29,318 nt of DNA from an uncultured virus (IMG/VR IMGVR_UViG_2675903231_000002) (lineage: Duplodnaviria; Heunggongvirae; Uroviricota; Caudoviricetes). Each line of letters begins with the position of its first letter. Within the stretch, counting starts at the first letter, position 1. The translations under genes were made by a program, and so were the position numbers. The DNA is taken from IMG/VR virus record IMGVR_UViG_2675903231_000002; one strand, 5' to 3'. Positions 1 to 29,318 of this stretch are shown here, piece by piece. Under the pieces are notes generated by a model. That model saw nothing but the letters and a program-made list of their open reading frames with translations. It did not search any database and had not been told where the DNA came from.

Positions 1-61
1 CAACGAGGATCAGCCGTGTGCGTTCCGGGTCCACGACGCGAACCGGTTTTACTGTGCTCAT
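1..61 (-). CDS. ThiF/E1-like protein, N-terminal fragment (runs off the window)
   Basis: ATG at 61-59 overlaps the upstream stop (ATGA). It reads MSTVKPVRVVDPERTRLILV, then G as the first base of the next codon. This fits the first strand of a ThiF Rossmann fold, and the gene follows the JAB and E2 genes. Confidence 0.6.
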   Translation of the reverse strand, partial: MSTVKPVRVVDPERTRLILV

Positions 62-987
62 ACGGGGGTCACCACCGCAGTAATGGGACCGTCGAAGACG
101 GCCGAGGCCTCCACCTTGACGAACTTGCCGCCGCATGAGTACCGGAAGGCAAGAGTGGGCCTCTCCCGATCCGCTTCTCCAACTACCCCGTACAGACCCG
201 TTCGTACCTCGTCCTCGTCGTCTGTCGCTGACCAGTAGGCGGGTAGCCGGCCGTGCGAGTGGATGTGAGCGACCACGAAACGGTGTTCAGTTTCCATGAA
301 GCCCTCGCCTTGTACGGTGACGGCCGAGGCCTTTTGCTCGGGCCACACCACATCGTAGCCAATGTCGGTGTCGTACACGATGTACGCCAGGTGCTCAATG
401 TCCGGCTCGGACTGAAAGCGTTGCACAATCTCGCTCAGACACCAGACAGGAATTTTCGGTACGAACAGATGGAGCGGCGCACGCAGGCCCGTGCTTCCGT
501 ACACGGGTGCGGCGAAGATGCCTACTTGTGTTTGCCGAACCTCATAAACACGGCCATCCCTGTCGAGCAAGTAGTACACCGGGGGCACCGGCGGGGCCGG
601 CGGCTCCGTGTACACGGTGATCGCCGCCCCTTTCTTGTGGCCCTTGAGTACGGGTACGATGTGGCCCGTTTCCTTGTCATAGACCATCTCTGTGCGCTCT
701 TTCGTGAGCTCCGGGAAGGTCTGCTCCAGCCAGGCCCGTACATCCTCCAGTTTCATCGTCCGGCTGGGTACTTCGAGCCGGTGACCCGCGTAGTAGACCA
801 CACGATCAATTTCGTACTCGTCCGGTTCTGGTTCCTCAGCCGGTTTGGCTGTGGCCTTGGCAGACGTGGTACGCGTTGTCGGCTTCTTCACGGATTTCTC
901 TGGCTCCAGCACCTGTGGAATCAGGCCCTTGCGCTCGTCCTCCGGCAGAAGGTCGAAAATCGTGGTTTGCTGGATGTTCGTGTTCAT
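58..987 (-). CDS. Ubiquitin-like domain fused to a JAB/MPN metallopeptidase (PRTRC protein C + A-like)
   Basis: JAB motif E...HIHSH-x7-S-x2-D (HIHSHGRLPAYWSATDDEDE). Residues ~60-120 (YAGHRLEVP...EDVRAWLEQTFPEL...KKG) resemble PRTRC protein C. SD AAGGAG upstream. Confidence 0.8.
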   Translation of the reverse strand: MNTNIQQTTIFDLLPEDERKGLIPQVLEPEKSVKKPTTRTTSAKATAKPAEEPEPDEYEIDRVVYYAGHRLEVPSRTMKLEDVRAWLEQTFPELTKERTEMVYDKETGHIVPVLKGHKKGAAITVYTEPPAPPVPPVYYLLDRDGRVYEVRQTQVGIFAAPVYGSTGLRAPLHLFVPKIPVWCLSEIVQRFQSEPDIEHLAYIVYDTDIGYDVVWPEQKASAVTVQGEGFMETEHRFVVAHIHSHGRLPAYWSATDDEDEVRTGLYGVVGEADRERPTLAFRYSCGGKFVKVEASAVFDGPITAVVTPV

Positions 988-1016
988 GTTCCATGTCTCC
1001 TTTTGGTTTAGATGAT

Positions 1017-1754
1017 TTAGTACCGTTCGGCCCGGTATGCGTTGTGAAATTCAGGGACGGTTCTCCCGAACGGGATGAGCCATTCGTGGGAGATGCCCCC
1101 GTTAGCTTGGACGGCTTCTAAAAATGTGGCGTACTCCCTGTAGGGCGAGTTCTGGCTGGTTCCCACGCCGAATAGGTCGCGATTGTTGGGCGTACTGATG
1201 AATCCGAACACACCCCTGTTCACGACTTCGTGCAGCTCGCACACAGTGTTGTGCGTCCAGCACACGCGGCCGTCATCAAACACGTTAGAGTACGGCCAGC
1301 GGTACAACGGAGAAATCTCCGTGACCACGGAATCTGTCGTGACGGCAATTGAAAGACCGATAAGCTGTTTTGTATGCAAGGTCCAGCGGGCCCGGTAGAC
1401 TATCGTCGGGATGTGCACCAGATACGAAGCGCCCTGATACACCATCGGATACTCGGTCGCCGGCACGTATCCCGTGAGGATGACATCTGTCCAACGGGAG
1501 CACTCCGCGATATCAACCATGAGTGTCCGATCCGGCAAACGTGGCAGTTTGGTGACTCGCAAGTCGGCCACCTTGAGTTGCTCAACCACCATGGACCGAT
1601 CCAACAGGGTAAGCAGCTGGTGCCACCCTACCGTTTTGTAGTGAGTGACGCCGTTTGCCCTAATCTCGAGTTCCGGAAGCTTGTCCGGTTCGAGTTTGAG
1701 AATCAGAGCGTCGGCGGCCTCCTTACCTTTCGTGTGGAGGCTTACGGTGTTCAT
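1017..1754 (-). CDS. Prokaryotic E2 (family D / PRTRC protein B-like)
   Basis: LYRWPYSNVFDDGRVCW motif with the putative catalytic Cys. SD GGAGGTG. Adjacent to JAB and ThiF genes. Confidence 0.8.
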   Translation of the reverse strand: MNTVSLHTKGKEAADALILKLEPDKLPELEIRANGVTHYKTVGWHQLLTLLDRSMVVEQLKVADLRVTKLPRLPDRTLMVDIAECSRWTDVILTGYVPATEYPMVYQGASYLVHIPTIVYRARWTLHTKQLIGLSIAVTTDSVVTEISPLYRWPYSNVFDDGRVCWTHNTVCELHEVVNRGVFGFISTPNNRDLFGVGTSQNSPYREYATFLEAVQANGGISHEWLIPFGRTVPEFHNAYRAERY

Positions 1755-2274
1755 AAAATTGCTTCACCTCCCAGGCACTTAGGATCACGTCCCAAGCGGC
1801 CATGATGTCGTCTGTTAATGCTTCGGGCAGAACCCATATGAAGTGCGGCTCTTCGATGGTGTCGCTCAGGCCAATGCGCGATTGCACCGTACGTTGCGCG
1901 CACCACCAGATGAAATGCCGCCATTCGGCGACCTGTTGCGGATCTTGGCCCTTGATGATGATCACGCAACCGATGTCGTACACGACTTCCTCGTCGTGGA
2001 CATCACCTTCAAGCCAGTGGCAATGTGCCCACATCTCGTCGTCGGCAGATACGAAGATTACTTCGCTGGTCAGACCCGGAGCGAGCAGACGCAGCATGAT
2101 CTCCAACTGCGCGTCGTAGATCTGATCTCCCGGGCCGTTCATGTCCATCCCATACGGCCAGCCCAGGTTATCGATCTCCGCGACGAAGCCTGTTCGGCGA
2201 AGGAACCGTCGCAGAAAGTCGAGGTGCACCAGACCTTCGGCCAGATGCTGACGCAGTTCGTCGTCGAGGATCAT
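1723..2274 (-). CDS. Hypothetical acidic protein in the PRTRC-like cassette
   Basis: Start re-assigned to ATG 2274 (MILDDEL), which has SD GAGGAG and an ATGA overlap with the upstream stop. Confidence 0.7.
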   Translation of the reverse strand: MILDDELRQHLAEGLVHLDFLRRFLRRTGFVAEIDNLGWPYGMDMNGPGDQIYDAQLEIMLRLLAPGLTSEVIFVSADDEMWAHCHWLEGDVHDEEVVYDIGCVIIIKGQDPQQVAEWRHFIWWCAQRTVQSRIGLSDTIEEPHFIWVLPEALTDDIMAAWDVILSAWEVKQFYEHRKPPHER

Positions 2275-2603
2275 ATGAACTCCTCCCCGACCGACGGGTC
2301 CGGTACGGATGGCAATCTGGTGCACTCGGACAACAGTTCATCCCACACTGTGTCGTCCAAGCGCATTTGCGCCATGTCCCGCAACGGGTCTCCGTAGTCA
2401 TCGTGATGGAGGATCTCCCAAGCAACAGCTAGGGTTTCATCCGTGAGGTTGAGGATGTACTCCGCAGCAAGATCCTCGTCGATCATGCGACGGAGGAATT
2501 CTTCCGCAGCTTGAATGAGGTTGGCGTACTCCGGGGATGGTTGTGGCAACTCTTGTATGGTGGCCACGAACTGGTCCCAGTGCAGCGTAATGTGGCGTTC
2601 CAA
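2271..2603 (-). CDS. Small, very acidic hypothetical protein
   Basis: TTG start with SD AAAGGAG. 110 aa with about 25 D/E, 6 R and no K. Confidence 0.75.
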   Translation of the reverse strand: MERHITLHWDQFVATIQELPQPSPEYANLIQAAEEFLRRMIDEDLAAEYILNLTDETLAVAWEILHHDDYGDPLRDMAQMRLDDTVWDELLSECTRLPSVPDPSVGEEFI

Positions 2604-2690
2604 GAGGTTTCACTCCTTTGCCCATCCCCGTTGTCACGGGGGATGGGCGAATTTATCCCCACGTGACTCGGGTGTGGTGCAAAGGATGAG
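2604..2690 (-). promoter_or_regulatory. Long intergenic hairpin sequestering the SD, with an alternative hairpin
   Basis: TCATCCTTTGC just after the helicase stop pairs with GCAAAGGAGTGA. The alternative GCCCATCCCC/GGGGATGGGC hairpin leaves the SD free. Confidence 0.7.
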
Positions 2691-5600
2691 TTAGAGGGCG
2701 AACAACATGATCTGGTTGTCCGCTACGGACTGCTTCTTCACCCGCTTCGCCTTCTCGACCATACCCATTTGCTTCCGCCACTCACCGTACGTCAGCAGCG
2801 GCGTCGCTTCCTGGGCCACGGTTGCCTTGGCGACAGGCTTGCGGTGCGTTCCCTGGACATCTTGCGCCTCTTGAGCGACCGCGAACAGTGGAAGTGCGAT
2901 GACTTCCGCATCGGCCGGCGCATGTTGAACAGGCCGCGGCGTTGGTGCGGCCGGCACCGGCTGGATGGTCTCCTCCGGTTCAGGCACACCTGCCAAGCGC
3001 CGTGTCTCTGACGCCAGTCGACGCATCGCCTGCTGAATCTCGCGCTTGAAGCGCTCTTCGGCCAGCAGGATGACCCCGCTTGGAATGTCCTTGTCGGCGA
3101 GCGTCTTCCACTTCTGCGCCAGGTCCTCCACGTTCCCGAGGCAGTTGGCAATGGCGTAGGTCGAGGCCGATTTGTCGTCCTGCTCGATGAACTGCGCGAC
3201 TTCGGACTTGTCGAGACGGCCTTCCAAGAGCATCGCGTGGCTGCGTTTTTGCAGCATGCGCTTGAACTGAACCATCTCGTACGAGCCGTTGTAAACGTAG
3301 TAGTACACCTTGCAGGTGCGGTGTTGGCCAATCCGCCAGGCCCTGCGGGCAGCTTGCCGCATGGTCGCGATCTCGTCGGTGAACTGGTAGAACATCAGCG
3401 TCGGGCAATCGAGCAGGTCAAGGCCCACTTCTACCAGCTTGGCATTGCAGACCACAACCTGCGTTCCCTTTTTCACTGCTTCCTCCAGCCACTCAACGCG
3501 ATCCTCCGGTGAGACGGTCGCCTGCAAGACTTGGGCGCGTATGCCATGTTGCTTGAGCACATCGGCAATACGCCGGTCCTGCTGGACTTCCCCGCTGTAC
3601 CGGACGTATACCACGCAGCGACGGTTTTGCGCCAACTCGGCTTGGATGTCCTCCAGCAGACGCCGTTCTTTCGCGGTCAGTTCGTCCGGACCATACGGCG
3701 GGAAGAAACTGACGGACTCATCCCCCACCCACACTTCTTGCGGCATATGCGGCTGGTTCGCCGCATTTACCACGGACGGGATGAATTTCGCGAAGGCGTG
3801 TTGGTTGCCGATCGCATATTGCTGGCGCATGACGCCTTCAAGGGCGTTATGGAAGGACCGGTACGCCACGGCGTGTTCGTCGTCCATGTCCACGAAGATC
3901 GGTCGTTCCTCCAATTCCACCAATGGCAGGCCCATGTCGCCCAGTTCCAGAAACACCGTCTTGTCCGCCAAGTGATTGACGAACAGCTTGGGCGAAAGAC
4001 CCGGGATTTCCTTTGGCGGATTGAGGATGACCTTTCTGGACGTGGTACCGCCGGCTTCAGTTACTTCGTCCGCCGCATACCGACCGCGCTGCTCCAGCGT
4101 GCCGTACAGGTGCACGAATTTGTTGAGCGAACGGTGGTCCAGGCCATCCGCTTTCATCTCGGCCGGGCAGATGCGCCACAGCAGATGGTACAGGCTTGAG
4201 GCCTTGCCGTCGCTGAGCGTGCCCGTGAGGCCCAGAACGCGCCGGCTTGCGCCGACAATCGCACCCATCGCCTCACCCTGGCCCGAGTTGCTTTTGTACT
4301 GGTGCAGCTCATCCACGATCACCAGGTCGAAGTATCCGCGCAGGTATCGTTGGATGAACCATGCCGGTTGCAGACGACGGTGTTTGAGCCCGCTGACGGG
4401 TTCTCGCTCGGGCACCGCGTCGCGCATCAGGTTCGCGCCACACTCTGTGCAGTGGTATTCCGTGATGGACTTTTTGAACACGTAACGCGTTCTGCGGCGT
4501 TCCGTACCACCTATGCCAACCGCGGTGTACTCTTCCACCCCTGTGGCAAGGTCGGAGAAGCCGAGTTTCAGTTCCGCCAGCTGGTCCTCCACGCAGTCGT
4601 GTTTCTTGGCCTCTTTCCAAGCGGTCTGCGTGGTCTTCTTCTGAATGCCGTGGCATTCAGGGCAGATCCACACGTCCTCAAGCGCAAACACGGTGATTGC
4701 AGCATCCGGCGTGCCCGGCATGTATTTGACCGCGCCGCCGTGGGCAACCAATACGGTCTTTCGGTTCTTCTCGTCCTTGGTCTCGGGCCTCTGTGCCACT
4801 ATGACACGCTCCTTGTAGATGAGCGCGGGCACTTTCGGCATTCCGAGTTTCGCGGTGTCACGGGACAACAGGACGAATTCCAACGGTTTTTTACCGTTTC
4901 GAACCTCATTGTCCCGATAACGCACGACGTCCTTCCAGGACTCGAACACCGTCACCGGTGTGCCCGGGAGCGTCTTACCGATCTCGTCCCGAATCCATTT
5001 GGGAATGGTGATACCGGGAACGAGAAGCAATACCGCAAATCCACGCTTGGAACGTTCGGCCAAGGCCTTCGCGGTGGCGAGACTGATGATTGACTTGCCC
5101 GTCCCCATGTCGGACGAGACAATCACGCCCTTGCTCTGCTCCAGACCGTTGAGAATCGCCTGTACGGTATGTGCTTGGGCCGGGAACGGAACCCGTGCCA
5201 TCTGCGCAATCGCAGGGTTGATCGGACGGTCCAGGTCGTGCGCTGGCGTGGCCATGTCCTCGATGGTGGTGGCCAGGTGAGGCGCGTACGCCTGAAGATA
5301 ATCAATCACGTGGTACTCGCCATTTTCGTCCGGGTTCAGCACTTCCCCCAGGGCTGGCGCATCCGTCAAACCTTCCGGGAGCTGAATCGAACCAGAGCGA
5401 AGCAAGTCGCTCAGCAAATTCTTGGCCGCTTCCTCCGTCAGGTTCGGCGAGACTTCAAACGCCTGCACGTGCTTCCAGTCCGGCACGTCAGGGTCGCTCC
5501 AAACCGAGAGCTGCTGCACAAAGTTGCGCCTGTTGCACGCCAGCCAGATGACGTCCTTCCACTCCGCAACGTACGGAAGGTTGAAATCGCCTGCGAAGCG

Positions 5601-5978
5601 TCGCATGAAAAGGTCGGCGATATCTCCACCGTCCGGTACGATGAGAATGCGGGACTGTTCTGGCGCCAACTGCTCATCCACAGCCGACTTGTGCAGGATG
5701 ATCGCGTGCGTGAGCTTGCCGATGGGCCGCGTCACGAACCGATATCCGTGCTTGTCTGTGAAGATGTTGTCGGAATCAAAGCTCGACCGATTCCGCTTCA
5801 AACGCAGCCGGCTTCCCTTAATCGCGTGCGCCACAATGGCTCGGGTCGCACTATCCAGGTCAATGAGGCCTGCAGCGACGAGATCGTCACCGTTGCGTTG
5901 AAAGTTCCGGCGGGTCACGATGAAGTGCACCGCCGCCTCGACGTAATGCTTGTCGTCGCTGTAAACGAGTGTCTTCAC
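2691..5978 (-). CDS. SNF2-like superfamily 2 helicase with a Zn-ribbon insertion
   Basis: Walker A SDMGTGKS, DELH, motif III LTGT and motif VI QAARRAWRIGQ. CPEC and CTEC pairs lie between motifs I and II. Confidence 0.9.
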   Translation of the reverse strand: MKTLVYSDDKHYVEAAVHFIVTRRNFQRNGDDLVAAGLIDLDSATRAIVAHAIKGSRLRLKRNRSSFDSDNIFTDKHGYRFVTRPIGKLTHAIILHKSAVDEQLAPEQSRILIVPDGGDIADLFMRRFAGDFNLPYVAEWKDVIWLACNRRNFVQQLSVWSDPDVPDWKHVQAFEVSPNLTEEAAKNLLSDLLRSGSIQLPEGLTDAPALGEVLNPDENGEYHVIDYLQAYAPHLATTIEDMATPAHDLDRPINPAIAQMARVPFPAQAHTVQAILNGLEQSKGVIVSSDMGTGKSIISLATAKALAERSKRGFAVLLLVPGITIPKWIRDEIGKTLPGTPVTVFESWKDVVRYRDNEVRNGKKPLEFVLLSRDTAKLGMPKVPALIYKERVIVAQRPETKDEKNRKTVLVAHGGAVKYMPGTPDAAITVFALEDVWICPECHGIQKKTTQTAWKEAKKHDCVEDQLAELKLGFSDLATGVEEYTAVGIGGTERRRTRYVFKKSITEYHCTECGANLMRDAVPEREPVSGLKHRRLQPAWFIQRYLRGYFDLVIVDELHQYKSNSGQGEAMGAIVGASRRVLGLTGTLSDGKASSLYHLLWRICPAEMKADGLDHRSLNKFVHLYGTLEQRGRYAADEVTEAGGTTSRKVILNPPKEIPGLSPKLFVNHLADKTVFLELGDMGLPLVELEERPIFVDMDDEHAVAYRSFHNALEGVMRQQYAIGNQHAFAKFIPSVVNAANQPHMPQEVWVGDESVSFFPPYGPDELTAKERRLLEDIQAELAQNRRCVVYVRYSGEVQQDRRIADVLKQHGIRAQVLQATVSPEDRVEWLEEAVKKGTQVVVCNAKLVEVGLDLLDCPTLMFYQFTDEIATMRQAARRAWRIGQHRTCKVYYYVYNGSYEMVQFKRMLQKRSHAMLLEGRLDKSEVAQFIEQDDKSASTYAIANCLGNVEDLAQKWKTLADKDIPSGVILLAEERFKREIQQAMRRLASETRRLAGVPEPEETIQPVPAAPTPRPVQHAPADAEVIALPLFAVAQEAQDVQGTHRKPVAKATVAQEATPLLTYGEWRKQMGMVEKAKRVKKQSVADNQIMLFAL

Positions 5979-6053
5979 GCCATGCGCCCAGCGTGCACCA
6001 CGTCCGGGGCTTCGGCCCCGGTTTCGTGATGCACCGGGGCTTTCGCCTCCTTT
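5979..6053 (-). promoter_or_regulatory. Alternating inverted-repeat switch upstream of the helicase
   Basis: GCCCCGGT/ACCGGGGC competes with GTGCATCACG..CCGGGGC/GCCCCGG.CGTGGTGCAC. Confidence 0.7.
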
Positions 6054-6080
6054 GCGTGGTGATTTATGCAGGTCGCGTGG

Positions 6081-7130
6081 TCACTGCAAGTCCAAAATCG
6101 TCCCGTCCGGCTGGATGGTCCGCACCGCGGTCACGTAGGATTCGGTGTCGATGATGGTCTCCGACCCGTCGTCGTTTACCACCACTTCGCGCTCAACGAT
6201 TTTCCGCGTCATGCCGACGACCATGTGCCTGTTCTCGCCTACACCGACCGCGCCATTGAGCGCACCGGCCGCGATGAGCGTGGCCATGTGCGTGCGCCGA
6301 AACGGCAAGAGTGGGCGGCGCAGCGTTGAACCTGTGTCGATGGGCATGAGCATGTTGGCCGCCACCTTGAATGCTTCGGACTGTGCGAGATCGAGCCGCA
6401 GTTCTGCTTCATCGAGGATGTATCCCCGGAACAGAATTTGCGTGTCGATGTTCTCCGCAGTAGGCACCGTCCAACGTCGGCCGTCCGGTGCGTCCAGGTA
6501 CGGCATTGGCAGGTTCTCGTCTTTGCCGTAGGCCAAAAGCTCATTTTTGACTTGGCGATCGGCTTCGGTCATCTCCTTGGAACTGGTGAGATTCCGTTGA
6601 CGGCGACGCCCGAAGACCACAACCTGTTTGAAAGCCTTGTACTCGTCATCATCGAACCGGTACACGGCCAAGTCGGTGTAACGGTGAACCAGTGTGCTCA
6701 CCATTTCTGAACCGAGCGTGTACCGCGGGATGATGTACACAAGCACGCCATCCGGAGCCAGGTATTTCGTCAAGTCCTTCAGGAAAATGAGTTCCTTGCG
6801 GAATATCTCCCCTCCGAGACCCGACTGCGAATCGTACGGCGGGTTGAGCCACATCAGCTGCATGCCGGCAGGTTCAACACGGGCCCATTCGTATCCGCAA
6901 TGCACAACCTGGTCAAGTTGCTCCTTCGCCTTCAGCGCGCGCTGTCCATCGAGTTCGATTCCGTATGTCACCGCGTCCAAGGGTGCAACCGACGCCAGTG
7001 CCTCACCTTCGCCGCAGCACGGGTCGAACCAGCGTGCGGGGCCTGACGAAACAAGGCGGTCGCGAATCTTCTCCACCATGTTGAGCGGAGTCGGATAGTA
7101 CCCCATCTTCGCGATACCTGCGTAGCGCAT
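6081..7130 (-). CDS. SAM-dependent DNA amino-methyltransferase (DUF6094-like)
   Basis: Motifs GYYPTP, FDPCCGEG (motif I), YGIELD and LNPPY (motif IV). Start re-assigned to ATG 7130 (MRYAGIAKMG). Confidence 0.88.
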   Translation of the reverse strand: MRYAGIAKMGYYPTPLNMVEKIRDRLVSSGPARWFDPCCGEGEALASVAPLDAVTYGIELDGQRALKAKEQLDQVVHCGYEWARVEPAGMQLMWLNPPYDSQSGLGGEIFRKELIFLKDLTKYLAPDGVLVYIIPRYTLGSEMVSTLVHRYTDLAVYRFDDDEYKAFKQVVVFGRRRQRNLTSSKEMTEADRQVKNELLAYGKDENLPMPYLDAPDGRRWTVPTAENIDTQILFRGYILDEAELRLDLAQSEAFKVAANMLMPIDTGSTLRRPLLPFRRTHMATLIAAGALNGAVGVGENRHMVVGMTRKIVEREVVVNDDGSETIIDTESYVTAVRTIQPDGTILDLQ

Positions 7131-7169
7131 GGCATCCCTCGCGTCTGGCGCTTGGAACGTGGAGGCATC

Positions 7170-7212
7170 CCCCCTCCGTCCCAAACGTGTAGACGGAGGG
7201 GTTCACCTCCTT
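7170..7212. repeat. Direct repeat copy 1 (palindromic, 43 bp)
   Basis: CCCCCTCCGTCCCAAACGTGTAGACGGAGGGGTTCACCTCCTT. It differs from 7504-7547 only in the hairpin loop. Confidence 0.95.
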
Positions 7213-7217
7213 TGTAT

Positions 7218-7469
7218 TCAGTCGTAAAAGTCTGTCGTTTCGTCGCTTCTCCGATTGGAACGGTCCGGCACCACGCGGAGTCCAAAAATACCTTTGGCGA
7301 AAAACGCGATGCCAACCCCTAGAAGGACGATACTAAAGTTATCACATGCCATTTCCTGTGCAGACTTAGGAAACATGTTCCACCCAAAATACCATGTTTC
7401 GAGTGTGTTAAACACTAATGCCAGAAGCATTAGAGCCAACCCAATCCATATCAGAGTCTTGGCTCTCAT
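7218..7469 (-). CDS. Small two-TM membrane protein
   Basis: ATG 7469 with SD AGGGAGG. Two hydrophobic helices. Visibly more AT-rich than the flanking genes. Confidence 0.8.
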   Translation of the reverse strand: MRAKTLIWIGLALMLLALVFNTLETWYFGWNMFPKSAQEMACDNFSIVLLGVGIAFFAKGIFGLRVVPDRSNRRSDETTDFYD

Positions 7470-7503
7470 CGTTGTATCCTCCCTTGGTATGACGCGGAAG
7501 GAT

Positions 7504-7547
7504 CCCCCTCCGTCCCAAGCGTGCAAGACGGAGGGGTTCACCTCCTT
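7504..7547. repeat. Direct repeat copy 2 (palindromic, 44 bp)
   Basis: CCCCCTCCGTCCCAAGCGTGCAAGACGGAGGGGTTCACCTCCTT. Confidence 0.95.
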
Positions 7548-7559
7548 GGTTTTACTGAT

Positions 7560-7784
7560 TCAGCGCCCTTCCCCACGTTTTGACCGAGCCAACAAGTCAG
7601 AACGTCGAAAGTCCATGTACTTGCTCAGCTCAATTTTCAGGGCTTCAATCTCCGAAGGGGTGAGCTCAGATGTGTCCAGGTCGATGAACACAGACCTCGC
7701 GTCTTCAAAAACCCCTTCTAATTCTTGTTCCACTTGTGGTAACCGTTCACTGGTCCGCATGTTGCCGACACGTGGACGAGCCAA
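7560..7784 (-). CDS. Small hypothetical protein
   Basis: TTG start with SD AAAGGAG. Co-oriented and fills the gap between neighbours. Confidence 0.65.
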   Translation of the reverse strand: MARPRVGNMRTSERLPQVEQELEGVFEDARSVFIDLDTSELTPSEIEALKIELSKYMDFRRSDLLARSKRGEGR

Positions 7785-7850
7785 TGAGACATCTCCTTTG
7801 TGCCTATACCGGGTTAAATCGCACCGGCGTAGCGAATGATGTAATGGTGT

Positions 7851-8093
7851 TCAGCGCACGAATGCTCTCGGGTGCCAAACCGGTTCTGTTGAGACCGGCT
7901 TAACCAGCCTCAGCCTCGGAAATTCGGGCTGATCGGGTGTTGTGACGGGTGTTGCGATCGCAGCCTCTCCGCTTACCGACACCCGACGCCAACGACTGAG
8001 CCGGTTCAACCGTCTCTCCACCTTGGCCACAAACCGTCCGTACCAGCTATCCGTGCACTCTGTCCACAACAGTCCGTCCGCTATTGCTCTCAT
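7851..8093 (-). CDS. Small basic hypothetical protein
   Basis: ATG with SD GAGAGGGG. Co-oriented. Confidence 0.6.
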   Translation of the reverse strand: MRAIADGLLWTECTDSWYGRFVAKVERRLNRLSRWRRVSVSGEAAIATPVTTPDQPEFPRLRLVKPVSTEPVWHPRAFVR

Positions 8094-8185
8094 TTTCGTC
8101 CCCTCTCGCCCTGCAAGTAGGGGACGTAGAAGGCTTGCGCCCTCTGTCCCCTAGCTTGCAGACAGAGGGCTTAGCCCCCTTTTCG
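8094..8185 (-). promoter_or_regulatory. Alternating inverted-repeat switch
   Basis: GCCCTCTGTC/GACAGAGGGC plus CGTCCCCT/AGGGGACG (hides the SD) compete with CTGCAAGCTAGGGGAC/GTCCCCTACTTGCAG. Confidence 0.75.
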
Positions 8186-8192
8186 ATTGATG

Positions 8193-8585
8193 TTATCGGT
8201 CGATCTGCTCCGCGATGTACTCGAGTTGCTCAAGCAGTTCTCGGTTGTTGAGCAGCTGAATTGACCATGGGGCCCAAAATACGCGGCTTGCTGCCTCACA
8301 CCAACGCTTCATGTCGTTCACAAGATCATGCTCGATCCCATACGCGAACGTGTGAATTGCGTCGGTCATTTCCTGGAACGACTTTACTTTTTGCTGCAGA
8401 ACCGTGTCTGGAATCCAAACAAACTTCCACCGGCCATCAGCTTCAATAACGTACCCGTATTTCTCATGCACGAGGGTCAGCACGGGGCTGTCGTAGGTGT
8501 ACGACCATCCCCGTTGGAATAGATCGTCCAGGGCTTGCAGCGTTTCAGGAGATGGTTTCTGGAGCTTACTTGTGTCTCGTTCCAT
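8193..8585 (-). CDS. Hypothetical protein
   Basis: ATG with SD GAGGAGGAG. 130 aa. Confidence 0.75.
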   Translation of the reverse strand: MERDTSKLQKPSPETLQALDDLFQRGWSYTYDSPVLTLVHEKYGYVIEADGRWKFVWIPDTVLQQKVKSFQEMTDAIHTFAYGIEHDLVNDMKRWCEAASRVFWAPWSIQLLNNRELLEQLEYIAEQIDR

Positions 8586-8609
8586 GCGCCAGTCTCCTCC
8601 TCAAAATGG

Positions 8610-10082
8610 TTATTGTAGTGCTTCAATGACGAACGAAAGCGTCGCATCGTCGGCCACCTGCGGCTTGGCAATCACGTCGCTGAACGGCCGGACGGAACGG
8701 TCGTCGTATCCTATCACGACAGAGATCACCTGAAACTCCTTCTCGTTTTTCACCCGGGCGAATTCCCCGTGCAAAAACTTGTCGGAGACTCGGCTTTCCC
8801 CGTCGGTGATGAACACGATGTCGCCTTTCTTGAACGACGCTTCGTCCATGATCTGCACAGCCTCTTTCAGCGGTCTTTCAAAGTTTGTACCGCCGTTAAA
8901 GAAGTGCTGCGCCATTTCAACGAGTTGAACGGGCGACGCGTCCTTTGGCCGGGGCCACTTCTGCACGAAAATCTCGGGCTCGCTTCCGAAGTGCACCACG
9001 GCAAAGGCTCGCCTTTCCCGCCGTGCGATGGCGAACAGGGCCAGGGCGATGCCCTTCTCCCAGATTTCGACCGTACCAGCCGTGCTTCCGGATTCGTCAA
9101 GGCAAACCACGATGGGGCCCTGTCCTTCCCGCTCGAAGCCACGCAAGTCGTATTGCAACAGTCGGCGTTCTGCGAACCGTTGGATGAAATCATCCTCGGT
9201 CGCTGGGTCGGCCAGCAACAACAACTCCGATGGCAGGATGTTCGCGAGGTCGTCGCCCATCGTGATGTTGACGATCTCGGTCGGCGGATGAATGGTCCGG
9301 TTTTTGCGCTTGTTGAGGGCCATCATCTGCATACGGCCCGCCATCCGAGCGATCTCCCGGACGTGCGGATTCGTGCGCAGGATGTGCGCCAGTTCCAAGC
9401 GCTCCTTCCCACTCACCGGCTTACCGTCACCCATTCCGACACCAAACGCCTGCATCATGCGTTGATCTTCCTGCGCTTCCTGAACCGCCTGCTCCAACGC
9501 CTGTCGGACAGCACGGCCTATCGAACCGCTTTGAGCGTCGAATGCCTGCTCAAATTGGTCCGTGGCCTGTTGGAGCGTCTGCATCAGGTCGGCGGCTTGT
9601 TTTTGGAGCGCTTGTATTTGGTCAAGCAGCTGTGCCGCGGCTTGGCTATCTGGCATGGCATTCGCGGCTTCCTGGTACGCTTCGGCCTGGTCCAGCAGTT
9701 GTTGTAGCTGTTGTTCCAAGTCCTGTACTTGGTGTGCCGCGTGCCTGACATCCTCCGGCATCGCCTGTTCCAAGGCGTCCCGGAGGCTGAGCGACCCCAG
9801 CGCCGCACTGTACTCGTCCATCTGCGTCGTTTGACGCAGGTCTTTCCAAGCTGTTTGGCGCATGAGGTTTTCCATCACACGGCGGTTCACCGTGGGGCCC
9901 TGTTCGTTGATGTGTGGGCTCGCCTTGAAAAGGCTCGCCCACACATCCCGCATGAGACCCTGAAATGGTTCTTCCTTAACCGCAGCCTGAATCCGCTCGG
10001 ACTCTTCGAGGATCCGGTTCCAGGTCCGACGGTCGTAGCGATCTGTCTCAATTGCACCCACGTCGCTCAGATTCCCAGGCAT
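8610..10082 (-). CDS. VWA-domain protein (ViaA/CoxE-like)
   Basis: MIDAS motif DESGS, then GGTNF and FITDGE. Q/A-rich coiled coil. Overlaps the AAA gene. Confidence 0.9.
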   Translation of the reverse strand: MPGNLSDVGAIETDRYDRRTWNRILEESERIQAAVKEEPFQGLMRDVWASLFKASPHINEQGPTVNRRVMENLMRQTAWKDLRQTTQMDEYSAALGSLSLRDALEQAMPEDVRHAAHQVQDLEQQLQQLLDQAEAYQEAANAMPDSQAAAQLLDQIQALQKQAADLMQTLQQATDQFEQAFDAQSGSIGRAVRQALEQAVQEAQEDQRMMQAFGVGMGDGKPVSGKERLELAHILRTNPHVREIARMAGRMQMMALNKRKNRTIHPPTEIVNITMGDDLANILPSELLLLADPATEDDFIQRFAERRLLQYDLRGFEREGQGPIVVCLDESGSTAGTVEIWEKGIALALFAIARRERRAFAVVHFGSEPEIFVQKWPRPKDASPVQLVEMAQHFFNGGTNFERPLKEAVQIMDEASFKKGDIVFITDGESRVSDKFLHGEFARVKNEKEFQVISVVIGYDDRSVRPFSDVIAKPQVADDATLSFVIEALQ

Positions 10083-11191
10083 TTGCTCGTCACTCCTTTG
10101 AGCAGTTCTTCCACCTTCTTGTCGGCTTCCTGGATCCGTTGAATCTTGGATGGAGAGCCGCCAGCGGAGATGAAGGCCTGGATCTGCGTGCGGATGGTCT
10201 TGAGTTTCTTGATCGCTTCCGTCCCGATGGCAATCGCTTGGTCGTCCGAGGCTTTCATCGCGTTGTTCGCGATGTCCCGGGCATCCTCAAGCAACTCGGC
10301 CACCTGACCGGCCACCGGGTCGAGGCGCTTCCGGACGATGGTCGCCACGGTCGCCTTTTGCGACGGGTCCTCCCACAGCGCGTGCTGCAGGATTTCCGCG
10401 TCTTCCTCCAAGACAACGTGGTCGCGTCCGGCCAGCACAGCCCGGGCGGGCAGTAGGCGCTTGGCCACCTGCACCCAGCGGCGGTCGGAGAGGAAAATCC
10501 CCTCTTGCGCCAGATCGGTGCGCAGTGTTACCAGCGCATCTGCGACGGATTGGTCAATCGGAATTTGCTCCGCCAGGTGCTGCAACAGGTTCAGTTCCGC
10601 CAAGGTGATTGGTGCGGGAGACTGCGCTGGCGACTGCATCAGCATCGCCGCAAAGTTTCCGTCGTCCTTGACGTATCCCGGCTCGTACCGCAGCATGAAC
10701 CGGTCGAATACGGCCTGCAGCTCCTCCTCCTGCGGATACTCGTTGGATGTCCCAATGAGCGTCTTGAGTGGGGACGGCTCTTGCCGCGTCCCGTTGTAGA
10801 ACACCCGCTCGTTGATGAGCGTGAGCAGGGCGTTCAGGATCGCGCTGTTGGCCTTGAAAATTTCGTCCAGGTAAGCGATGTGCGCCGTAGGCAGCTTTCC
10901 GGCAGTGATCCGCTCGTATTGACCCGCCTTGAGTTTGGCTAGGTCGTACGGGCCGAACAGCTCTTCCGGAGTGCTGAACTTGGTGAGCAACCACTGGAAG
11001 TAGTTGCAACCCTCAATCAAACCCGACAGTGCCACTGTAATCGCACTTTTCGCCGTACCCGGAGGGCCGATAAGAAGCACGTGAACGTTGGCGACCAGGG
11101 CCGTGATGAGCCCATCCACAACATCCTCGCGTTCTTTGAACTGCCCCTGCAGATACGTCCGGATGTCGTTCAACTTTTGAATGGCGTTCAT
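10067..11191 (-). CDS. MoxR/RavA-family AAA+ ATPase
   Basis: Motifs GPPGTAKS, STPEELFGP, LDEIFKANSAILNALL and DRF. Confidence 0.92.
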   Translation of the reverse strand: MNAIQKLNDIRTYLQGQFKEREDVVDGLITALVANVHVLLIGPPGTAKSAITVALSGLIEGCNYFQWLLTKFSTPEELFGPYDLAKLKAGQYERITAGKLPTAHIAYLDEIFKANSAILNALLTLINERVFYNGTRQEPSPLKTLIGTSNEYPQEEELQAVFDRFMLRYEPGYVKDDGNFAAMLMQSPAQSPAPITLAELNLLQHLAEQIPIDQSVADALVTLRTDLAQEGIFLSDRRWVQVAKRLLPARAVLAGRDHVVLEEDAEILQHALWEDPSQKATVATIVRKRLDPVAGQVAELLEDARDIANNAMKASDDQAIAIGTEAIKKLKTIRTQIQAFISAGGSPSKIQRIQEADKKVEELLKGVTSKCLGI

Positions 11192-11197
11192 CAGAAA

Positions 11198-11266
11198 TCT
11201 CCTTTCGCCCCCGTGCTGTGCCGGGGGCTAAGGTTGATTAGCCCCGCACAGCCGGGGGAGAAGGAG
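11198..11266 (-). promoter_or_regulatory. Long hairpin from the upstream stop codon to the SD of the AAA gene
   Basis: CTCCTTCTCCCCCGGCTGTGCGGGGCTAA pairs with TTAGCCCCGGCACAGCACGGGGGCGAAAGGAG. Confidence 0.8.
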
Positions 11267-12166
11267 TTACAGCTTTTCGATCAAGGACATCATCTGCTGT
11301 TCGAGCAGGTCAACGTCCGTCTCCAGCGTTCCGATGCTCTCTTTCAGGATCTCCTGATAGAGAGTCACTTCCTGCCGGATGTGCTTCGCCCGCTCAAGCA
11401 ACGTCTGGATAGTGTCCTCCGTAATCACGTCTGCTTTCAACGTCGCTCGGATTTCGTTCAGGATCGTCTCGGCCTTGTTGGTCACGACGTCCCGAACCAT
11501 GTCCCGGGCCTCAGCCGTGTTCTCAACCGGTAGGTGGTATGCCTTGCATCCAGCCAAACGGTTGATGAACGCGATAAGCTGGAAAAGCAGTTCCTCGTTC
11601 TGCCGGGGAATCAGGTACACACCGCCTGACTCCTTGAGCGCGGTGGCCGACAAGTCGTTCAGAACCGCGTATACGGCCCGACGCTTGGCCCCGTCATCAT
11701 ACGTGGTGAGGAACAGCTCGTAGTTTTTGCGGAAGGTGTTTACCGCGTCCACGATAAACGGCTCGTCCCTCACGATCTCGACATCCACGGTCTTGTAGTT
11801 GTGGTCGAATCGCAGCAAGGCGGCCTTCGAATCGTAGGTCAGCCGGTGTCCGCTGGTATCCCGGATTTCCACGACAAGGTGACGCACCACCTCGTCCCGG
11901 TTGTGCCAGACGTCACGCACCAGCAGCTCGATCCGTCGATCACCGTCCAGCTTGGCACGTCCTTCGATGGACTTGCTTGCCCGCCGGTACGCATCCACGG
12001 CCCGAATGGGCGGGAGTTTGTATCGGTCAGGCAAACCCGATTCCATGAAGGCTCGCGCCATCGTGACCTGATCCGTGTAGGTTTCCCCGATGATGTACCA
12101 AAACAGTTGGCCGATCCGGCTGGCGGTCTGGTTTTGGTTCGCAACGAGATTCTCCAGTGCAAACAC
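11267..12166 (-). CDS. DUF6744-like protein (partner of AAA/VWA)
   Basis: Motifs IGQLFWY, DAYRRA and GGVYLIP. C-terminal coiled coil. GTG start with SD AAAGGAGG. Family assigned from memory of such trios. Confidence 0.7.
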   Translation of the reverse strand: MFALENLVANQNQTASRIGQLFWYIIGETYTDQVTMARAFMESGLPDRYKLPPIRAVDAYRRASKSIEGRAKLDGDRRIELLVRDVWHNRDEVVRHLVVEIRDTSGHRLTYDSKAALLRFDHNYKTVDVEIVRDEPFIVDAVNTFRKNYELFLTTYDDGAKRRAVYAVLNDLSATALKESGGVYLIPRQNEELLFQLIAFINRLAGCKAYHLPVENTAEARDMVRDVVTNKAETILNEIRATLKADVITEDTIQTLLERAKHIRQEVTLYQEILKESIGTLETDVDLLEQQMMSLIEKL

Positions 12167-12190
12167 TGTTGAATTCCTCCTTTTGTTTCG

Positions 12191-12331
12191 TTTCAGTGGT
12201 CTCAGGGTTCAGAGCTATCCTCTTGCCTTGAGACTGACGAATTTGTCCTCATCTCCAAGCGCCACCCGCCTGCACCGGGTGGGTGAATTTACCCGGTGCA
12301 GCGGGTTTGGCTTAGAGTGGGAACCACTGAA
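12191..12331 (-). promoter_or_regulatory. Multi-branched intergenic structure
   Basis: TTCAGTGGT/ACCACTGAA closing stem with an inner CCCGCTGCACCGGGT/ACCCGGTGCAGGCGGG hairpin. GTCTCAAGG/CCCTGAGAC competes with the closing stem. Confidence 0.7.
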
Positions 12332-13507
12332 TCAGCTTGCCGCGCGATCGGCTTCTTCGACTTGTGCTGTGAAGAGGGGGGCGATCAGACCGAGGCCGCC
12401 GTCCCCTACCGGTTTGACCGTGATGGGCTTATTGGGCCCGTCCAATCCCACCTCAACCTGTTTCACGCCGTCGGAGGAACGGAGCAAACCGATCCAGTAG
12501 TTGATGTTGCACAGGAGCGATAGCTCACTCGTAATCGTGCTGCTGACCACATCCACGTCGTGCTTCGCAGTTCCGTACTGCGCCGACGTGGCTGACACAA
12601 CAACGCGATCAGCGAAGAAGGTGAACTCCGCCCGTTGGTGTTCAGTCTCAGAAAGGATTGATACCCGTTCGCAGGCCTCCAGCAAAGTCGCCCGGTCGAT
12701 GATCACAGACGCGCCTGGTTGTTGCGGAATGATGCGGGATACATCCGGGTAACCCGTGCTCAATCCGCGAATGACCATGCGGTATGCGTCATCTCCCCAG
12801 GAGACCGTGCACGACGATGATCCGATAGAGAACGTAATCTCCTCGTCATCGTCATGCGCCGGCAGCACTGCCGCGAGTTTATCGAGCAATGCGGCCGGTA
12901 CTGGCAGGCTCCTCTCGTCTCCGGATACTTCCTGGCACGGTACGTTGTAAAGCGCCAGGCGTATCCCGTCGGTCGCCACTCCATGAAGCGTGGTGTCCGA
13001 GATTTTCAGCAACACGCCAGTCAGGGCCGGACGAGCTTCTCCCTTCGCCGCGGCATACGTCGTACGCCGCAGCAACCGGAACAAGTCCGGAGCAAGGATG
13101 ACGGCCGTGGTTGATTCGGCCGGGTCGTCACCGTAGGGCGTGAAGAGCTTCGGATCAAGCCCTGCCAGCTCGTATTTGGCGTTGCCAAAGGTGACGGACG
13201 TTCTCCCTGCGGTTTGGTGCAGGGTGATCTGACCGCTGGCACGCTTCACAATCTCGTGCAACTCCTTTGCCGGGAGCAGGCACGTACCTGACTTTTCGAT
13301 GGTGACTGGCGAGTTCGCCGCCTCCTGGAACAACGTCCGGCGGACCGACATGTCCTCGCTGCTCGCGTAGAAATCCACCCGGTCTTCGTCCTTGTTCGCC
13401 TGGATGAGCACGTGCCGCAGCACCGCCTTGTTGGTCGAGGTCGGGACCACACGTACCAGGTCGCGCAACACCTTTTCCAGCTCGGTGTTGTTGAAGGTTG
13501 CTTTCAT
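12332..13507 (-). CDS. dnaN: DNA polymerase III beta sliding clamp (element-encoded)
   Basis: Motifs RPALTGV, VATDGIRLA and YPDVSRIIP. Start re-assigned to ATG 13507 (MKATFN) with SD AAAGGAG. Confidence 0.92.
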   Translation of the reverse strand: MKATFNNTELEKVLRDLVRVVPTSTNKAVLRHVLIQANKDEDRVDFYASSEDMSVRRTLFQEAANSPVTIEKSGTCLLPAKELHEIVKRASGQITLHQTAGRTSVTFGNAKYELAGLDPKLFTPYGDDPAESTTAVILAPDLFRLLRRTTYAAAKGEARPALTGVLLKISDTTLHGVATDGIRLALYNVPCQEVSGDERSLPVPAALLDKLAAVLPAHDDDEEITFSIGSSSCTVSWGDDAYRMVIRGLSTGYPDVSRIIPQQPGASVIIDRATLLEACERVSILSETEHQRAEFTFFADRVVVSATSAQYGTAKHDVDVVSSTITSELSLLCNINYWIGLLRSSDGVKQVEVGLDGPNKPITVKPVGDGGLGLIAPLFTAQVEEADRAAS

Positions 13508-13550
13508 CGCGATCTCTCCTTTGTGTTGGTAGTCGTATGACCGAATACGG

Positions 13551-13847
13551 TCAACGAAAAACCAGCCGATTCCACAGAGGCTCCGCTTTCGTGGGTACCT
13601 CCAGGATGTCGCCTGGTTTGAGTTGCATGGCATCACGGATGTGGTTGCGCTGAATGATAGCCTCTACCACATACCGCGTGTCGTCCGGACATTGTTTCTC
13701 CGCGATGGACCACACCGTTTGCCCTGGCTCGACGACGACCTGTTTCCAACCCGATAAGTCGGGAGGAAGAAGCCGTAGGACCAGGAGTGCGTCGATCCCC
13801 GCGAGGATAAGCCCAATCCCGGCGTATCGTTTGATTCGCATTGCCAT
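13551..13847 (-). CDS. N-terminal TM plus LysM protein (YneA-like)
   Basis: Hydrophobic N-terminus, then VVVEPGQTVWSIA...LKPGDILEVP (LysM). Confidence 0.85.
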   Translation of the reverse strand: MAMRIKRYAGIGLILAGIDALLVLRLLPPDLSGWKQVVVEPGQTVWSIAEKQCPDDTRYVVEAIIQRNHIRDAMQLKPGDILEVPTKAEPLWNRLVFR

Positions 13848-13925
13848 CCCCTCCGTGGGTATCGTCCACCCACGGGACCCGCCGCCCGAGGGTGATGAGT
13901 AACCCCCGTATGGCGGGTGGGGTTG
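13848..13925 (-). promoter_or_regulatory. Intergenic hairpins overlapping the SD of the LysM gene
   Basis: ACCCGCC/GGCGGGT and CCGTGGGT/ACCCACGG stems. The second overlaps the start of GGAGGGG. Confidence 0.6.
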
Positions 13926-13931
13926 TACAAC

Positions 13932-14195
13932 TTACTGGCGCTTACGCCGCACTGCTACAGTGGACTCCCATTCATCCGCGGAGTACACCGTGATGATCGT
14001 GTTGGGCTTGGCCAGAACGACGTGCACCGGCTTTCCGTTGACATCCCCGCGTTTCATGACGCGGGTTCCGTTCTCTTGTACGGTCACGCCGACCTGGGCG
14101 ATCTGCTCGACCGCTTCAACGGGTAACCGGCGTTCGAGAATGCGTCGCACGGCGTGCCCGTCAAACACGGGCTTGGACATGGTTTTCAGTTTCAT
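13932..14195 (-). CDS. DUF4258-family protein
   Basis: FDGHAVRRILERRL...PVHVV...IITVY. Start re-assigned to ATG 14195 with SD GGAAGG. Confidence 0.8.
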   Translation of the reverse strand: MKLKTMSKPVFDGHAVRRILERRLPVEAVEQIAQVGVTVQENGTRVMKRGDVNGKPVHVVLAKPNTIITVYSADEWESTVAVRRKRQ

Positions 14196-14199
14196 GGTG

Positions 14200-14337
14200 T
14201 CACACCTTCCATTCGTCGATGTCCTCTCGGCGTGCGGTAAGCGCAGCCGGCAGAGTGCCATCGAAGTAGTGTTTGAGCATCTGGTCAAGCACGTATCCGT
14301 CGTCGTCAGACGCAAAGAACGCTGGGATCTGACACAT
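14200..14337 (-). CDS. 45-aa acidic small protein (not in the ORF track)
   Basis: MCQIPAFFASDDDGYVLDQMLKHYFDGTLPAALTARREDIDEWKV. It fills the gap between flanking genes (3 and 4 nt spacers) and has a G-rich SD. Confidence 0.65.
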   Translation of the reverse strand: MCQIPAFFASDDDGYVLDQMLKHYFDGTLPAALTARREDIDEWKV

Positions 14338-14340
14338 CCC

Positions 14341-15900
14341 TTACGCCCCCTGCGCGTGTGCGACGTCAGATACGATCTGGACCTCCAGCGGGCGATCCGC
14401 GACATACGCGGCGATGACCTGACCGCCAAACGTCTCGTCGAAAAGTCGCTGCACGGATTCGGCGTTGTCCACGTACACGGGCATCGGCTCACCCTTTGCC
14501 TGTGCGAGGACGCGGCCGATCTCGAGATCGCACCGCACCTTTTCCGAGAACGACAGCAACCGGTAAGGCCGACCCTTCCACGTAATCCTGAACGTCTCGC
14601 GGGTCTCGCCGGTTTCCTTGTTCCTGTCCGTCAAGTGAATGCGGACGTGCTCGAAAAGGCCGTTGAGCTTATCGTGCTGGGCGCGCAGGTACTGGAAGCG
14701 GAAATCCTGCAAGGCCTTCAACTTGCGCTGCAAGCCATCCAGGCGCTGACGTTCGGCTTCTAGTTCTTGCCGCACCCGCTCGATGTTCGCCCGGGCATCC
14801 TCATACGTCCGCAAGTTGGCGACATACGCGACCTCCAGAAAGTGCTCGTCTTTGAGGCGTTTCTCGATCTCTTGGACAAACCGTACCAGTTCGGCATCGG
14901 GTGCGGCGGTTTTCGGCAACGCTTCAAGTTGCTCGATCTCCGCCTTGACCTGGTTGCCTTCCTGGAACATCTCAGCCAATCTCACCTTGGCCGCCTTCGT
15001 CTTTTCAGCCACTTCTCGGCGGATCTGCTCCACCTTGTCAGGGGGTAATGGTTGCCCGCAGGTGTGGCAGTGGGTGTCCACTCTGGGGAGACTGTCTCGT
15101 AATGCACGGAAGTCCCGGCCCAGCGATTCGCGCCGTTCACGCAGCTCCTTCAAGCGCTGTTGCCGATGCTCGGCTTCCGTCTCGCGCTTGATGAGTTCTC
15201 GCTTGGCCGCTTCGTACTGCTGGCGTTCCTCGTCCGTGACTTGGCTGACAAAGGGCTTCGGTGCTCCCTTCTCAATGGCCGAAAGGTACACACTGCGCTG
15301 CCCTTCCAAACGCAGTACGGTCTCTTCGCAGGCCTTGATTTCCTGTCGAAGCCGCTGGGCGGCGTAATCGACGGAATCCAGACCCATGACGAAGAGGTCG
15401 TTCGCCAGAAGCTCCCGGTTGTCCAGGCGCATCCGAGCGAGAACCTCATCCTTGGTCACGTCGGGGACACATCGGCTCAAGACGGTTTTGGCGTCCTTCG
15501 GCTCCAGACTGCTGAAATAGCCCGGAAAAAAGATCGACAGGAACTCCTGTACCGTCCCAAACCAGCCTTCTATTTGACCGGGGGTTGGCTTCCTTCCATT
15601 CACCAACTGCACCGAGCCCTTACTTCCGACCCGTGTGCGCGAGATGGTGACCGGGCGTTTGTGGCTTTTGAGGAGAAATGTTGCGGTGACCGCCATGCTC
15701 TTGGCACCCAGGCGCATCAGGCTTTCGTCCTGCTTGGTCTTGCCGTAGATGTTGGTGCCCCACAGACACCACACGACAGCTTCGGCCAGCGTGGACTTGC
15801 CCGCGCCGTTGTGCCCGTACACGGTGGTTACGTCGCCGAAGGTGAACTCGGCGCGTTCAAAGCAGCGGAAGTTCTCCAAGACGAGCGCTTGGAGTTTCAT
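14341..15900 (-). CDS. Rad50/SbcC-like (SMC-family) ATPase
   Basis: LENFRCF, Walker A GHNGAGKST, coiled coil with Zn-hook CHTCGQ, signature LSFSEK and Walker B VYVDNAE. Confidence 0.88.
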   Translation of the reverse strand: MKLQALVLENFRCFERAEFTFGDVTTVYGHNGAGKSTLAEAVVWCLWGTNIYGKTKQDESLMRLGAKSMAVTATFLLKSHKRPVTISRTRVGSKGSVQLVNGRKPTPGQIEGWFGTVQEFLSIFFPGYFSSLEPKDAKTVLSRCVPDVTKDEVLARMRLDNRELLANDLFVMGLDSVDYAAQRLRQEIKACEETVLRLEGQRSVYLSAIEKGAPKPFVSQVTDEERQQYEAAKRELIKRETEAEHRQQRLKELRERRESLGRDFRALRDSLPRVDTHCHTCGQPLPPDKVEQIRREVAEKTKAAKVRLAEMFQEGNQVKAEIEQLEALPKTAAPDAELVRFVQEIEKRLKDEHFLEVAYVANLRTYEDARANIERVRQELEAERQRLDGLQRKLKALQDFRFQYLRAQHDKLNGLFEHVRIHLTDRNKETGETRETFRITWKGRPYRLLSFSEKVRCDLEIGRVLAQAKGEPMPVYVDNAESVQRLFDETFGGQVIAAYVADRPLEVQIVSDVAHAQGA

Positions 15901-15904
15901 GGGA

Positions 15905-15995
15905 ATCCCTCCCGTGGGTGTGTTTTGAACACAAGCCCACGGTCGATGCCGGGGCTTGTGTGAAACAGGCCCCGCGCATCATGCGGGATGATGTT
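15905..15995 (-). promoter_or_regulatory. Cascade of overlapping hairpins upstream of the SMC-like gene
   Basis: GATGC..GGGGC/GCCCC.GCATC competes with CACAAGCCC.CGG/CCG.GGGCTTGTG, which competes with CCGTGGG..TGTGTT/AACACACCCACGG next to SD GGAGGG. Confidence 0.7.
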
Positions 15996-16039
15996 CGTTA
16001 CCGTCCTTCTTGGTTGGGCCGCGGATGTGTCGAGGCCCG

Positions 16040-16354
16040 TTACCTCGTTGCCCCGAAGAGCCCTTCCTCGCTCAACACTCGGATAAGCTCCTGTTCGGCC
16101 GCATCGGCTTCTTCCTCCGTCTCAAACGGTGACTTGACGCCGATTTGCTCTTTGGCCTCCTCCATCAGTCTCGTCACATCCAACTTGGCGAAGTCCACGG
16201 TGATGGCTTTCCGGTCCTCTACTGGGAACCGTTCCGCGTAGCGATCTGCCACAACGGCCGACATCAGCGGGTATCCGGATATCTCACCATTCTCGACAAA
16301 CGCCGGAAAGTTGGTGAACGTGACCGAGTTAAACTCCATGGTCGTCGTCGTCAT
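16040..16354 (-). CDS. Small acidic hypothetical protein
   Basis: ATG 16354 with SD GAAAGGA. About 21 D/E against 10 K/R. Confidence 0.75.
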   Translation of the reverse strand: MTTTTMEFNSVTFTNFPAFVENGEISGYPLMSAVVADRYAERFPVEDRKAITVDFAKLDVTRLMEEAKEQIGVKSPFETEEEADAAEQELIRVLSEEGLFGATR

Positions 16355-16433
16355 TTGAGGTCCGTCCTTTCGCATTTCGACCCGTCCCTTCGGTATTCTG
16401 CTGTATCAGCATTATATACCTTTGGGACGAATC

Positions 16434-16826
16434 TTACTGATTATGCTGGTTATGGCGACTGTGCCGAAGGTCAGTGAGCACCGTAACGACCGAGAAACGG
16501 GCCTCCCCTCGGACATTTGAAATCGCCAGAGCGATTGCCAGCGAAGGTTTCCCTTTCTCAGGGCGACCCACGATTGTAAATACGGGATCTCGATTCTGAA
16601 AGGGGTTCTCACCGTATGGGTACGTGTACGGTGAATGCATTTCGACTGGCTCTCCGTTACGTATGGCCAGTTTGACCACCGCCTCGGGGATACCGCGTTC
16701 AACCATGCGACCCTTGGCATGGTCGGTGAACTTGACCAGGTTGTGCTCCAGATGCATCTGGAGAACACTCTTCAGTAAGGGCCAGTGCTTTTGATACGCG
16801 TTTCCGTTTCCACCTGAGGTCTCCAT
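16434..16826 (-). CDS. DUF4258-family protein
   Basis: VKFTDHAKGRMVERGI...FSVVTV. Confidence 0.8.
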   Translation of the reverse strand: METSGGNGNAYQKHWPLLKSVLQMHLEHNLVKFTDHAKGRMVERGIPEAVVKLAIRNGEPVEMHSPYTYPYGENPFQNRDPVFTIVGRPEKGKPSLAIALAISNVRGEARFSVVTVLTDLRHSRHNQHNQ

Positions 16827-16905
16827 TCAACCGCCCATCGTGCAACACCACCGAGAGGGTTCCCCTCTCGCGTGTTGAACGAGAGGGGGCCTTTCCCTCC
16901 TTTCC
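16827..16905 (-). promoter_or_regulatory. Alternating inverted-repeat switch downstream of ssb
   Basis: CCCTCTCG / CGAGAGGG / CCCTCTCG triple allows two exclusive hairpins. Confidence 0.7.
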
Positions 16906-16913
16906 TGGTGTCG

Positions 16914-17399
16914 TTAAAAGAGCATGTCGTCGTCCGGGATATCTAGCACGGTGTCGTCCGCAAACGGGTCGTCATCCGCAAACGGATCGTCCTCGAACCG
17001 CTTGGACGTTGGTGCCGGTTTGCCAGGCGCAGACTTGCTCTGCTGAGTGTCTGCGGCCGACGCAGTCTTGCCGTTCGCGTCTGCCCTGTCCAAGAACCGG
17101 ACAGACTCGGCAATGACTTCCGACACGCGCACCTTTTGCCCATCGCGATTCTCATACGACCGAATCTGTAATCGACCATCCACCGCAGCCAAACGTCCTT
17201 TGTGCAGGTACTGGGCGCACAATTCGGCGAGTTTCTGCCAGACAACGATGTTGATGAAATCCGTCTCGCGTTCTCCGGACTGATTCGGGCGTGGCCTGTC
17301 CACCGCCAGGGTGAACTTCGCCACGGCTGTACCGGAGTTGGTGTATCGGAGTTCCGGGTCGGCCGTAAGCCGGCCGATGAGAATGACCCGATTGAGCAC
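16914..17399 (-). CDS. ssb: Single-stranded DNA-binding protein
   Basis: [20 protein letters not shown]...DFINIVVW; acidic tail ending DDDMLF. Confidence 0.97.
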
Positions 17400-17423
17400 C
17401 AGCTCATCTCCTTTCAGGACACA

Positions 17424-18491
17424 TCAGGACACAATCGCGAAATCCACGAGTTCCGTGCGGTTTCTCCACTTCTCAGATGGAGCCGTACGGAACCGGATCG
17501 CGGTTCCTGCTTTGAGGCGTTGCAACTGATGGACCAACTTAGGCTCATCCGTGAGGACTTCCACCAGTTTCCCGTCCAACGTGGCCAATTCAGCCCGGGC
17601 CACTTCCTTGTTGGACTTGTTGCGCTTGACCTCCACCTTTGCCACTGCAGCCACGTCGGCGCCATTCATGTCGTCGACATGTGGATCCGGCTGTGGCTCG
17701 CCTTCAGTGGTTTCCACGTCGCTGCCGGCCACGTCCGTGTCCCGAACGATGTTGGCGTCGGTGTACAGGTCCTCTGGCAACTCGTCCTGCGGAATCGGCT
17801 CGACGAGCGGTGTCCCCGTACTGAGCAACGGCATTTGACGCAGAAAGTCGGTCAGCTTCATGTCCTGGATTGCAAGCTCCAGAACGTAAACCGTCTTTGC
17901 AATGCCGTCCGGGTTGACCACCTTCGGCACAATCCGCAGCTGGAGCGGGATCATGGCGATCCGCCCGCCCGTCAAGGCGCGAATCATCTGGATGGAGCCG
18001 TTGAGGTTCGCTGTGGTGTGATAGCTCGACGTGTCGATCTGCCACACCCCGATACCCGGAACGTCCGGCAGGAAGAACTGCAGCCGTCCGAGTTCCTTGC
18101 ACTTGTTCTGCTGATAGAAGGGGCAGTCCTTGTACAGACACGGGATCTGTACGCGATTTCCCTGTCCGTCTGCACGATGCGCGATCTGGCCGTCCCCCTT
18201 ACAGAACAGCTTGTACTTCCCGCTTCCGCCCTGGTACGAAGCCAGGTGCTGCGGGAAAAACTGCTCTGGATCGTTGGTGGGGAAAGCGATCGTGATCTCA
18301 CGCGGCTTGTCTCCATATACGCTGTGGAACGCCTTCGCCGCCGCCTCAGACGTGGATTCGTCCGGCTTAACAACGAAGTAGTCAACAGCCTTGGGATGCT
18401 CTTTACCCTTGTCGTTTGTCGTCCGAAACCCGAGATGGATTTTACCAACCCGGGGGATGCGTACCTCGTCGGACCAGCCTTTGATGGGCAC
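17424..18491 (-). CDS. Phage Gp3-like / recombination directionality factor-like protein
   Basis: RIPRVGKIHLG, LFCKGDG, PC...CP...CK..GRLQF and GVWQIDTSS. GTG start at 18491 with SD AAGGAGG. Confidence 0.75.
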   Translation of the reverse strand: MPIKGWSDEVRIPRVGKIHLGFRTTNDKGKEHPKAVDYFVVKPDESTSEAAAKAFHSVYGDKPREITIAFPTNDPEQFFPQHLASYQGGSGKYKLFCKGDGQIAHRADGQGNRVQIPCLYKDCPFYQQNKCKELGRLQFFLPDVPGIGVWQIDTSSYHTTANLNGSIQMIRALTGGRIAMIPLQLRIVPKVVNPDGIAKTVYVLELAIQDMKLTDFLRQMPLLSTGTPLVEPIPQDELPEDLYTDANIVRDTDVAGSDVETTEGEPQPDPHVDDMNGADVAAVAKVEVKRNKSNKEVARAELATLDGKLVEVLTDEPKLVHQLQRLKAGTAIRFRTAPSEKWRNRTELVDFAIVS

Positions 18492-18508
18492 GGCAATTCC
18501 TCCTTCGC

Positions 18509-19051
18509 CTAGCTGACCGCTCCCCCACATACAGGTTCTGCGTGGGTATGATCAGCTTGGACATCGTTTTCTCCCTCCGCGAGCAGCCTCATCAGTCGTT
18601 CGGTTTGCTCGCGCTTGAATTTCTCGTGTGCCTGCCACTCACGCCAGATCCAATCAAGCTCAGCCTTGCGACGGCGATGCCATTCAATGGGGTTGACTCC
18701 CTTTGGCGCACTCCGTCGCGGCGTTCTCAAGGTGAACCCGAGTTCCGCCAGCTGCGCTTTGGTCAGGCGCTCAGCGGGGTGCAACAGGCGCTTGGGCCGG
18801 CCGTCCTGCGGGTACAGTTCCGCCTTCGCAGCCTCGAAGCTAATGCCTCGAAGCCACGCGTGGAAAGCAACCACTCCGCCCTTTGCCCCACACTTGTGAC
18901 AGTAGAACGTGTCTTTGACTGCGGACACGTACAGGTGAAAGTCTCGGCCCTGATCTCCGCACACCGGGCAATGGGCCTTGTACTGGCCAGGGCGGGACGT
19001 CTTGTACAACACGAGCTGGTTGCGTTGTGCAACTTCCTCAATGCCGACCAA
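18509..19051 (-). CDS. CHC2-type zinc-finger protein (primase Zn-binding domain, no TOPRIM domain)
   Basis: HCPVCGD...FYCHKCGAKGGVV...GISFEAA. TTG start at 19051 with SD GAGGGGGG. Confidence 0.82.
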   Translation of the reverse strand: MVGIEEVAQRNQLVLYKTSRPGQYKAHCPVCGDQGRDFHLYVSAVKDTFYCHKCGAKGGVVAFHAWLRGISFEAAKAELYPQDGRPKRLLHPAERLTKAQLAELGFTLRTPRRSAPKGVNPIEWHRRRKAELDWIWREWQAHEKFKREQTERLMRLLAEGENDVQADHTHAEPVCGGAVS

Positions 19052-19108
19052 GCCGATCCCCCCCTCGTGCACGTGCAGTGGCTTGTGCATACCGCATAAG
19101 AAGCACTC

Positions 19109-19171
19109 TCAGAGTGTTTTGGGGTACTTGTCGGTAAGCGTGAGGGGTTCAATGTGAGGATTACTTCGCAT
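19109..19171 (-). CDS. Possible 20-aa leader peptide
   Basis: MRSNPHIEPLTLTDKYPKTL, with SD GGGAG 8 nt upstream inside a stem. Confidence 0.3.
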   Translation of the reverse strand: MRSNPHIEPLTLTDKYPKTL

Positions 19172-19241
19172 TTGCATCTCTCCCGATTCTCCCCGCTTGG
19201 CCGCCGGGGAGACTGATTTTTCCCCGCGGCTGGGGATCGGG

Positions 19242-19318
19242 AAATAAAAAGGCAAGCGCTAAAAAAGCATCTCGACACTTGGATTGATCCAAGAATCCAG
19301 ACGCTTGAAGCGCTTGCC
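19242..19318 (-). terminator. Long-stem intrinsic terminator/attenuator in the operon leader
   Basis: GGCAAGCGCT...AGCGCTTGCC followed by TTTTTATTT. The inner stem AAGCGTCT..CTTGGAT-CA-ATCCAAG..AGATGCTT is followed by its own T run. Confidence 0.75.
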
Positions 19319-19690
19319 CTTTAACCGCCTTCGGCTTACGCCGTCCAGCGGATTCCCTACCTACATGTTTGCGACTGCCTTCGCCCCGTCACCGGTCGCA
19401 TTCGGATGATCAACGGGGGATCCAACATCTGTCCCCGGATACCGTCTCGTTCAGTGAGACCGGCTGCTTCGTATCCGGGTAATCCCATCGACCTGATTGC
19501 CAAGGTGGTGATGGGAAGATGATAATGCGTCACAGACTAAAGCGACCTCGCAGAGCGCCCCGACTCGACAGTTGCTGGATCGTTACCAGGAAAGTGGCGC
19601 GCCTTTCCTTCGCTCACTTAGTGAGGATCCAGAACTCCGGCACTCACCCGCTTAGGGGCTATTACGTGCCTTCAAACACCTTCTGAGTAC
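19242..19690 (-). ncRNA. Putative ~450 nt structured leader RNA
   Basis: Lies between the promoter and the terminator with no credible ORF and continuous stems (e.g. CCCGGATAC/GTATCCGGG, TCCCATC/GATGGGA, TGCGAC/GTCGCA, AGGAAAG/CTTTCCT, GGCAC/GTGCC). Confidence 0.55.
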
Positions 19691-19696
19691 AGCGTT

Positions 19697-19725
19697 ATCA
19701 TATCTCAAGATTATTACACGCGCAA
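19697..19725 (-). promoter_or_regulatory. SigmaA-type promoter
   Basis: TTGCGC (19725-19720), a 17 bp spacer, then TATGAT (19702-19697), in an AT-rich patch directly after a terminator. Confidence 0.75.
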
Positions 19726-19736
19726 TAGACCTTGAC

Positions 19737-19769
19737 AAAAAATTAGCACCACCTCTTGGCGGTGCTAAT
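19737..19769 (-). terminator. Intrinsic terminator of the Tad/S1 block
   Basis: ATTAGCACCGCCAAGAGGTGGTGCTAAT followed by TTTTT, about 16 nt after the S1 gene stop. Confidence 0.88.
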
Positions 19770-19785
19770 CACCAGTTGCCTGGCT

Positions 19786-20685
19786 TTAGGCTACTGGTTG
19801 AGCAATTACGCCTTCCACTGTACCGAGCAGAACCTTTTCCTCCTCGTTACGTCCAGTGATTCGGAGCGACACCCAAGTTCCTGTCCGGAACATTTCTCGC
19901 TCACCGCCCCGCCGGAAACGCACGCTCACACCATCATGCAGCACTGCGTAGCCGTTGCTTCCACGCACGACGCGAACCTGCCCTACCACGTGGCTGCCGT
20001 TGATGTACTTGCCTTTATGCAGGTCATACGGATTGTCCATGGCGTCTTTCCGGGATACCACAATGGTCTTTCCTGAGCGTTCTGGCATGATTTTGACTGT
20101 GACCATTTCCCCGATTCCCAACTCACGCGGCTGAACCACGCCAAAATCGACCAAGGACAATGGCAGCCATGTGGAAAATCCACCGACGTCCACAATGTAA
20201 CCGCGAGGCAACCGCCGGGCGATCACACCCGTCCAATTCGTGCCTGGAGACATCTTCGGCAGGTTCGCATTTTGCATAGCTTCGCGTGCTCGCCGTCTCG
20301 AGAACAACAGCAGAGGCCGTTCTCCCGTGCCCGGATTAAATCGGTCCGGCATCACCGCGATGAGCCGGTTGTAGTACCGCGGGAACTGTCTCGCGTTTGC
20401 AATTCCAGATTCGGACAGCGGGATATGCCCGATGAGCGGCCCGAACCGAATCATGAGTGCCTCTTCTTCCCGCCACTCTTGTTGGTTGTCTTGTTTGTTG
20501 AAGTAATACTTGATCCGTTCGGACCCAGTGACGAGGGCCTGCACGACAGTGTCATTGCTACGCCACGACATGAACATCATCAGGGCGTGTTCATCGCTGT
20601 CGAATTGCTGTGGGTTGATTCTTGCTCCTTCCGCAGTAATGTTCAGATACACCGGAATCGCATCCACATTAACTTCCTCCCTCAC
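19786..20685 (-). CDS. S1 (OB-fold) RNA-binding domain protein
   Basis: WTGVIARRLPRGYIVDVGGFSTWLPLS...IGEMVTVKI...IVVSRK, then a second degenerate S1 repeat. Confidence 0.8.
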   Translation of the reverse strand: MREEVNVDAIPVYLNITAEGARINPQQFDSDEHALMMFMSWRSNDTVVQALVTGSERIKYYFNKQDNQQEWREEEALMIRFGPLIGHIPLSESGIANARQFPRYYNRLIAVMPDRFNPGTGERPLLLFSRRRAREAMQNANLPKMSPGTNWTGVIARRLPRGYIVDVGGFSTWLPLSLVDFGVVQPRELGIGEMVTVKIMPERSGKTIVVSRKDAMDNPYDLHKGKYINGSHVVGQVRVVRGSNGYAVLHDGVSVRFRRGGEREMFRTGTWVSLRITGRNEEEKVLLGTVEGVIAQPVA

Positions 20686-20686
20686 C

Positions 20687-21025
20687 TTAGATTTGAAATT
20701 TAGCTTCCCACGCTTTCCCGTTAAATCGGACCCCCAACACTTTCGAGTATCCGAGCCTGGAACAATGGTCCTGTGCCCTGCGAAGAGCCACGTTAGCCAG
20801 TTCAGCCAGCTCGTTGGCCTGTACTCCCATGGGCGGCGGGACTTCGTACAAAACCAGCGTGGCGCGATGTTCCACTATCGGACCATTCATCCTGGACTCC
20901 ACCCGAACCACAGGCCGCTTGTGGAGCTTCGCCTGTTTATGGGCCACCACCCTGCGCAAAATCCGAAGTTCCTCCGCTTCGCTCCTCTCCAACTTGTTGG
21001 ACCGCCCTCCTCTCGTGCGGTACAC
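20687..21025 (-). CDS. Basic hypothetical protein
   Basis: Co-oriented 112-aa ORF abutting the S1 gene. Start uncertain. Confidence 0.55.
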   Translation of the reverse strand: MYRTRGGRSNKLERSEAEELRILRRVVAHKQAKLHKRPVVRVESRMNGPIVEHRATLVLYEVPPPMGVQANELAELANVALRRAQDHCSRLGYSKVLGVRFNGKAWEAKFQI

Positions 21026-21088
21026 CTACACGGTCATTGTCATGCCGCATGTTCATTCCCGCGATGCAAAAATGGCGCAACTTTTCGC

Positions 21089-21520
21089 TCACAGGACGTT
21101 GGCCCACGCCATGGCCACCAGGGTGCTTAACACCATGTAAGGGGCGACCGCCACCCTCAACTTCTTTCTCTTCCGCACCGCCGGCAAAAACCGAATCAGG
21201 ACGAGTGCGTTAGTCACTACGAAAGCGAGCAGCACAACCGCAGGCCCAAAAATCGCCCCAATCACTCCGTATAACAGGGTGTCCCCCCAACCCATGTGAA
21301 CGCACAGGGAAAGGACCGTGCCCAAAAGCAGTCCAAGTGCAAGACCAGCGAACGACAACCACAGTCCACGCCAGCCCTCAAACACCACGCCCAACACGAA
21401 TCCCGCAAGGACTCCGGTCAACACGATCCACAGCGAAATCGTGTATGTCCTGCGATCCTCTTCGGCGGCGACGAGAAGGACGGTCATGCCTACGAACAGT
21501 GTGACAAGGCCCCTAAGCAT
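21089..21520 (-). CDS. Prepilin peptidase (A24, TadV/CpaA-like)
   Basis: EDRRTYTI and MGWGD aspartates, C-terminal VAVAPYM, multiple TM helices. Confidence 0.85.
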   Translation of the reverse strand: MLRGLVTLFVGMTVLLVAAEEDRRTYTISLWIVLTGVLAGFVLGVVFEGWRGLWLSFAGLALGLLLGTVLSLCVHMGWGDTLLYGVIGAIFGPAVVLLAFVVTNALVLIRFLPAVRKRKKLRVAVAPYMVLSTLVAMAWANVL

Positions 21521-22967
21521 GGCTCAACGCCTCTTTACGCACAAATACGTCGTAGTCGTCGCCGTCATACACCTTCTGCCATTCAGATGACACCCGCAAC
21601 AGCTCTACCAGCGGTGCACTGTCACTGATGCATACATAGTCCACGCCTTGGGTTTGCAATTTCTGCAGTGTGCCGGCCTTCGCCAACTCAGACTCAATGA
21701 AGGTTTTCATCACCCCGTCAGCGAGATACAACTCCGTGCGCCCATCCACACTGACAGGCACACCGAGTTCCTCCAAGGTTCCACCCAGGTCGTAATCATT
21801 CCACAATCGCCAATCTGGGTGTTGCTGATGAAGCTGTTCCACCACAGCTACCGCTTCTGGATACAGTTTCGGTGCCGCGTTTGTGCGCAGGGTTCCGTGC
21901 ACCGACAAACTTTCCCGTACCACAAGCCCCGTTGTTCCAAGCGCCAGCGCGATGGCCAACGGTCTGCTCCAGGATCGTATGGGATAACTCGAAAGCCGAC
22001 GGATAGATGCCTTTGGAGCCAAAAACCATGGCAAAGTGACCAGGAAGTATGAGCCGAAGCGGACAGCATGTAAGAACATCGCAAGGGTTCCCACGAACCA
22101 CACGGATCTGAAAAAACTCACTGGCTCCAGCGCAGATAGTCTCGCCACTATCCCGATACCAAGCAACACCAAGGCGGCGGCGGTGTACCATTCGGTCGCC
22201 ACAGGAGGTTGCCATTCAAGGATGTATTGCCACACATGAGACTGTAGCGACAGCCAGACGGAAAATGCGTACAAGTGCCAGGTCTGTGGGTTTGCCAATC
22301 CCACGAGCATCAGGACGAGGGCAGTCAACAGCAAGGGACGGGAGCGTTCCGGATGCGGCCGATGATGGATCCAGCCCCACTCAAAGGCAGGAATGAGCTC
22401 GCTGACGCCGACCCATATCACCCATCCGATGCCAAGCACAAAGGATCCGTGTAGGTTTGCCCAAACAAGCATCCCAGGCACCAGCCAGGCGAGGTTTCGT
22501 AAACGCCCGGTCTCCCGAAACCGTTCCACCTGCAATACAAATAAGGCGAACAGCAGGTATGAGAAGGTTTCTGCGCGAATCTGGTCCCACGGTAAGGACA
22601 GGACCGCCACAACAAATGCCATGATGCGCGGATATGCTGCTTGCCGCCGTGCCAAGAGCTCCCCCAGCGTCCACCAGGTGGCGCTGGACACCAGGGCCAT
22701 CATGCCAACGACCCCTCGAAACCCGAGCCAATGATTGGCCAGATACAGCAGTACCTCGAATCCCCATTCCTGTGGCGTCCATGCTTGTCCGTAGGCGGTC
22801 CAGGTCCAGTAATCCTGACGAGGAATTTGGTGATGAGCAACGATCCACTGACCAACGAGGTTGGACCAGATGGGATCTTCGATGATATACGGTGTCTTAT
22901 ACCAACCCACGAATAGAGCTAAAAGAGCCGTCGCGAGGACGGCTCTTTTCTGACGCTGACTCACCAT
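21513..22967 (-). CDS. Polytopic membrane protein, putative GT-C glycosyltransferase
   Basis: About 11 TM segments with an acidic first loop (EDPIW...GQWI...IP..D.WTWT...W.PQEW), WANLHGSF, and C-terminal NDYDLGG / DGRTELY. Confidence 0.65.
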   Translation of the reverse strand: MVSQRQKRAVLATALLALFVGWYKTPYIIEDPIWSNLVGQWIVAHHQIPRQDYWTWTAYGQAWTPQEWGFEVLLYLANHWLGFRGVVGMMALVSSATWWTLGELLARRQAAYPRIMAFVVAVLSLPWDQIRAETFSYLLFALFVLQVERFRETGRLRNLAWLVPGMLVWANLHGSFVLGIGWVIWVGVSELIPAFEWGWIHHRPHPERSRPLLLTALVLMLVGLANPQTWHLYAFSVWLSLQSHVWQYILEWQPPVATEWYTAAALVLLGIGIVARLSALEPVSFFRSVWFVGTLAMFLHAVRFGSYFLVTLPWFLAPKASIRRLSSYPIRSWSRPLAIALALGTTGLVVRESLSVHGTLRTNAAPKLYPEAVAVVEQLHQQHPDWRLWNDYDLGGTLEELGVPVSVDGRTELYLADGVMKTFIESELAKAGTLQKLQTQGVDYVCISDSAPLVELLRVSSEWQKVYDGDDYDVFVRKEALSHA

Positions 22968-24304
22968 GCAGAACGTCCCTCTCGGAACCGAGCCGGAATG
23001 TCGCGTTTGGGTTGTGCACTTCCCGCTCCCACACCTACAGGTTCGTCGTGAAGTCTTGATGTCGAATCGGTTGCGGGTTGCAGGTGCTCCACTCGGGACT
23101 CAGAACGGGGTTCAGGAGCCGATACGGCTTCCGGTTTATCCGTCGCAAGGACCGGTCTTTGCGACAGATCCTGCGACCTTTCAGAGGGAGCTTGCCCCTG
23201 CGGCTCAGGTGTGACCCGAATATCATCCGCAGTCATCTCTCGCTTCCCCACGTCCTGACTGATGGATTGCCCTGACTGCCTTGCCGACGCCTGAGTCTCA
23301 ACCGTGTGGCTTCCCATAACTGCCTGCAAACATCCCTTTGCGTTGACCCACTGAGCGTCTTTGACAAAAACCTCGTGGGGGTGAAATCCCGCGAGTGCCT
23401 CTTGGAGTATCTGCGCCCCGCCTCCGATCCAAAAGACTGCCCGCACACGGTTTCGTTTGGATCCCCAGAGGTCTGCCAACTGGGAATGTATGCTTCGTGC
23501 GAGGGACTTCTTCGCCCGGGTCACTTCTTCTTCACAACTCCACACCCGGTCACCGTAATAGATAGACCCTTGTTCCAAAACCCGGTCGGCCAAATCAGGA
23601 TCCAGCATTTCTCCAGTCTCCGCCTCAAACACCCGTCGAATGACGCTCGTGAGATTCCTCGCGCCGTGAGAGAGGGTAGAGGAGAGTTCTTCATGAACCA
23701 GTATCTCCGTCCCGGACACTTCGAGCACCACGACATCAGTGGTATCCCCGCCGATGTCGACTACGGCAAGGTAACCATCTTCGTCTGCGAACTCCTGGTA
23801 CTCAGAAGCCAGAGAATAGGCAGCCACAAGACTCTGCGGATAGGTCGTTACCGACCGGATGACAAGACGTTTCCGCTGCCCGTCCACGATCTCGAGATCC
23901 TTTTGTACCCCTCGCAATCGAGCAGCAAATTCAGCTTGGACGATGGGGTACTGAGAGTACGGAAAATCAACCACCAGATCTACCGGTTCCTCATCACGAA
24001 CCAGACATCCAAGTGCCGTCCACACGAGCAGCTCGGCCGATTCACTTGCGAACCGTTCCCGACCGAACACGTATTCCGGCAGAGTACCGAACCGCTCGGC
24101 CATCTTGCCCACGTACATATCCCTGGTCTGATCCCCATCGTAAAAACGCACCTGCAGGACATCTTCAGACTTAGATGGACTGGCTGACAGGGAAAACACC
24201 CTGCGGCGCTGTCCTTCTGCGACAACGGAACGGAACAAGATTCGTTCCCCTGACTCAGACACGGCTTTGACATACCGATTTCCTAAATCCACTGCGATTT
24301 TCAT
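22961..24304 (-). CDS. ParM/StbA-family actin-like ATPase with a long C-terminal tail
   Basis: IAVDLGNRYVK, VVDIGGDTTD and IGGGA. Start re-assigned to ATG 24304 with SD GAGGGG. Confidence 0.88.
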   Translation of the reverse strand: MKIAVDLGNRYVKAVSESGERILFRSVVAEGQRRRVFSLSASPSKSEDVLQVRFYDGDQTRDMYVGKMAERFGTLPEYVFGRERFASESAELLVWTALGCLVRDEEPVDLVVDFPYSQYPIVQAEFAARLRGVQKDLEIVDGQRKRLVIRSVTTYPQSLVAAYSLASEYQEFADEDGYLAVVDIGGDTTDVVVLEVSGTEILVHEELSSTLSHGARNLTSVIRRVFEAETGEMLDPDLADRVLEQGSIYYGDRVWSCEEEVTRAKKSLARSIHSQLADLWGSKRNRVRAVFWIGGGAQILQEALAGFHPHEVFVKDAQWVNAKGCLQAVMGSHTVETQASARQSGQSISQDVGKREMTADDIRVTPEPQGQAPSERSQDLSQRPVLATDKPEAVSAPEPRSESRVEHLQPATDSTSRLHDEPVGVGAGSAQPKRDIPARFREGRSAW

Positions 24305-24402
24305 TTCAGGTGTGCACCCCTCTCCCACGCTGTGATACATGTGAATCCAAGGGGAAGTATCGCAAAGCTGTTGGGAGAAGAAATGCAAAAACGGCGCGGG
24401 TT

Positions 24403-25068
24403 TTACGCCGGCCGTGACACGAGCTCGCGATTGGTCCATATAAACACCGACCACGACTTACCTGGGTACAACAGGCGTTGCCCGAAACGGATAGGGAAAG
24501 CCCCATTGTACACTTCTTTTAACAGGTGTTTTACCGCTCGATAGCCCACCCTGCCAAAGGCGTCTGTGTAGGTCACACCAGTTATGGCAAATGGCCGGCC
24601 GGCTGCCAGGCATTGATGGGTGATTATTTCGGCATCCTGTCGTGTCCTGCGTACGATCTCCTTTTGATCATGGAGAAGTTCCTTTACTTTTCGAGGCGAT
24701 ACATGCACCTCGTAGAGATCCCCCGCCAGTTCAATCCCGGTAGCTCGGTGTATTCGAGAACGCAATGCCGGGTGCAATGGGCAGACCACTAGCAAGGATA
24801 GGGTACGGTGATTCATGGCCCAGGTCCAAATTGTTTGCAAGATCATTGTCATCATGATGACAACGGCTATACTGAGGAGAATGCTCGTCCGAACGGACGC
24901 AGGCGCATACAAGCAAGTGGCTGTGATAATAAACGTCCCGACCGCGAGCACCAGTTTCCCACGTCCACGTAGAAGCAACCACTGTAAAGAAGCCATAACA
25001 TCGTAGATAGGGCTATAGACACTGAACAACAATGACAACCAGCGGATAAGCTTGTCCAAAGAAATCAT
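24403..25068 (-). CDS. Membrane protein, hypothetical
   Basis: N-terminal hydrophobic helices. Overlaps the upstream stop (ATGA). Confidence 0.7.
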   Translation of the reverse strand: MISLDKLIRWLSLLFSVYSPIYDVMASLQWLLLRGRGKLVLAVGTFIITATCLYAPASVRTSILLSIAVVIMMTMILQTIWTWAMNHRTLSLLVVCPLHPALRSRIHRATGIELAGDLYEVHVSPRKVKELLHDQKEIVRRTRQDAEIITHQCLAAGRPFAITGVTYTDAFGRVGYRAVKHLLKEVYNGAFPIRFGQRLLYPGKSWSVFIWTNRELVSRPA

Positions 25069-25610
25069 CCTCCCACGTCTACAGATTGTCCCTGCATACT
25101 TGCCACCGGAGCCTCTGTCCAGATGATGGGCTGATCTGATAAGGAAGCATGCTCAAATAAGTTGCTCAAGATATTCAAAGCCGCGTATATACCCTTTGGC
25201 GTATAGGACACCGTGACTGTGTATTGCGCATGAGCTGGAGATGGATACGAGACCTGCGCGCTAACCACCTGCACGACATTGTTCAAACCGGCTCTTTGTT
25301 CTTCATCGGCGAAAACCTGATTTGCTATGGCTGTAGCAGCCTCAATGTTCACGTCCGGCTCGAAACCGACCCCGTTTGGGGCTGTGACAACACTGTACTG
25401 CGCTTGGGTAGCCGCGCTAACGGCAGCCGCTTTTGCGGCCGCGTACACCACTCTGTGGGTGTGGATCAGCTCGAAAGTGTCCACGGCAAACCAGATGGTG
25501 AGCAGCGTCATTGGTATGGAGAACATGACGTACAACACCGTGTCTTCCAGGTCCCCGCGAAATCTGCGCTTAATAGGCTTCGGCTGTGAACGGAACCAGT
25601 GTGCCGTCAC
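25065..25610 (-). CDS. TadE/TadG-like pseudopilin
   Basis: Basic leader RRFRG-DLED, a TM helix, then AAAKAAAVSAA. Confidence 0.7.
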   Translation of the reverse strand: MTAHWFRSQPKPIKRRFRGDLEDTVLYVMFSIPMTLLTIWFAVDTFELIHTHRVVYAAAKAAAVSAATQAQYSVVTAPNGVGFEPDVNIEAATAIANQVFADEEQRAGLNNVVQVVSAQVSYPSPAHAQYTVTVSYTPKGIYAALNILSNLFEHASLSDQPIIWTEAPVASMQGQSVDVGG

Positions 25611-26877
25611 TTAGCCTCACCACCCCAGTAATGTCGTTGGCGCTGGCTGCCTGCACTTGTACCTCGTTCGCGGAAATCTGTGTTTGATTGGACAGCCCGG
25701 TTCCCGACACCACGCAATTGGTTAGATCAGGTCCGAAAATGTCGATGTATTGTCCTCCATCGGAGGTTGGGTACATCACAGCCGTTAACTCCTGGCTGCC
25801 ACCTGTCCAGGTGACGCTGAGGCTGTCACTTACTGCCAAAGCCTTATCGATTTGACCTTGAGGACCATAGTAGGCGACGTAGCTGTGAGACCCTGGGGTA
25901 CCACTGTTGACTAGATAAGTTACGGTGTCCCCGGACCCTGACCAAATGAGATACTGGCCCGTAGTGGTATCGTAGATGCCCACACCATTGGTACCATCTC
26001 CAGGAACGGAACTGCTGGCCGTCCACGTAACTGGGGTGTGAACGGGCACCGTCGCGGAGCCGTATTGCAATCCGCTTCCGTTTTTCCATCCCAGTGTCAC
26101 ACTGTACTGAGTGTCTCCAGACGGGTTGGCGACGAAATAGTATGTCGTGGATCCGTTGGCCGTGTTCACGGTGATCCGGCATTCGTCTCCAGGCCGAATC
26201 ACCTCGGTACCTCGGCCAAAGTTCTCGATGCCTGTTATGGTGATTTCATTATCCTTCCAGTCTCCGTAGGTTATCGCGAGTCCACTGGTATCCGATCCCG
26301 CTTGCCACCCCTGTGTGGTGTCCTCAAAAGTGAGGAAGTCTCCTGTTGTGGTCCCAGGAACACCATTGGGCGGAGCACCGAATCCGTAACCTTGGATATA
26401 CATAGCCAATTTCTGACCAGATATCTGCAGAGTGGTCTTCACCACACCGATTTTGTCCGGGGGCGTATCCGTTAAAACGGCTTGCAAACCGTTATGCAGG
26501 TAATCCAGGGCTTGAGTGCCTCCACGAGTAATCGGCATGGTGAGATCAAGACCGAATATCCTTTGAATCGGAGCGAGAATCGGCATGTGATATGTGACCG
26601 TCACGTTTACCTCTTGGTCTTGTTGCGCCTTTCTAACCGTGACATCCGTATTGGCGTCAAAACGTCCTCCGACAACAGGCAAAGCCGCTTGAATGTTTTG
26701 TGTTACAGCGGTTTTCACTGCATCCGTGTCGCTTGAAACAGCCGCTGCCGACAATCCTGCATCCACGGCCGCCTGCACCACGTCGGCCGTGTGCTCGAAC
26801 ATCAGAAAAAACACAACTGCATCCAGGCCCAATAAGGACACGACCATCCAAAATAGCCGGGTGATGAGGGTGGTCAT
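25570..26877 (-). CDS. TadE-like pilin with a large beta-rich (Ig-like) adhesin region
   Basis: TM helix plus QAAVDAGLSAA and VNVTVTY, followed by T/G/S-rich extracellular domains. Start re-assigned to ATG 26877. Confidence 0.72.
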   Translation of the reverse strand: MTTLITRLFWMVVSLLGLDAVVFFLMFEHTADVVQAAVDAGLSAAAVSSDTDAVKTAVTQNIQAALPVVGGRFDANTDVTVRKAQQDQEVNVTVTYHMPILAPIQRIFGLDLTMPITRGGTQALDYLHNGLQAVLTDTPPDKIGVVKTTLQISGQKLAMYIQGYGFGAPPNGVPGTTTGDFLTFEDTTQGWQAGSDTSGLAITYGDWKDNEITITGIENFGRGTEVIRPGDECRITVNTANGSTTYYFVANPSGDTQYSVTLGWKNGSGLQYGSATVPVHTPVTWTASSSVPGDGTNGVGIYDTTTGQYLIWSGSGDTVTYLVNSGTPGSHSYVAYYGPQGQIDKALAVSDSLSVTWTGGSQELTAVMYPTSDGGQYIDIFGPDLTNCVVSGTGLSNQTQISANEVQVQAASANDITGVVRLSDGTLVPFTAEAY

Positions 26878-26906
26878 CGCCGTACCCCCCTTCTCGCAAA
26901 CGGTGA

Positions 26907-27332
26907 TTACTGGCTGTACGGAACCCACTGTTCTGCCGCGCTGTTGACCGTTACGGTGATGCTGTCTGCCACCGTAAGGGTCGGACCAGCCCAGCCTATC
27001 ATCTCGGTGATGGCTCCAAACACCGGTACCTGATAGGTCACGGATACCCTTTGTTGTCCTTGGCCGAGATCCATCACTTGCACGTTTTGGTTGGCGTCGA
27101 AGAGGACCATACCGCCCAGTTCTGTCGGCAGTTGACTCTGAATCACACGCTGGGCTTTCGCGGTGACCTCAGAAGCAGAGGATCCGGTCTGAGCCACTTG
27201 CGCAGCCTGAAAACACGCGGTATCCACAACGGATACCGCGTGCGCCAACGGCAGGCCGATCACAAAAACCAGTACGATCAGCACGCACCAGAACCCTAAG
27301 GTCCACATCTTGGTCACGAATTCCTCGTCCAT
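26907..27332 (-). CDS. TadE-like pseudopilin
   Basis: TM helix, VDTACFQAAQVA and RVSVTYQVP. Confidence 0.72.
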   Translation of the reverse strand: MDEEFVTKMWTLGFWCVLIVLVFVIGLPLAHAVSVVDTACFQAAQVAQTGSSASEVTAKAQRVIQSQLPTELGGMVLFDANQNVQVMDLGQGQQRVSVTYQVPVFGAITEMIGWAGPTLTVADSITVTVNSAAEQWVPYSQ

Positions 27333-27344
27333 ATGCCCGACAAC

Positions 27345-27566
27345 TCAATAGTTGAAATTGTAGTTTTGGGACACGGTGTTCAAACTCGATCCTACGTGGT
27401 CCTTGACCAAAGCAATCGCCTGCGGTCCGAACACCATGATGACTCCCACGATCACTGCGACAAAAATCCAGCCGCGGCCGGTGATTTCCTCCAGACTAGC
27501 GCGGACTGACATGCCGCGCAGAAAGCACCGAAACTTCAACCGGTCGAAGAACCTGACCTGTGGCAC
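27345..27566 (-). CDS. Flp-like pilin 2
   Basis: GTG 27566 with SD AAAGGAG. Basic leader, VRA-SLEEI, then a hydrophobic helix. Similar to the neighbouring ORF. Confidence 0.7.
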   Translation of the reverse strand: MPQVRFFDRLKFRCFLRGMSVRASLEEITGRGWIFVAVIVGVIMVFGPQAIALVKDHVGSSLNTVSQNYNFNY

Positions 27567-27585
27567 ACTAGGCCAACTCCTTTCG

Positions 27586-27777
27586 CTACGGACTTTGGTA
27601 CTGCGACGAAACAGTGTTGGTCTCTGAACCCAGAGCATTCCGCACCGCATGGATGGTTGGGGGGCCCAACACCAACAACACTGTCACGATCGAGACCAGA
27701 AACCACCAAGATTTCGCTGGAATCTCTTCGAACGATCCCCGAACGTGACGCCGCTGTCTATAGTTGGACGGCCGCAT
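27586..27777 (-). CDS. Flp-like pilin 1
   Basis: Basic leader, VRG-SFEEI, hydrophobic helix and LGSETNTVS tail matching the paralog. Confidence 0.7.
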   Translation of the reverse strand: MRPSNYRQRRHVRGSFEEIPAKSWWFLVSIVTVLLVLGPPTIHAVRNALGSETNTVSSQYQSP

Positions 27778-28573
27778 TGCGAATCATCCCCCACACGAAC
27801 AACCCTACGTCCAGGATGAGCGGGGTGACAAAGAACATCAGGAACTTCATGTATACCCCCATCTTCGCTTGGCGCTGCTTTGATCCCAAGCGAAGGGCCT
27901 CCTGATGATTCAGCTCTTCAATCACGTGATTCAGACTCTCGGAGATCTTCGAACCGTATTTGGTTTGCATCAGCGCCTTGGCTACCACCTCCAGGTCTTC
28001 ACTGGGTGACTGCTGTGCGGCTACCTGCATCGCCTCCTCGAAAGTCATTTGACTCATCAATGCCCGTGTATCTCGGAGAATACGGCGCAAGTGACCTCGG
28101 AGATAAGTTTCCACCAGGCGCAAGGCCTGCTGGTAACTCACGCCCGCCTTGACATAGACCTGGAGCAAAAGAATAAACAGTCTCATTTCCGTGGCCACAC
28201 TTTTGGCCACAGTCCTTGCTTTTGCACGAACCTCCAACACGGGGTAGACAAATGCAATGGCACCCAGGATTAACGCAAGATACCAATTGTCCGCGAGCAA
28301 ACGAACAATCGCGGTCGCCGTAAGTCCAAGCAACCACTGCTGTCGTTCCAGGGTGGCGGGTGTGCGCTTGGAGCCCGCCTGTCTCAGCCAGCGTTCATAG
28401 GCGGGGTGCATCCGGGCCAGGGGCGATTTAAACGGTCGGTCCCTGGCCCTGCCGCGGGTTTGAAATGCCTCGCGGGTTTTTCGCTGCATGCGCTGCCGTT
28501 GCCGTTCGTTCCCCCACAGCCACGACAAGCCGGCAATGAAAATGAGAACTCCAACCAGAACCGCGGCCCGCAT
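27758..28573 (-). CDS. tadC: TadC / T2SS-F family pilus platform protein
   Basis: WLRQAG, VKAGVSYQQAL, FEEAM and YGSKISESL; TM pattern; SD AAGGAGGAG. Confidence 0.8.
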   Translation of the reverse strand: MRAAVLVGVLIFIAGLSWLWGNERQRQRMQRKTREAFQTRGRARDRPFKSPLARMHPAYERWLRQAGSKRTPATLERQQWLLGLTATAIVRLLADNWYLALILGAIAFVYPVLEVRAKARTVAKSVATEMRLFILLLQVYVKAGVSYQQALRLVETYLRGHLRRILRDTRALMSQMTFEEAMQVAAQQSPSEDLEVVAKALMQTKYGSKISESLNHVIEELNHQEALRLGSKQRQAKMGVYMKFLMFFVTPLILDVGLFVWGMIRNAAVQL

Positions 28574-28683
28574 GCCATCTCCTCCTTCCAGGCGTGATAT
28601 TTGATAAATCCATCCCTCTTACCATGCTTCCACACGTTTCGAGGCATAAAATGCAGAAACGATGCAATCTGGGTCGGGAACAC

Positions 28684-29190
28684 TTACTCGAGATTGGTGG
28701 TCTTGGCAACTTGCGAGACCCCGGTGAAGTACGAGATCAGTGTTATAACCAATCCGAACTGCATAGCCCCATGGATGTGGAGCGGTCGGTACCCCACCGT
28801 GGCCACGACTAAAATGGCGAGGAACAGTCCAATTGCGATGATTCGGTACATGGATATCTCTGAGAAAATAGCGTTTTGAGTCTGAATCTTGACAGCCAAT
28901 GCCTCGCGGATGTCCCTCCAGAGCTCGGTCAAACTCGCGTTGTAACGCTGTCCTTCATAGGTGAGCACCGCCAAGGTCTCGAATTCCCGAATACCTAATT
29001 CCTGAGCCCGAAGGATCATAGCCTTAGCAACATTGATGTTTCCAGGCGCCCTTCCCAATTCGTTGATGTATTGGAACTCGCGGCGTATCAGTGGCGACGT
29101 GGCCTCACGTTCGATCTCTGCGCACGCGTCCTCGATGGTGGCGGAATGCAGCACGTGGATGCCTGGATTAACGACATCCGTCAACAGGCG
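28684..29190 (-). pseudogene. tadB: TadB-like gene, 3' part only, interrupted by an IS
   Basis: T2SS-F-like C-terminal half (SPLIRREF...LRAQELGIREFETLA...LTEL). The recognisable homology stops at an IS-like terminus at ~29191 and there is no SD. Confidence 0.7.
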
Positions 29191-29318
29191 GGTAGTGTCC
29201 CGTCAAGTGGTGTAATTTCACCGTTTGTGTCTAATGTGTGACATCCATGGCTTTGTTCCGTCGCGGGAGTATATCGACCTTCGTCGCTCCGTCAAGGGGT
29301 GCTGCGCTCGTCCGGTCG
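29191..29318 (-). mobile_element. Right end of an IS256-family-like insertion sequence (continues beyond the window)
   Basis: The minus-strand end AATTACACCACTTGACGGGACACTACC matches the TTACAC...GACACTACC pattern I recall for IS256-family right ends. The transposase is not in the window. Confidence 0.7.
29268..29295 (-). promoter_or_regulatory. Outward-facing sigmaA-like promoter within the IS end
   Basis: TTGACG, a 16 bp spacer, then TATACT, pointing into the tad genes. Confidence 0.55.

Follow-up and report, generated by a model that had tools for sequence, protein, structure and literature searches.

Candidate clamp-binding motifs in a helicase and a ubiquitin-like protein encoded with an extra beta clamp on an Alicyclobacillus conjugative element

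A mobile element that encodes its own beta sliding clamp raises the question of which co-encoded proteins might be partners of a clamp. The window analysed here (29,318 nucleotides) comes from an integrative conjugative element of Alicyclobacillus, of which it forms the replication/establishment region; an integrase gene and type IV secretion genes lie on the same contig. The sequence-only reading of this DNA had pointed to a DnaN paralogue and to clamp-binding-like motifs in two other products, a helicase and a ubiquitin-like protein fused to a JAB peptidase (Ubl-JAB). The genes for all three lie on the minus strand, as do the other window features given below with coordinates.

The element-encoded clamp

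The presence of an element-encoded DnaN was confirmed. An ORF at 12332-13636 matched the three DnaN Pfam domains (PF00712, PF02767 and PF02768) above their cut-offs, and because the family match starts at M44 of this ORF, we place the gene at 12332..13507 (391 aa), 13507 also being the end assigned in the sequence-only reading. The product scored 152 bits against TIGR00663 (cut-off 137.65), had beta clamps as its best matches in the PDB (1e-30) and matched phrog_947 at 1.3e-53. The host dnaN is a separate gene on another contig (G000:C60:6559-7674; 307.5 bits against TIGR00663), and the window dnaN is therefore an extra, divergent copy. The dN/dS of the element clamp was approximately 0.15.

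The residues of the peptide-binding pocket (subsites I and II) were taken from the available text of PMC11139829. The window clamp keeps R152, L155, T172, G174, R176, L177, P242, R246, N320, Y323 and P363, and has Ile, Ile and Ala at H175, V247 and M362 (Leu, Ile and Ser, respectively, in the host clamp). Across a comparison of 18 element clamps, R152, L155, D173, P242 and N320 were kept in all and R176 and R246 in 17, despite overall identities that fall to 24-39%. Judged by these residues, the peptide-binding cleft of the element clamp is intact. The host and element pockets are nearly identical, and therefore give no pointer to the element's own clamp as the partner. The element clamp also carries a C-terminal extension, FTAQVEEADRAAS (12335..12373), that is lacking from the host clamp in the alignment; such extensions, variable and of 12-20 aa, are found throughout the element-type clade, with [S/T]A as the last two residues in 18 of 21 representatives.

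Upstream of dnaN, the segment 13551..19090 encodes a LysM protein, a DUF4258 protein, an SMC/RecF-like ATPase, an SSB, a Gp3-like protein and a DnaG-type zinc-ribbon protein, a row of replication/establishment genes that also lies 5' of dnaN in relatives. No element-encoded DNA polymerase was seen within the window. The interval between the clamp gene and the methyltransferase gene described below holds genes for VWA (ViaA-like), MoxR (RavA-like) and DUF6744 proteins (8610..12166); this trio is an insertion in the present element and is absent from the loci L001-L004.

Motifs in the helicase tail

The helicase gene (2691..5978) encodes an SF2 protein of 1095 aa with Helicase_C, ResIII and DEAD matches, a weak SNF2 match and a match to the phrog_62 DNA helicase (3.9e-36). 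Synteny identifies as its partner a gene for a DUF6094 DNA methyltransferase (6081..7184; PF19587, 6.9e-35), and methyltransferase-helicase fusions occur among distant homologues (P0035-P0037 and P0039). An insert in the helicase contains four invariant cysteines (C439, C442, C510 and C513), which form a single zinc-ribbon-like motif.

Short hydrophobic motifs are degenerate. As defined in the part of PMC11139829 available to us, a clamp-binding motif reads Q-phi-x-[L/M]-[F/L] or Q-phi-x-[L/M]-x-[F/L] and sits in a C-terminal tail or, in the case of Hda, in a disordered N terminus. The helicase ends in KKQSVADNQIMLFAL, and its last seven residues, QIMLFAL (residues 1089-1095; 2694..2714), begin with a pentapeptide, QIMLF, that fits this consensus exactly. 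In the alignment of homologues Q1089 is invariant (24/24), as is L1092 (19/19), and F1093 and A1094 are kept in 23 and 21 of 24 sequences, respectively. When 31 homologues with an intact C terminus were scored with patterns looser than the published definition, 28 carried a motif, 21 as the pentapeptide and 7 as the hexapeptide, and 3 carried neither. A strict pattern, Q[LIVM]x[LIVMF]F within the last 12 residues, was found in only 3 of the 3501 crude ORFs of the genome, the helicase among them, and its occurrence in the helicase is more than chance. Another of the three, an ORF of 378 aa ending in EQISLFGADLP, may be Pol IV, as its size suggests.

The helicase's C-terminal tail is long and of low complexity, and bears a second motif that had gone unnoted in the sequence-only reading, ALPLFAV (residues 1028-1034; 2877..2897), the LPLFA core of which lies 55 residues upstream of the C-terminal motif. 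L1031, F1032 and P1030 are kept in 23/24, 21/24 and 18/23 aligned homologues, respectively. The window protein has no Gln at this site; relatives have QLSLFD, QLGLFD, QLDLFN or QLDLF, and the relative at locus L161 has QLDLFNLPDFEE. Between the two motifs is a basic island, TYGEWRKQMGMVEKAKR (residues 1063-1079; 2742..2792), in which T1063 and K1076 are invariant (24/24), R1068 and G1072 are kept in 23/24 and M1071 in 22/24. The flexibility that had been attributed to this tail finds indirect support in its composition (18% Pro, 66% disorder-promoting residues) and in the many alignment indels of its poorly conserved linker.

More distant homologues retain the terminal motif. A fused helicase that is 29% identical ends in QQLSLF, and one that is 34% identical ends in GQLSLFDLLKEECG, with the form QLSLFDLL; no dnaN match was found within 10 kb of the latter gene. 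This acidic QLSLFDLL end and the internal motif of the L161 helicase together indicate that one motif type is common to different proteins.

The Ubl-JAB protein and its cassette

The Ubl-JAB gene (58..987) has a GGAG ribosome-binding site about 9 nt 5' of its ATG at 987. The polyprotein (Prok-JAB, 25.7 bits; Prok_Ub, 21.4 bits against a cut-off of 25) consists of an N-terminal tail, a beta-grasp Ubl at approximately 58-120 that ends in KKG120, and a JAMM/JAB peptidase at approximately 137-309. Its AlphaFold2 model (pLDDT 85.8) has the beta-beta-alpha-beta-beta pattern of a beta-grasp fold in the Ubl, and its best Foldseek matches were JAMM deubiquitinases. E198, H243, H245, S253 and D256, as well as K119 and G120, are invariant in the alignment.

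The neighbouring genes complete a conjugation cassette. The E2-like protein (Prok-E2_D, 1017..1754; PF14460 at 25.1 bits, cut-off 25) has S156-N157 and V164-C165-W166 invariant in 10 orthologues. Only the start of a ThiF-type E1 gene lies in the window (1..136; PF00899, 7.5e-15); the gene, which the sequence-only reading had not noted, extends past the left edge (G000:C49:61243-62136), and its product has an invariant GxGGxGG loop and C235. With a JAMM active site, the E2 Cys, the E1 nucleotide loop and Cys and a Ubl ending in Gly, the E1/E2/Ubl/JAB set looks catalytically intact from its sequence. Membership in the PRTRC system was rejected, with scores for PRTRC_A (49.5; cut-off 101.8), PRTRC_B (17.3; 131.45), PRTRC_C (16.7; 45.95) and PRTRC_ThiF (114.4; 144.75) all far below the curated cut-offs; the cassette is related only. 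Two conserved ORFs of 110 and 200 aa in the helicase-E2 interval (1723..2603) had no family match in domain and profile searches, and adjoin the E2 gene in 10 loci.

The Ubl-JAB protein opens with QTTIFDLLPEDE, within the N terminus MNTNIQQTTIFDLLPEDERK, and its motif, QQTTIFDLLPEDE, spans residues 6-18 (934..972). The two motifs proposed in the sequence-only reading are thus both conserved, since F11 of Ubl-JAB, like Q1089 of the helicase, is invariant (46/46 aligned sequences); D12 is kept in 32/46 and L14 in 35/45, and the columns that flank the motifs in the linkers are mostly less than 50% conserved. The pLDDT of the AlphaFold2 model is below 50 at residues 1-8 and 26-47, as would be expected if, as had been claimed, a flexible linker follows the motif, and is about 67 over the motif itself, which is modelled as short helices. 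The model thus supports the view that the motif sits in a disordered N-terminal tail.

The claim that the Ubl-JAB motif fits the clamp-binding consensus holds for many relatives but not for the window protein, in which QTTIF departs from the canonical definition by having Thr and Ile at positions 2 and 4, respectively. The exact consensus QLDLF is present in relatives P0057, P0062, P0065, P0070 and L011, QMDLF in P0061, P0071, P0072 and pTHECO01, and QFDLF in others. Distant plasmids, whose homologues are 27-39% identical, retain the N-terminal motif in their Ubl-JAB/ThiF module, with MSQQMDLF, MKQFDLF, QETIF, NVSIF and EALFDM among the versions. Within the first 75 residues of 54 homologues, Qxx[LIVM]F was found in 28 and hF[DGSAE]xx in 44. 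The Gln four residues before the Phe is missing from the other 26, which retain LFDLLGE; the conserved core thus extends beyond a clamp motif and in part differs from one.

One could therefore envision that the helicase is the only clamp client in the window, together with a PcfK-like protein of sister elements, and that the acidic LFDLL motif of Ubl-JAB serves otherwise, as a dock for E1, E2, JAB, the MoxR/VWA pair or the transfer machinery, or as a degradation signal. The loss of Gln with retention of hF-D-L-L-[G/P]-E-E, the non-canonical window motif and its moderate rather than very low pLDDT are all consistent with this, as is the diversity of N-terminal extensions among bacterial Ubls, the function of which is described as unknown in the accessible part of a 2024 preprint (bioRxiv 10.1101/2024.11.21.623966). 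We nevertheless regard this alternative as unlikely, if deserving of serious weight. QLDLF, QMDLF or QFDLF stands at the same site in many relatives, the extended acidic QLSLFDLL form also terminates a helicase relative, and the Ubl module recurrently adjoins clamp and clamp-loader genes (see below). Furthermore, according to the available text of PMC11139829, LF alone can suffice for clamp binding, with Gln dispensable.

Genomic linkage and candidate clamp clients

In a survey of 45 Alicyclobacillaceae genomes, Ubl-JAB was found in 9, all of which had at least two dnaN matches, and the helicase in 16, of which 14 had at least two; the extra dnaN mostly lies 4-10 kb from the helicase gene on the same contig. 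This clamp and helicase also occur in elements that have no Ubl operon. In sister elements the position of the Ubl operon is occupied by the gene for the PcfK-like protein (143 aa), which ends in QLSLF, a motif present in 18/18 tblastn matches (8 distinct sequences). Outside the family, five of eight plasmid or metagenome contexts have a clamp gene at most about 8 kb from the Ubl module, and none was found in the 12-20 kb flanks of the other three. Three of the five are metagenome locus L011, a Rubrobacter plasmid and Alicyclobacillus sp. TC p1. In the other two, pBsph and pBpOF4-01, clamp-loader genes (delta-prime in both, and a dnaX-like gene in pBsph) come after ThiF, together with a divergent clamp (hhalign probability 98.6 and 98.0, respectively). 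The 5'-3' exonuclease of pBsph begins with MGQITLFD.

We think it rather probable, from the motifs and their linkage, that the helicase and Ubl-JAB are beta clamp clients, tethered by short linear motifs that lie in disordered termini. The helicase would use two motifs, the internal LPLFA and the C-terminal QIMLF, and Ubl-JAB of the PRTRC-like cassette would use one, QTTIF-DLLPEDE, at its extreme N terminus. Clamps on newly primed or copied element DNA would then draw the pair of helicase and methyltransferase to newly formed duplex, and would also recruit the Ubl; cleavage by JAB behind Gly120 would leave a free Ubl that still bears the motif on its N-terminal tail. Recruitment of the Ubl leads us to propose that its charging, transfer or removal takes place at the clamp. 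The partner clamp may be that of the element, that of the host or both. If this proposal is true, a bacterial ubiquitin-like system would be tied to DNA replication.

In eukaryotes, PCNA is ubiquitinated by Rad6-Rad18 and by Rad5/HLTF with Ubc13-Mms2. A clamp, an E2, a ubiquitin-fold modifier and an SF2 helicase (with weak SNF2-type matches) are likewise co-encoded here, but no E3-like or RING protein was recognised among the encoded proteins, and the link to the clamp would be a docking motif on the modifier itself, for which we know of no eukaryotic counterpart. A PCNA-ubiquitin-like modification of the clamp is speculation. Its most explicit form, in which a lysine of either clamp, the element's or the host's, carries Ubl and the set of clamp partners is thereby switched, seems very doubtful to us, although a seemingly intact E1/E2/Ubl/JAB set stands beside clamp genes in distant replicons, a clamp-docked Ubl would bring its own C terminus or a charged E2 near clamp lysines, and modifications of beta clamps are described as little explored. 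No sequence feature identifies a target, no E3 candidate was recognised, the 4-Cys insert of the helicase is a single zinc-ribbon-like motif, and some elements have the same clamp and helicase without the Ubl operon.

Still more doubtful is the possibility that the motif-bearing tails sit on or obstruct the host clamp and so slow host replication or repair during establishment, with the element clamp as an insulated pool: the motif is indeed found on several co-encoded proteins of unrelated function, the element clamps have a distinctive C-terminal extension beside the pocket, and a clamp-targeting toxin-antitoxin system is described in the available text of PMC12795458, but DNA is a plausible substrate of the enzymes that bear the motif (helicase, exonuclease), and the element pocket is as conserved as that of the host, so that no insulation is visible.

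The proposed tethering of the helicase and Ubl-JAB resembles several known arrangements. Like the tails of Pol II and Pol IV and the N terminus of Hda, the window proteins carry a short Q-phi-x-L-F-type motif in a terminus, and the layout at the start of E. coli Hda, NTPAQLSLPLYLPDDE, is that of the Ubl-JAB N terminus, NTNIQQTTIFDLLPEDE. The candidate partners here differ: one is an SF2 helicase linked to a methyltransferase, the other a ubiquitin-like protein, and neither is, to our knowledge, a known clamp partner. Phage clamps (PHROG 947) likewise belong to mobile replicons with a clamp of their own, whose partners dock by terminal peptides. In T4, for example, gp45 is bound by the C-terminal tails of gp43, gp33 and gp55. 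The window differs in having a DnaN-type clamp on a conjugative element, with no element polymerase in view. Transposases bind the clamp via a C-terminal QLxLF (PMC4549789), and the mobile-element proteins described as host-clamp binders in the available parts of PMC4549789, PMC11417375 and PMC6698660 (IS transposases, Tn7 TnsE, Tn3 TnpA and a group II intron protein) have mostly C-terminal QLxLF-type motifs. Those elements use the host clamp, whereas the present one adds its own clamp and several unrelated motif carriers.

Operons of E1, E2, Ubl and JAB on conjugative elements were noted by Iyer et al. 2006 (PMC1779556). The available main text of that paper contains none of the words clamp, DnaN and helicase, if the author name Clamp among its references is set aside; the accessible part of the 2024 preprint (bioRxiv 10.1101/2024.11.21.623966) likewise lacks them. 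The PRTRC cassette (TIGR03735-03739) and the Bil/Bub systems share with the window a ThiF-type E1, a Prok-E2_D-type E2, a beta-grasp Ubl and a JAB; compared with PRTRC and other prokaryotic operons of this kind, the window Ubl is distinguished by its fusion to JAB and by its motif-bearing N-terminal tail. The VWA/MoxR/DUF6744 trio is also found near the Ubl module of the Rubrobacter plasmid, and a Brevibacillus plasmid has genes for an AAA ATPase and a VWA protein near its Ubl module.

Gene order and relatives of the element

The window occupies positions 62001-91318 of its Alicyclobacillus contig (G000:C49), and its long ORFs are almost all on the minus strand. In the direction of transcription, with the 21-29 kb genes first and Ubl-JAB last, it encodes pilus and type IV secretion-type proteins and an actin-like segregation protein (21-29 kb); a DnaG-type zinc-ribbon protein, a Gp3-like protein, an SSB, an SMC/RecF-like ATPase, a DUF4258 protein and a LysM protein (13.5-19 kb); a DnaN homologue (12332-13507, minus); DUF6744, MoxR-type and VWA proteins (8610-12166, minus); a DUF6094 methyltransferase (6081-7184, minus); an SF2 helicase of 1095 residues (2691-5978, minus); two ORFs without an assigned family (1723-2603, minus); an E2 of the Prok-E2_D type (1017-1754, minus); and the Ubl-JAB fusion (58-987, minus). 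Immediately to the left on the contig are the operon's ThiF-type E1, a tyrosine recombinase, a VirB4-like ATPase and a T4SS pilin. Alicyclobacillus is the source of all close relatives, and we read the region as an integrative conjugative element. The operon ORFs of 110 and 200 residues matched no family in Pfam, NCBIfam, PADLOC or PHROGs, nor did the 200-residue ORF, the one of the two searched there, in the protein Atlas. PADLOC assigned the operon to no known defence system and returned only weak SNF2-type (helicase) and weak E1 matches.

A Rubrobacter plasmid (L176 25153-29071) also has MoxR-type ATPase, VWA and DUF6744 genes close to its Ubl module, and a Brevibacillus plasmid (L182 16501-19092) has MoxR and VWA there; among Alicyclobacillus sister elements, most lack the trio. 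One complete genome of the same genus (G027:C1, loci L059-L062) has the element broken within the methyltransferase gene: the part with the clamp lies at 2.01 Mb, far from the part with the helicase and Ubl at 3.17 Mb, and one Ubl-JAB copy contains a stop codon. An insertion of ~1.6-2.7 kb interrupts the helicase gene in two further genomes (loci L004 and L161).

Candidate clamp-binding motifs of the helicase and Ubl-JAB

The sequence-only reading had placed clamp-binding-like motifs at the C-terminus of the helicase and the N-terminus of Ubl-JAB. The motifs are found where they were claimed: the helicase ends ...SVADNQIMLFAL, and Ubl-JAB starts MNTNIQQTTIFDLLPEDE, with a GGAG ribosome-binding site upstream. 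Natural clamp motifs have the form Q-phi-x-[L/M]-[F/L] or Q-phi-x-[L/M]-x-[F/L] and are sited in C-terminal tails (Pol II, Pol IV) or in a disordered N-terminus (Hda); LF is sufficient for clamp binding, Gln being helpful and not essential (PMC11139829). The claimed agreement with the clamp consensus holds for the helicase, whose QIMLF is an exact fit to the published definition, whereas the QTTIF of Ubl-JAB departs from it at positions 2 and 4.

We found 36 helicase homologues, 31 with an intact C-terminus. The pentapeptide form is present in 21 of the 31 and the hexapeptide form (e.g., QLGFDF, QLAFAF) in 7; the 3 without a motif are the most distant. QQLSLF ends a methyltransferase-fused homologue at 29% identity, and GQLSLFDLLKEECG ends a 34%-identical homologue from the viral-contig collection. 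Two helicase relatives from viral contigs were taken into the analysis; viral-contig matches to Ubl-JAB spanned the JAB domain alone and were left out.

In a 24-sequence alignment, the helicase tail is variable and rich in indels save for three conserved islands. One is LPLFA at residues 1029-1033 (L1031 in 23 and F1032 in 21 of the 24), replaced in relatives by QLSLFD, QLGLFD or QLDLFNLPDFEE. Another, at the C-terminus, reads D-[DN]-Q-x-x-L-F-A-[LF]. The remaining island is basic (residues 1063-1079; window 2742-2792, minus; TxGExRxxMGxVxKAKR, with T1063 and K1076 in 24/24) and could contact DNA or the clamp. The helicase thus carries two candidate clamp motifs ~55 residues apart, and a single tail could therefore engage both pockets of a dimeric clamp. 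Composition and alignment suggest that this tail is flexible. Conservation, which the sequence-only reading had put forward as a check, is evident in both proteins: within variable tails, Q1089 is retained in 24/24 helicases and F11 in 46/46 Ubl-JABs. A chance origin of the motifs was rejected on the ground that their positions are conserved inside tails that otherwise vary.

Elsewhere in the helicase, residues 439-513 (window ~4440-4664, minus) form an insert between motifs I and II with four invariant cysteines (C439, C442, C510 and C513). The insert recalls the RING embedded in Rad5/HLTF-type helicases; unlike that RING, it has cysteines for one zinc site and lies at a different position.

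An AlphaFold2 model of Ubl-JAB, made with a 46-sequence alignment (pLDDT 85.8), predicts a beta-grasp domain at ~58-120 and a JAB domain at ~137-309. The proposed flexibility of the N-terminal tail agrees with this model, in which pLDDT is <50 at residues 1-8 and 26-47 and ~67 in the motif block. The best structural matches are JAMM deubiquitinases, including a ubiquitin-bound archaeal Rpn11 homologue and a bacterial Ubl-deubiquitinase complex. The JAMM residues and the Ubl-terminal K119-G120 are invariant, as is the E2 cysteine; in the E1, both the glycine loop and the cysteine are present. To judge from these residues, the E1/E2/Ubl/JAB machinery looks intact, and it is reasonable to infer self-cleavage of Ubl-JAB after Gly120.

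Among the first 57 residues of Ubl-JAB, F11 is the only invariant one; L/I10, D12 and L14 are next best and the rest vary. Qxx[LIVM]F occurs in 28 of 54 homologues and hF[DGSAE]xx near the N-terminus in 44 of 54, several homologues carry the exact consensus peptide QLDLF, and distant ones have lost the Gln and retained LFDLLGE. The deviation of QTTIF, together with this loss of Gln, is the main weakness of reading the Ubl-JAB motif as a clamp motif. Counting for the clamp reading, the N-terminal layout matches that of E. coli Hda (NTPAQLSLPLYLPDDE vs NTNIQQTTIFDLLPEDE), whose N-terminal clamp motif is experimentally established (location from PMC11139829). In precomputed annotation of the distant Ubl-JAB homologues P0063, P0067-P0069 and P0073-P0076, a PF02817 (peripheral-subunit-binding-like) domain lies between the LFDLLGE motif and the Ubl. 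A word-based search, of limited sensitivity, found no shorter stand-alone Ubl proteins, and the Ubl-JAB subfamily was found in 0/400 other Bacillota genomes (E<=1e-8). A metagenome scan yielded three loci, two of them identical in sequence and one 1 kb long.

The element clamp and its linkage to the Ubl module

That the element encodes a DnaN of its own was confirmed by a TIGR00663 match of 152 bits, compared with 307.5 bits for the host dnaN on a separate contig. Only 23 of the 1.84 billion representatives in the library searched match the element clamp at E<=1e-30, and beyond them lies a continuum of ordinary clamps; we therefore regard the element clamps as a small separate clade. The gene is under purifying selection (dN/dS ~0.15).

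Pocket residues, as listed in PMC11139829, were read from an alignment with E. coli DnaN. The window clamp retains R152, L155, T172, G174, R176, L177, P242, R246, N320, Y323 and P363, and its changes (H175 to Ile, V247 to Ile and M362 to Ala) resemble those of the host clamp in kind. Although overall identity is as low as 24-39% for some, all 18 element clamps compared retain R152, L155, D173, P242 and N320; for R176 and R246 the count is 17/18. Judged by these residues, the peptide-binding cleft is preserved. As the element and host clefts have no visible difference, the sequences are silent on which clamp is used, and motif type and pocket residues gave no clear pattern of co-variation across the element classes.

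Element-type clamps (P0095-P0115; window 12335-12373, minus) have a variable C-terminal extension of 12-20 residues, which ordinary clamps are without. It emerges beside the peptide-binding cleft and ends [S/T]A in 18 of 21 representatives, mostly as KSA, QSA or KTA; the window copy ends RAAS. The LysM protein beside dnaN (window 13551-13847, minus) is a weak match to YneA, a suppressor of cell division (30.7 bits vs a cut-off of 60).

Among 45 Alicyclobacillaceae genomes, 23 have at least two dnaN matches, as do all 9 genomes with Ubl-JAB and 14 of the 16 with the helicase; in the two helicase genomes without a second dnaN, all that is present of the helicase is a fragment or a contig-end piece. 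The helicase shares a contig with the extra dnaN in 12 genomes, mostly at a distance of 4-10 kb. Because the genomes are kin, these counts are not independent, and distant plasmid replicons are more telling. By tblastn, the Ubl module is on 73 PLSDB plasmids, mostly from Bacillus, Paenibacillus and Lysinibacillus, and 7 of the 73 records were surveyed. In the Rubrobacter marinus plasmid (Actinomycetota), dnaN is 4.6 kb upstream of E2/Ubl-JAB/ThiF, with MoxR, VWA and DUF6744 close by. In Lysinibacillus sphaericus pBsph (L180 19797-25858), ThiF overlaps a dnaX-like gene, which is followed by a delta-prime-like gene and a 378-residue protein that Pfam missed and hhalign identified as a divergent beta clamp (98.6%, E 1.2e-15). 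Alkalihalophilus pBpOF4-01 (L181 11803-20663) has the same gene row, broken by a group II intron, with a 368-residue divergent clamp that was likewise missed by Pfam (hhalign 98.0%); the delta-prime-like gene is annotated in both plasmids and the dnaX-like gene in pBsph only. The Thermobacillus, Paenibacillus rhizovicinus and Brevibacillus plasmids gave no clamp among ORFs of 300-470 residues in 12-20 kb flanks, in gene tables that are incomplete and in which divergent clamps are easily missed. A clamp gene lies within ~8 kb of the Ubl module in 5 of 8 contexts, including a metagenome locus (L011) and Alicyclobacillus sp. TC p1. The Ubl-JAB of 7/7 plasmids has an N-terminal [Q/N/-]xx[LI]F (QSSLF, QMDLF, QFDLF, QETIF, NVSIF, EALF and PDLF).

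Other motif carriers and a possible clamp-centred pathway

In sister elements without the Ubl operon, the gene that follows the helicase, or dnaN-RadC-ArdC, encodes a 143-residue protein (L168:12836-13267; L001:8189-8617; also L002, L003, L157-L161, L169 and L170). Its disordered, T/A/K/P-rich tail ends TQLSLFDDAEGGEAL or similar, in the form QLSLF[D/G]DAEGGE, and Q[LMI][ST]LF is present in 18/18 tblastn hits (8 distinct sequences). A protein Atlas score of 0.92 suggests that it is PcfK-like, which we take as a lead only; the window's genome has no copy. The 5'-3' (flap-type) exonuclease of pBsph (L180:11685-12587) starts MGQITLFDIQEK (MGQITLFD), a canonical clamp motif before the catalytic domain. 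A scan of ORF termini on the window's contig singled out only the helicase and Ubl-JAB. A private clamp several of whose unrelated neighbours share a terminal motif is the pattern that a hub-and-clients arrangement would be expected to produce.

The genes around the element clamp include a primase-like protein, an SSB and an orphan methyltransferase, with ArdC and RadC in relatives, a set similar to that of the establishment/leading regions of conjugative plasmids, which are enriched in anti-restriction genes, SSBs and orphan methyltransferases (PMC11541004). The main text of that paper makes no mention of clamps, helicases or ubiquitin. We propose that clamps are loaded while the incoming or replicating strand of the element is copied, and that the loaded clamps would draw the helicase-methyltransferase pair and, with it, the Ubl pathway to the fresh duplex. 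A bolder proposal, which we consider improbable, is that the Ubl is a portable clamp-docking tag, which keeps its N-terminal clamp-binding tail after JAB cleavage, is charged by E1/E2 and is conjugated at the clamp or onto other proteins. Such a tag might be used in two ways. It could be conjugated at the clamp, onto the clamp itself or its riders, as a bacterial counterpart of PCNA ubiquitination; alternatively, proteins given the Ubl would gain a clamp motif and move to newly copied element DNA. If the portable-tag proposal were true, the position of the module beside private clamps and loaders would reflect one conserved clamp-centred pathway spanning replicons of Alicyclobacillus, Lysinibacillus, Alkalihalophilus and Rubrobacter. 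Modification of the clamp or of the proteins riding it, if demonstrated, would give bacteria their first parallel to PCNA ubiquitination.

Binding of the host clamp by mobile-element proteins through QLxLF motifs is well documented (PMC4549789; also PMC11417375, PMC6698660), and clamps are also encoded by phages (PHROG 947). Some bacterial Ubls have been described as carrying N-terminal extensions of no known function (bioRxiv 10.1101/2024.11.21.623966). PRTRC-type E1/E2/Ubl/JAB cassettes have been known in genomes since 2006 (PMC1779556), and the literature searched gave no function or target for them. A 2024 review calls beta-clamp modification little explored (PMC11139829). Our search of the main articles found no link between a bacterial Ubl system or PRTRC cassette and the beta clamp, and for this reason we propose that the putative clamp clients, among them a ubiquitin-like modifier, represent new classes. 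The motif on the modifier and the linkage to private clamps and loaders give a concrete, easily tested hypothesis for the Ubl cassettes. They also suggest that Bacillota megaplasmids and conjugative elements come with a private clamp and motif-tagged clients, the candidates being the helicase-methyltransferase pair, the PcfK-like protein, the flap-type exonuclease and the Ubl; such a set would broaden our understanding of the way an incoming element's DNA is replicated and protected as it establishes itself.

Small ORFs right after ThiF in two plasmids (L179:22185-22736 and L177:16953-17402) end NGQLEFAL and SGQFEFAF, which are of the hexapeptide type, like the helicase ends QLGFAL and QLAFAF. 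At the metagenome locus, a 162-residue ORF without a family match (L011:12079-12567) starts VNEKQLTFTFDIEQNDEE, possibly an N-terminal motif of the hexapeptide type.

What the first reader, a model, noticed from the sequence alone, without database searches (positions are those of the whole stretch)
2604..16913. Operon-wide family of two-state RNA switches gating ribosome-binding sites
Seen: about 10 junctions (2604-2690, 5979-6053, 7131-7217, 7470-7559, 8094-8192, 11192-11266, 12167-12331, 13848-13931, 15901-16039, 16827-16913) consist of alternating inverted repeats without U-tracts. They mostly differ in sequence but share a topology of mutually exclusive helices, one of which covers or abuts the next SD or start region. 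I saw none in the Tad block. Inference: this is a translational relay or folding-timer system that makes establishment genes translate only transiently, or only when the upstream cistron is translated. A role as folded ssDNA during transfer is an alternative. I do not recognise it as a described element family.
Basis: partly seen in the sequence, partly recalled or inferred. Interest (0 to 1): 0.88.

Follow-up and report, generated by a model that had tools for sequence, protein, structure and literature searches.

The report
Structured mRNA junctions in a plasmid operon
Almost every gap between genes in this mobile-element operon folds into a conserved RNA structure around the next gene's ribosome-binding site, and one recurring type is a previously undescribed two-state leader found in front of a DNA methyltransferase gene.

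Summary
That is 11 of 12 gaps in 2604-16913, against 26 of 247 comparable gaps in the host genome. The Tad-block gaps are ordinary.

The junctions are not one family. I see at least three designs:
- **Coupling clamps (3-4 junctions).** The sequence just after the upstream stop codon pairs with the next SD.
- **Orphan-SD leaders (5 junctions).** Each has an SD-like motif with no usable start codon and two near-isoenergetic, mutually exclusive folds. This module sits before 22 of 22 assessable DUF6094 methyltransferase genes in the order and has no Rfam match.
- **Others.** One is two-state. One leaves its SD free.

Structures are conserved with compensatory changes in related Alicyclobacillus-type plasmids and ICEs. 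In the orphan-SD class, G·U pairs mark the mRNA strand.

The junctions most likely control translation initiation in cis. The trigger and its sign are inferred, not shown. mRNA processing or stabilisation is the main rival. ssDNA promoters are not supported. This is a new variant of known kinds of RNA control.

The parts
19710..19738 (-). Likely promoter of the long operon (TTGTCA, 17 nt, AATAAT with TG)
   Evidence: the best sigma-70-like site in 2000-20000 (10 of 12 positions). It lies directly after a canonical terminator at 19741-19770 that ends the Tad block. This is a consensus match only.
16827..16913 (-). Junction SSB to DUF4258 gene: orphan-SD two-state leader, type 1b (outer helix, S1:X2, X:X')
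   Evidence: z -3.3. E2/E1 0.95 with 0 of 100 shuffles as good. Orphan strong SD. Similar junctions in G027 and G004 keep the outer helix through different sequence (read by eye).
16376..16433 (-).
   Evidence: z -7.3. Masking the stop codon plus 10 nt lowers the SD opening cost by 3.8 to 17.5 kcal/mol. One dominant fold (E2/E1 0.38).
15901..16039 (-). Junction before the SMC-like ATPase gene: two hairpins that compete with a central hairpin; the SD abuts the second hairpin
   Evidence: z -4.0. E2/E1 0.95 with 0 of 100 shuffles as good. SD opening cost 9.7. The central alternative pairing is also possible in G035 and L001 with different sequence (by eye, not counted formally).
13848..13931 (-). 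Junction DUF4258 gene to LysM gene: two hairpins closed by a helix between the junction's 5' end and the SD/start
   Evidence: z -3.7. SD cost 15.7. The architecture is kept in G027 and G035 with a changed outer helix. The terminating-ribosome effect depends on which ATG is used: -5.4 or +1.1.
12167..12331 (-). Junction DnaN-like gene to DUF6744: large structured domain followed by a free SD
   Evidence: z -6.6. SD cost only 0.6-3.6, so this structure does not gate the RBS. A related hairpin is present in G035.
11192..11266 (-). Junction DUF6744 to MoxR: three-tier hairpin whose closing helix pairs CTCCTT, right after the stop codon, with the SD AAAGGAG (coupling clamp)
   Evidence: z -7.9. 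Seven elements align: 25 pairs, 4 with compensatory changes. Masking the stop plus 10 nt lowers the SD cost from 9.6 to 1.4.
8094..8192 (-). Junction before g7851: orphan-SD module (type 1a) plus a second hairpin that holds the true SD
   Evidence: z -8.3. Model R1 hit at 65.7 bits. E2/E1 0.86 with 0 of 100 shuffles as good.
7470..7559 (-). Junction before g7218: orphan-SD module (type 1a)
   Evidence: z -3.1. R1 hit at 64.7 bits. SD cost only 3-4 kcal/mol.
7131..7217 (-). Leader of the DUF6094 methyltransferase gene: the reference copy of the orphan-SD two-state module
   Evidence: R1 hit at 75 bits. The MFE is fold beta and the centroid is fold alpha. alpha and beta differ by 0.5 kcal/mol. 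The same module precedes 22 of 22 assessable DUF6094 genes in the order.
7203..7213 (-). S1: orphan SD-like motif AAAGGAGGTGA
   Evidence: No ATG, GTG or TTG at SD spacing. GGTGA is invariant across 9 type-1a copies while its pairing partner X2 varies.
7136..7140 (-). True SD (GAGGG) of the methyltransferase gene
   Evidence: Start confirmed by homologue alignments that begin at residue 1. Opening cost is 7.0 free, 12.4 with S1 masked and 6.3-7.2 with S1 plus 15-20 nt masked.
5979..6080 (-). Junction methyltransferase to SNF2-like helicase: type 1b module with X / X' / X2 repeats
   Evidence: z -4.4. E2/E1 0.95 with 0 of 100 shuffles as good. Helices are kept through different sequence in L002, G035 and G004.
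5975..6034 (-). Candidate 19-codon mini-ORF (GTG start 11 nt after AAGGAGG) whose TGA overlaps the helicase GTG start
   Evidence: Of 9 related junctions, 5 end in an ATGA or GTGA overlap, 1 is in frame with the main gene, 1 stops next to the start, 1 is shorter and 1 has no start.
2604..2690 (-). Junction helicase to g2271: nested hairpin closed by the stop-proximal TCATCCTTTGC pairing with GCAAAGGAGTGA (coupling clamp)
   Evidence: z -5.8. Masking the stop plus 10 nt lowers the SD cost from 12.6 to 3.4. Three elements align: 16 pairs, 3 compensatory.

Best explanation
The junctions are cis-acting structures in the polycistronic mRNA of a plasmid/ICE 'establishment' operon. The operon is probably transcribed from the promoter at 19738-19710. 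The structures set how readily each downstream cistron is translated, and they use at least two different designs.

(A) Coupling clamps: J2604, J11192, J16376 and perhaps J13848. Each is a long hairpin whose closing helix pairs the roughly 10 nt after the upstream stop codon with the next SD. A ribosome terminating upstream would melt that helix and free the SD. The hairpin also brings the stop codon and the next start site close together. These genes would therefore be translated mainly when the upstream gene is translated.

(B) Orphan-SD two-state leaders: J7131, J7470 and J8094, with the variants J16827 and J5979. A strong SD-like motif (S1, AAGGAGGTGA) has no usable start codon. It is followed by C-rich X, G-rich X', C-rich X2 and then the true, weaker SD. 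Two long hairpins exclude each other.
- Fold alpha is S1:X2 enclosing X:X'.
- Fold beta is X' paired with the extended X2, with X paired to the true SD region.
- The two folds are nearly isoenergetic.
- I infer that ribosome occupancy at S1 selects the fold. Blocking S1 alone closes the true SD. A 30S docked on S1, which would also cover X, opens it.
- In J5979 the S1 motif instead drives a mini-ORF of about 19 codons that runs through the switch and ends on the helicase start codon.

Shown: the structures, their conservation, their bistability and their link to the methyltransferase gene.
Inferred: that ribosomes are the trigger, and the direction of the response.
For: Non-random and specific to this region:
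- 11 of 12 gaps against 26 of 247 host gaps.
- The Tad-block gaps are ordinary.

Conservation with covariation:
- DUF6744-to-MoxR junction: 7 elements, 25 pairs, 4 compensatory.
- J2604 family: 3 sequences, 16 pairs, 3 compensatory.
- X:X' helix: 35 distinct sequences, 95.4% of cells paired against 84.6% in shuffles (0 of 500 shuffles as high). Six of 10 pairs show double changes. Slid controls give 48-59%.

Strand:
- The S1:X2 helix has 13 G·U cells of 45. These would be C·A mismatches on the other strand.
- J7131, J7470, J8094 and J16376 fold 4-14 kcal/mol better as sense RNA.

Position relative to translation signals:
- SD opening costs exceed the host's (p 0.0011).
- Masking the stop plus 10 nt lowers the SD cost by 3 or more at 3 of 12 window gaps, against 6 of 247 host gaps. 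The same holds at 10 of 34 structured gaps in four relatives.

Orphan SD:
- 5 of 12 window gaps against 18 of 247 host gaps.
- Genome-wide, 38 of 55 AGGAGGTGA sites have a start codon at SD spacing. The two in these leaders do not.

Bistability in 17 orthologous methyltransferase leaders:
- Median G(beta) minus G(alpha) is -0.55 kcal/mol.
- Beta is far more stable than with a shuffled 3' tail: median z -4.2, and 16 of 17 have z<-2.

Consistent logic across those 17 leaders:
- S1 masked raises the SD cost in 16 of 17.
- Median costs are 5.4 free, 9.1 with S1 masked, 2.9-3.1 with S1 plus 15-20 nt masked, and 5.6 with only the loop masked.

The leader is non-coding. Its phase to the ATG is 0, 1 or 2 in 6, 4 and 7 leaders, and several carry in-frame stops.

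The module precedes 22 of 22 assessable DUF6094 genes.

The mini-ORF frame is kept in 5 of 9 related junctions, and a sixth is in frame with the main gene.
Against: - There are no expression, probing or reporter data. No RNA run holds this DNA, so transcription of the whole stretch as one mRNA is itself inferred.
- The designs are heterogeneous. J12167 leaves its SD free, and J7470's SD costs only 3-4 kcal/mol to open.
- SD costs depend on the flanks and on which start codon is assumed. J13848 and J16827 change a great deal.
- The host baseline is already high, with a median of 5 kcal/mol.
- The direction of the type-1 switch flips with the assumed ribosome footprint. In constrained folds, alpha or beta closes the SD in different orthologues.
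- There is no global strand asymmetry. G·U pairs are 29 of 368 in sense MFEs and 40 of 391 in antisense MFEs. Four junctions (2604, 5979, 12167, 15901) fold better as the complement, and both strands fold well with DNA parameters.
- The relatives are few and related. The shuffle controls do not correct for phylogeny.
- Gene calls for the host and relative controls are crude ORF heuristics.
- The 16S 3' tail of this genome could not be read. Complementarity of S1 to the anti-SD rests on the recalled consensus for Bacillota.
- In low-GC relatives the DUF6744-to-MoxR junction carries a hairpin plus a T-run. This hints at a terminator-like ancestry.
Confidence: 0.6

Rival explanations
1. mRNA punctuation for processing and stability. 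The operon transcript is cut in the A-rich single-stranded stretch after each stop codon. The hairpins then protect the new 3' ends from exonucleases. The orphan SD, bound by a 30S, and the 5'-proximal hairpin block 5'-to-3' decay by RNase J1. Each cistron thereby gets its own half-life. Any effect on the SD is secondary.
For: - S1 is a strong SD-like motif without a start codon, sitting at the 5' edge of the junction and followed at once by a stable hairpin.
- In B. subtilis, ribosomes at an exceptionally strong SD block RNase J1, and 5'-proximal structures protect mRNAs (PMC5737220: abstract and passages read). I recall the STAB-SD element of cryIIIA; I did not read that paper.
- J12167 is strongly structured yet leaves the SD free.
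- Hairpins directly after stop codons are also the commonest structured class in the host.
Against: - It does not explain why closing helices pair specifically with the next SD, with compensatory changes.
- It does not explain why the 3' tails of 16 of 17 leaders have evolved a competing fold.
- S1 is partly paired with X2 in the consensus fold.
- No processing data exist.
Confidence: 0.2
2. Transcriptional elements. The hairpins are weak, U-less terminators or pause sites inside a long operon. RNA polymerase modified at the 640-nt leader reads through them (processive antitermination), or they give a polarity gradient.
For: - In low-GC relatives (L003, L006, L007, L009, L042, L051) the DUF6744-to-MoxR junction is a hairpin followed by a T-run.
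- In Paenibacillus-type loci the structured gaps mostly carry T-tracts.
- The operon starts with a long untranslated leader that holds a terminator-like hairpin at 19322-19240.
- I recall that long conjugation operons with internal terminators and antitermination exist in pLS20; I did not read that work.
Against: - No U-tract follows any of the 11 hairpins on the coding strand.
- Neither alternative fold of the type-1 leader creates a terminator.
- The SD pairing and the orphan SD have no role in this model.
Confidence: 0.08
3. Folded single-stranded DNA. During conjugative transfer the hairpins form in the transferred strand. There they act as priming sites, ssDNA promoters or protein-binding sites for early establishment.
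For: - The gene content looks like a leading or establishment region. The window has SSB, methyltransferase and helicase genes. The related ALC3 plasmid record adds an AcrIIA9-family gene, PcfJ and an antitoxin.
- ssDNA promoters are known in leading regions of other plasmids (PMC11541004 search listing; PMC6294495 and PMC13478746 abstracts).
- Both strands fold significantly with DNA parameters (z -1.3 to -9.6), and four junctions fold better as the template strand.
Against: - No junction hairpin contains -35/-10-like hexamers. The scan found 4 sites in 18 kb against 5.4 expected, and none at a junction.
- The stems are 8-30 bp and G+C-rich.
- G·U pairs in S1:X2 (13 of 45 cells) are specific to the mRNA-sense strand.
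- Registration to stop codons, SDs, start codons and a mini-ORF has no meaning in DNA.
- Eleven sites of different sequence are unlike priming signals, which as I recall number one to a few per plasmid.
- oriT and the transferred strand are unknown here.
Confidence: 0.07
4. Module-boundary sequences. The repeated type-1 module serves mainly as a short homology patch that lets small cassette genes be swapped between elements by recombination.
For: - J7131 and J7470 share 44 nt at 93% although their flanking genes are unrelated.
- The genes between the VWA gene and the methyltransferase gene differ between elements, while the module recurs there.
Against: - It does not explain the compensatory changes, the bistability or the strict link to DUF6094 genes.
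- The other junction classes are not repeated at all.
Confidence: 0.05

Closest known systems
Translational coupling through an SD-sequestering structure melted by the upstream ribosome (RNA phage coat, lysis and replicase genes; ribosomal-protein operons). Recalled textbook cases; PMC2978339 and PMC9955659 seen in the search listing only.
   Same: In J2604, J11192 and J16376 the next SD is paired in the ground state. The model frees it when the stop codon plus 10 nt are held single-stranded.
   Different: The anti-SD lies in the untranslated spacer right after the stop codon, not in upstream coding sequence. A conserved multi-tier hairpin of 60-80 nt sits between stop and SD. The design recurs at several junctions of one operon and in its relatives.
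ermC/cat-type translational attenuation (leader ORF plus 1:2/3:4 against 2:3 pairing). Recalled.
   Same: There are alternating complementary segments, and the true SD is released when an upstream segment is occupied by a ribosome. J5979 has a leader mini-ORF with its own strong SD.
   Different: The type-1a leaders have no leader ORF at all. The proposed trigger is docking on a start-less SD. No drug or stalling signal is known.
Strong-SD 5' stabilisers in Bacillota (hbs mRNA: PMC5737220, abstract and passages read; STAB-SD of cryIIIA, recalled)
   Same: An SD-like motif with extended complementarity to the anti-SD is not used, or not mainly used, to start translation. It lies upstream of the real RBS.
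   Different: Here the motif is embedded in a conserved two-state structure and pairs with an anti-SD-like partner. It sits inside an operon rather than in a promoter-proximal 5' UTR. Any effect on stability is untested.
Ribosome standby sites (MS2 coat, tisB; PMC5934652 and PMC7708055, abstracts in the search listing only)
   Same: A ribosome-binding region lies upstream of a structured RBS and could hold a 30S until the RBS opens.
   Different: As I understand them, standby sites are unstructured stretches. Here the candidate site is a perfect SD that itself takes part in the competing folds.
Known controls of establishment genes: Frpo-type ssDNA promoters, and the Reg576 repressor of p576 (PMC6294495, abstract read)
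   Same: The same biological setting: early genes of a conjugative element.
   Different: Those act on transcription. The structures here have no promoter hexamers, and their logic is tied to translation signals.

Membership tests
Translational coupling by SD sequestration | The downstream SD is base-paired in the free mRNA | tested here: met
   SD opening cost is 9.6-17.7 kcal/mol at J2604, J11192 and J16376. The host median is 5.0.
Translational coupling by SD sequestration | The pairing partner lies where the upstream ribosome unwinds the mRNA | tested here: met
   Masking the stop plus 10 nt lowers the cost by 8-17 kcal/mol at J2604, J11192 and J16376. J13848 depends on the start codon chosen. 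There is no effect at 7 other gaps, and the cost rises at J7131.
Translational coupling by SD sequestration | Downstream translation depends on upstream translation | not testable with these tools
   This needs reporter fusions.
ermC-type translational attenuation | A leader ORF with its own SD lies upstream of the regulated gene | tested here: not met
   Type-1a leaders have no start codon at SD spacing. Their phase varies and several have in-frame stops. It is met only for the J5979 type, where the frame is kept in 5 of 9 and in frame in 1 more.
ermC-type translational attenuation | Mutually exclusive pairings, one of which frees the SD | tested here: met
   In 17 leaders the median difference between beta and alpha is -0.55 kcal/mol, and the beta z against shuffled tails has a median of -4.2. 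The SD cost falls when S1 and X are masked.
STAB-SD / strong-SD 5' stabiliser | An SD-like motif not followed by a start codon | tested here: met
   (5 of 12 window gaps against 18 of 247 host gaps).
STAB-SD / strong-SD 5' stabiliser | Lies at the 5' end of a (processed) transcript and lengthens its half-life | not testable with these tools
   No RNA run is listed.
Ribosome standby site | An accessible single-stranded site upstream of a structured RBS | tested here: inconclusive
   The cost to open S1 ranges from 0.3 to 9.9 kcal/mol among 17 leaders.
Frpo-type ssDNA promoter | The hairpin rebuilds -35 and -10 hexamers | tested here: not met
   No promoter-like site lies at any junction. The scan found 4 against 5.4 expected in 18 kb.
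Intrinsic terminator | A G+C-rich hairpin followed by a U-tract on the transcribed strand | tested here: not met
   There are no T-runs after the 11 hairpins. Low-GC relatives do have them at one junction.
Any Rfam 15 family | A match to a curated covariance model | tested here: not met
   0 matches at E<=1 in the window. Five related loci gave only two sub-threshold microRNA chance hits.

The most novel reading that the evidence does not exclude
The orphan-SD module is a ribosome-sensing riboregulator. A start-less, near-perfect SD recruits a 30S subunit purely as a ligand. Its footprint flips a conserved, isoenergetic two-state leader. This times translation of the anti-restriction-type methyltransferase and the neighbouring small cassette genes just after the element enters a cell. 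The coupling clamps relay translation down the rest of the operon. The element's own bS1-like multi-OB protein (19786-20667) may help ribosomes of a Bacillota host to open these structured start sites.
Probability: 0.2. Interest if true: 0.8.

Novelty: new variant of a known kind. Interest (0 to 1): 0.6.

Why it matters
Early 'establishment' genes decide whether a conjugative plasmid survives its first minutes in a new host. The controls described so far act on transcription: ssDNA promoters and repressors such as Reg576.

This operon suggests a layer that acts on translation and is written into nearly every gap between genes. It also yields a concrete, testable new RNA motif. The motif has 35 distinct model-aligned sequences and sits before 22 of 22 assessable DUF6094 methyltransferase genes in the order. 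It has a start-less SD and two balanced folds.

If ribosome docking is the trigger, this would be an unusual way for an mRNA to sense translation capacity. It would also be useful as a compact synthetic part. If the junctions prove to be stability elements instead, they would still explain how a roughly 19-kb operon is expressed unevenly.

Tried and rejected
- **Expression data.** No RNA holder is listed for window 7000-16990.
- **Rfam.** Nothing in the window or in five related loci.
- **Earlier notes of this scan.** Nothing by place, words or sequence.
- **Genome-wide repeat (REP-like).** Rejected: no copies outside the operon.
- **N-terminal extension of the methyltransferase read from S1.** Rejected: the phase varies and several leaders have in-frame stops.
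- **Mini-ORFs as a general feature.** Rejected: only J5979 has a canonical start at SD spacing.
- **Metagenome scan.** It added one closer relative, L113 at 65%. Its junction is not significantly structured (z -1.35). The rest were distant MoxR genes in other contexts.
- **Host 16S 3' end.** Not found in the assembly, so the anti-SD sequence was assumed.
- **Aligning the 3' half of the leaders.** MAFFT and RNAalifold could not align it, so fold beta was tested per sequence rather than by covariation.
- **Type 1a and 1b in one alignment.** It gave a poor consensus.
- **Global G·U asymmetry between strands.** None found.
- **Family searches for the small cassette genes.** NCBIfam and PHROGs gave nothing informative.
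- **Literature.** The searches found no description of this leader or of junction-wide RNA structures in establishment operons. Supplements were not consulted.
- crashed on a wrong coordinate and repeats it. One search used the constraint sign the wrong way round, so its 'beta' numbers are void and are replaced.

Full report
**Setting.** All long ORFs of the window lie on the minus strand. Pfam places a Tad-like pilus block and a ParM-like gene at 19786-29184. Downstream, in transcription order, come these genes:
- a CHC2 zinc-ribbon protein, a Gp3-like RDF and SSB;
- two DUF4258 genes, an SMC-like ATPase, a LysM protein and a DnaN-like clamp;
- DUF6744, bpMoxR and VWA;
- four small unknown genes;
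- a DUF6094 methyltransferase and a 1095-aa SNF2/ResIII helicase;
- Prok-E2 and JAB genes.

A canonical terminator (19770-19741) is followed at once by the best sigma-70-like site of the region (19738-19710, minus strand). The stretch from about 19700 down to 58 is therefore probably one operon.

The same module occurs elsewhere:
- on Alicyclobacillus plasmids of 125-137 kb;
- integrated in a same-genus chromosome, G027;
- in other Alicyclobacillaceae;
- more distantly in Paenibacillus, Brevibacillus and actinomycete plasmids.

In the annotated ALC3 plasmid the neighbours include an AcrIIA9-family protein, PcfJ, a KilAC antirepressor and an antitoxin. That is the flavour of a conjugative establishment region.

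- The 10 listed gaps have z from -3.1 to -8.3 against 200 dinucleotide shuffles.
- One gap is unstructured (7785-7850).
- The three Tad-block gaps are ordinary.
- The second junction really runs 5979-6080.
- A gene-blind sliding scan puts 8 of 14 strong peaks at these gaps.
- In the host genome, 26 of 247 comparable same-strand gaps reach z<-3, against 11 of 12 here (Fisher 1.3e-9). The gene calls for this control are crude.
- The sequences are not repeated elsewhere in the genome.
- No U-tract follows the hairpins.
- Close relatives are also rich in U-less structured gaps: G027 7, G035 7, G004 8, L002 5 and L045 7. Paenibacillus-type loci mostly have a hairpin plus a T-tract.

**Not one family.** Reading and folding the junctions shows different designs.

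**Class A, coupling clamps (J2604, J11192, J16376, perhaps J13848).**
- Each is a long nested hairpin whose closing helix pairs the roughly 10 nt after the upstream stop with the next SD. In J11192 this is CTCCTT with AAAGGAG.
- Holding the stop plus 10 nt single-stranded, as a terminating ribosome would, lowers the SD opening cost by 8-17 kcal/mol at the first three. J13848 depends on which ATG is used.
- A drop of 3 or more occurs at only 6 of 247 host gaps. In four relatives it occurs at 10 of 34 structured gaps.
- The J11192 structure aligns in seven elements (25 pairs, 4 compensatory).
- J2604 aligns in three (16 pairs, 3 compensatory). The anti-SD:SD helix changes in step.
- These junctions have one dominant fold (E2/E1 0.38-0.69). 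They are locks that need an opener, not equilibrium switches.

**Class B, orphan-SD two-state leaders.**
- J7131, J7470 and J8094 share a common plan. The segments, in order, are S1 (AAGGAGGTGA), X (CCCCTCCGTC), a loop, X' (GACGGAGGGG) and X2 (CCUYC). The true, weaker SD lies 25-40 nt further on.
- J16827 and J5979 follow the same plan with other sequences.
- S1 has no ATG, GTG or TTG at SD spacing. Genome-wide, 38 of 55 copies of the same 9-mer do have one.
- Orphan strong SDs occur in 5 of 12 window gaps and 18 of 247 host gaps.
- A covariance model of the hairpin (R1) finds 34 places in 18 of 64 genomes of the order.
- In a sample of the class it finds none in 140 genomes from other families.
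- On 35 distinct model-aligned sequences, X:X' is 95.4% paired. Six of 10 pairs show double changes. Shuffled and slid controls are far lower.
- The S1:X2 helix carries 13 G·U cells of 45, so it exists only on the mRNA strand.
- The GGTGA of S1 is invariant while its partner X2 varies. This points to a second, invariant partner. I take that partner to be the 16S 3' tail. This is recalled, and I could not verify it in this genome.

**The module is the leader of DUF6094 methyltransferase genes.**
- Of 24 DUF6094 matches in the order, two begin at contig ends.
- All 22 others have an R1 hit just upstream on the same strand.
- The other 12 of the 34 R1 places do not lie just upstream of a DUF6094 match; those I examined precede small genes.
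- I analysed 17 of the 22 leaders. I left out near-identical copies in G026, G015, G032 (two) and G022 (one).
- All 17 precede proteins that begin MRYEG..KMGYYPTP or a close variant.
- The leader is non-coding.

**Bistability of the leader.**
- Fold alpha is S1:X2 enclosing X:X'. Fold beta is X' paired downstream with the extended X2, with X often paired to the SD region.
- The median free-energy difference between them is -0.55 kcal/mol.
- Beta is much more stable than with the 3' tail shuffled: median z -4.2, and 16 of 17 have z<-2.
- For the window's copy, the independent folding tool gives beta as the MFE (frequency 0.12) and alpha as the centroid.
- Which fold closes the true SD differs between orthologues. 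One rule holds throughout, shown by the median SD opening cost under different masks:

| Masked region | Median SD opening cost (kcal/mol) | Consistency |
|---|---|---|
| None | 5.4 | |
| S1 only | 9.1 | higher than free in 16 of 17 |
| S1 plus 15-20 nt (the span a docked 30S would cover) | 2.9-3.1 | lower than the S1-only mask in 17 of 17 |
| Loop only (control) | 5.6 | |

- The signs persist at 55 C.
- The leader thus behaves like an attenuator whose input is occupancy of S1 and X. Whether that input is a terminating ribosome, a docked 30S, a protein, or only folding kinetics is not shown.

**J5979.** Here S1 is followed 11 nt later by a GTG that opens 19 codons. These codons cross the X/X'/X2 repeats and end in a TGA that overlaps the helicase start. 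The outcomes in 9 related junctions are:

| Outcome | Count |
|---|---|
| Mini-ORF ends in an ATGA or GTGA overlap with the main start | 5 |
| In frame with the main gene | 1 |
| Stops next to the main start | 1 |
| Shorter | 1 |
| No start codon | 1 |

A translated leader ORF coupled to the helicase is likely but unproven.

**Other junctions.**
- J15901 is two-state (E2/E1 0.95). Two hairpins compete with a central one. The competing pairing is also possible in G035 and L001 with different sequence (by eye only).
- J12167 is a large structured domain that leaves a strong SD free.

**Weighing the explanations.** These points favour control of translation in cis on the mRNA:
- registration to stop codons, SDs and start codons;
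- compensatory changes in SD-closing helices;
- the orphan SD;
- G·U pairs on the sense strand;
- the mini-ORF.

The main rival is processing and stability punctuation. The orphan SD plus a 5' hairpin resembles stabilisers that block RNase J1 in B. subtilis (PMC5737220), and J12167 does not gate its SD. Both functions could coexist.

A terminator or antiterminator reading gets some support from the T-tract hairpins of low-GC relatives and from the long leader with a terminator-like hairpin at 19322-19240. But the hairpins here lack U-tracts.

The ssDNA reading is weak. There are no promoter hexamers and the sense-strand G·U pairs argue against it. It is not excluded by energetics, because both strands fold under DNA parameters and four junctions fold better as the complement.

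**Limits.**
- There are no RNA data.
- Energies come from nearest-neighbour models, mostly at 37 C, for an organism whose relatives are thermoacidophiles.
- SD costs vary with context.
- The relatives are few and related.
- The control gene calls are heuristic.

**Comparison with what is known, and novelty.** SD-sequestering clamps, attenuator-like alternative pairings, strong-SD stabilisers and standby sites are all known kinds. I found three things not described in Rfam or in the papers searched:
- a conserved, start-less-SD, two-state leader tied to DUF6094 methyltransferase genes;
- spacer-encoded coupling clamps;
- their concentration at nearly every junction of an establishment operon.

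I file it as a new variant of known kinds, of moderate to good interest.

Noticed in passing
window 19786-20667 (-): The last gene before the operon's terminator and promoter encodes a 293-aa protein with weak sequence similarity to ribosomal protein bS1 (NCBIfam E 1e-8, far below cut-off; PDB bS1 chains E 1e-7; no Pfam hit). A model built on 15 relatives (pLDDT 86.7) shows tandem beta-barrels, and its best Foldseek matches are bS1 chains (E 4.6e-12). The gene occurs in 21 of 64 genomes of the order, including 15 of the 18 that carry the leader motif. It lies on the same contig in every case I compared by eye, so this may be mere linkage. It could bind RNA or ssDNA.
   Followed up: partly
window 19091-19700 (-), hairpin 19240-19322: About 640 nt of untranslated leader lie between the likely promoter and the first gene. 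The leader contains an A-tract, a 14-bp stem and a U-tract hairpin with a 48-nt loop. It could be an attenuator, a small RNA or part of an antitermination system. Rfam gave no match.
   Followed up: partly
window 58-1754 (-): The operon ends with Prok-E2_D and JAB / prokaryotic-ubiquitin-like genes, close to their Pfam cut-offs. This is a ubiquitin-like conjugation set inside an establishment operon.
   Followed up: no
window 13551-13847 (-): The small LysM protein shows weak similarity to the cell-division suppressor YneA (E 2e-7, below cut-off).
   Followed up: no
L003, L006, L007, L009, L042, L051 (DUF6744-to-MoxR gap): In low-GC relatives the same junction holds a hairpin followed by a T-run, which looks like a classical intrinsic terminator. 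The clamp of the high-GC clade may derive from such a terminator.
   Followed up: partly
G004 element (L166 about 1980-6889): The helicase homologue matches in two pieces about 1.6 kb apart (query 1-895 and 894-1095). This suggests an insertion or a split gene.
   Followed up: no
L185 (G011) 1501-1705: A copy of the leader module is not followed by a methyltransferase gene. Instead, about 40 nt on, there is a J2604-like clamp and another gene. It looks like a deletion that joined two junction modules.
   Followed up: partly
window 7218-7469 (-): The small gene behind J7470 matches a phage protein family of unknown function (phrog_33441, E 2e-7). The other small cassette genes match nothing.
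   Followed up: no

Follow-up and report, generated by a model that had tools for sequence, protein, structure and literature searches.

Conserved intercistronic leaders with two exclusive predicted folds on a plasmid-like element of Alicyclobacillaceae: candidates for translational control

Five intercistronic leaders carried by a plasmid-like element from Alicyclobacillus (Alicyclobacillaceae) belong to families in which two mutually exclusive folds are encoded in all homologs and in which one segment, segment 1, covaries with both of its alternative partners. The best explanation, which we rate somewhat better than even, is that these leaders are conserved sense-strand RNAs controlling translation of the next cistron by means of the two folds, in an operon of establishment or anti-defence-type genes on a plasmid-like element. 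They would probably set both the timing and the strength of the next gene's translation. This claim on the leaders is purely computational; it concerns a window of 29,318 nt, by which we mean the whole stretch of DNA analysed, and the host of the element is a member of the Bacillales.

The leaders and their setting

All genes of the locus lie on the minus strand, and the five sites, read on that strand, are leaders of 87-102 nt each (Table 1). The genes downstream of them encode a methyltransferase, a helicase, small proteins and a DUF4258 protein; none is a type I toxin. The element also carries primase-like, SSB, DnaN and recombination genes, and it is syntenic with a 137-kb Alicyclobacillus plasmid in which AcrIIA9 and PcfJ genes adjoin the helicase gene. 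A scan of positions 5900-8300 found promoter-like sites on neither strand, nor any terminator-like site on the minus strand, and the genes are therefore probably co-transcribed. Rfam gave no match in the window at gathering thresholds; at E values up to 1, the single match in 5900-8300 was to an irrelevant lncRNA model.

A previous, sequence-only reading of this DNA had proposed that each site begins with an SD-like tract shortly after the upstream stop and continues with complementary segments. This arrangement is present at all five sites: the tract follows the stop by 9-27 nt in the window (2-42 nt to the AGGTGA core in relatives), and the segments that come after it are G+C-rich in every leader, the opening tract having the form AAAGGAGG(TGA) or AAAAGGGGG. 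The first site, formerly bounded at 5979-6053, is real and extends to 6080, close to the methyltransferase stop.

The leaders form three families, MT-type (17 distinct homologs), hel-type (19) and C-type (about 12 natural variants), which are conserved across Alicyclobacillaceae. Model R1 has matches at 29 places, spread over 17 of the 45 family genomes, always adjoining the downstream start codon and mostly before DUF6094 genes, and has none among 140 other genomes of the class. At least 11 other genomes carry the C-type leader with 76-88% identity, before different genes and with unconserved flanks. Leaders stay with the downstream gene where the upstream gene differs or where two genes have been inserted, and a long upstream frame is absent for 4 of 25 distinct leaders, so that termination of an upstream gene could not be the sole trigger. 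A pattern search for the three families in the 3.79-Mb genome recovered only these five sites. The pattern A[AG]GG[AG]GG followed within 8 nt by a perfect hairpin of at least 8 bp had 14 matches (13 distinct sites) in the same 3.79 Mb; five of the 14 are these leaders, within 10.9 kb of contig C49. The bare word AARGGRGG is mildly enriched in the window (7 occurrences against 3.4 expected; 6 of 100 shuffles reach 7).

Table 1. Coordinates of the five leaders and their parts; folds, pairings and duplex energies are predicted
Feature	Position	Strand	Remarks
Helicase leader, hel-type	5979..6080	-	19 distinct homologs; folds of -48.6 and -46.3 kcal/mol
Its borders	DUF6094 methyltransferase stop 6083-6081; SNF2-type helicase GTG start 5978-5976	-	
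Segment 0, AAAGGAGG	6046..6053	-	16S-tail duplex -11.5 kcal/mol, against -5.2 at the start-proximal site
Segment 1, GCCCCGG	6034..6040	-	Fold Y: pairs with segment 2, 6015-6021; fold X: GCCC pairs with GGGC of start-proximal site 5986-5991
Segments 2+3, CCGGGGC cgaa GCCCCGG	6004..6021	-	Inner hairpin of fold X
Middle stem	6022-6033 with 5992-6003	-	Hairpin loop with A'; compensatory changes spotted by eye
19-codon frame	5975..6034 (GTG 6034-6032 to TGA 5977-5975)	-	Stop overlaps helicase GTG (GTGA)
Methyltransferase leader, MT-type	7131..7217	-	Model R1 66.4 bits; 17 distinct homologs; fold X -45.6, fold Y -44.9 kcal/mol
Its borders	83-aa gene stop 7220-7218; ATG 7130-7128	-	
Segment 0, AAAGGAGGTGA	7203..7213	-	16S-tail duplex -16.6 kcal/mol
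Segment 1, CCCCTCCGTC	7192..7201	-	Pairs with segment 2 (fold Y) or segment 4 (fold X)
Segment 2, GACGGAGGGG	7171-7180	-	
Segment 3	7150-7166	-	
Segment 4, GACGCGAGGG	7136-7145	-	Includes the true SD
p83 leader (83-aa membrane-protein gene), MT-type 5' half	7470..7559	-	R1 82.8 bits
Segment 0, AAGGAGGTGA	7538-7547	-	
Hairpins	7527-7536 with 7505-7514; 7496-7503 with 7476-7483	-	Second hairpin lies over true SD GGGAGGA
p83 gene start	ATG 7469-7467	-	
p80 leader (80-aa gene), diverged MT-type	8094..8192	-	R1 38.1 bits; fold z -7.75
Segment 0, AAAAGGGGG	8175-8183	-	Partner 8128-8135
Segments 1 / 2	8161-8170 / 8139-8148	-	
Segments 3 / 4	8111-8126 / 8097-8104	-	
p80 gene start	ATG 8093-8091	-	
DUF4258 leader, C-type	16827..16913	-	Leader conserved, flanks not
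Segment 0, AAAGGAGGG	16895-16903	-	
Segments 1 / 2 / 3	16880-16889 / 16862-16870 / 16852-16859	-	
A' / GGGCGG	16841-16851 / 16831-16836	-	
DUF4258 gene start	ATG 16826-16824	-	

Two exclusive folds

Each leader can be modelled as five alternating G-type and C-type segments, segment 0 being an SD look-alike and segment 4 the start-proximal ribosome site. In predicted fold Y, segments 1 and 2 form a hairpin (1:2), often wrapped by a 0:3 helix, so that segment 0 is hidden and segment 4 is either free or held in a weaker local hairpin, 3:4. Predicted fold X is one long hairpin of 53-82 nt, with 1:4 closing around 2:3; within it the start-proximal site is buried, and segment 0 lies exposed at the hairpin foot, a few nucleotides from the start codon. 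The distance from segment 0 to the foot in fold X is 0-5 nt (10 nt in one MT-type leader), and the start codon lies 0-10 nt beyond; in the helicase family segment 0 is mostly unpaired in this fold (predicted fraction paired 0.0-0.5). In each of the three families, unrelated in sequence, the foot is invariably found right next to the start codon. In the MT family the true SD is predicted to be base-paired in X and Y alike, and thus neither is clearly an "on" fold.

The best folds of the five window leaders have z scores from -2.8 to -7.75, and none of 200 shuffles of any leader was equally stable. When every pair of the minimum free energy (MFE) structure was disallowed, the second folds still gave z scores, in coordinate order, of -7.0, -7.25, -2.2, -7.8 and -3.1, matched by 0, 0, 7, 0 and 0 of 200 shuffles; by these values the p83 leader (7470-7559) is the weak case, with no convincing second fold. 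A disjoint second fold was found in all 36 homologous leaders (z -2.7 to -8.4, matched by at most 2 of 100 shuffles), and for 15 of 17 leaders of the MT type and 16 of 19 of the hel type the two folds are precisely X and Y. The MFE topology of the MT family is divided between X (11 leaders) and Y (6 leaders). Arms of X combined with their own partner fold at -40.5 kcal/mol, against -32.0 with a foreign one.

Covariation in the MT-type family supports both alternatives. Helix 1:2 is 98.2% paired, with three pairs changed on both sides and a score reached by none of 500 shuffles; helix 1:4 is 90.2% paired, with three covarying pairs (3-10 of 500 shuffles; slid controls 40-63% paired), it being understood that segment 4 must resemble segment 2 anyway because both contain GAGGG. 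The same three positions change together in G024_C23 and G068. The changes in 1:4 are three single-lineage double changes. In the MAFFT alignment used, which is poor around segment 3, covariation was not significant for 0:1 (invariant, all 500 shuffles equal), 0:3 (81% paired, 89-120 of 500 shuffles), 2:3 (76% paired, 236 of 500) or the local 3:4 hairpin (66% paired). Among the cells of helix 1:2 there are 11 G-U pairs against 3 non-standard ones, the latter all at the outermost pair, a pattern that points to folding of the sense strand.

The sequence-only reading had taken 0:1 + 2:3 for an open state and 1:2 + 3:4 for a closed one, with the nascent RNA folding open first and then relaxing. 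Its core, multi-segment leaders with exclusive pairings, is borne out and conserved in relatives, and its helix 1:2 does covary. As a whole, the scheme now looks very improbable. All four pairings that it quoted for 8094-8192 exist there as written; the open state of that leader is a deep minimum with the SD free (-49.4 against -57.7 kcal/mol), 0:1 appears transiently in prefix folds, and the MFE structure of the p83 and p80 leaders is indeed 1:2 + 3:4. Hairpins that close the true SD through 3:4 are predicted in the p83, p80 and MT leaders. Against the scheme, the predicted probability of the open state at 8094-8192 is 2.6e-5 at 37 C (5e-3 at 55 C). Segment 0 mostly pairs with segment 3, not with segment 1, in the predicted folds; 0:1 is displaced once segment 2 has been made, the chain passing to 0:3 around 1:2 and never to 0:1 + 2:3, and it is broken in both sequences with a changed segment 1. 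In p83, segments 2 and 3 are adjacent and leave no room for a loop. The conserved competitor of 1:2, which is 1:4 around 2:3, was left out.

Folding order gives a mixed answer. Opening first and relaxing later fits the helicase and DUF4258 leaders only, and there only across very high predicted barriers of 17-28 kcal/mol; a co-transcriptional heuristic brings the p83 and p80 leaders to the closed MFE structure as end state, and since these are closed both kinetically and at equilibrium a spontaneous switch is refuted for them on the criterion that the sequence-only reading had set. In its exclusive folds the scheme is borne out; its key pairings turn out to be different ones, and p83 and p80 are closed on both counts. 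Co-transcriptional folding at 37 C is predicted to yield Y in 12 of 17 MT and 16 of 19 hel leaders. The predicted median barriers from Y to X, obtained by a direct-path heuristic and not by kinetic simulation, are close to 25 kcal/mol (37 C) and 19 kcal/mol (55 C), and at such heights are too high for spontaneous switching within the lifetime of an mRNA. The suggestion that occupancy of segment 0 flips the balance is upheld in silico: with segment 0 barred from pairing, the predicted barrier falls from 25.7 to 13.8 kcal/mol (hel) and from 26.4 to 19.3 (MT), the balance moves toward X by 6-10 kcal/mol, and X is favoured in 16 of 16 helicase leaders.

What segment 0 may do

The AGGTGA of segment 0 is invariant in all 17 MT-type homologs. 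Duplexes with the 16S tail, predicted with the anti-SD that we take this host to have (the 16S 3' end is absent from the assembly), range from -11.3 to -17.1 kcal/mol at the five segment-0 sites of the window, all of which are thus complementary to the 16S 3' end. Mean values are -16.7 for segment 0 against -7.4 for the start-proximal site in the MT family and -13.3 against -5.5 in the hel family; segment 0 is the stronger match in 36 of 36 leaders.

In the mechanism that we favour, fold Y would form first during transcription. Segment 0 would be a real contact for a 30S subunit, either free or belonging to a ribosome that is ending the upstream gene, and this contact would remove 0:3 and tip the leader into X. 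Given these steps, it would be the traffic of ribosomes and the kinetics of folding, and no ligand, that determine output. We lean slightly towards the classical reading of X as the off state in the p83, p80 and MT leaders, and equally slightly towards loading through segment 0, with X initiating, in the helicase and DUF4258 leaders. If true, successive genes would have their translation tied, with no ligand involved, to the traffic of ribosomes and to the folding of RNA. This would take place in the anti-defence-type part of a Gram-positive plasmid, a region believed to require expression that is fast yet limited. The three compact families (17, 19 and about 12 variants), each with one segment that has two conserved partners, would also provide a test bed for models of co-transcriptional folding and for the role of orphan SDs in Bacillota.

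One could go further and propose, tentatively and well short of an even chance, that segment 0 is the working SD of the downstream gene. Binding of the 30S subunit would then drive Y into X, the 53-82 nt hairpin would loop out and bring segment 0 up to the start codon, and a discontinuous ribosome-binding site would assemble itself; the two folds would keep exactly one of the two SDs exposed, and the "true SD" of the helicase and DUF4258 leaders would serve mainly as pairing partner of segment 1. What suggests this is the stronger 16S match of segment 0 throughout, a start-proximal motif reduced to GGGCG in the helicase and C-type leaders, spacers flanking the core helix that sum to 9-14 nt where the predicted hairpin is not further extended, and the uniform bias toward X upon occupancy.

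Segment 0 might instead be a stabiliser. Bacillales have RNase J, and phage SP82 RNA in Bacillus subtilis, with its polypurine 5' stabiliser, is a related case. A 30S subunit on segment 0 would initiate nothing and would block 5'-to-3' decay by RNase J1 after an upstream cut; the ordinary intercistronic hairpins would only add stability, and the second fold would be a by-product of reused GGAGG and CCTCC words. The precedent is the STAB-SD of cry3A in Bacillus thuringiensis, described as an SD-like sequence well upstream of the real start of a Bacillales mRNA that binds 16S rRNA by complementarity and stabilises the message without initiation (PMC4113751). Segment 0 is like it in being an upstream 16S-complementary sequence. 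It is the best 16S match in every leader, its AGGTGA core is invariant, the host belongs to the right order, four of the five window leaders offer no start codon at initiation distance, and leaders sit after upstream genes as well as after apparently non-coding DNA. We nevertheless regard this account as unlikely. It leaves unexplained the covariation of segment 1 with the true SD, the constant contact of hairpin foot and start codon and the disjoint second fold of all homologs, and pairing of segment 0 in fold Y would be odd for a pure landing pad. Compared with the cry3A element as described there, the orphan SD here lies in a conserved five-segment structure within which it can pair, precedes by 3-6 nt a hairpin that has the start-proximal ribosome site as its second foot, is repeated from one intercistronic gap to another within a single operon and is known from sequence alone. 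Stabilisation of this type is compatible with the favoured control by two folds.

The helicase leader raises a question of its own. The sequence-only reading took segment 0 to be usually without a properly spaced start codon; this is correct for the other four leaders, while here a GTG (6034-6032) follows GGAGG at 11 nt. Segment 0 could then be the SD of the GTG frame, with ribosomes translating across the leader and re-initiating at the helicase start, as in erm/cat leader peptides or in classical ATGA coupling, to which the overlap of TGA and start invites comparison. In 15 of 19 homologs a GTG does follow segment 0 by 8-12 nt, 13 of the 15 frames either terminate at the start codon (7 with the stop at +1, 1 with it at -3) or are fused to the gene in frame (5), and the start-proximal SD of the helicase is poor at -5.2 kcal/mol. 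We consider such coupling improbable all the same: the other 4 homologs have no GTG start, the frames are distributed 6:7:2 where 5:5:5 is expected, which is not clearly non-random, and two of the three frames look tidy by default because ATGA is fixed by the conserved Met-Lys start. There is no conserved peptide, the GTG lies within conserved helices of both folds, and MT-type and C-type leaders have no candidate start.

Lastly, the hairpins might act in single-stranded DNA, as a priming site, a single-strand promoter or a recombination hot spot for cassette shuffling. The replication and recombination genes of the element, its synteny with the 137-kb plasmid, the location of leaders at mosaic boundaries and the folding of both strands as DNA (-14 to -27 kcal/mol) would all accord with this, as would the EGeRS1 repeats of pLS20-family plasmids, GC-rich inverted repeats that are reported to lie directly upstream of ribosome sites in several establishment or anti-restriction operons and to block a downstream reporter only in native orientation, by a mechanism left open (PMC8708921). 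Even so, a DNA signal seems hardly probable. It would make the start-codon link and the 16S complementarity coincidental; promoter-like hexamers are absent from 5900-8300; and the wobble pairs favour the sense strand, which is the mRNA-like one, a transferred sense strand being still compatible.

Relation to known leaders and repeats

The EGeRS1 units resemble the present leaders in being repeated GC-rich inverted repeats before establishment-type genes on Bacillales plasmids; they are set apart, going by their description, in being 400-600 bp long with no orphan SD described, whereas the leaders are intercistronic and far shorter (PMC8708921). The leaders may nonetheless bear on these unexplained repeats of Bacillus pLS20-family plasmids. 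Neither an EGeRS1-like repeat nor a single-strand promoter, both of them inverted-repeat regions of 300-600 nt (PMC8708921) and the latter with -35 and -10 boxes rebuilt in the hairpin, describes leaders of 87-102 nt, and no promoter-like site occurs in 5900-8300.

In the attenuation leaders of erm and cat genes, 1:2 + 3:4 hides a second SD, an alternative register frees or re-hides it, and an upstream SD starts the cascade. The present leaders share the upstream SD at the head and four downstream segments in alternative registers, and exclusive helices, one hiding the SD of the regulated gene, are predicted in 36 of 36 homologs. They differ in that 1:2 competes with 1:4 and not just with 2:3, in the absence of any antibiotic link, and in having no leader peptide (MT-type, C-type) or no conserved one (hel-type). 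An attenuator of the erm/cat type with a translated leader peptide is not what is found, the MT- and C-type leaders having no start, 4 of 19 hel-type leaders lacking one and the frame being unconserved.

A segment with two conserved exclusive partners, here segment 1 with 2 and 4, is the mark of bistable leaders. The SDs of aapA3 (Helicobacter pylori) and timP (enterobacteria) are described as sequestered by successive alternative helices, and hok has a metastable SD-sequestering toxin mRNA leader. Common to these and to the present leaders are an SD that alternative helices can sequester, one segment with two partners, coupled covariation and, if the present leaders work as proposed, a function set by the folding pathway and not by a ligand. 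In the accounts of them that we draw on, those leaders control type I toxins with antisense RNA partners and an invariant orphan SD is not among their features; here it is, and the genes are those of a methyltransferase, a helicase, small proteins and a DUF4258 protein.

Split ribosome-binding sites are known from T4 genes 25 and 38. In thrS, a hairpin is reported to be tolerated between the two parts of such a site (PMC3936740), and the coat gene of MS2 is described as having a ribosome standby site next to stable structure. A single-stranded ribosome contact adjoining stable structure is what fold X would present. Standby sites, as described, are unstructured tails and not perfect SDs. Compared with T4 genes 25 and 38, the hairpin is far larger here, and there is a second, alternative fold in which the site would be hidden.

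The leaders and the element that carries them

All five sites picked out by the sequence-only reading are intergenic gaps on the minus strand, and in each an orphan SD is followed by complementary segments; the site list stands except for the end of the first site, which reaches 6080. Past the upstream stop codon come 9-27 nt and then an SD look-alike, hereafter segment 0 (AAAGGAGG, AA(A)GGAGGTGA, AAAAGGGGG or AAAGGAGGG in the five window leaders), a G+C-rich hairpin, more complementary segments and the start codon. Segments 1 to 3 denote the complementary stretches and segment 4 the start-proximal ribosome site, or true SD. All five leaders beat 200 of 200 shuffles in fold stability (z -2.8 to -7.75). 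Across the 3.79-Mb genome, patterns for the three sequence types match these five places only, and a generic pattern (an SD-like word plus a perfect hairpin of at least 8 bp) gives 14 matches at 13 distinct sites, five of them these leaders.

Leaders and other features of the window, with the z-score of the second disjoint fold for the five leaders
Position	Strand	Feature	Second-fold z
5979-6080	minus	helicase leader (hel-type)	-7.0
7131-7217	minus	methyltransferase (MT) leader (MT-type)	-7.25
7470-7559	minus	p83 leader, before the gene for an 83-aa protein (MT-type)	-2.2
8094-8192	minus	p80 leader (MT-type)	-7.8
16827-16913	minus	DUF4258 leader (C-type)	-3.1
5975-6034	minus	19-codon frame; GTG 11 nt past the orphan SD, TGA overlapping the helicase GTG start	
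7195-7210 and 7530-7547	plus	complement of segments 0 and 1 as a small hairpin, then a T-rich tail	
11192-11266	minus	different leader type before the MoxR gene; CTCCTTC directly past the upstream stop pairs with the true SD GAAAGGAG over a long hairpin, -50.6 kcal/mol	
2604-2690	minus	strongly structured intergenic region, -47.8 kcal/mol; CTCATCCTTTGC close to the upstream stop pairs with the SD region GCAAAGGAGTGA	
12167-12331	minus	strongly structured intergenic region, -73.4 kcal/mol	
19091-19785	minus	about 700 nt with a single 58-aa frame; highly structured, -121.7 and -94.8 kcal/mol (two gaps); hairpins then T-runs	
6902-6919 and 16729-16746		exact 18-nt inverted repeat (GCACAACCTGGTCAAGTT and complement; pair I15), arms 9.8 kb apart, one within the methyltransferase gene, the other within the DUF4258 gene	
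58-2325 and 8610-11191		ubiquitin-like/JAB and E2 family D proteins (weak Pfam matches, about at cut-off) and MoxR-vWA pair, in one element	

The window is positions 62001-91318 of a 91-kb contig (G000:C49) with a G+C content of about 55%, in a genome of 63% G+C. Its long frames lie without exception on the minus strand and encode a primase-like zinc finger, a Gp3-like factor, SSB, a DUF4258 protein, an SbcC-like ATPase, DnaN, DUF6744, a MoxR-vWA pair, four small proteins, a DUF6094 methyltransferase, an SNF2-type helicase and the prokaryotic E2/JAB/ubiquitin-like candidates; an actin-like partition protein and Tad-type pilus genes lie beyond. The small proteins have no NCBIfam names. The nearest annotated record is a circular 137-kb plasmid of Alicyclobacillus sp. 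ALC3 with identical gene order, in which AcrIIA9-family and PcfJ-domain genes come right after the helicase gene; further relatives are found in Alicyclobacillus tolerans, A. sacchari, A. kakegawensis and A. shizuokensis, and phage records gave no match. Because of this gene content, the synteny with the ALC3 plasmid and the other Alicyclobacillus relatives, we regard the setting as a plasmid-like or integrated element of the Alicyclobacillaceae. To go by gene names, the block looks like a set of establishment or anti-defence genes.

Conservation and covariation

A covariance model of segment 0 and the first hairpin of the MT-type leaders (R1) found 29 places in 17 of 45 Alicyclobacillaceae genomes, the majority directly preceding DUF6094 homologs; its copies in the genome holding the window are the MT, p83 and p80 leaders. 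Under strict filters it found none in 140 genomes from other families of the class. The MT leader keeps its position before the methyltransferase gene despite a different upstream gene, and the helicase leader stays before the helicase gene when two extra genes follow the methyltransferase gene. There are 19 distinct homologs of the hel-type leader, and the C-type leader recurs with 76-88% identity in at least 11 other genomes, where flanks are unconserved and downstream genes differ. The leaders are conserved units bound to the downstream gene, in three sequence families with a single shared architecture. Viral contigs held no exact match to the MT-type and hel-type cores. In metagenomes, a 16-base pattern matched at least 118 stretches, and R1 matched one of the 80 loci examined, the others of the 80 being chance matches. 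That locus (L082, a contig of 1240 nt) carries two MT-type leaders 429 nt apart with a small gene of repeated 'MDKRLDG' units between them, the same leader-small gene-leader layout as at 7131-7559.

Two folds of the leaders recur below: Y, the hairpin 1:2, often wrapped by 0:3, and X, in which 1:4 encloses 2:3 and buries the start-proximal site. In a plain MAFFT alignment of 17 MT leaders, helix 1:2 is 98.2% paired with three pairs altered on both sides, a score that none of 500 shuffles reaches, and helix 1:4 is 90.2% paired, also with three pairs altered on both sides (3-10 of 500 shuffles; slid controls 40-63% paired). Segments 1, 2 and 4 are altered together at the same position in two genomes (G024_C23 and G068). 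Column-wise covariation in this alignment was not above controls for 0:3, 2:3 and the local 3:4 hairpin, and 0:1, being invariant, carries no covariation information. In an alignment-free check, 5' arms were folded with the 3' arm of the same leader or of another one. For X this gave -40.5 kcal/mol with own and -32.0 with foreign partners, the foreign arm doing equally well in 42 of 196 and in 26 of 197 cases; for Y the gap was smaller (-30 versus -26 kcal/mol).

These data bear on the competing reading that the leaders act at the DNA level. Since helix 1:2 contains 11 G-U cells and just three non-standard cells, the latter confined to its outermost pair, the folding strand is the sense strand, as RNA or, less likely, as sense single-stranded DNA. 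An antisense-strand or palindromic operator is rejected because the G-U wobbles turn into A-C mismatches on the opposite strand.

Two exclusive folds and a possible switch

When all MFE pairs were forbidden and the sequence was refolded (z relative to the same quantity in shuffles), the second, disjoint fold of the five window leaders lay 0.7 to 8.3 kcal/mol above the first. The weak case is p83, whose second fold is matched by 7 of 200 shuffles. Such a fold exists in all 36 homologs (17 MT, 19 helicase; z -2.7 to -8.4, at most 2 of 100 shuffles equal), and the pair is exactly X and Y in 15 of 17 MT and 16 of 19 helicase leaders, a 0:1 variant replacing X in the others. Among the MT-type homologs the MFE is X in 11, a single long hairpin built from segment 1 paired to the start-proximal SD and from helix 2:3, and Y in six, with a small hairpin over the SD after 1:2. 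For the helicase leaders, X pairs the ribosome site and keeps most of segment 0 free, and Y has the opposite effect; MT leaders have a paired SD in X and Y alike.

The sequence-only reading had proposed a switch between 0:1 with 2:3 (SD open) and 1:2 with 3:4 (SD closed). All four pairings are present at the p80 leader, yet the open state there has an equilibrium probability of 2.6e-5 (37 C) or 5e-3 (55 C). At both temperatures, four of the five window leaders have their true SD paired at equilibrium. On entirely computational evidence so far, the observation is confirmed and the interpretation is supported in part, with that exact register as a rival to the X and Y pair.

In place of stochastic kinetic simulation we used a co-transcriptional heuristic (each prefix MFE accepted if the findpath barrier was at most 12 kcal/mol, otherwise added pairs only), so that all barriers are direct-path upper bounds. 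The order of folding was 0:1, then 1:2, then 0:3, and at 37 C the path ended trapped in Y in 12 of 17 MT and 16 of 19 helicase leaders. The upper-bound barrier from the trapped fold to the MFE had a median of about 25 kcal/mol at this temperature and of about 19 at 55 C. Within the window, the leaders of the helicase and DUF4258 genes are trapped in Y with the ribosome site nearly free, X lying 7-16 kcal/mol below; the MT leader is degenerate, and p83 and p80 reach the closed MFE directly. Barring segment 0 from pairing, which mimics a bound ribosome, lowered the upper bound for Y to X in the helicase leaders (25.7 to 13.8 kcal/mol) and in the MT leaders (26.4 to 19.3 kcal/mol), and X was favoured in 16 of 16 helicase and 12 of 15 MT leaders.

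AGGTGA in segment 0 is invariant in all 17 MT leaders, though its predicted partner, segment 3, varies. With a 16S tail that we take to be the Bacillus-type motif, the 16S 3' end being absent from the assembly, the predicted duplex is stronger for segment 0 than for the start-proximal site in 36 of 36 leaders (means -16.7 versus -7.4 kcal/mol in the MT family, -13.3 versus -5.5 in the helicase family); clear SDs of other window genes score about -9 to -16 on this scale. The distance from the upstream stop to AGGTGA is 2-42 nt in most of 25 distinct leaders, four of which have no long upstream frame.

The leaders are most likely a family of two-state translational leaders in which, on these predictions, look-alike and real ribosome site would be exposed alternately. 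Contact of a ribosome with the look-alike would be the likely trigger of the fold change. X may be either the off or the on state, the sequence being compatible with both. The hairpin foot in X is separated from segment 0 by 0-5 nt on one side, or by 10 nt in one MT-type leader, and from the start codon by 0-10 nt on the other, the two core spacers totalling 9-14 nt where the predicted hairpin extends no further. Given these short spacers, and given the near absence of an SD close to the start in the helicase and DUF4258 leaders, segment 0 could act as an SD across the hairpin. A hairpin is tolerated within such a split site in thrS, according to PMC3936740.

Alternatives, known systems and neighbouring structures

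The helicase leader could be read instead as a short leader frame, the 19-codon frame that overlaps the helicase start; the frame pattern across homologs is, however, not clearly non-random. Five relatives have this GTG in the reading frame of the helicase gene, where it would add an N-terminal extension of about 20 residues. An intrinsic terminator or attenuator is rejected: no T-run comes after the hairpins, and in a scan of 5900-8300 the minus strand held no terminator-like site. The same scan found no promoter within the leaders. On the antisense strand it scored the small hairpins at 7195-7210 and 7530-7547 as terminator-like, though the number of such sites was not above chance (3 versus 2.7 in shuffles).

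Rfam gave no match at gathering thresholds and none of relevance at E up to 1. The erm and cat attenuators are among the nearest known systems. So are STAB-SD (PMC4113751), the metastable toxin leaders (PMC6733600, PMC13000454) and standby sites (PMC5934652); the first supplies a further rival, in which the leaders would be STAB-SD-like stabilisers. Nearest by context are the EGeRS1 repeats of pLS20-family plasmids, which, according to PMC8708921, precede establishment genes, are GC-rich with many inverted repeats, block downstream expression in the native orientation only, and are unexplained. Literature outside subscription journals yielded no description of leaders of the present type.

The leader before the MoxR gene looks like structure-based translational coupling, in which a terminating ribosome would open the hairpin. 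The structured stretch at 19091-19785 may mark the boundary of an operon, or else represent an origin or a promoter region.

Follow-up and report, generated by a model that had tools for sequence, protein, structure and literature searches.

It is only in recent years that long leader RNAs acting in cis have come to be seen as central to the control of conjugation and establishment operons in Gram-positive mobile elements, and the known ones, conAn2, cATT and canT, each form a separate, poorly conserved sequence family. The pLS20-type conAn system is described as a protein, ConAn1, together with an RNA, conAn2, which is 260-600 nt long, poorly conserved and located at the head of a long operon (PMC8191782). 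conAn2 lies downstream of conAn1 (Pfam PF17362, pXO2-34); the conAn2 regions share 30-40% identity and are described as having a central region between 20-bp inverted repeats, together with two stem-loops and a GC-rich tract (PMC8191782). The cATT element of pLS20 is reported as a zipper-type attenuator in a 456-nt leader before a long operon, with a proposed role as a post-initiation checkpoint. There, a separate terminator follows the long stem-loop, whose stem becomes longer when a weak stem-loop lying upstream pairs with the 5' half of that terminator (PMC13401043). Tn916 canT is described as a 452-nt orientation-specific cis-acting RNA antiterminator region 3' of the main element promoter, behind which a terminator is placed only after excision (PMC11658703). 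The EAR and put RNAs are reported as cis-acting, structured, RNA-only processive antiterminators (PMC8191782). Long cis-acting leader RNAs in Gram-positive conjugative elements therefore have precedent (PMC8191782, PMC13401043, PMC11658703).

The leader analysed here appears, by analogy, to be the same kind of device as pLS20 cATT and conAn2 and Tn916 canT, without detected similarity to plasmid records and without a detected ConAn1. Its layout would place it closest to canT. A cis RNA of approximately 450 nt is predicted to follow a promoter and to be closed off by a guarding terminator, with DNA-processing genes beyond it, the likeness being one of layout only; unlike in Tn916, the terminator here is fixed directly behind the RNA. 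As with conAn2, a long RNA stands at the head of a long operon in a Gram-positive conjugative element, and a protein-plus-RNA logic like that of conAn may be provided here by a neighbouring gene for an S1-domain-like protein. Unlike in conAn, the RNA directly follows the promoter, without a detected ConAn1. PF17362 had no match among the 30 ORFs of the window and 42 other ORFs of the contig (Pfam), nor was it found in the element's own genome at E values up to 0.01, the control genomes likewise giving no match. By this protein criterion, the leader is therefore not a conAn system. The dissimilarity to plasmid records is not decisive against conAn2, because conAn2 regions share so little identity among themselves.

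The leader shares with cATT a similar length, a long imperfect stem-loop and an intrinsic terminator upstream of the first Shine-Dalgarno (SD) sequence. Unlike in cATT, the distance from U-run to SD is 57 nt, against the 0-26 nt given for the pLS20 family (PMC13401043), approximately 370 nt of conserved multi-branch structure precede the terminator, and no conAn1 follows. Pairing with the terminator that would extend a stem as in cATT was not found, the scan giving only long-range candidates, and the hairpins 3' of the terminator lack U-runs. Since the long imperfect hairpin is here the terminator itself, this is not the cATT arrangement. The leader also differs from EAR and put, which are much smaller; it has no match in Rfam, which presumably includes EAR among its families.

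Compared with these systems, the present leader is unusually well defined, with a promoter, a fold of approximately 370 nt with invariant loops, a long-stem terminator and a predicted SD-proximal hairpin switch. It is duplicated in one element and occupies the same locus in two genera of acidothermophilic Alicyclobacillaceae. Such a compact, conserved module with a candidate RNA-binding neighbour is amenable to direct testing.

Genomic setting of the leader

The window, by which we mean the whole 29,318-nt stretch of DNA that was analysed, makes up the final 29.3 kb of contig G000:C49, which is 91 kb long; almost all genes in the window are on the minus strand. According to Pfam, the block upstream of the leader encodes Tad/type II secretion F-like proteins, a prepilin peptidase, an Alp7A-like actin and a 299-aa protein. 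The block downstream comprises 18 ORFs on the same strand (Pfam), whose products include a CHC2 primase-type zinc finger, a Gp3-like protein, SSB, two DUF4258 proteins, an SMC-like ATPase and a DnaN-like clamp, together with DUF6744, MoxR and VWA proteins, a DUF6094 methyltransferase, an SNF2-type helicase and Prok-E2/JAB/Ub proteins. Elsewhere on the contig are VirB4-like and T4SS-pilin genes, helicases, an integrase and a type IV CRISPR-Cas-like locus. This gene content indicates that the replicon is a conjugative element of large size, whether plasmid or integrative.

The two blocks are separated by an intergenic gap of 695 nt (19091-19785). A sequence-only reading of the window had described a gene-free stretch before the first gene of the operon, and indeed no credible ORF lies between 19785 and 19091, with the CHC2 gene beginning at 19090.

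A duplicated module with a narrow distribution

A second copy of the module, running from promoter to AUG, lies on the same contig and strand (copy B, C49:9168-9741). It is 72 kb from the copy in the window (copy A) and 94% identical to it, and the identity ends directly after the AUG. The sequence-only reading had included neither this second copy nor the compound terminator and the post-terminator hairpins, SD and AUG described below. The module is also present in two other genomes, G027 and G021, which belong to the same family (Alicyclobacillaceae) and to a different genus, with matches approximately 70-78% identical. The S1-like 299-aa gene, the leader and the CHC2, Gp3-like and SSB genes are syntenic in the three genomes, the CHC2 orthologue standing downstream of the leader in G027 and G021 as well. 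The comparison set thus consists of four copies in two near-identical pairs, that is, two independent lineages.

In G027, the S1-like gene and the leader are separated by an inserted TnpB (IS605 OrfB) gene (L016 13111-14403), and a second TnpB interrupts the operon 3' of SSB. The operon region of G027 also holds an ArdC-N gene.

The sequence-only reading had proposed an unannotated RNA. None of the 4227 models of Rfam 15 matched anywhere in the window at gathering score. At E values up to 5, region 19000-19850 gave only chance-level matches to SCARNA20 and chrB-b (14-15 bits), and nothing relevant was found in loci L013-L015 either. A riboswitch of any known class was rejected, as no Rfam aptamer class matches; an aptamer of a new ligand-binding class is conceivable.

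Homologue searches by other routes gave a similarly restricted picture. With blastn, the leader had no match among 72,556 plasmid records or 50,697 phage records, and the leader region was found in three of 45 genomes of the family. A pattern scan of genome contigs returned three loci, two of them true (L014 and L015, with the same alignment identities and lengths as L002 and L003); the third was rejected as a chance match within a ribosomal protein L2 gene. The same scan gave one non-homologous locus in metagenomes and no locus in viral contigs, where the Gp3-like protein has no relative either. Model R1, built on the 5' domain, scores 122-139 bits on the four copies, with matches in 3 of the 64 order-level genomes and in 2 of the 151 sampled from the class. 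Among five genomes with CHC2 relatives, it gave a single chance-level match (18 bits), and searches with the CHC2 and S1-like proteins in 401 genomes of the phylum found only distant relatives, none with a long leader. By this sequence evidence, the leader RNA is a real but narrow family of four copies in three genomes and two lineages, and, as judged by the databases searched, it belongs to no described family. A full-text literature search found nothing on a noncoding RNA of conjugative elements in Alicyclobacillus. Among publications on conjugative leader RNA antitermination, no title or opening of an abstract named a system with an S1 domain.

Promoters and terminators

The promoter placed at 19697-19725 by the sequence-only reading was recovered exactly (P2): on the minus strand, TTGCGC (19725-19720) and TATGAT (19702-19697) are separated by 17 nt. 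Across the four copies, the -35 hexamer reads TTGCGC, TTGCGC, TTGCAG and TTGCAA, and the -10 hexamer is TATGAT in three and TAAGAT in one (Table 1). Judging from the promoter spacing, transcription would start near 19690. A further promoter-like site, P1 (TTGTCA-17-AATAAT with a TG), has its -35 hexamer absent from copy B, G027 and G021. On the plus strand, a promoter-like site in antisense orientation (19497-19526) is present in both copies of the element.

Upstream of P2, the gene block that includes the S1-like gene ends in an intrinsic terminator, which is predicted from its sequence to insulate the leader promoter. At the other end of the leader lies a compound terminator, consisting of a 14-bp outer stem (19322-19309/19260-19247), an inner hairpin of approximately 20 bp and a U-run (19250-19242), which is retained, U-run included, in all four copies. 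These are the two strongest of the seven minus-strand terminator-like sites in the window; the scan found few such sites in the interior of the operon. No promoter-like site was found by the promoter scan between the compound terminator and the CHC2 gene.

Table 1. Positions of the leader, its predicted elements and the adjoining genes in the window
Feature	Position	Strand	Evidence
S1-domain-like protein gene, 299 aa	19786..20685	-	directly upstream of the leader
Intrinsic terminator of the upstream Tad/Alp/S1-like gene block	19741..19770	-	13-bp stem and T-run; -34 kcal/mol (terminator scan)
Promoter-like site P1, TTGTCA-17-AATAAT with TG	19710..19738	-	10/12 matches; copy A only
Promoter P2, sigma-A-type	19697..19725	-	hexamers conserved in 4/4 copies, spacer divergent
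5' domain: hairpin H1/H1a (19670-19639) and three-way junction H2/H2a/H2b (19634-19572)	19572..19670	-	alignments
Central domain: P3 (CUGUC/GACAG) closing H3b/H3c, H4, H5/H5a	19429..19571	-	alignment, paired changes
H6 (CCCCGU/ACGGGG) and H7 (UGCGAC/GUCGCA), mutually crossing	19370..19418	-	alignment
Variable linker, conserved GGGAAUCC, hairpin H8	19323..19369	-	alignment
Compound intrinsic terminator of the leader	19242..19322	-	sequence and predicted folds
Post-terminator CCCC/GGGG/CCCC/GGGG segments	19189..19235	-	folds predicted on alignments
Shine-Dalgarno GGGAGAG (19184-19178) and conserved AUG (19171-19169)	19169..19184	-	end of the duplicated module
CHC2 zinc-finger gene (primase-type zinc ribbon), first intact operon gene	18509..19090	-	Pfam PF01807, E 1e-7; PHROG DNA primase, E 3e-11

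Predicted fold and strand

Almost continuous helices had been claimed for the region from sequence alone, and the sense strand of 19705-19240 folds at -187.2 kcal/mol (z = -4.54), with 0 of 100 shuffles as good. The antisense strand folds almost equally well (z = -4.34), so fold energy alone cannot assign the strand. In the alignment, 33 G-U cells stand against 8 A-C cells, and the consensus energy is -108 kcal/mol for the sense and -89 kcal/mol for the antisense strand; the sense (minus) strand is therefore favoured.

The structured part of the leader before the terminator spans approximately 370 nt and is multi-branched. In its 5' domain, H1/H1a falls within a 33-nt run that is invariant except for one loop base. 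H2 changes from CUGGAU/AUCCAG to CUGGAG/CUCCAG between the lineages, and H2b from GGAAAG/CUUUCC to GGAAGU/ACUUCC in G027 and GGAAGU/AUUUCC in G021. MAFFT misaligns both of these helices, and three further compensatory pairs appear in them after model-guided or manual re-alignment.

The multibranch domain that had been claimed at 19426-19521 corresponds to the central domain, which is closed by P3 (19571-19429) and holds hairpins H4 (19516-19483) and H5 (19479-19434), both of which show compensatory changes. Pairs changed on both sides occur in H3b, H3c, H4 (C-G to U-A) and H5 (two pairs, C-G to U-A and G-C to A-U), and the H3c pair is C-G, U-G or U-A among the copies. One pair of P3 is C-A in G021. 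The loop of H3b/H3c, UUUAGUCU, is invariant.

Further 3', the crossing of H6 and H7 forms a possible pseudoknot. H7 changes from U-A to C-G and from A-U to G-U, while H6 is weak, its compensatory change appearing only after re-alignment by eye of an insertion in G027. The linker that follows carries an insertion of approximately 95 nt in G027 and G021. In this segment (19369-19323), GGGA (19357-19354) pairs with UCCC 3' of the terminator in all four copies, one of the pairs being G-U or G-C, and the inner pair of H8 changes from U-G to A-U. In the outer stem of the terminator, one G-C pair is A-U in G027 and G021.

Past the terminator, the CCCC/GGGG segments are predicted to form either two hairpins (19235-19222 and 19211-19189) or a single long one. 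Their bases are invariant in the four copies, so there is no covariation evidence for these hairpins. AUG codons lie at 19177 and 19171 in the window. The conserved AUG opens a 60-aa ORF between leader and CHC2 in G027 and G021, whereas the window has only a 22-codon remnant (19177-19109) ahead of CHC2, which, by comparison of these sequences, has been left by a deletion.

Several other candidates were rejected. A leader peptide encoded by the 58-codon ORF at 19357-19533 would be disrupted by indels in G027 and G021. In both lineages the 5' tail could pair with the AUG region, and the 3' half of H1 with the 3' arm of the terminator, but these pairings are G-U-rich and show no covariation.

Conservation and paired substitutions

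Between the two lineages, the leader is 73% identical (5' domain 77%, central domain 76%, terminator 82%, post-terminator region 81%), while third codon positions of four flanking genes are 42-54% identical between the same lineages. As measured by this comparison of sequences, the leader is conserved well above neutral sites. Its indels of approximately 1, 2, 4, 5, 10, 11 and 95 nt indicate that the region is non-coding.

A model of 117 pairs was curated by hand with both lineages in view. Of its 462 cells, 95.2% are paired. Both sides have changed in seven of its pairs, compared with 0-2 in six slid controls; the covariation score reaches 0.124, compared with 0.037-0.068 in those controls. 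Because the curated model had seen both lineages, we also ran an unbiased test in which the minimum free energy (MFE) fold of copy A was tried in G027. Its 150 pairs comprised 88 unchanged, 14 changed on one side, nine changed on both sides, 32 broken and seven gapped; the slid controls had 0-3 double changes, against the nine observed. Substitutions within lineages (19 unpaired, 7 paired) are not numerous enough to strengthen the case. With only two independent lineages, covariation cannot attain significance of the R-scape type, and the evidence for a functional sense-strand RNA, although consistent, is suggestive and not statistically conclusive. The sequence features, their conservation and the structure-consistent substitutions are themselves direct observations.

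The upstream S1-like gene

The gene directly upstream of the leader encodes a protein that matches NCBIfam rpsA with an E value of 1e-8, far under the curated cut-off, and bS1 chains of the PDB with an E value of approximately 1e-7 over residues 114-250. Pfam S1 matches three of four aligned homologues and not the window's own protein. The protein is 81% identical in G027 and approximately 80% identical in G021, and its gene lies upstream of the leader in all three genomes, directly adjoining it in G021. An AlphaFold model, at a mean pLDDT of 48, was of too low quality for searching by fold. Position and domain similarity make the S1-like protein a candidate RNA-binding partner of the leader.

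Proposed function of the leader

The promoter, the terminator, the covariation and the conservation above neutral sites together provide good support for a conserved, structured sense-strand RNA predicted to head the operon. We consider it probable that this minus-strand 5' leader RNA controls read-through of its terminator in cis through the upstream fold, by attenuation or RNA-based antitermination. In this capacity, the leader would most likely decide whether the replication/establishment operon is read. A cis-regulatory role is preferred because conservation extends beyond the terminator to the SD and AUG. We infer termination, read-through control and any protein partner from sequence. 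The structured RNA that the sequence-only reading placed at the head of the operon is thus well supported, and the cis-regulatory role it named is the preferred one. For its further claims of a master switch and of antitermination, there are analogies only: ConAn1 (PF17362) was not found, and internal terminators are few.

In the mechanism that we propose, the conserved sigma-A-type promoter would start the transcript near 19690, and the first approximately 370 nt would fold into H1, the three-way junction, the central multi-branch domain and the possible pseudoknot. Polymerase would then meet the very stable compound terminator at 19322-19242 and by default would in most cases stop near 19245, giving an RNA of approximately 450 nt. 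The downstream genes would require read-through, the share of which would be set by the structured domain. The fold may render polymerase resistant to the terminator, as reported for canT (Tn916) and conAn2 (pLS20). Alternatively, it may bind a factor, encoded by the element or by the host, through which the terminator is switched, with the S1-domain-like protein as a candidate. For transcripts that read through, the GGGA/UCCC closing helix and the CCCC/GGGG hairpins near the SD could form a translational gate. A scan of terminator-arm pairings found no convincingly conserved antiterminator. The best candidate (positions 130-137/377-384) has one compensatory pair, is long-range and crosses P3. 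Given the few terminator-like sites inside the operon, processive antitermination is not obviously needed.

The same elements could also belong to a stand-alone, trans-acting noncoding RNA of approximately 450 nt, with the compound terminator as its true 3' end and the downstream genes expressed independently. Such an RNA would account for a promoter of its own followed by a very strong long-stem terminator, for the two copies per element and for the position of copy B, which is not fused directly to a long operon: before the next sizeable gene come a terminator and a palindromic promoter. However, the 75 nt past the terminator, with two hairpins, SD and AUG, are conserved (near-identical between copies A and B, 81% identical between lineages), the GGGA/UCCC helix links both sides of the terminator, and there is no promoter-like site between terminator and CHC2. 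We therefore regard this explanation as unlikely. Less probable still, and to our minds a long way from convincing, is a role as single-stranded DNA in conjugative transfer or rolling-circle replication, be it as a single-strand origin, a priming site or a hairpin promoter such as Frpo, the hairpin ssDNA promoter of F leading regions. The genes behind the leader are of the establishment or leading type (SSB, primase-type zinc finger, DnaN-like clamp, methyltransferase, and ArdC-N in G027), both strands fold well, and copy A has arms complementary to the -35 and -10 regions (I16, I17). Yet these arms are lost in copy B and deleted in G027 and G021, and Frpo-like pairing of the promoter boxes was accordingly rejected as a feature of copy A only. 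The wobble asymmetry, moreover, favours the sense strand and not the template strand that an ssDNA promoter needs, and conservation in register is seen for a promoter of the duplex type, a terminator with U-run and an SD/AUG. A transfer or replication origin lacking RNA-level covariation, the alternative raised by the sequence-only reading, is not supported, although a small chance of it remains.

Replication-type genes downstream would also suit an RNA that serves as a replication pre-primer or controls copy number and is countered by an antisense RNA, as are ColE1 RNA II and the Inc18 repR leader. The plus-strand site noted above (TTGCCA-18-GATAAT, 10/12 matches) would drive transcription of an RNA complementary to the 5' domain. 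Its -35 hexamer, however, falls in an 11-nt deletion in G027 and G021, and the structured part of the L002 leader has no plus-strand promoter-like site, the only matches overlapping the AUG end. Because the site is not conserved, the pre-primer/antisense reading is weakened; two such origins per replicon are unlikely, and the SD/AUG coupling would be unaccounted for. We hold this explanation to be very improbable. There is only a slender chance that the region is conserved as duplex DNA carrying protein-binding sites, its apparent RNA structure being incidental. There are just two lineages, and the many invariant helices are uninformative either way, but 7-10 pairs change on both sides, compared with 0-3 in controls, fold z-scores reach -4.5, and the region has no iterons or repeated boxes, only short two-copy matches.

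Returning to control of read-through in cis, a more far-reaching version of it is conceivable, although we think it doubtful. The leader could represent a new class of large (approximately 370-450 nt) cis RNAs which, with the upstream S1-domain protein, would form a two-part switch, acting by attenuation or antitermination and unrelated in sequence to conAn and canT. Such a switch might activate two separate operons of the element at once, with one RNA copy each, for example on entry into a new host.

Further observations on the element

The surroundings of copy B differ from those of copy A. On its 3' side stands a remnant of nine codons, followed by an ORF for a hydrophobic 51-aa product, then a terminator and finally a separate promoter with palindromic sequence. 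In this stretch (L009 8793-9010, on G000:C49), the 51-aa ORF encodes two hydrophobic helices, has a good SD and is followed by a terminator-like hairpin. Beyond this hairpin lies a perfect palindrome with face-to-face TTGACT-17-TATGAT promoter-like sites, and then a 173-aa gene of unknown function. The type IV CRISPR-Cas-like locus is found just upstream of copy B (approximately 10240-15937 of G000:C49, L009). It comprises weak Csf1, Csf2 and Csf3 matches, a RecD2-like helicase, a Cas6-like protein and seven or eight direct repeats with a period of approximately 73 nt.

In the window, the end of the operon (58-2325) holds a trio of Prok-E2, JAB and prokaryotic ubiquitin-like genes, and the bpMoxR-VWA-DUF6744 set and the DnaN-like clamp lie at 8610-12166. 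For an establishment region, these genes are an unusual cargo. Between the two groups, a pair of inverted repeats of approximately 62 nt, 86% identical (7157-7218 and 7492-7553), flanks a 107-aa ORF (7218-7541), and both repeats contain the hairpin GGAGGGGTTCACCTCC. The final 130 nt of the contig (window 29189-29318) recur on more than 10 other contigs with 87-100% identity, often at contig ends, and probably represent the end of an insertion sequence that broke the assembly.
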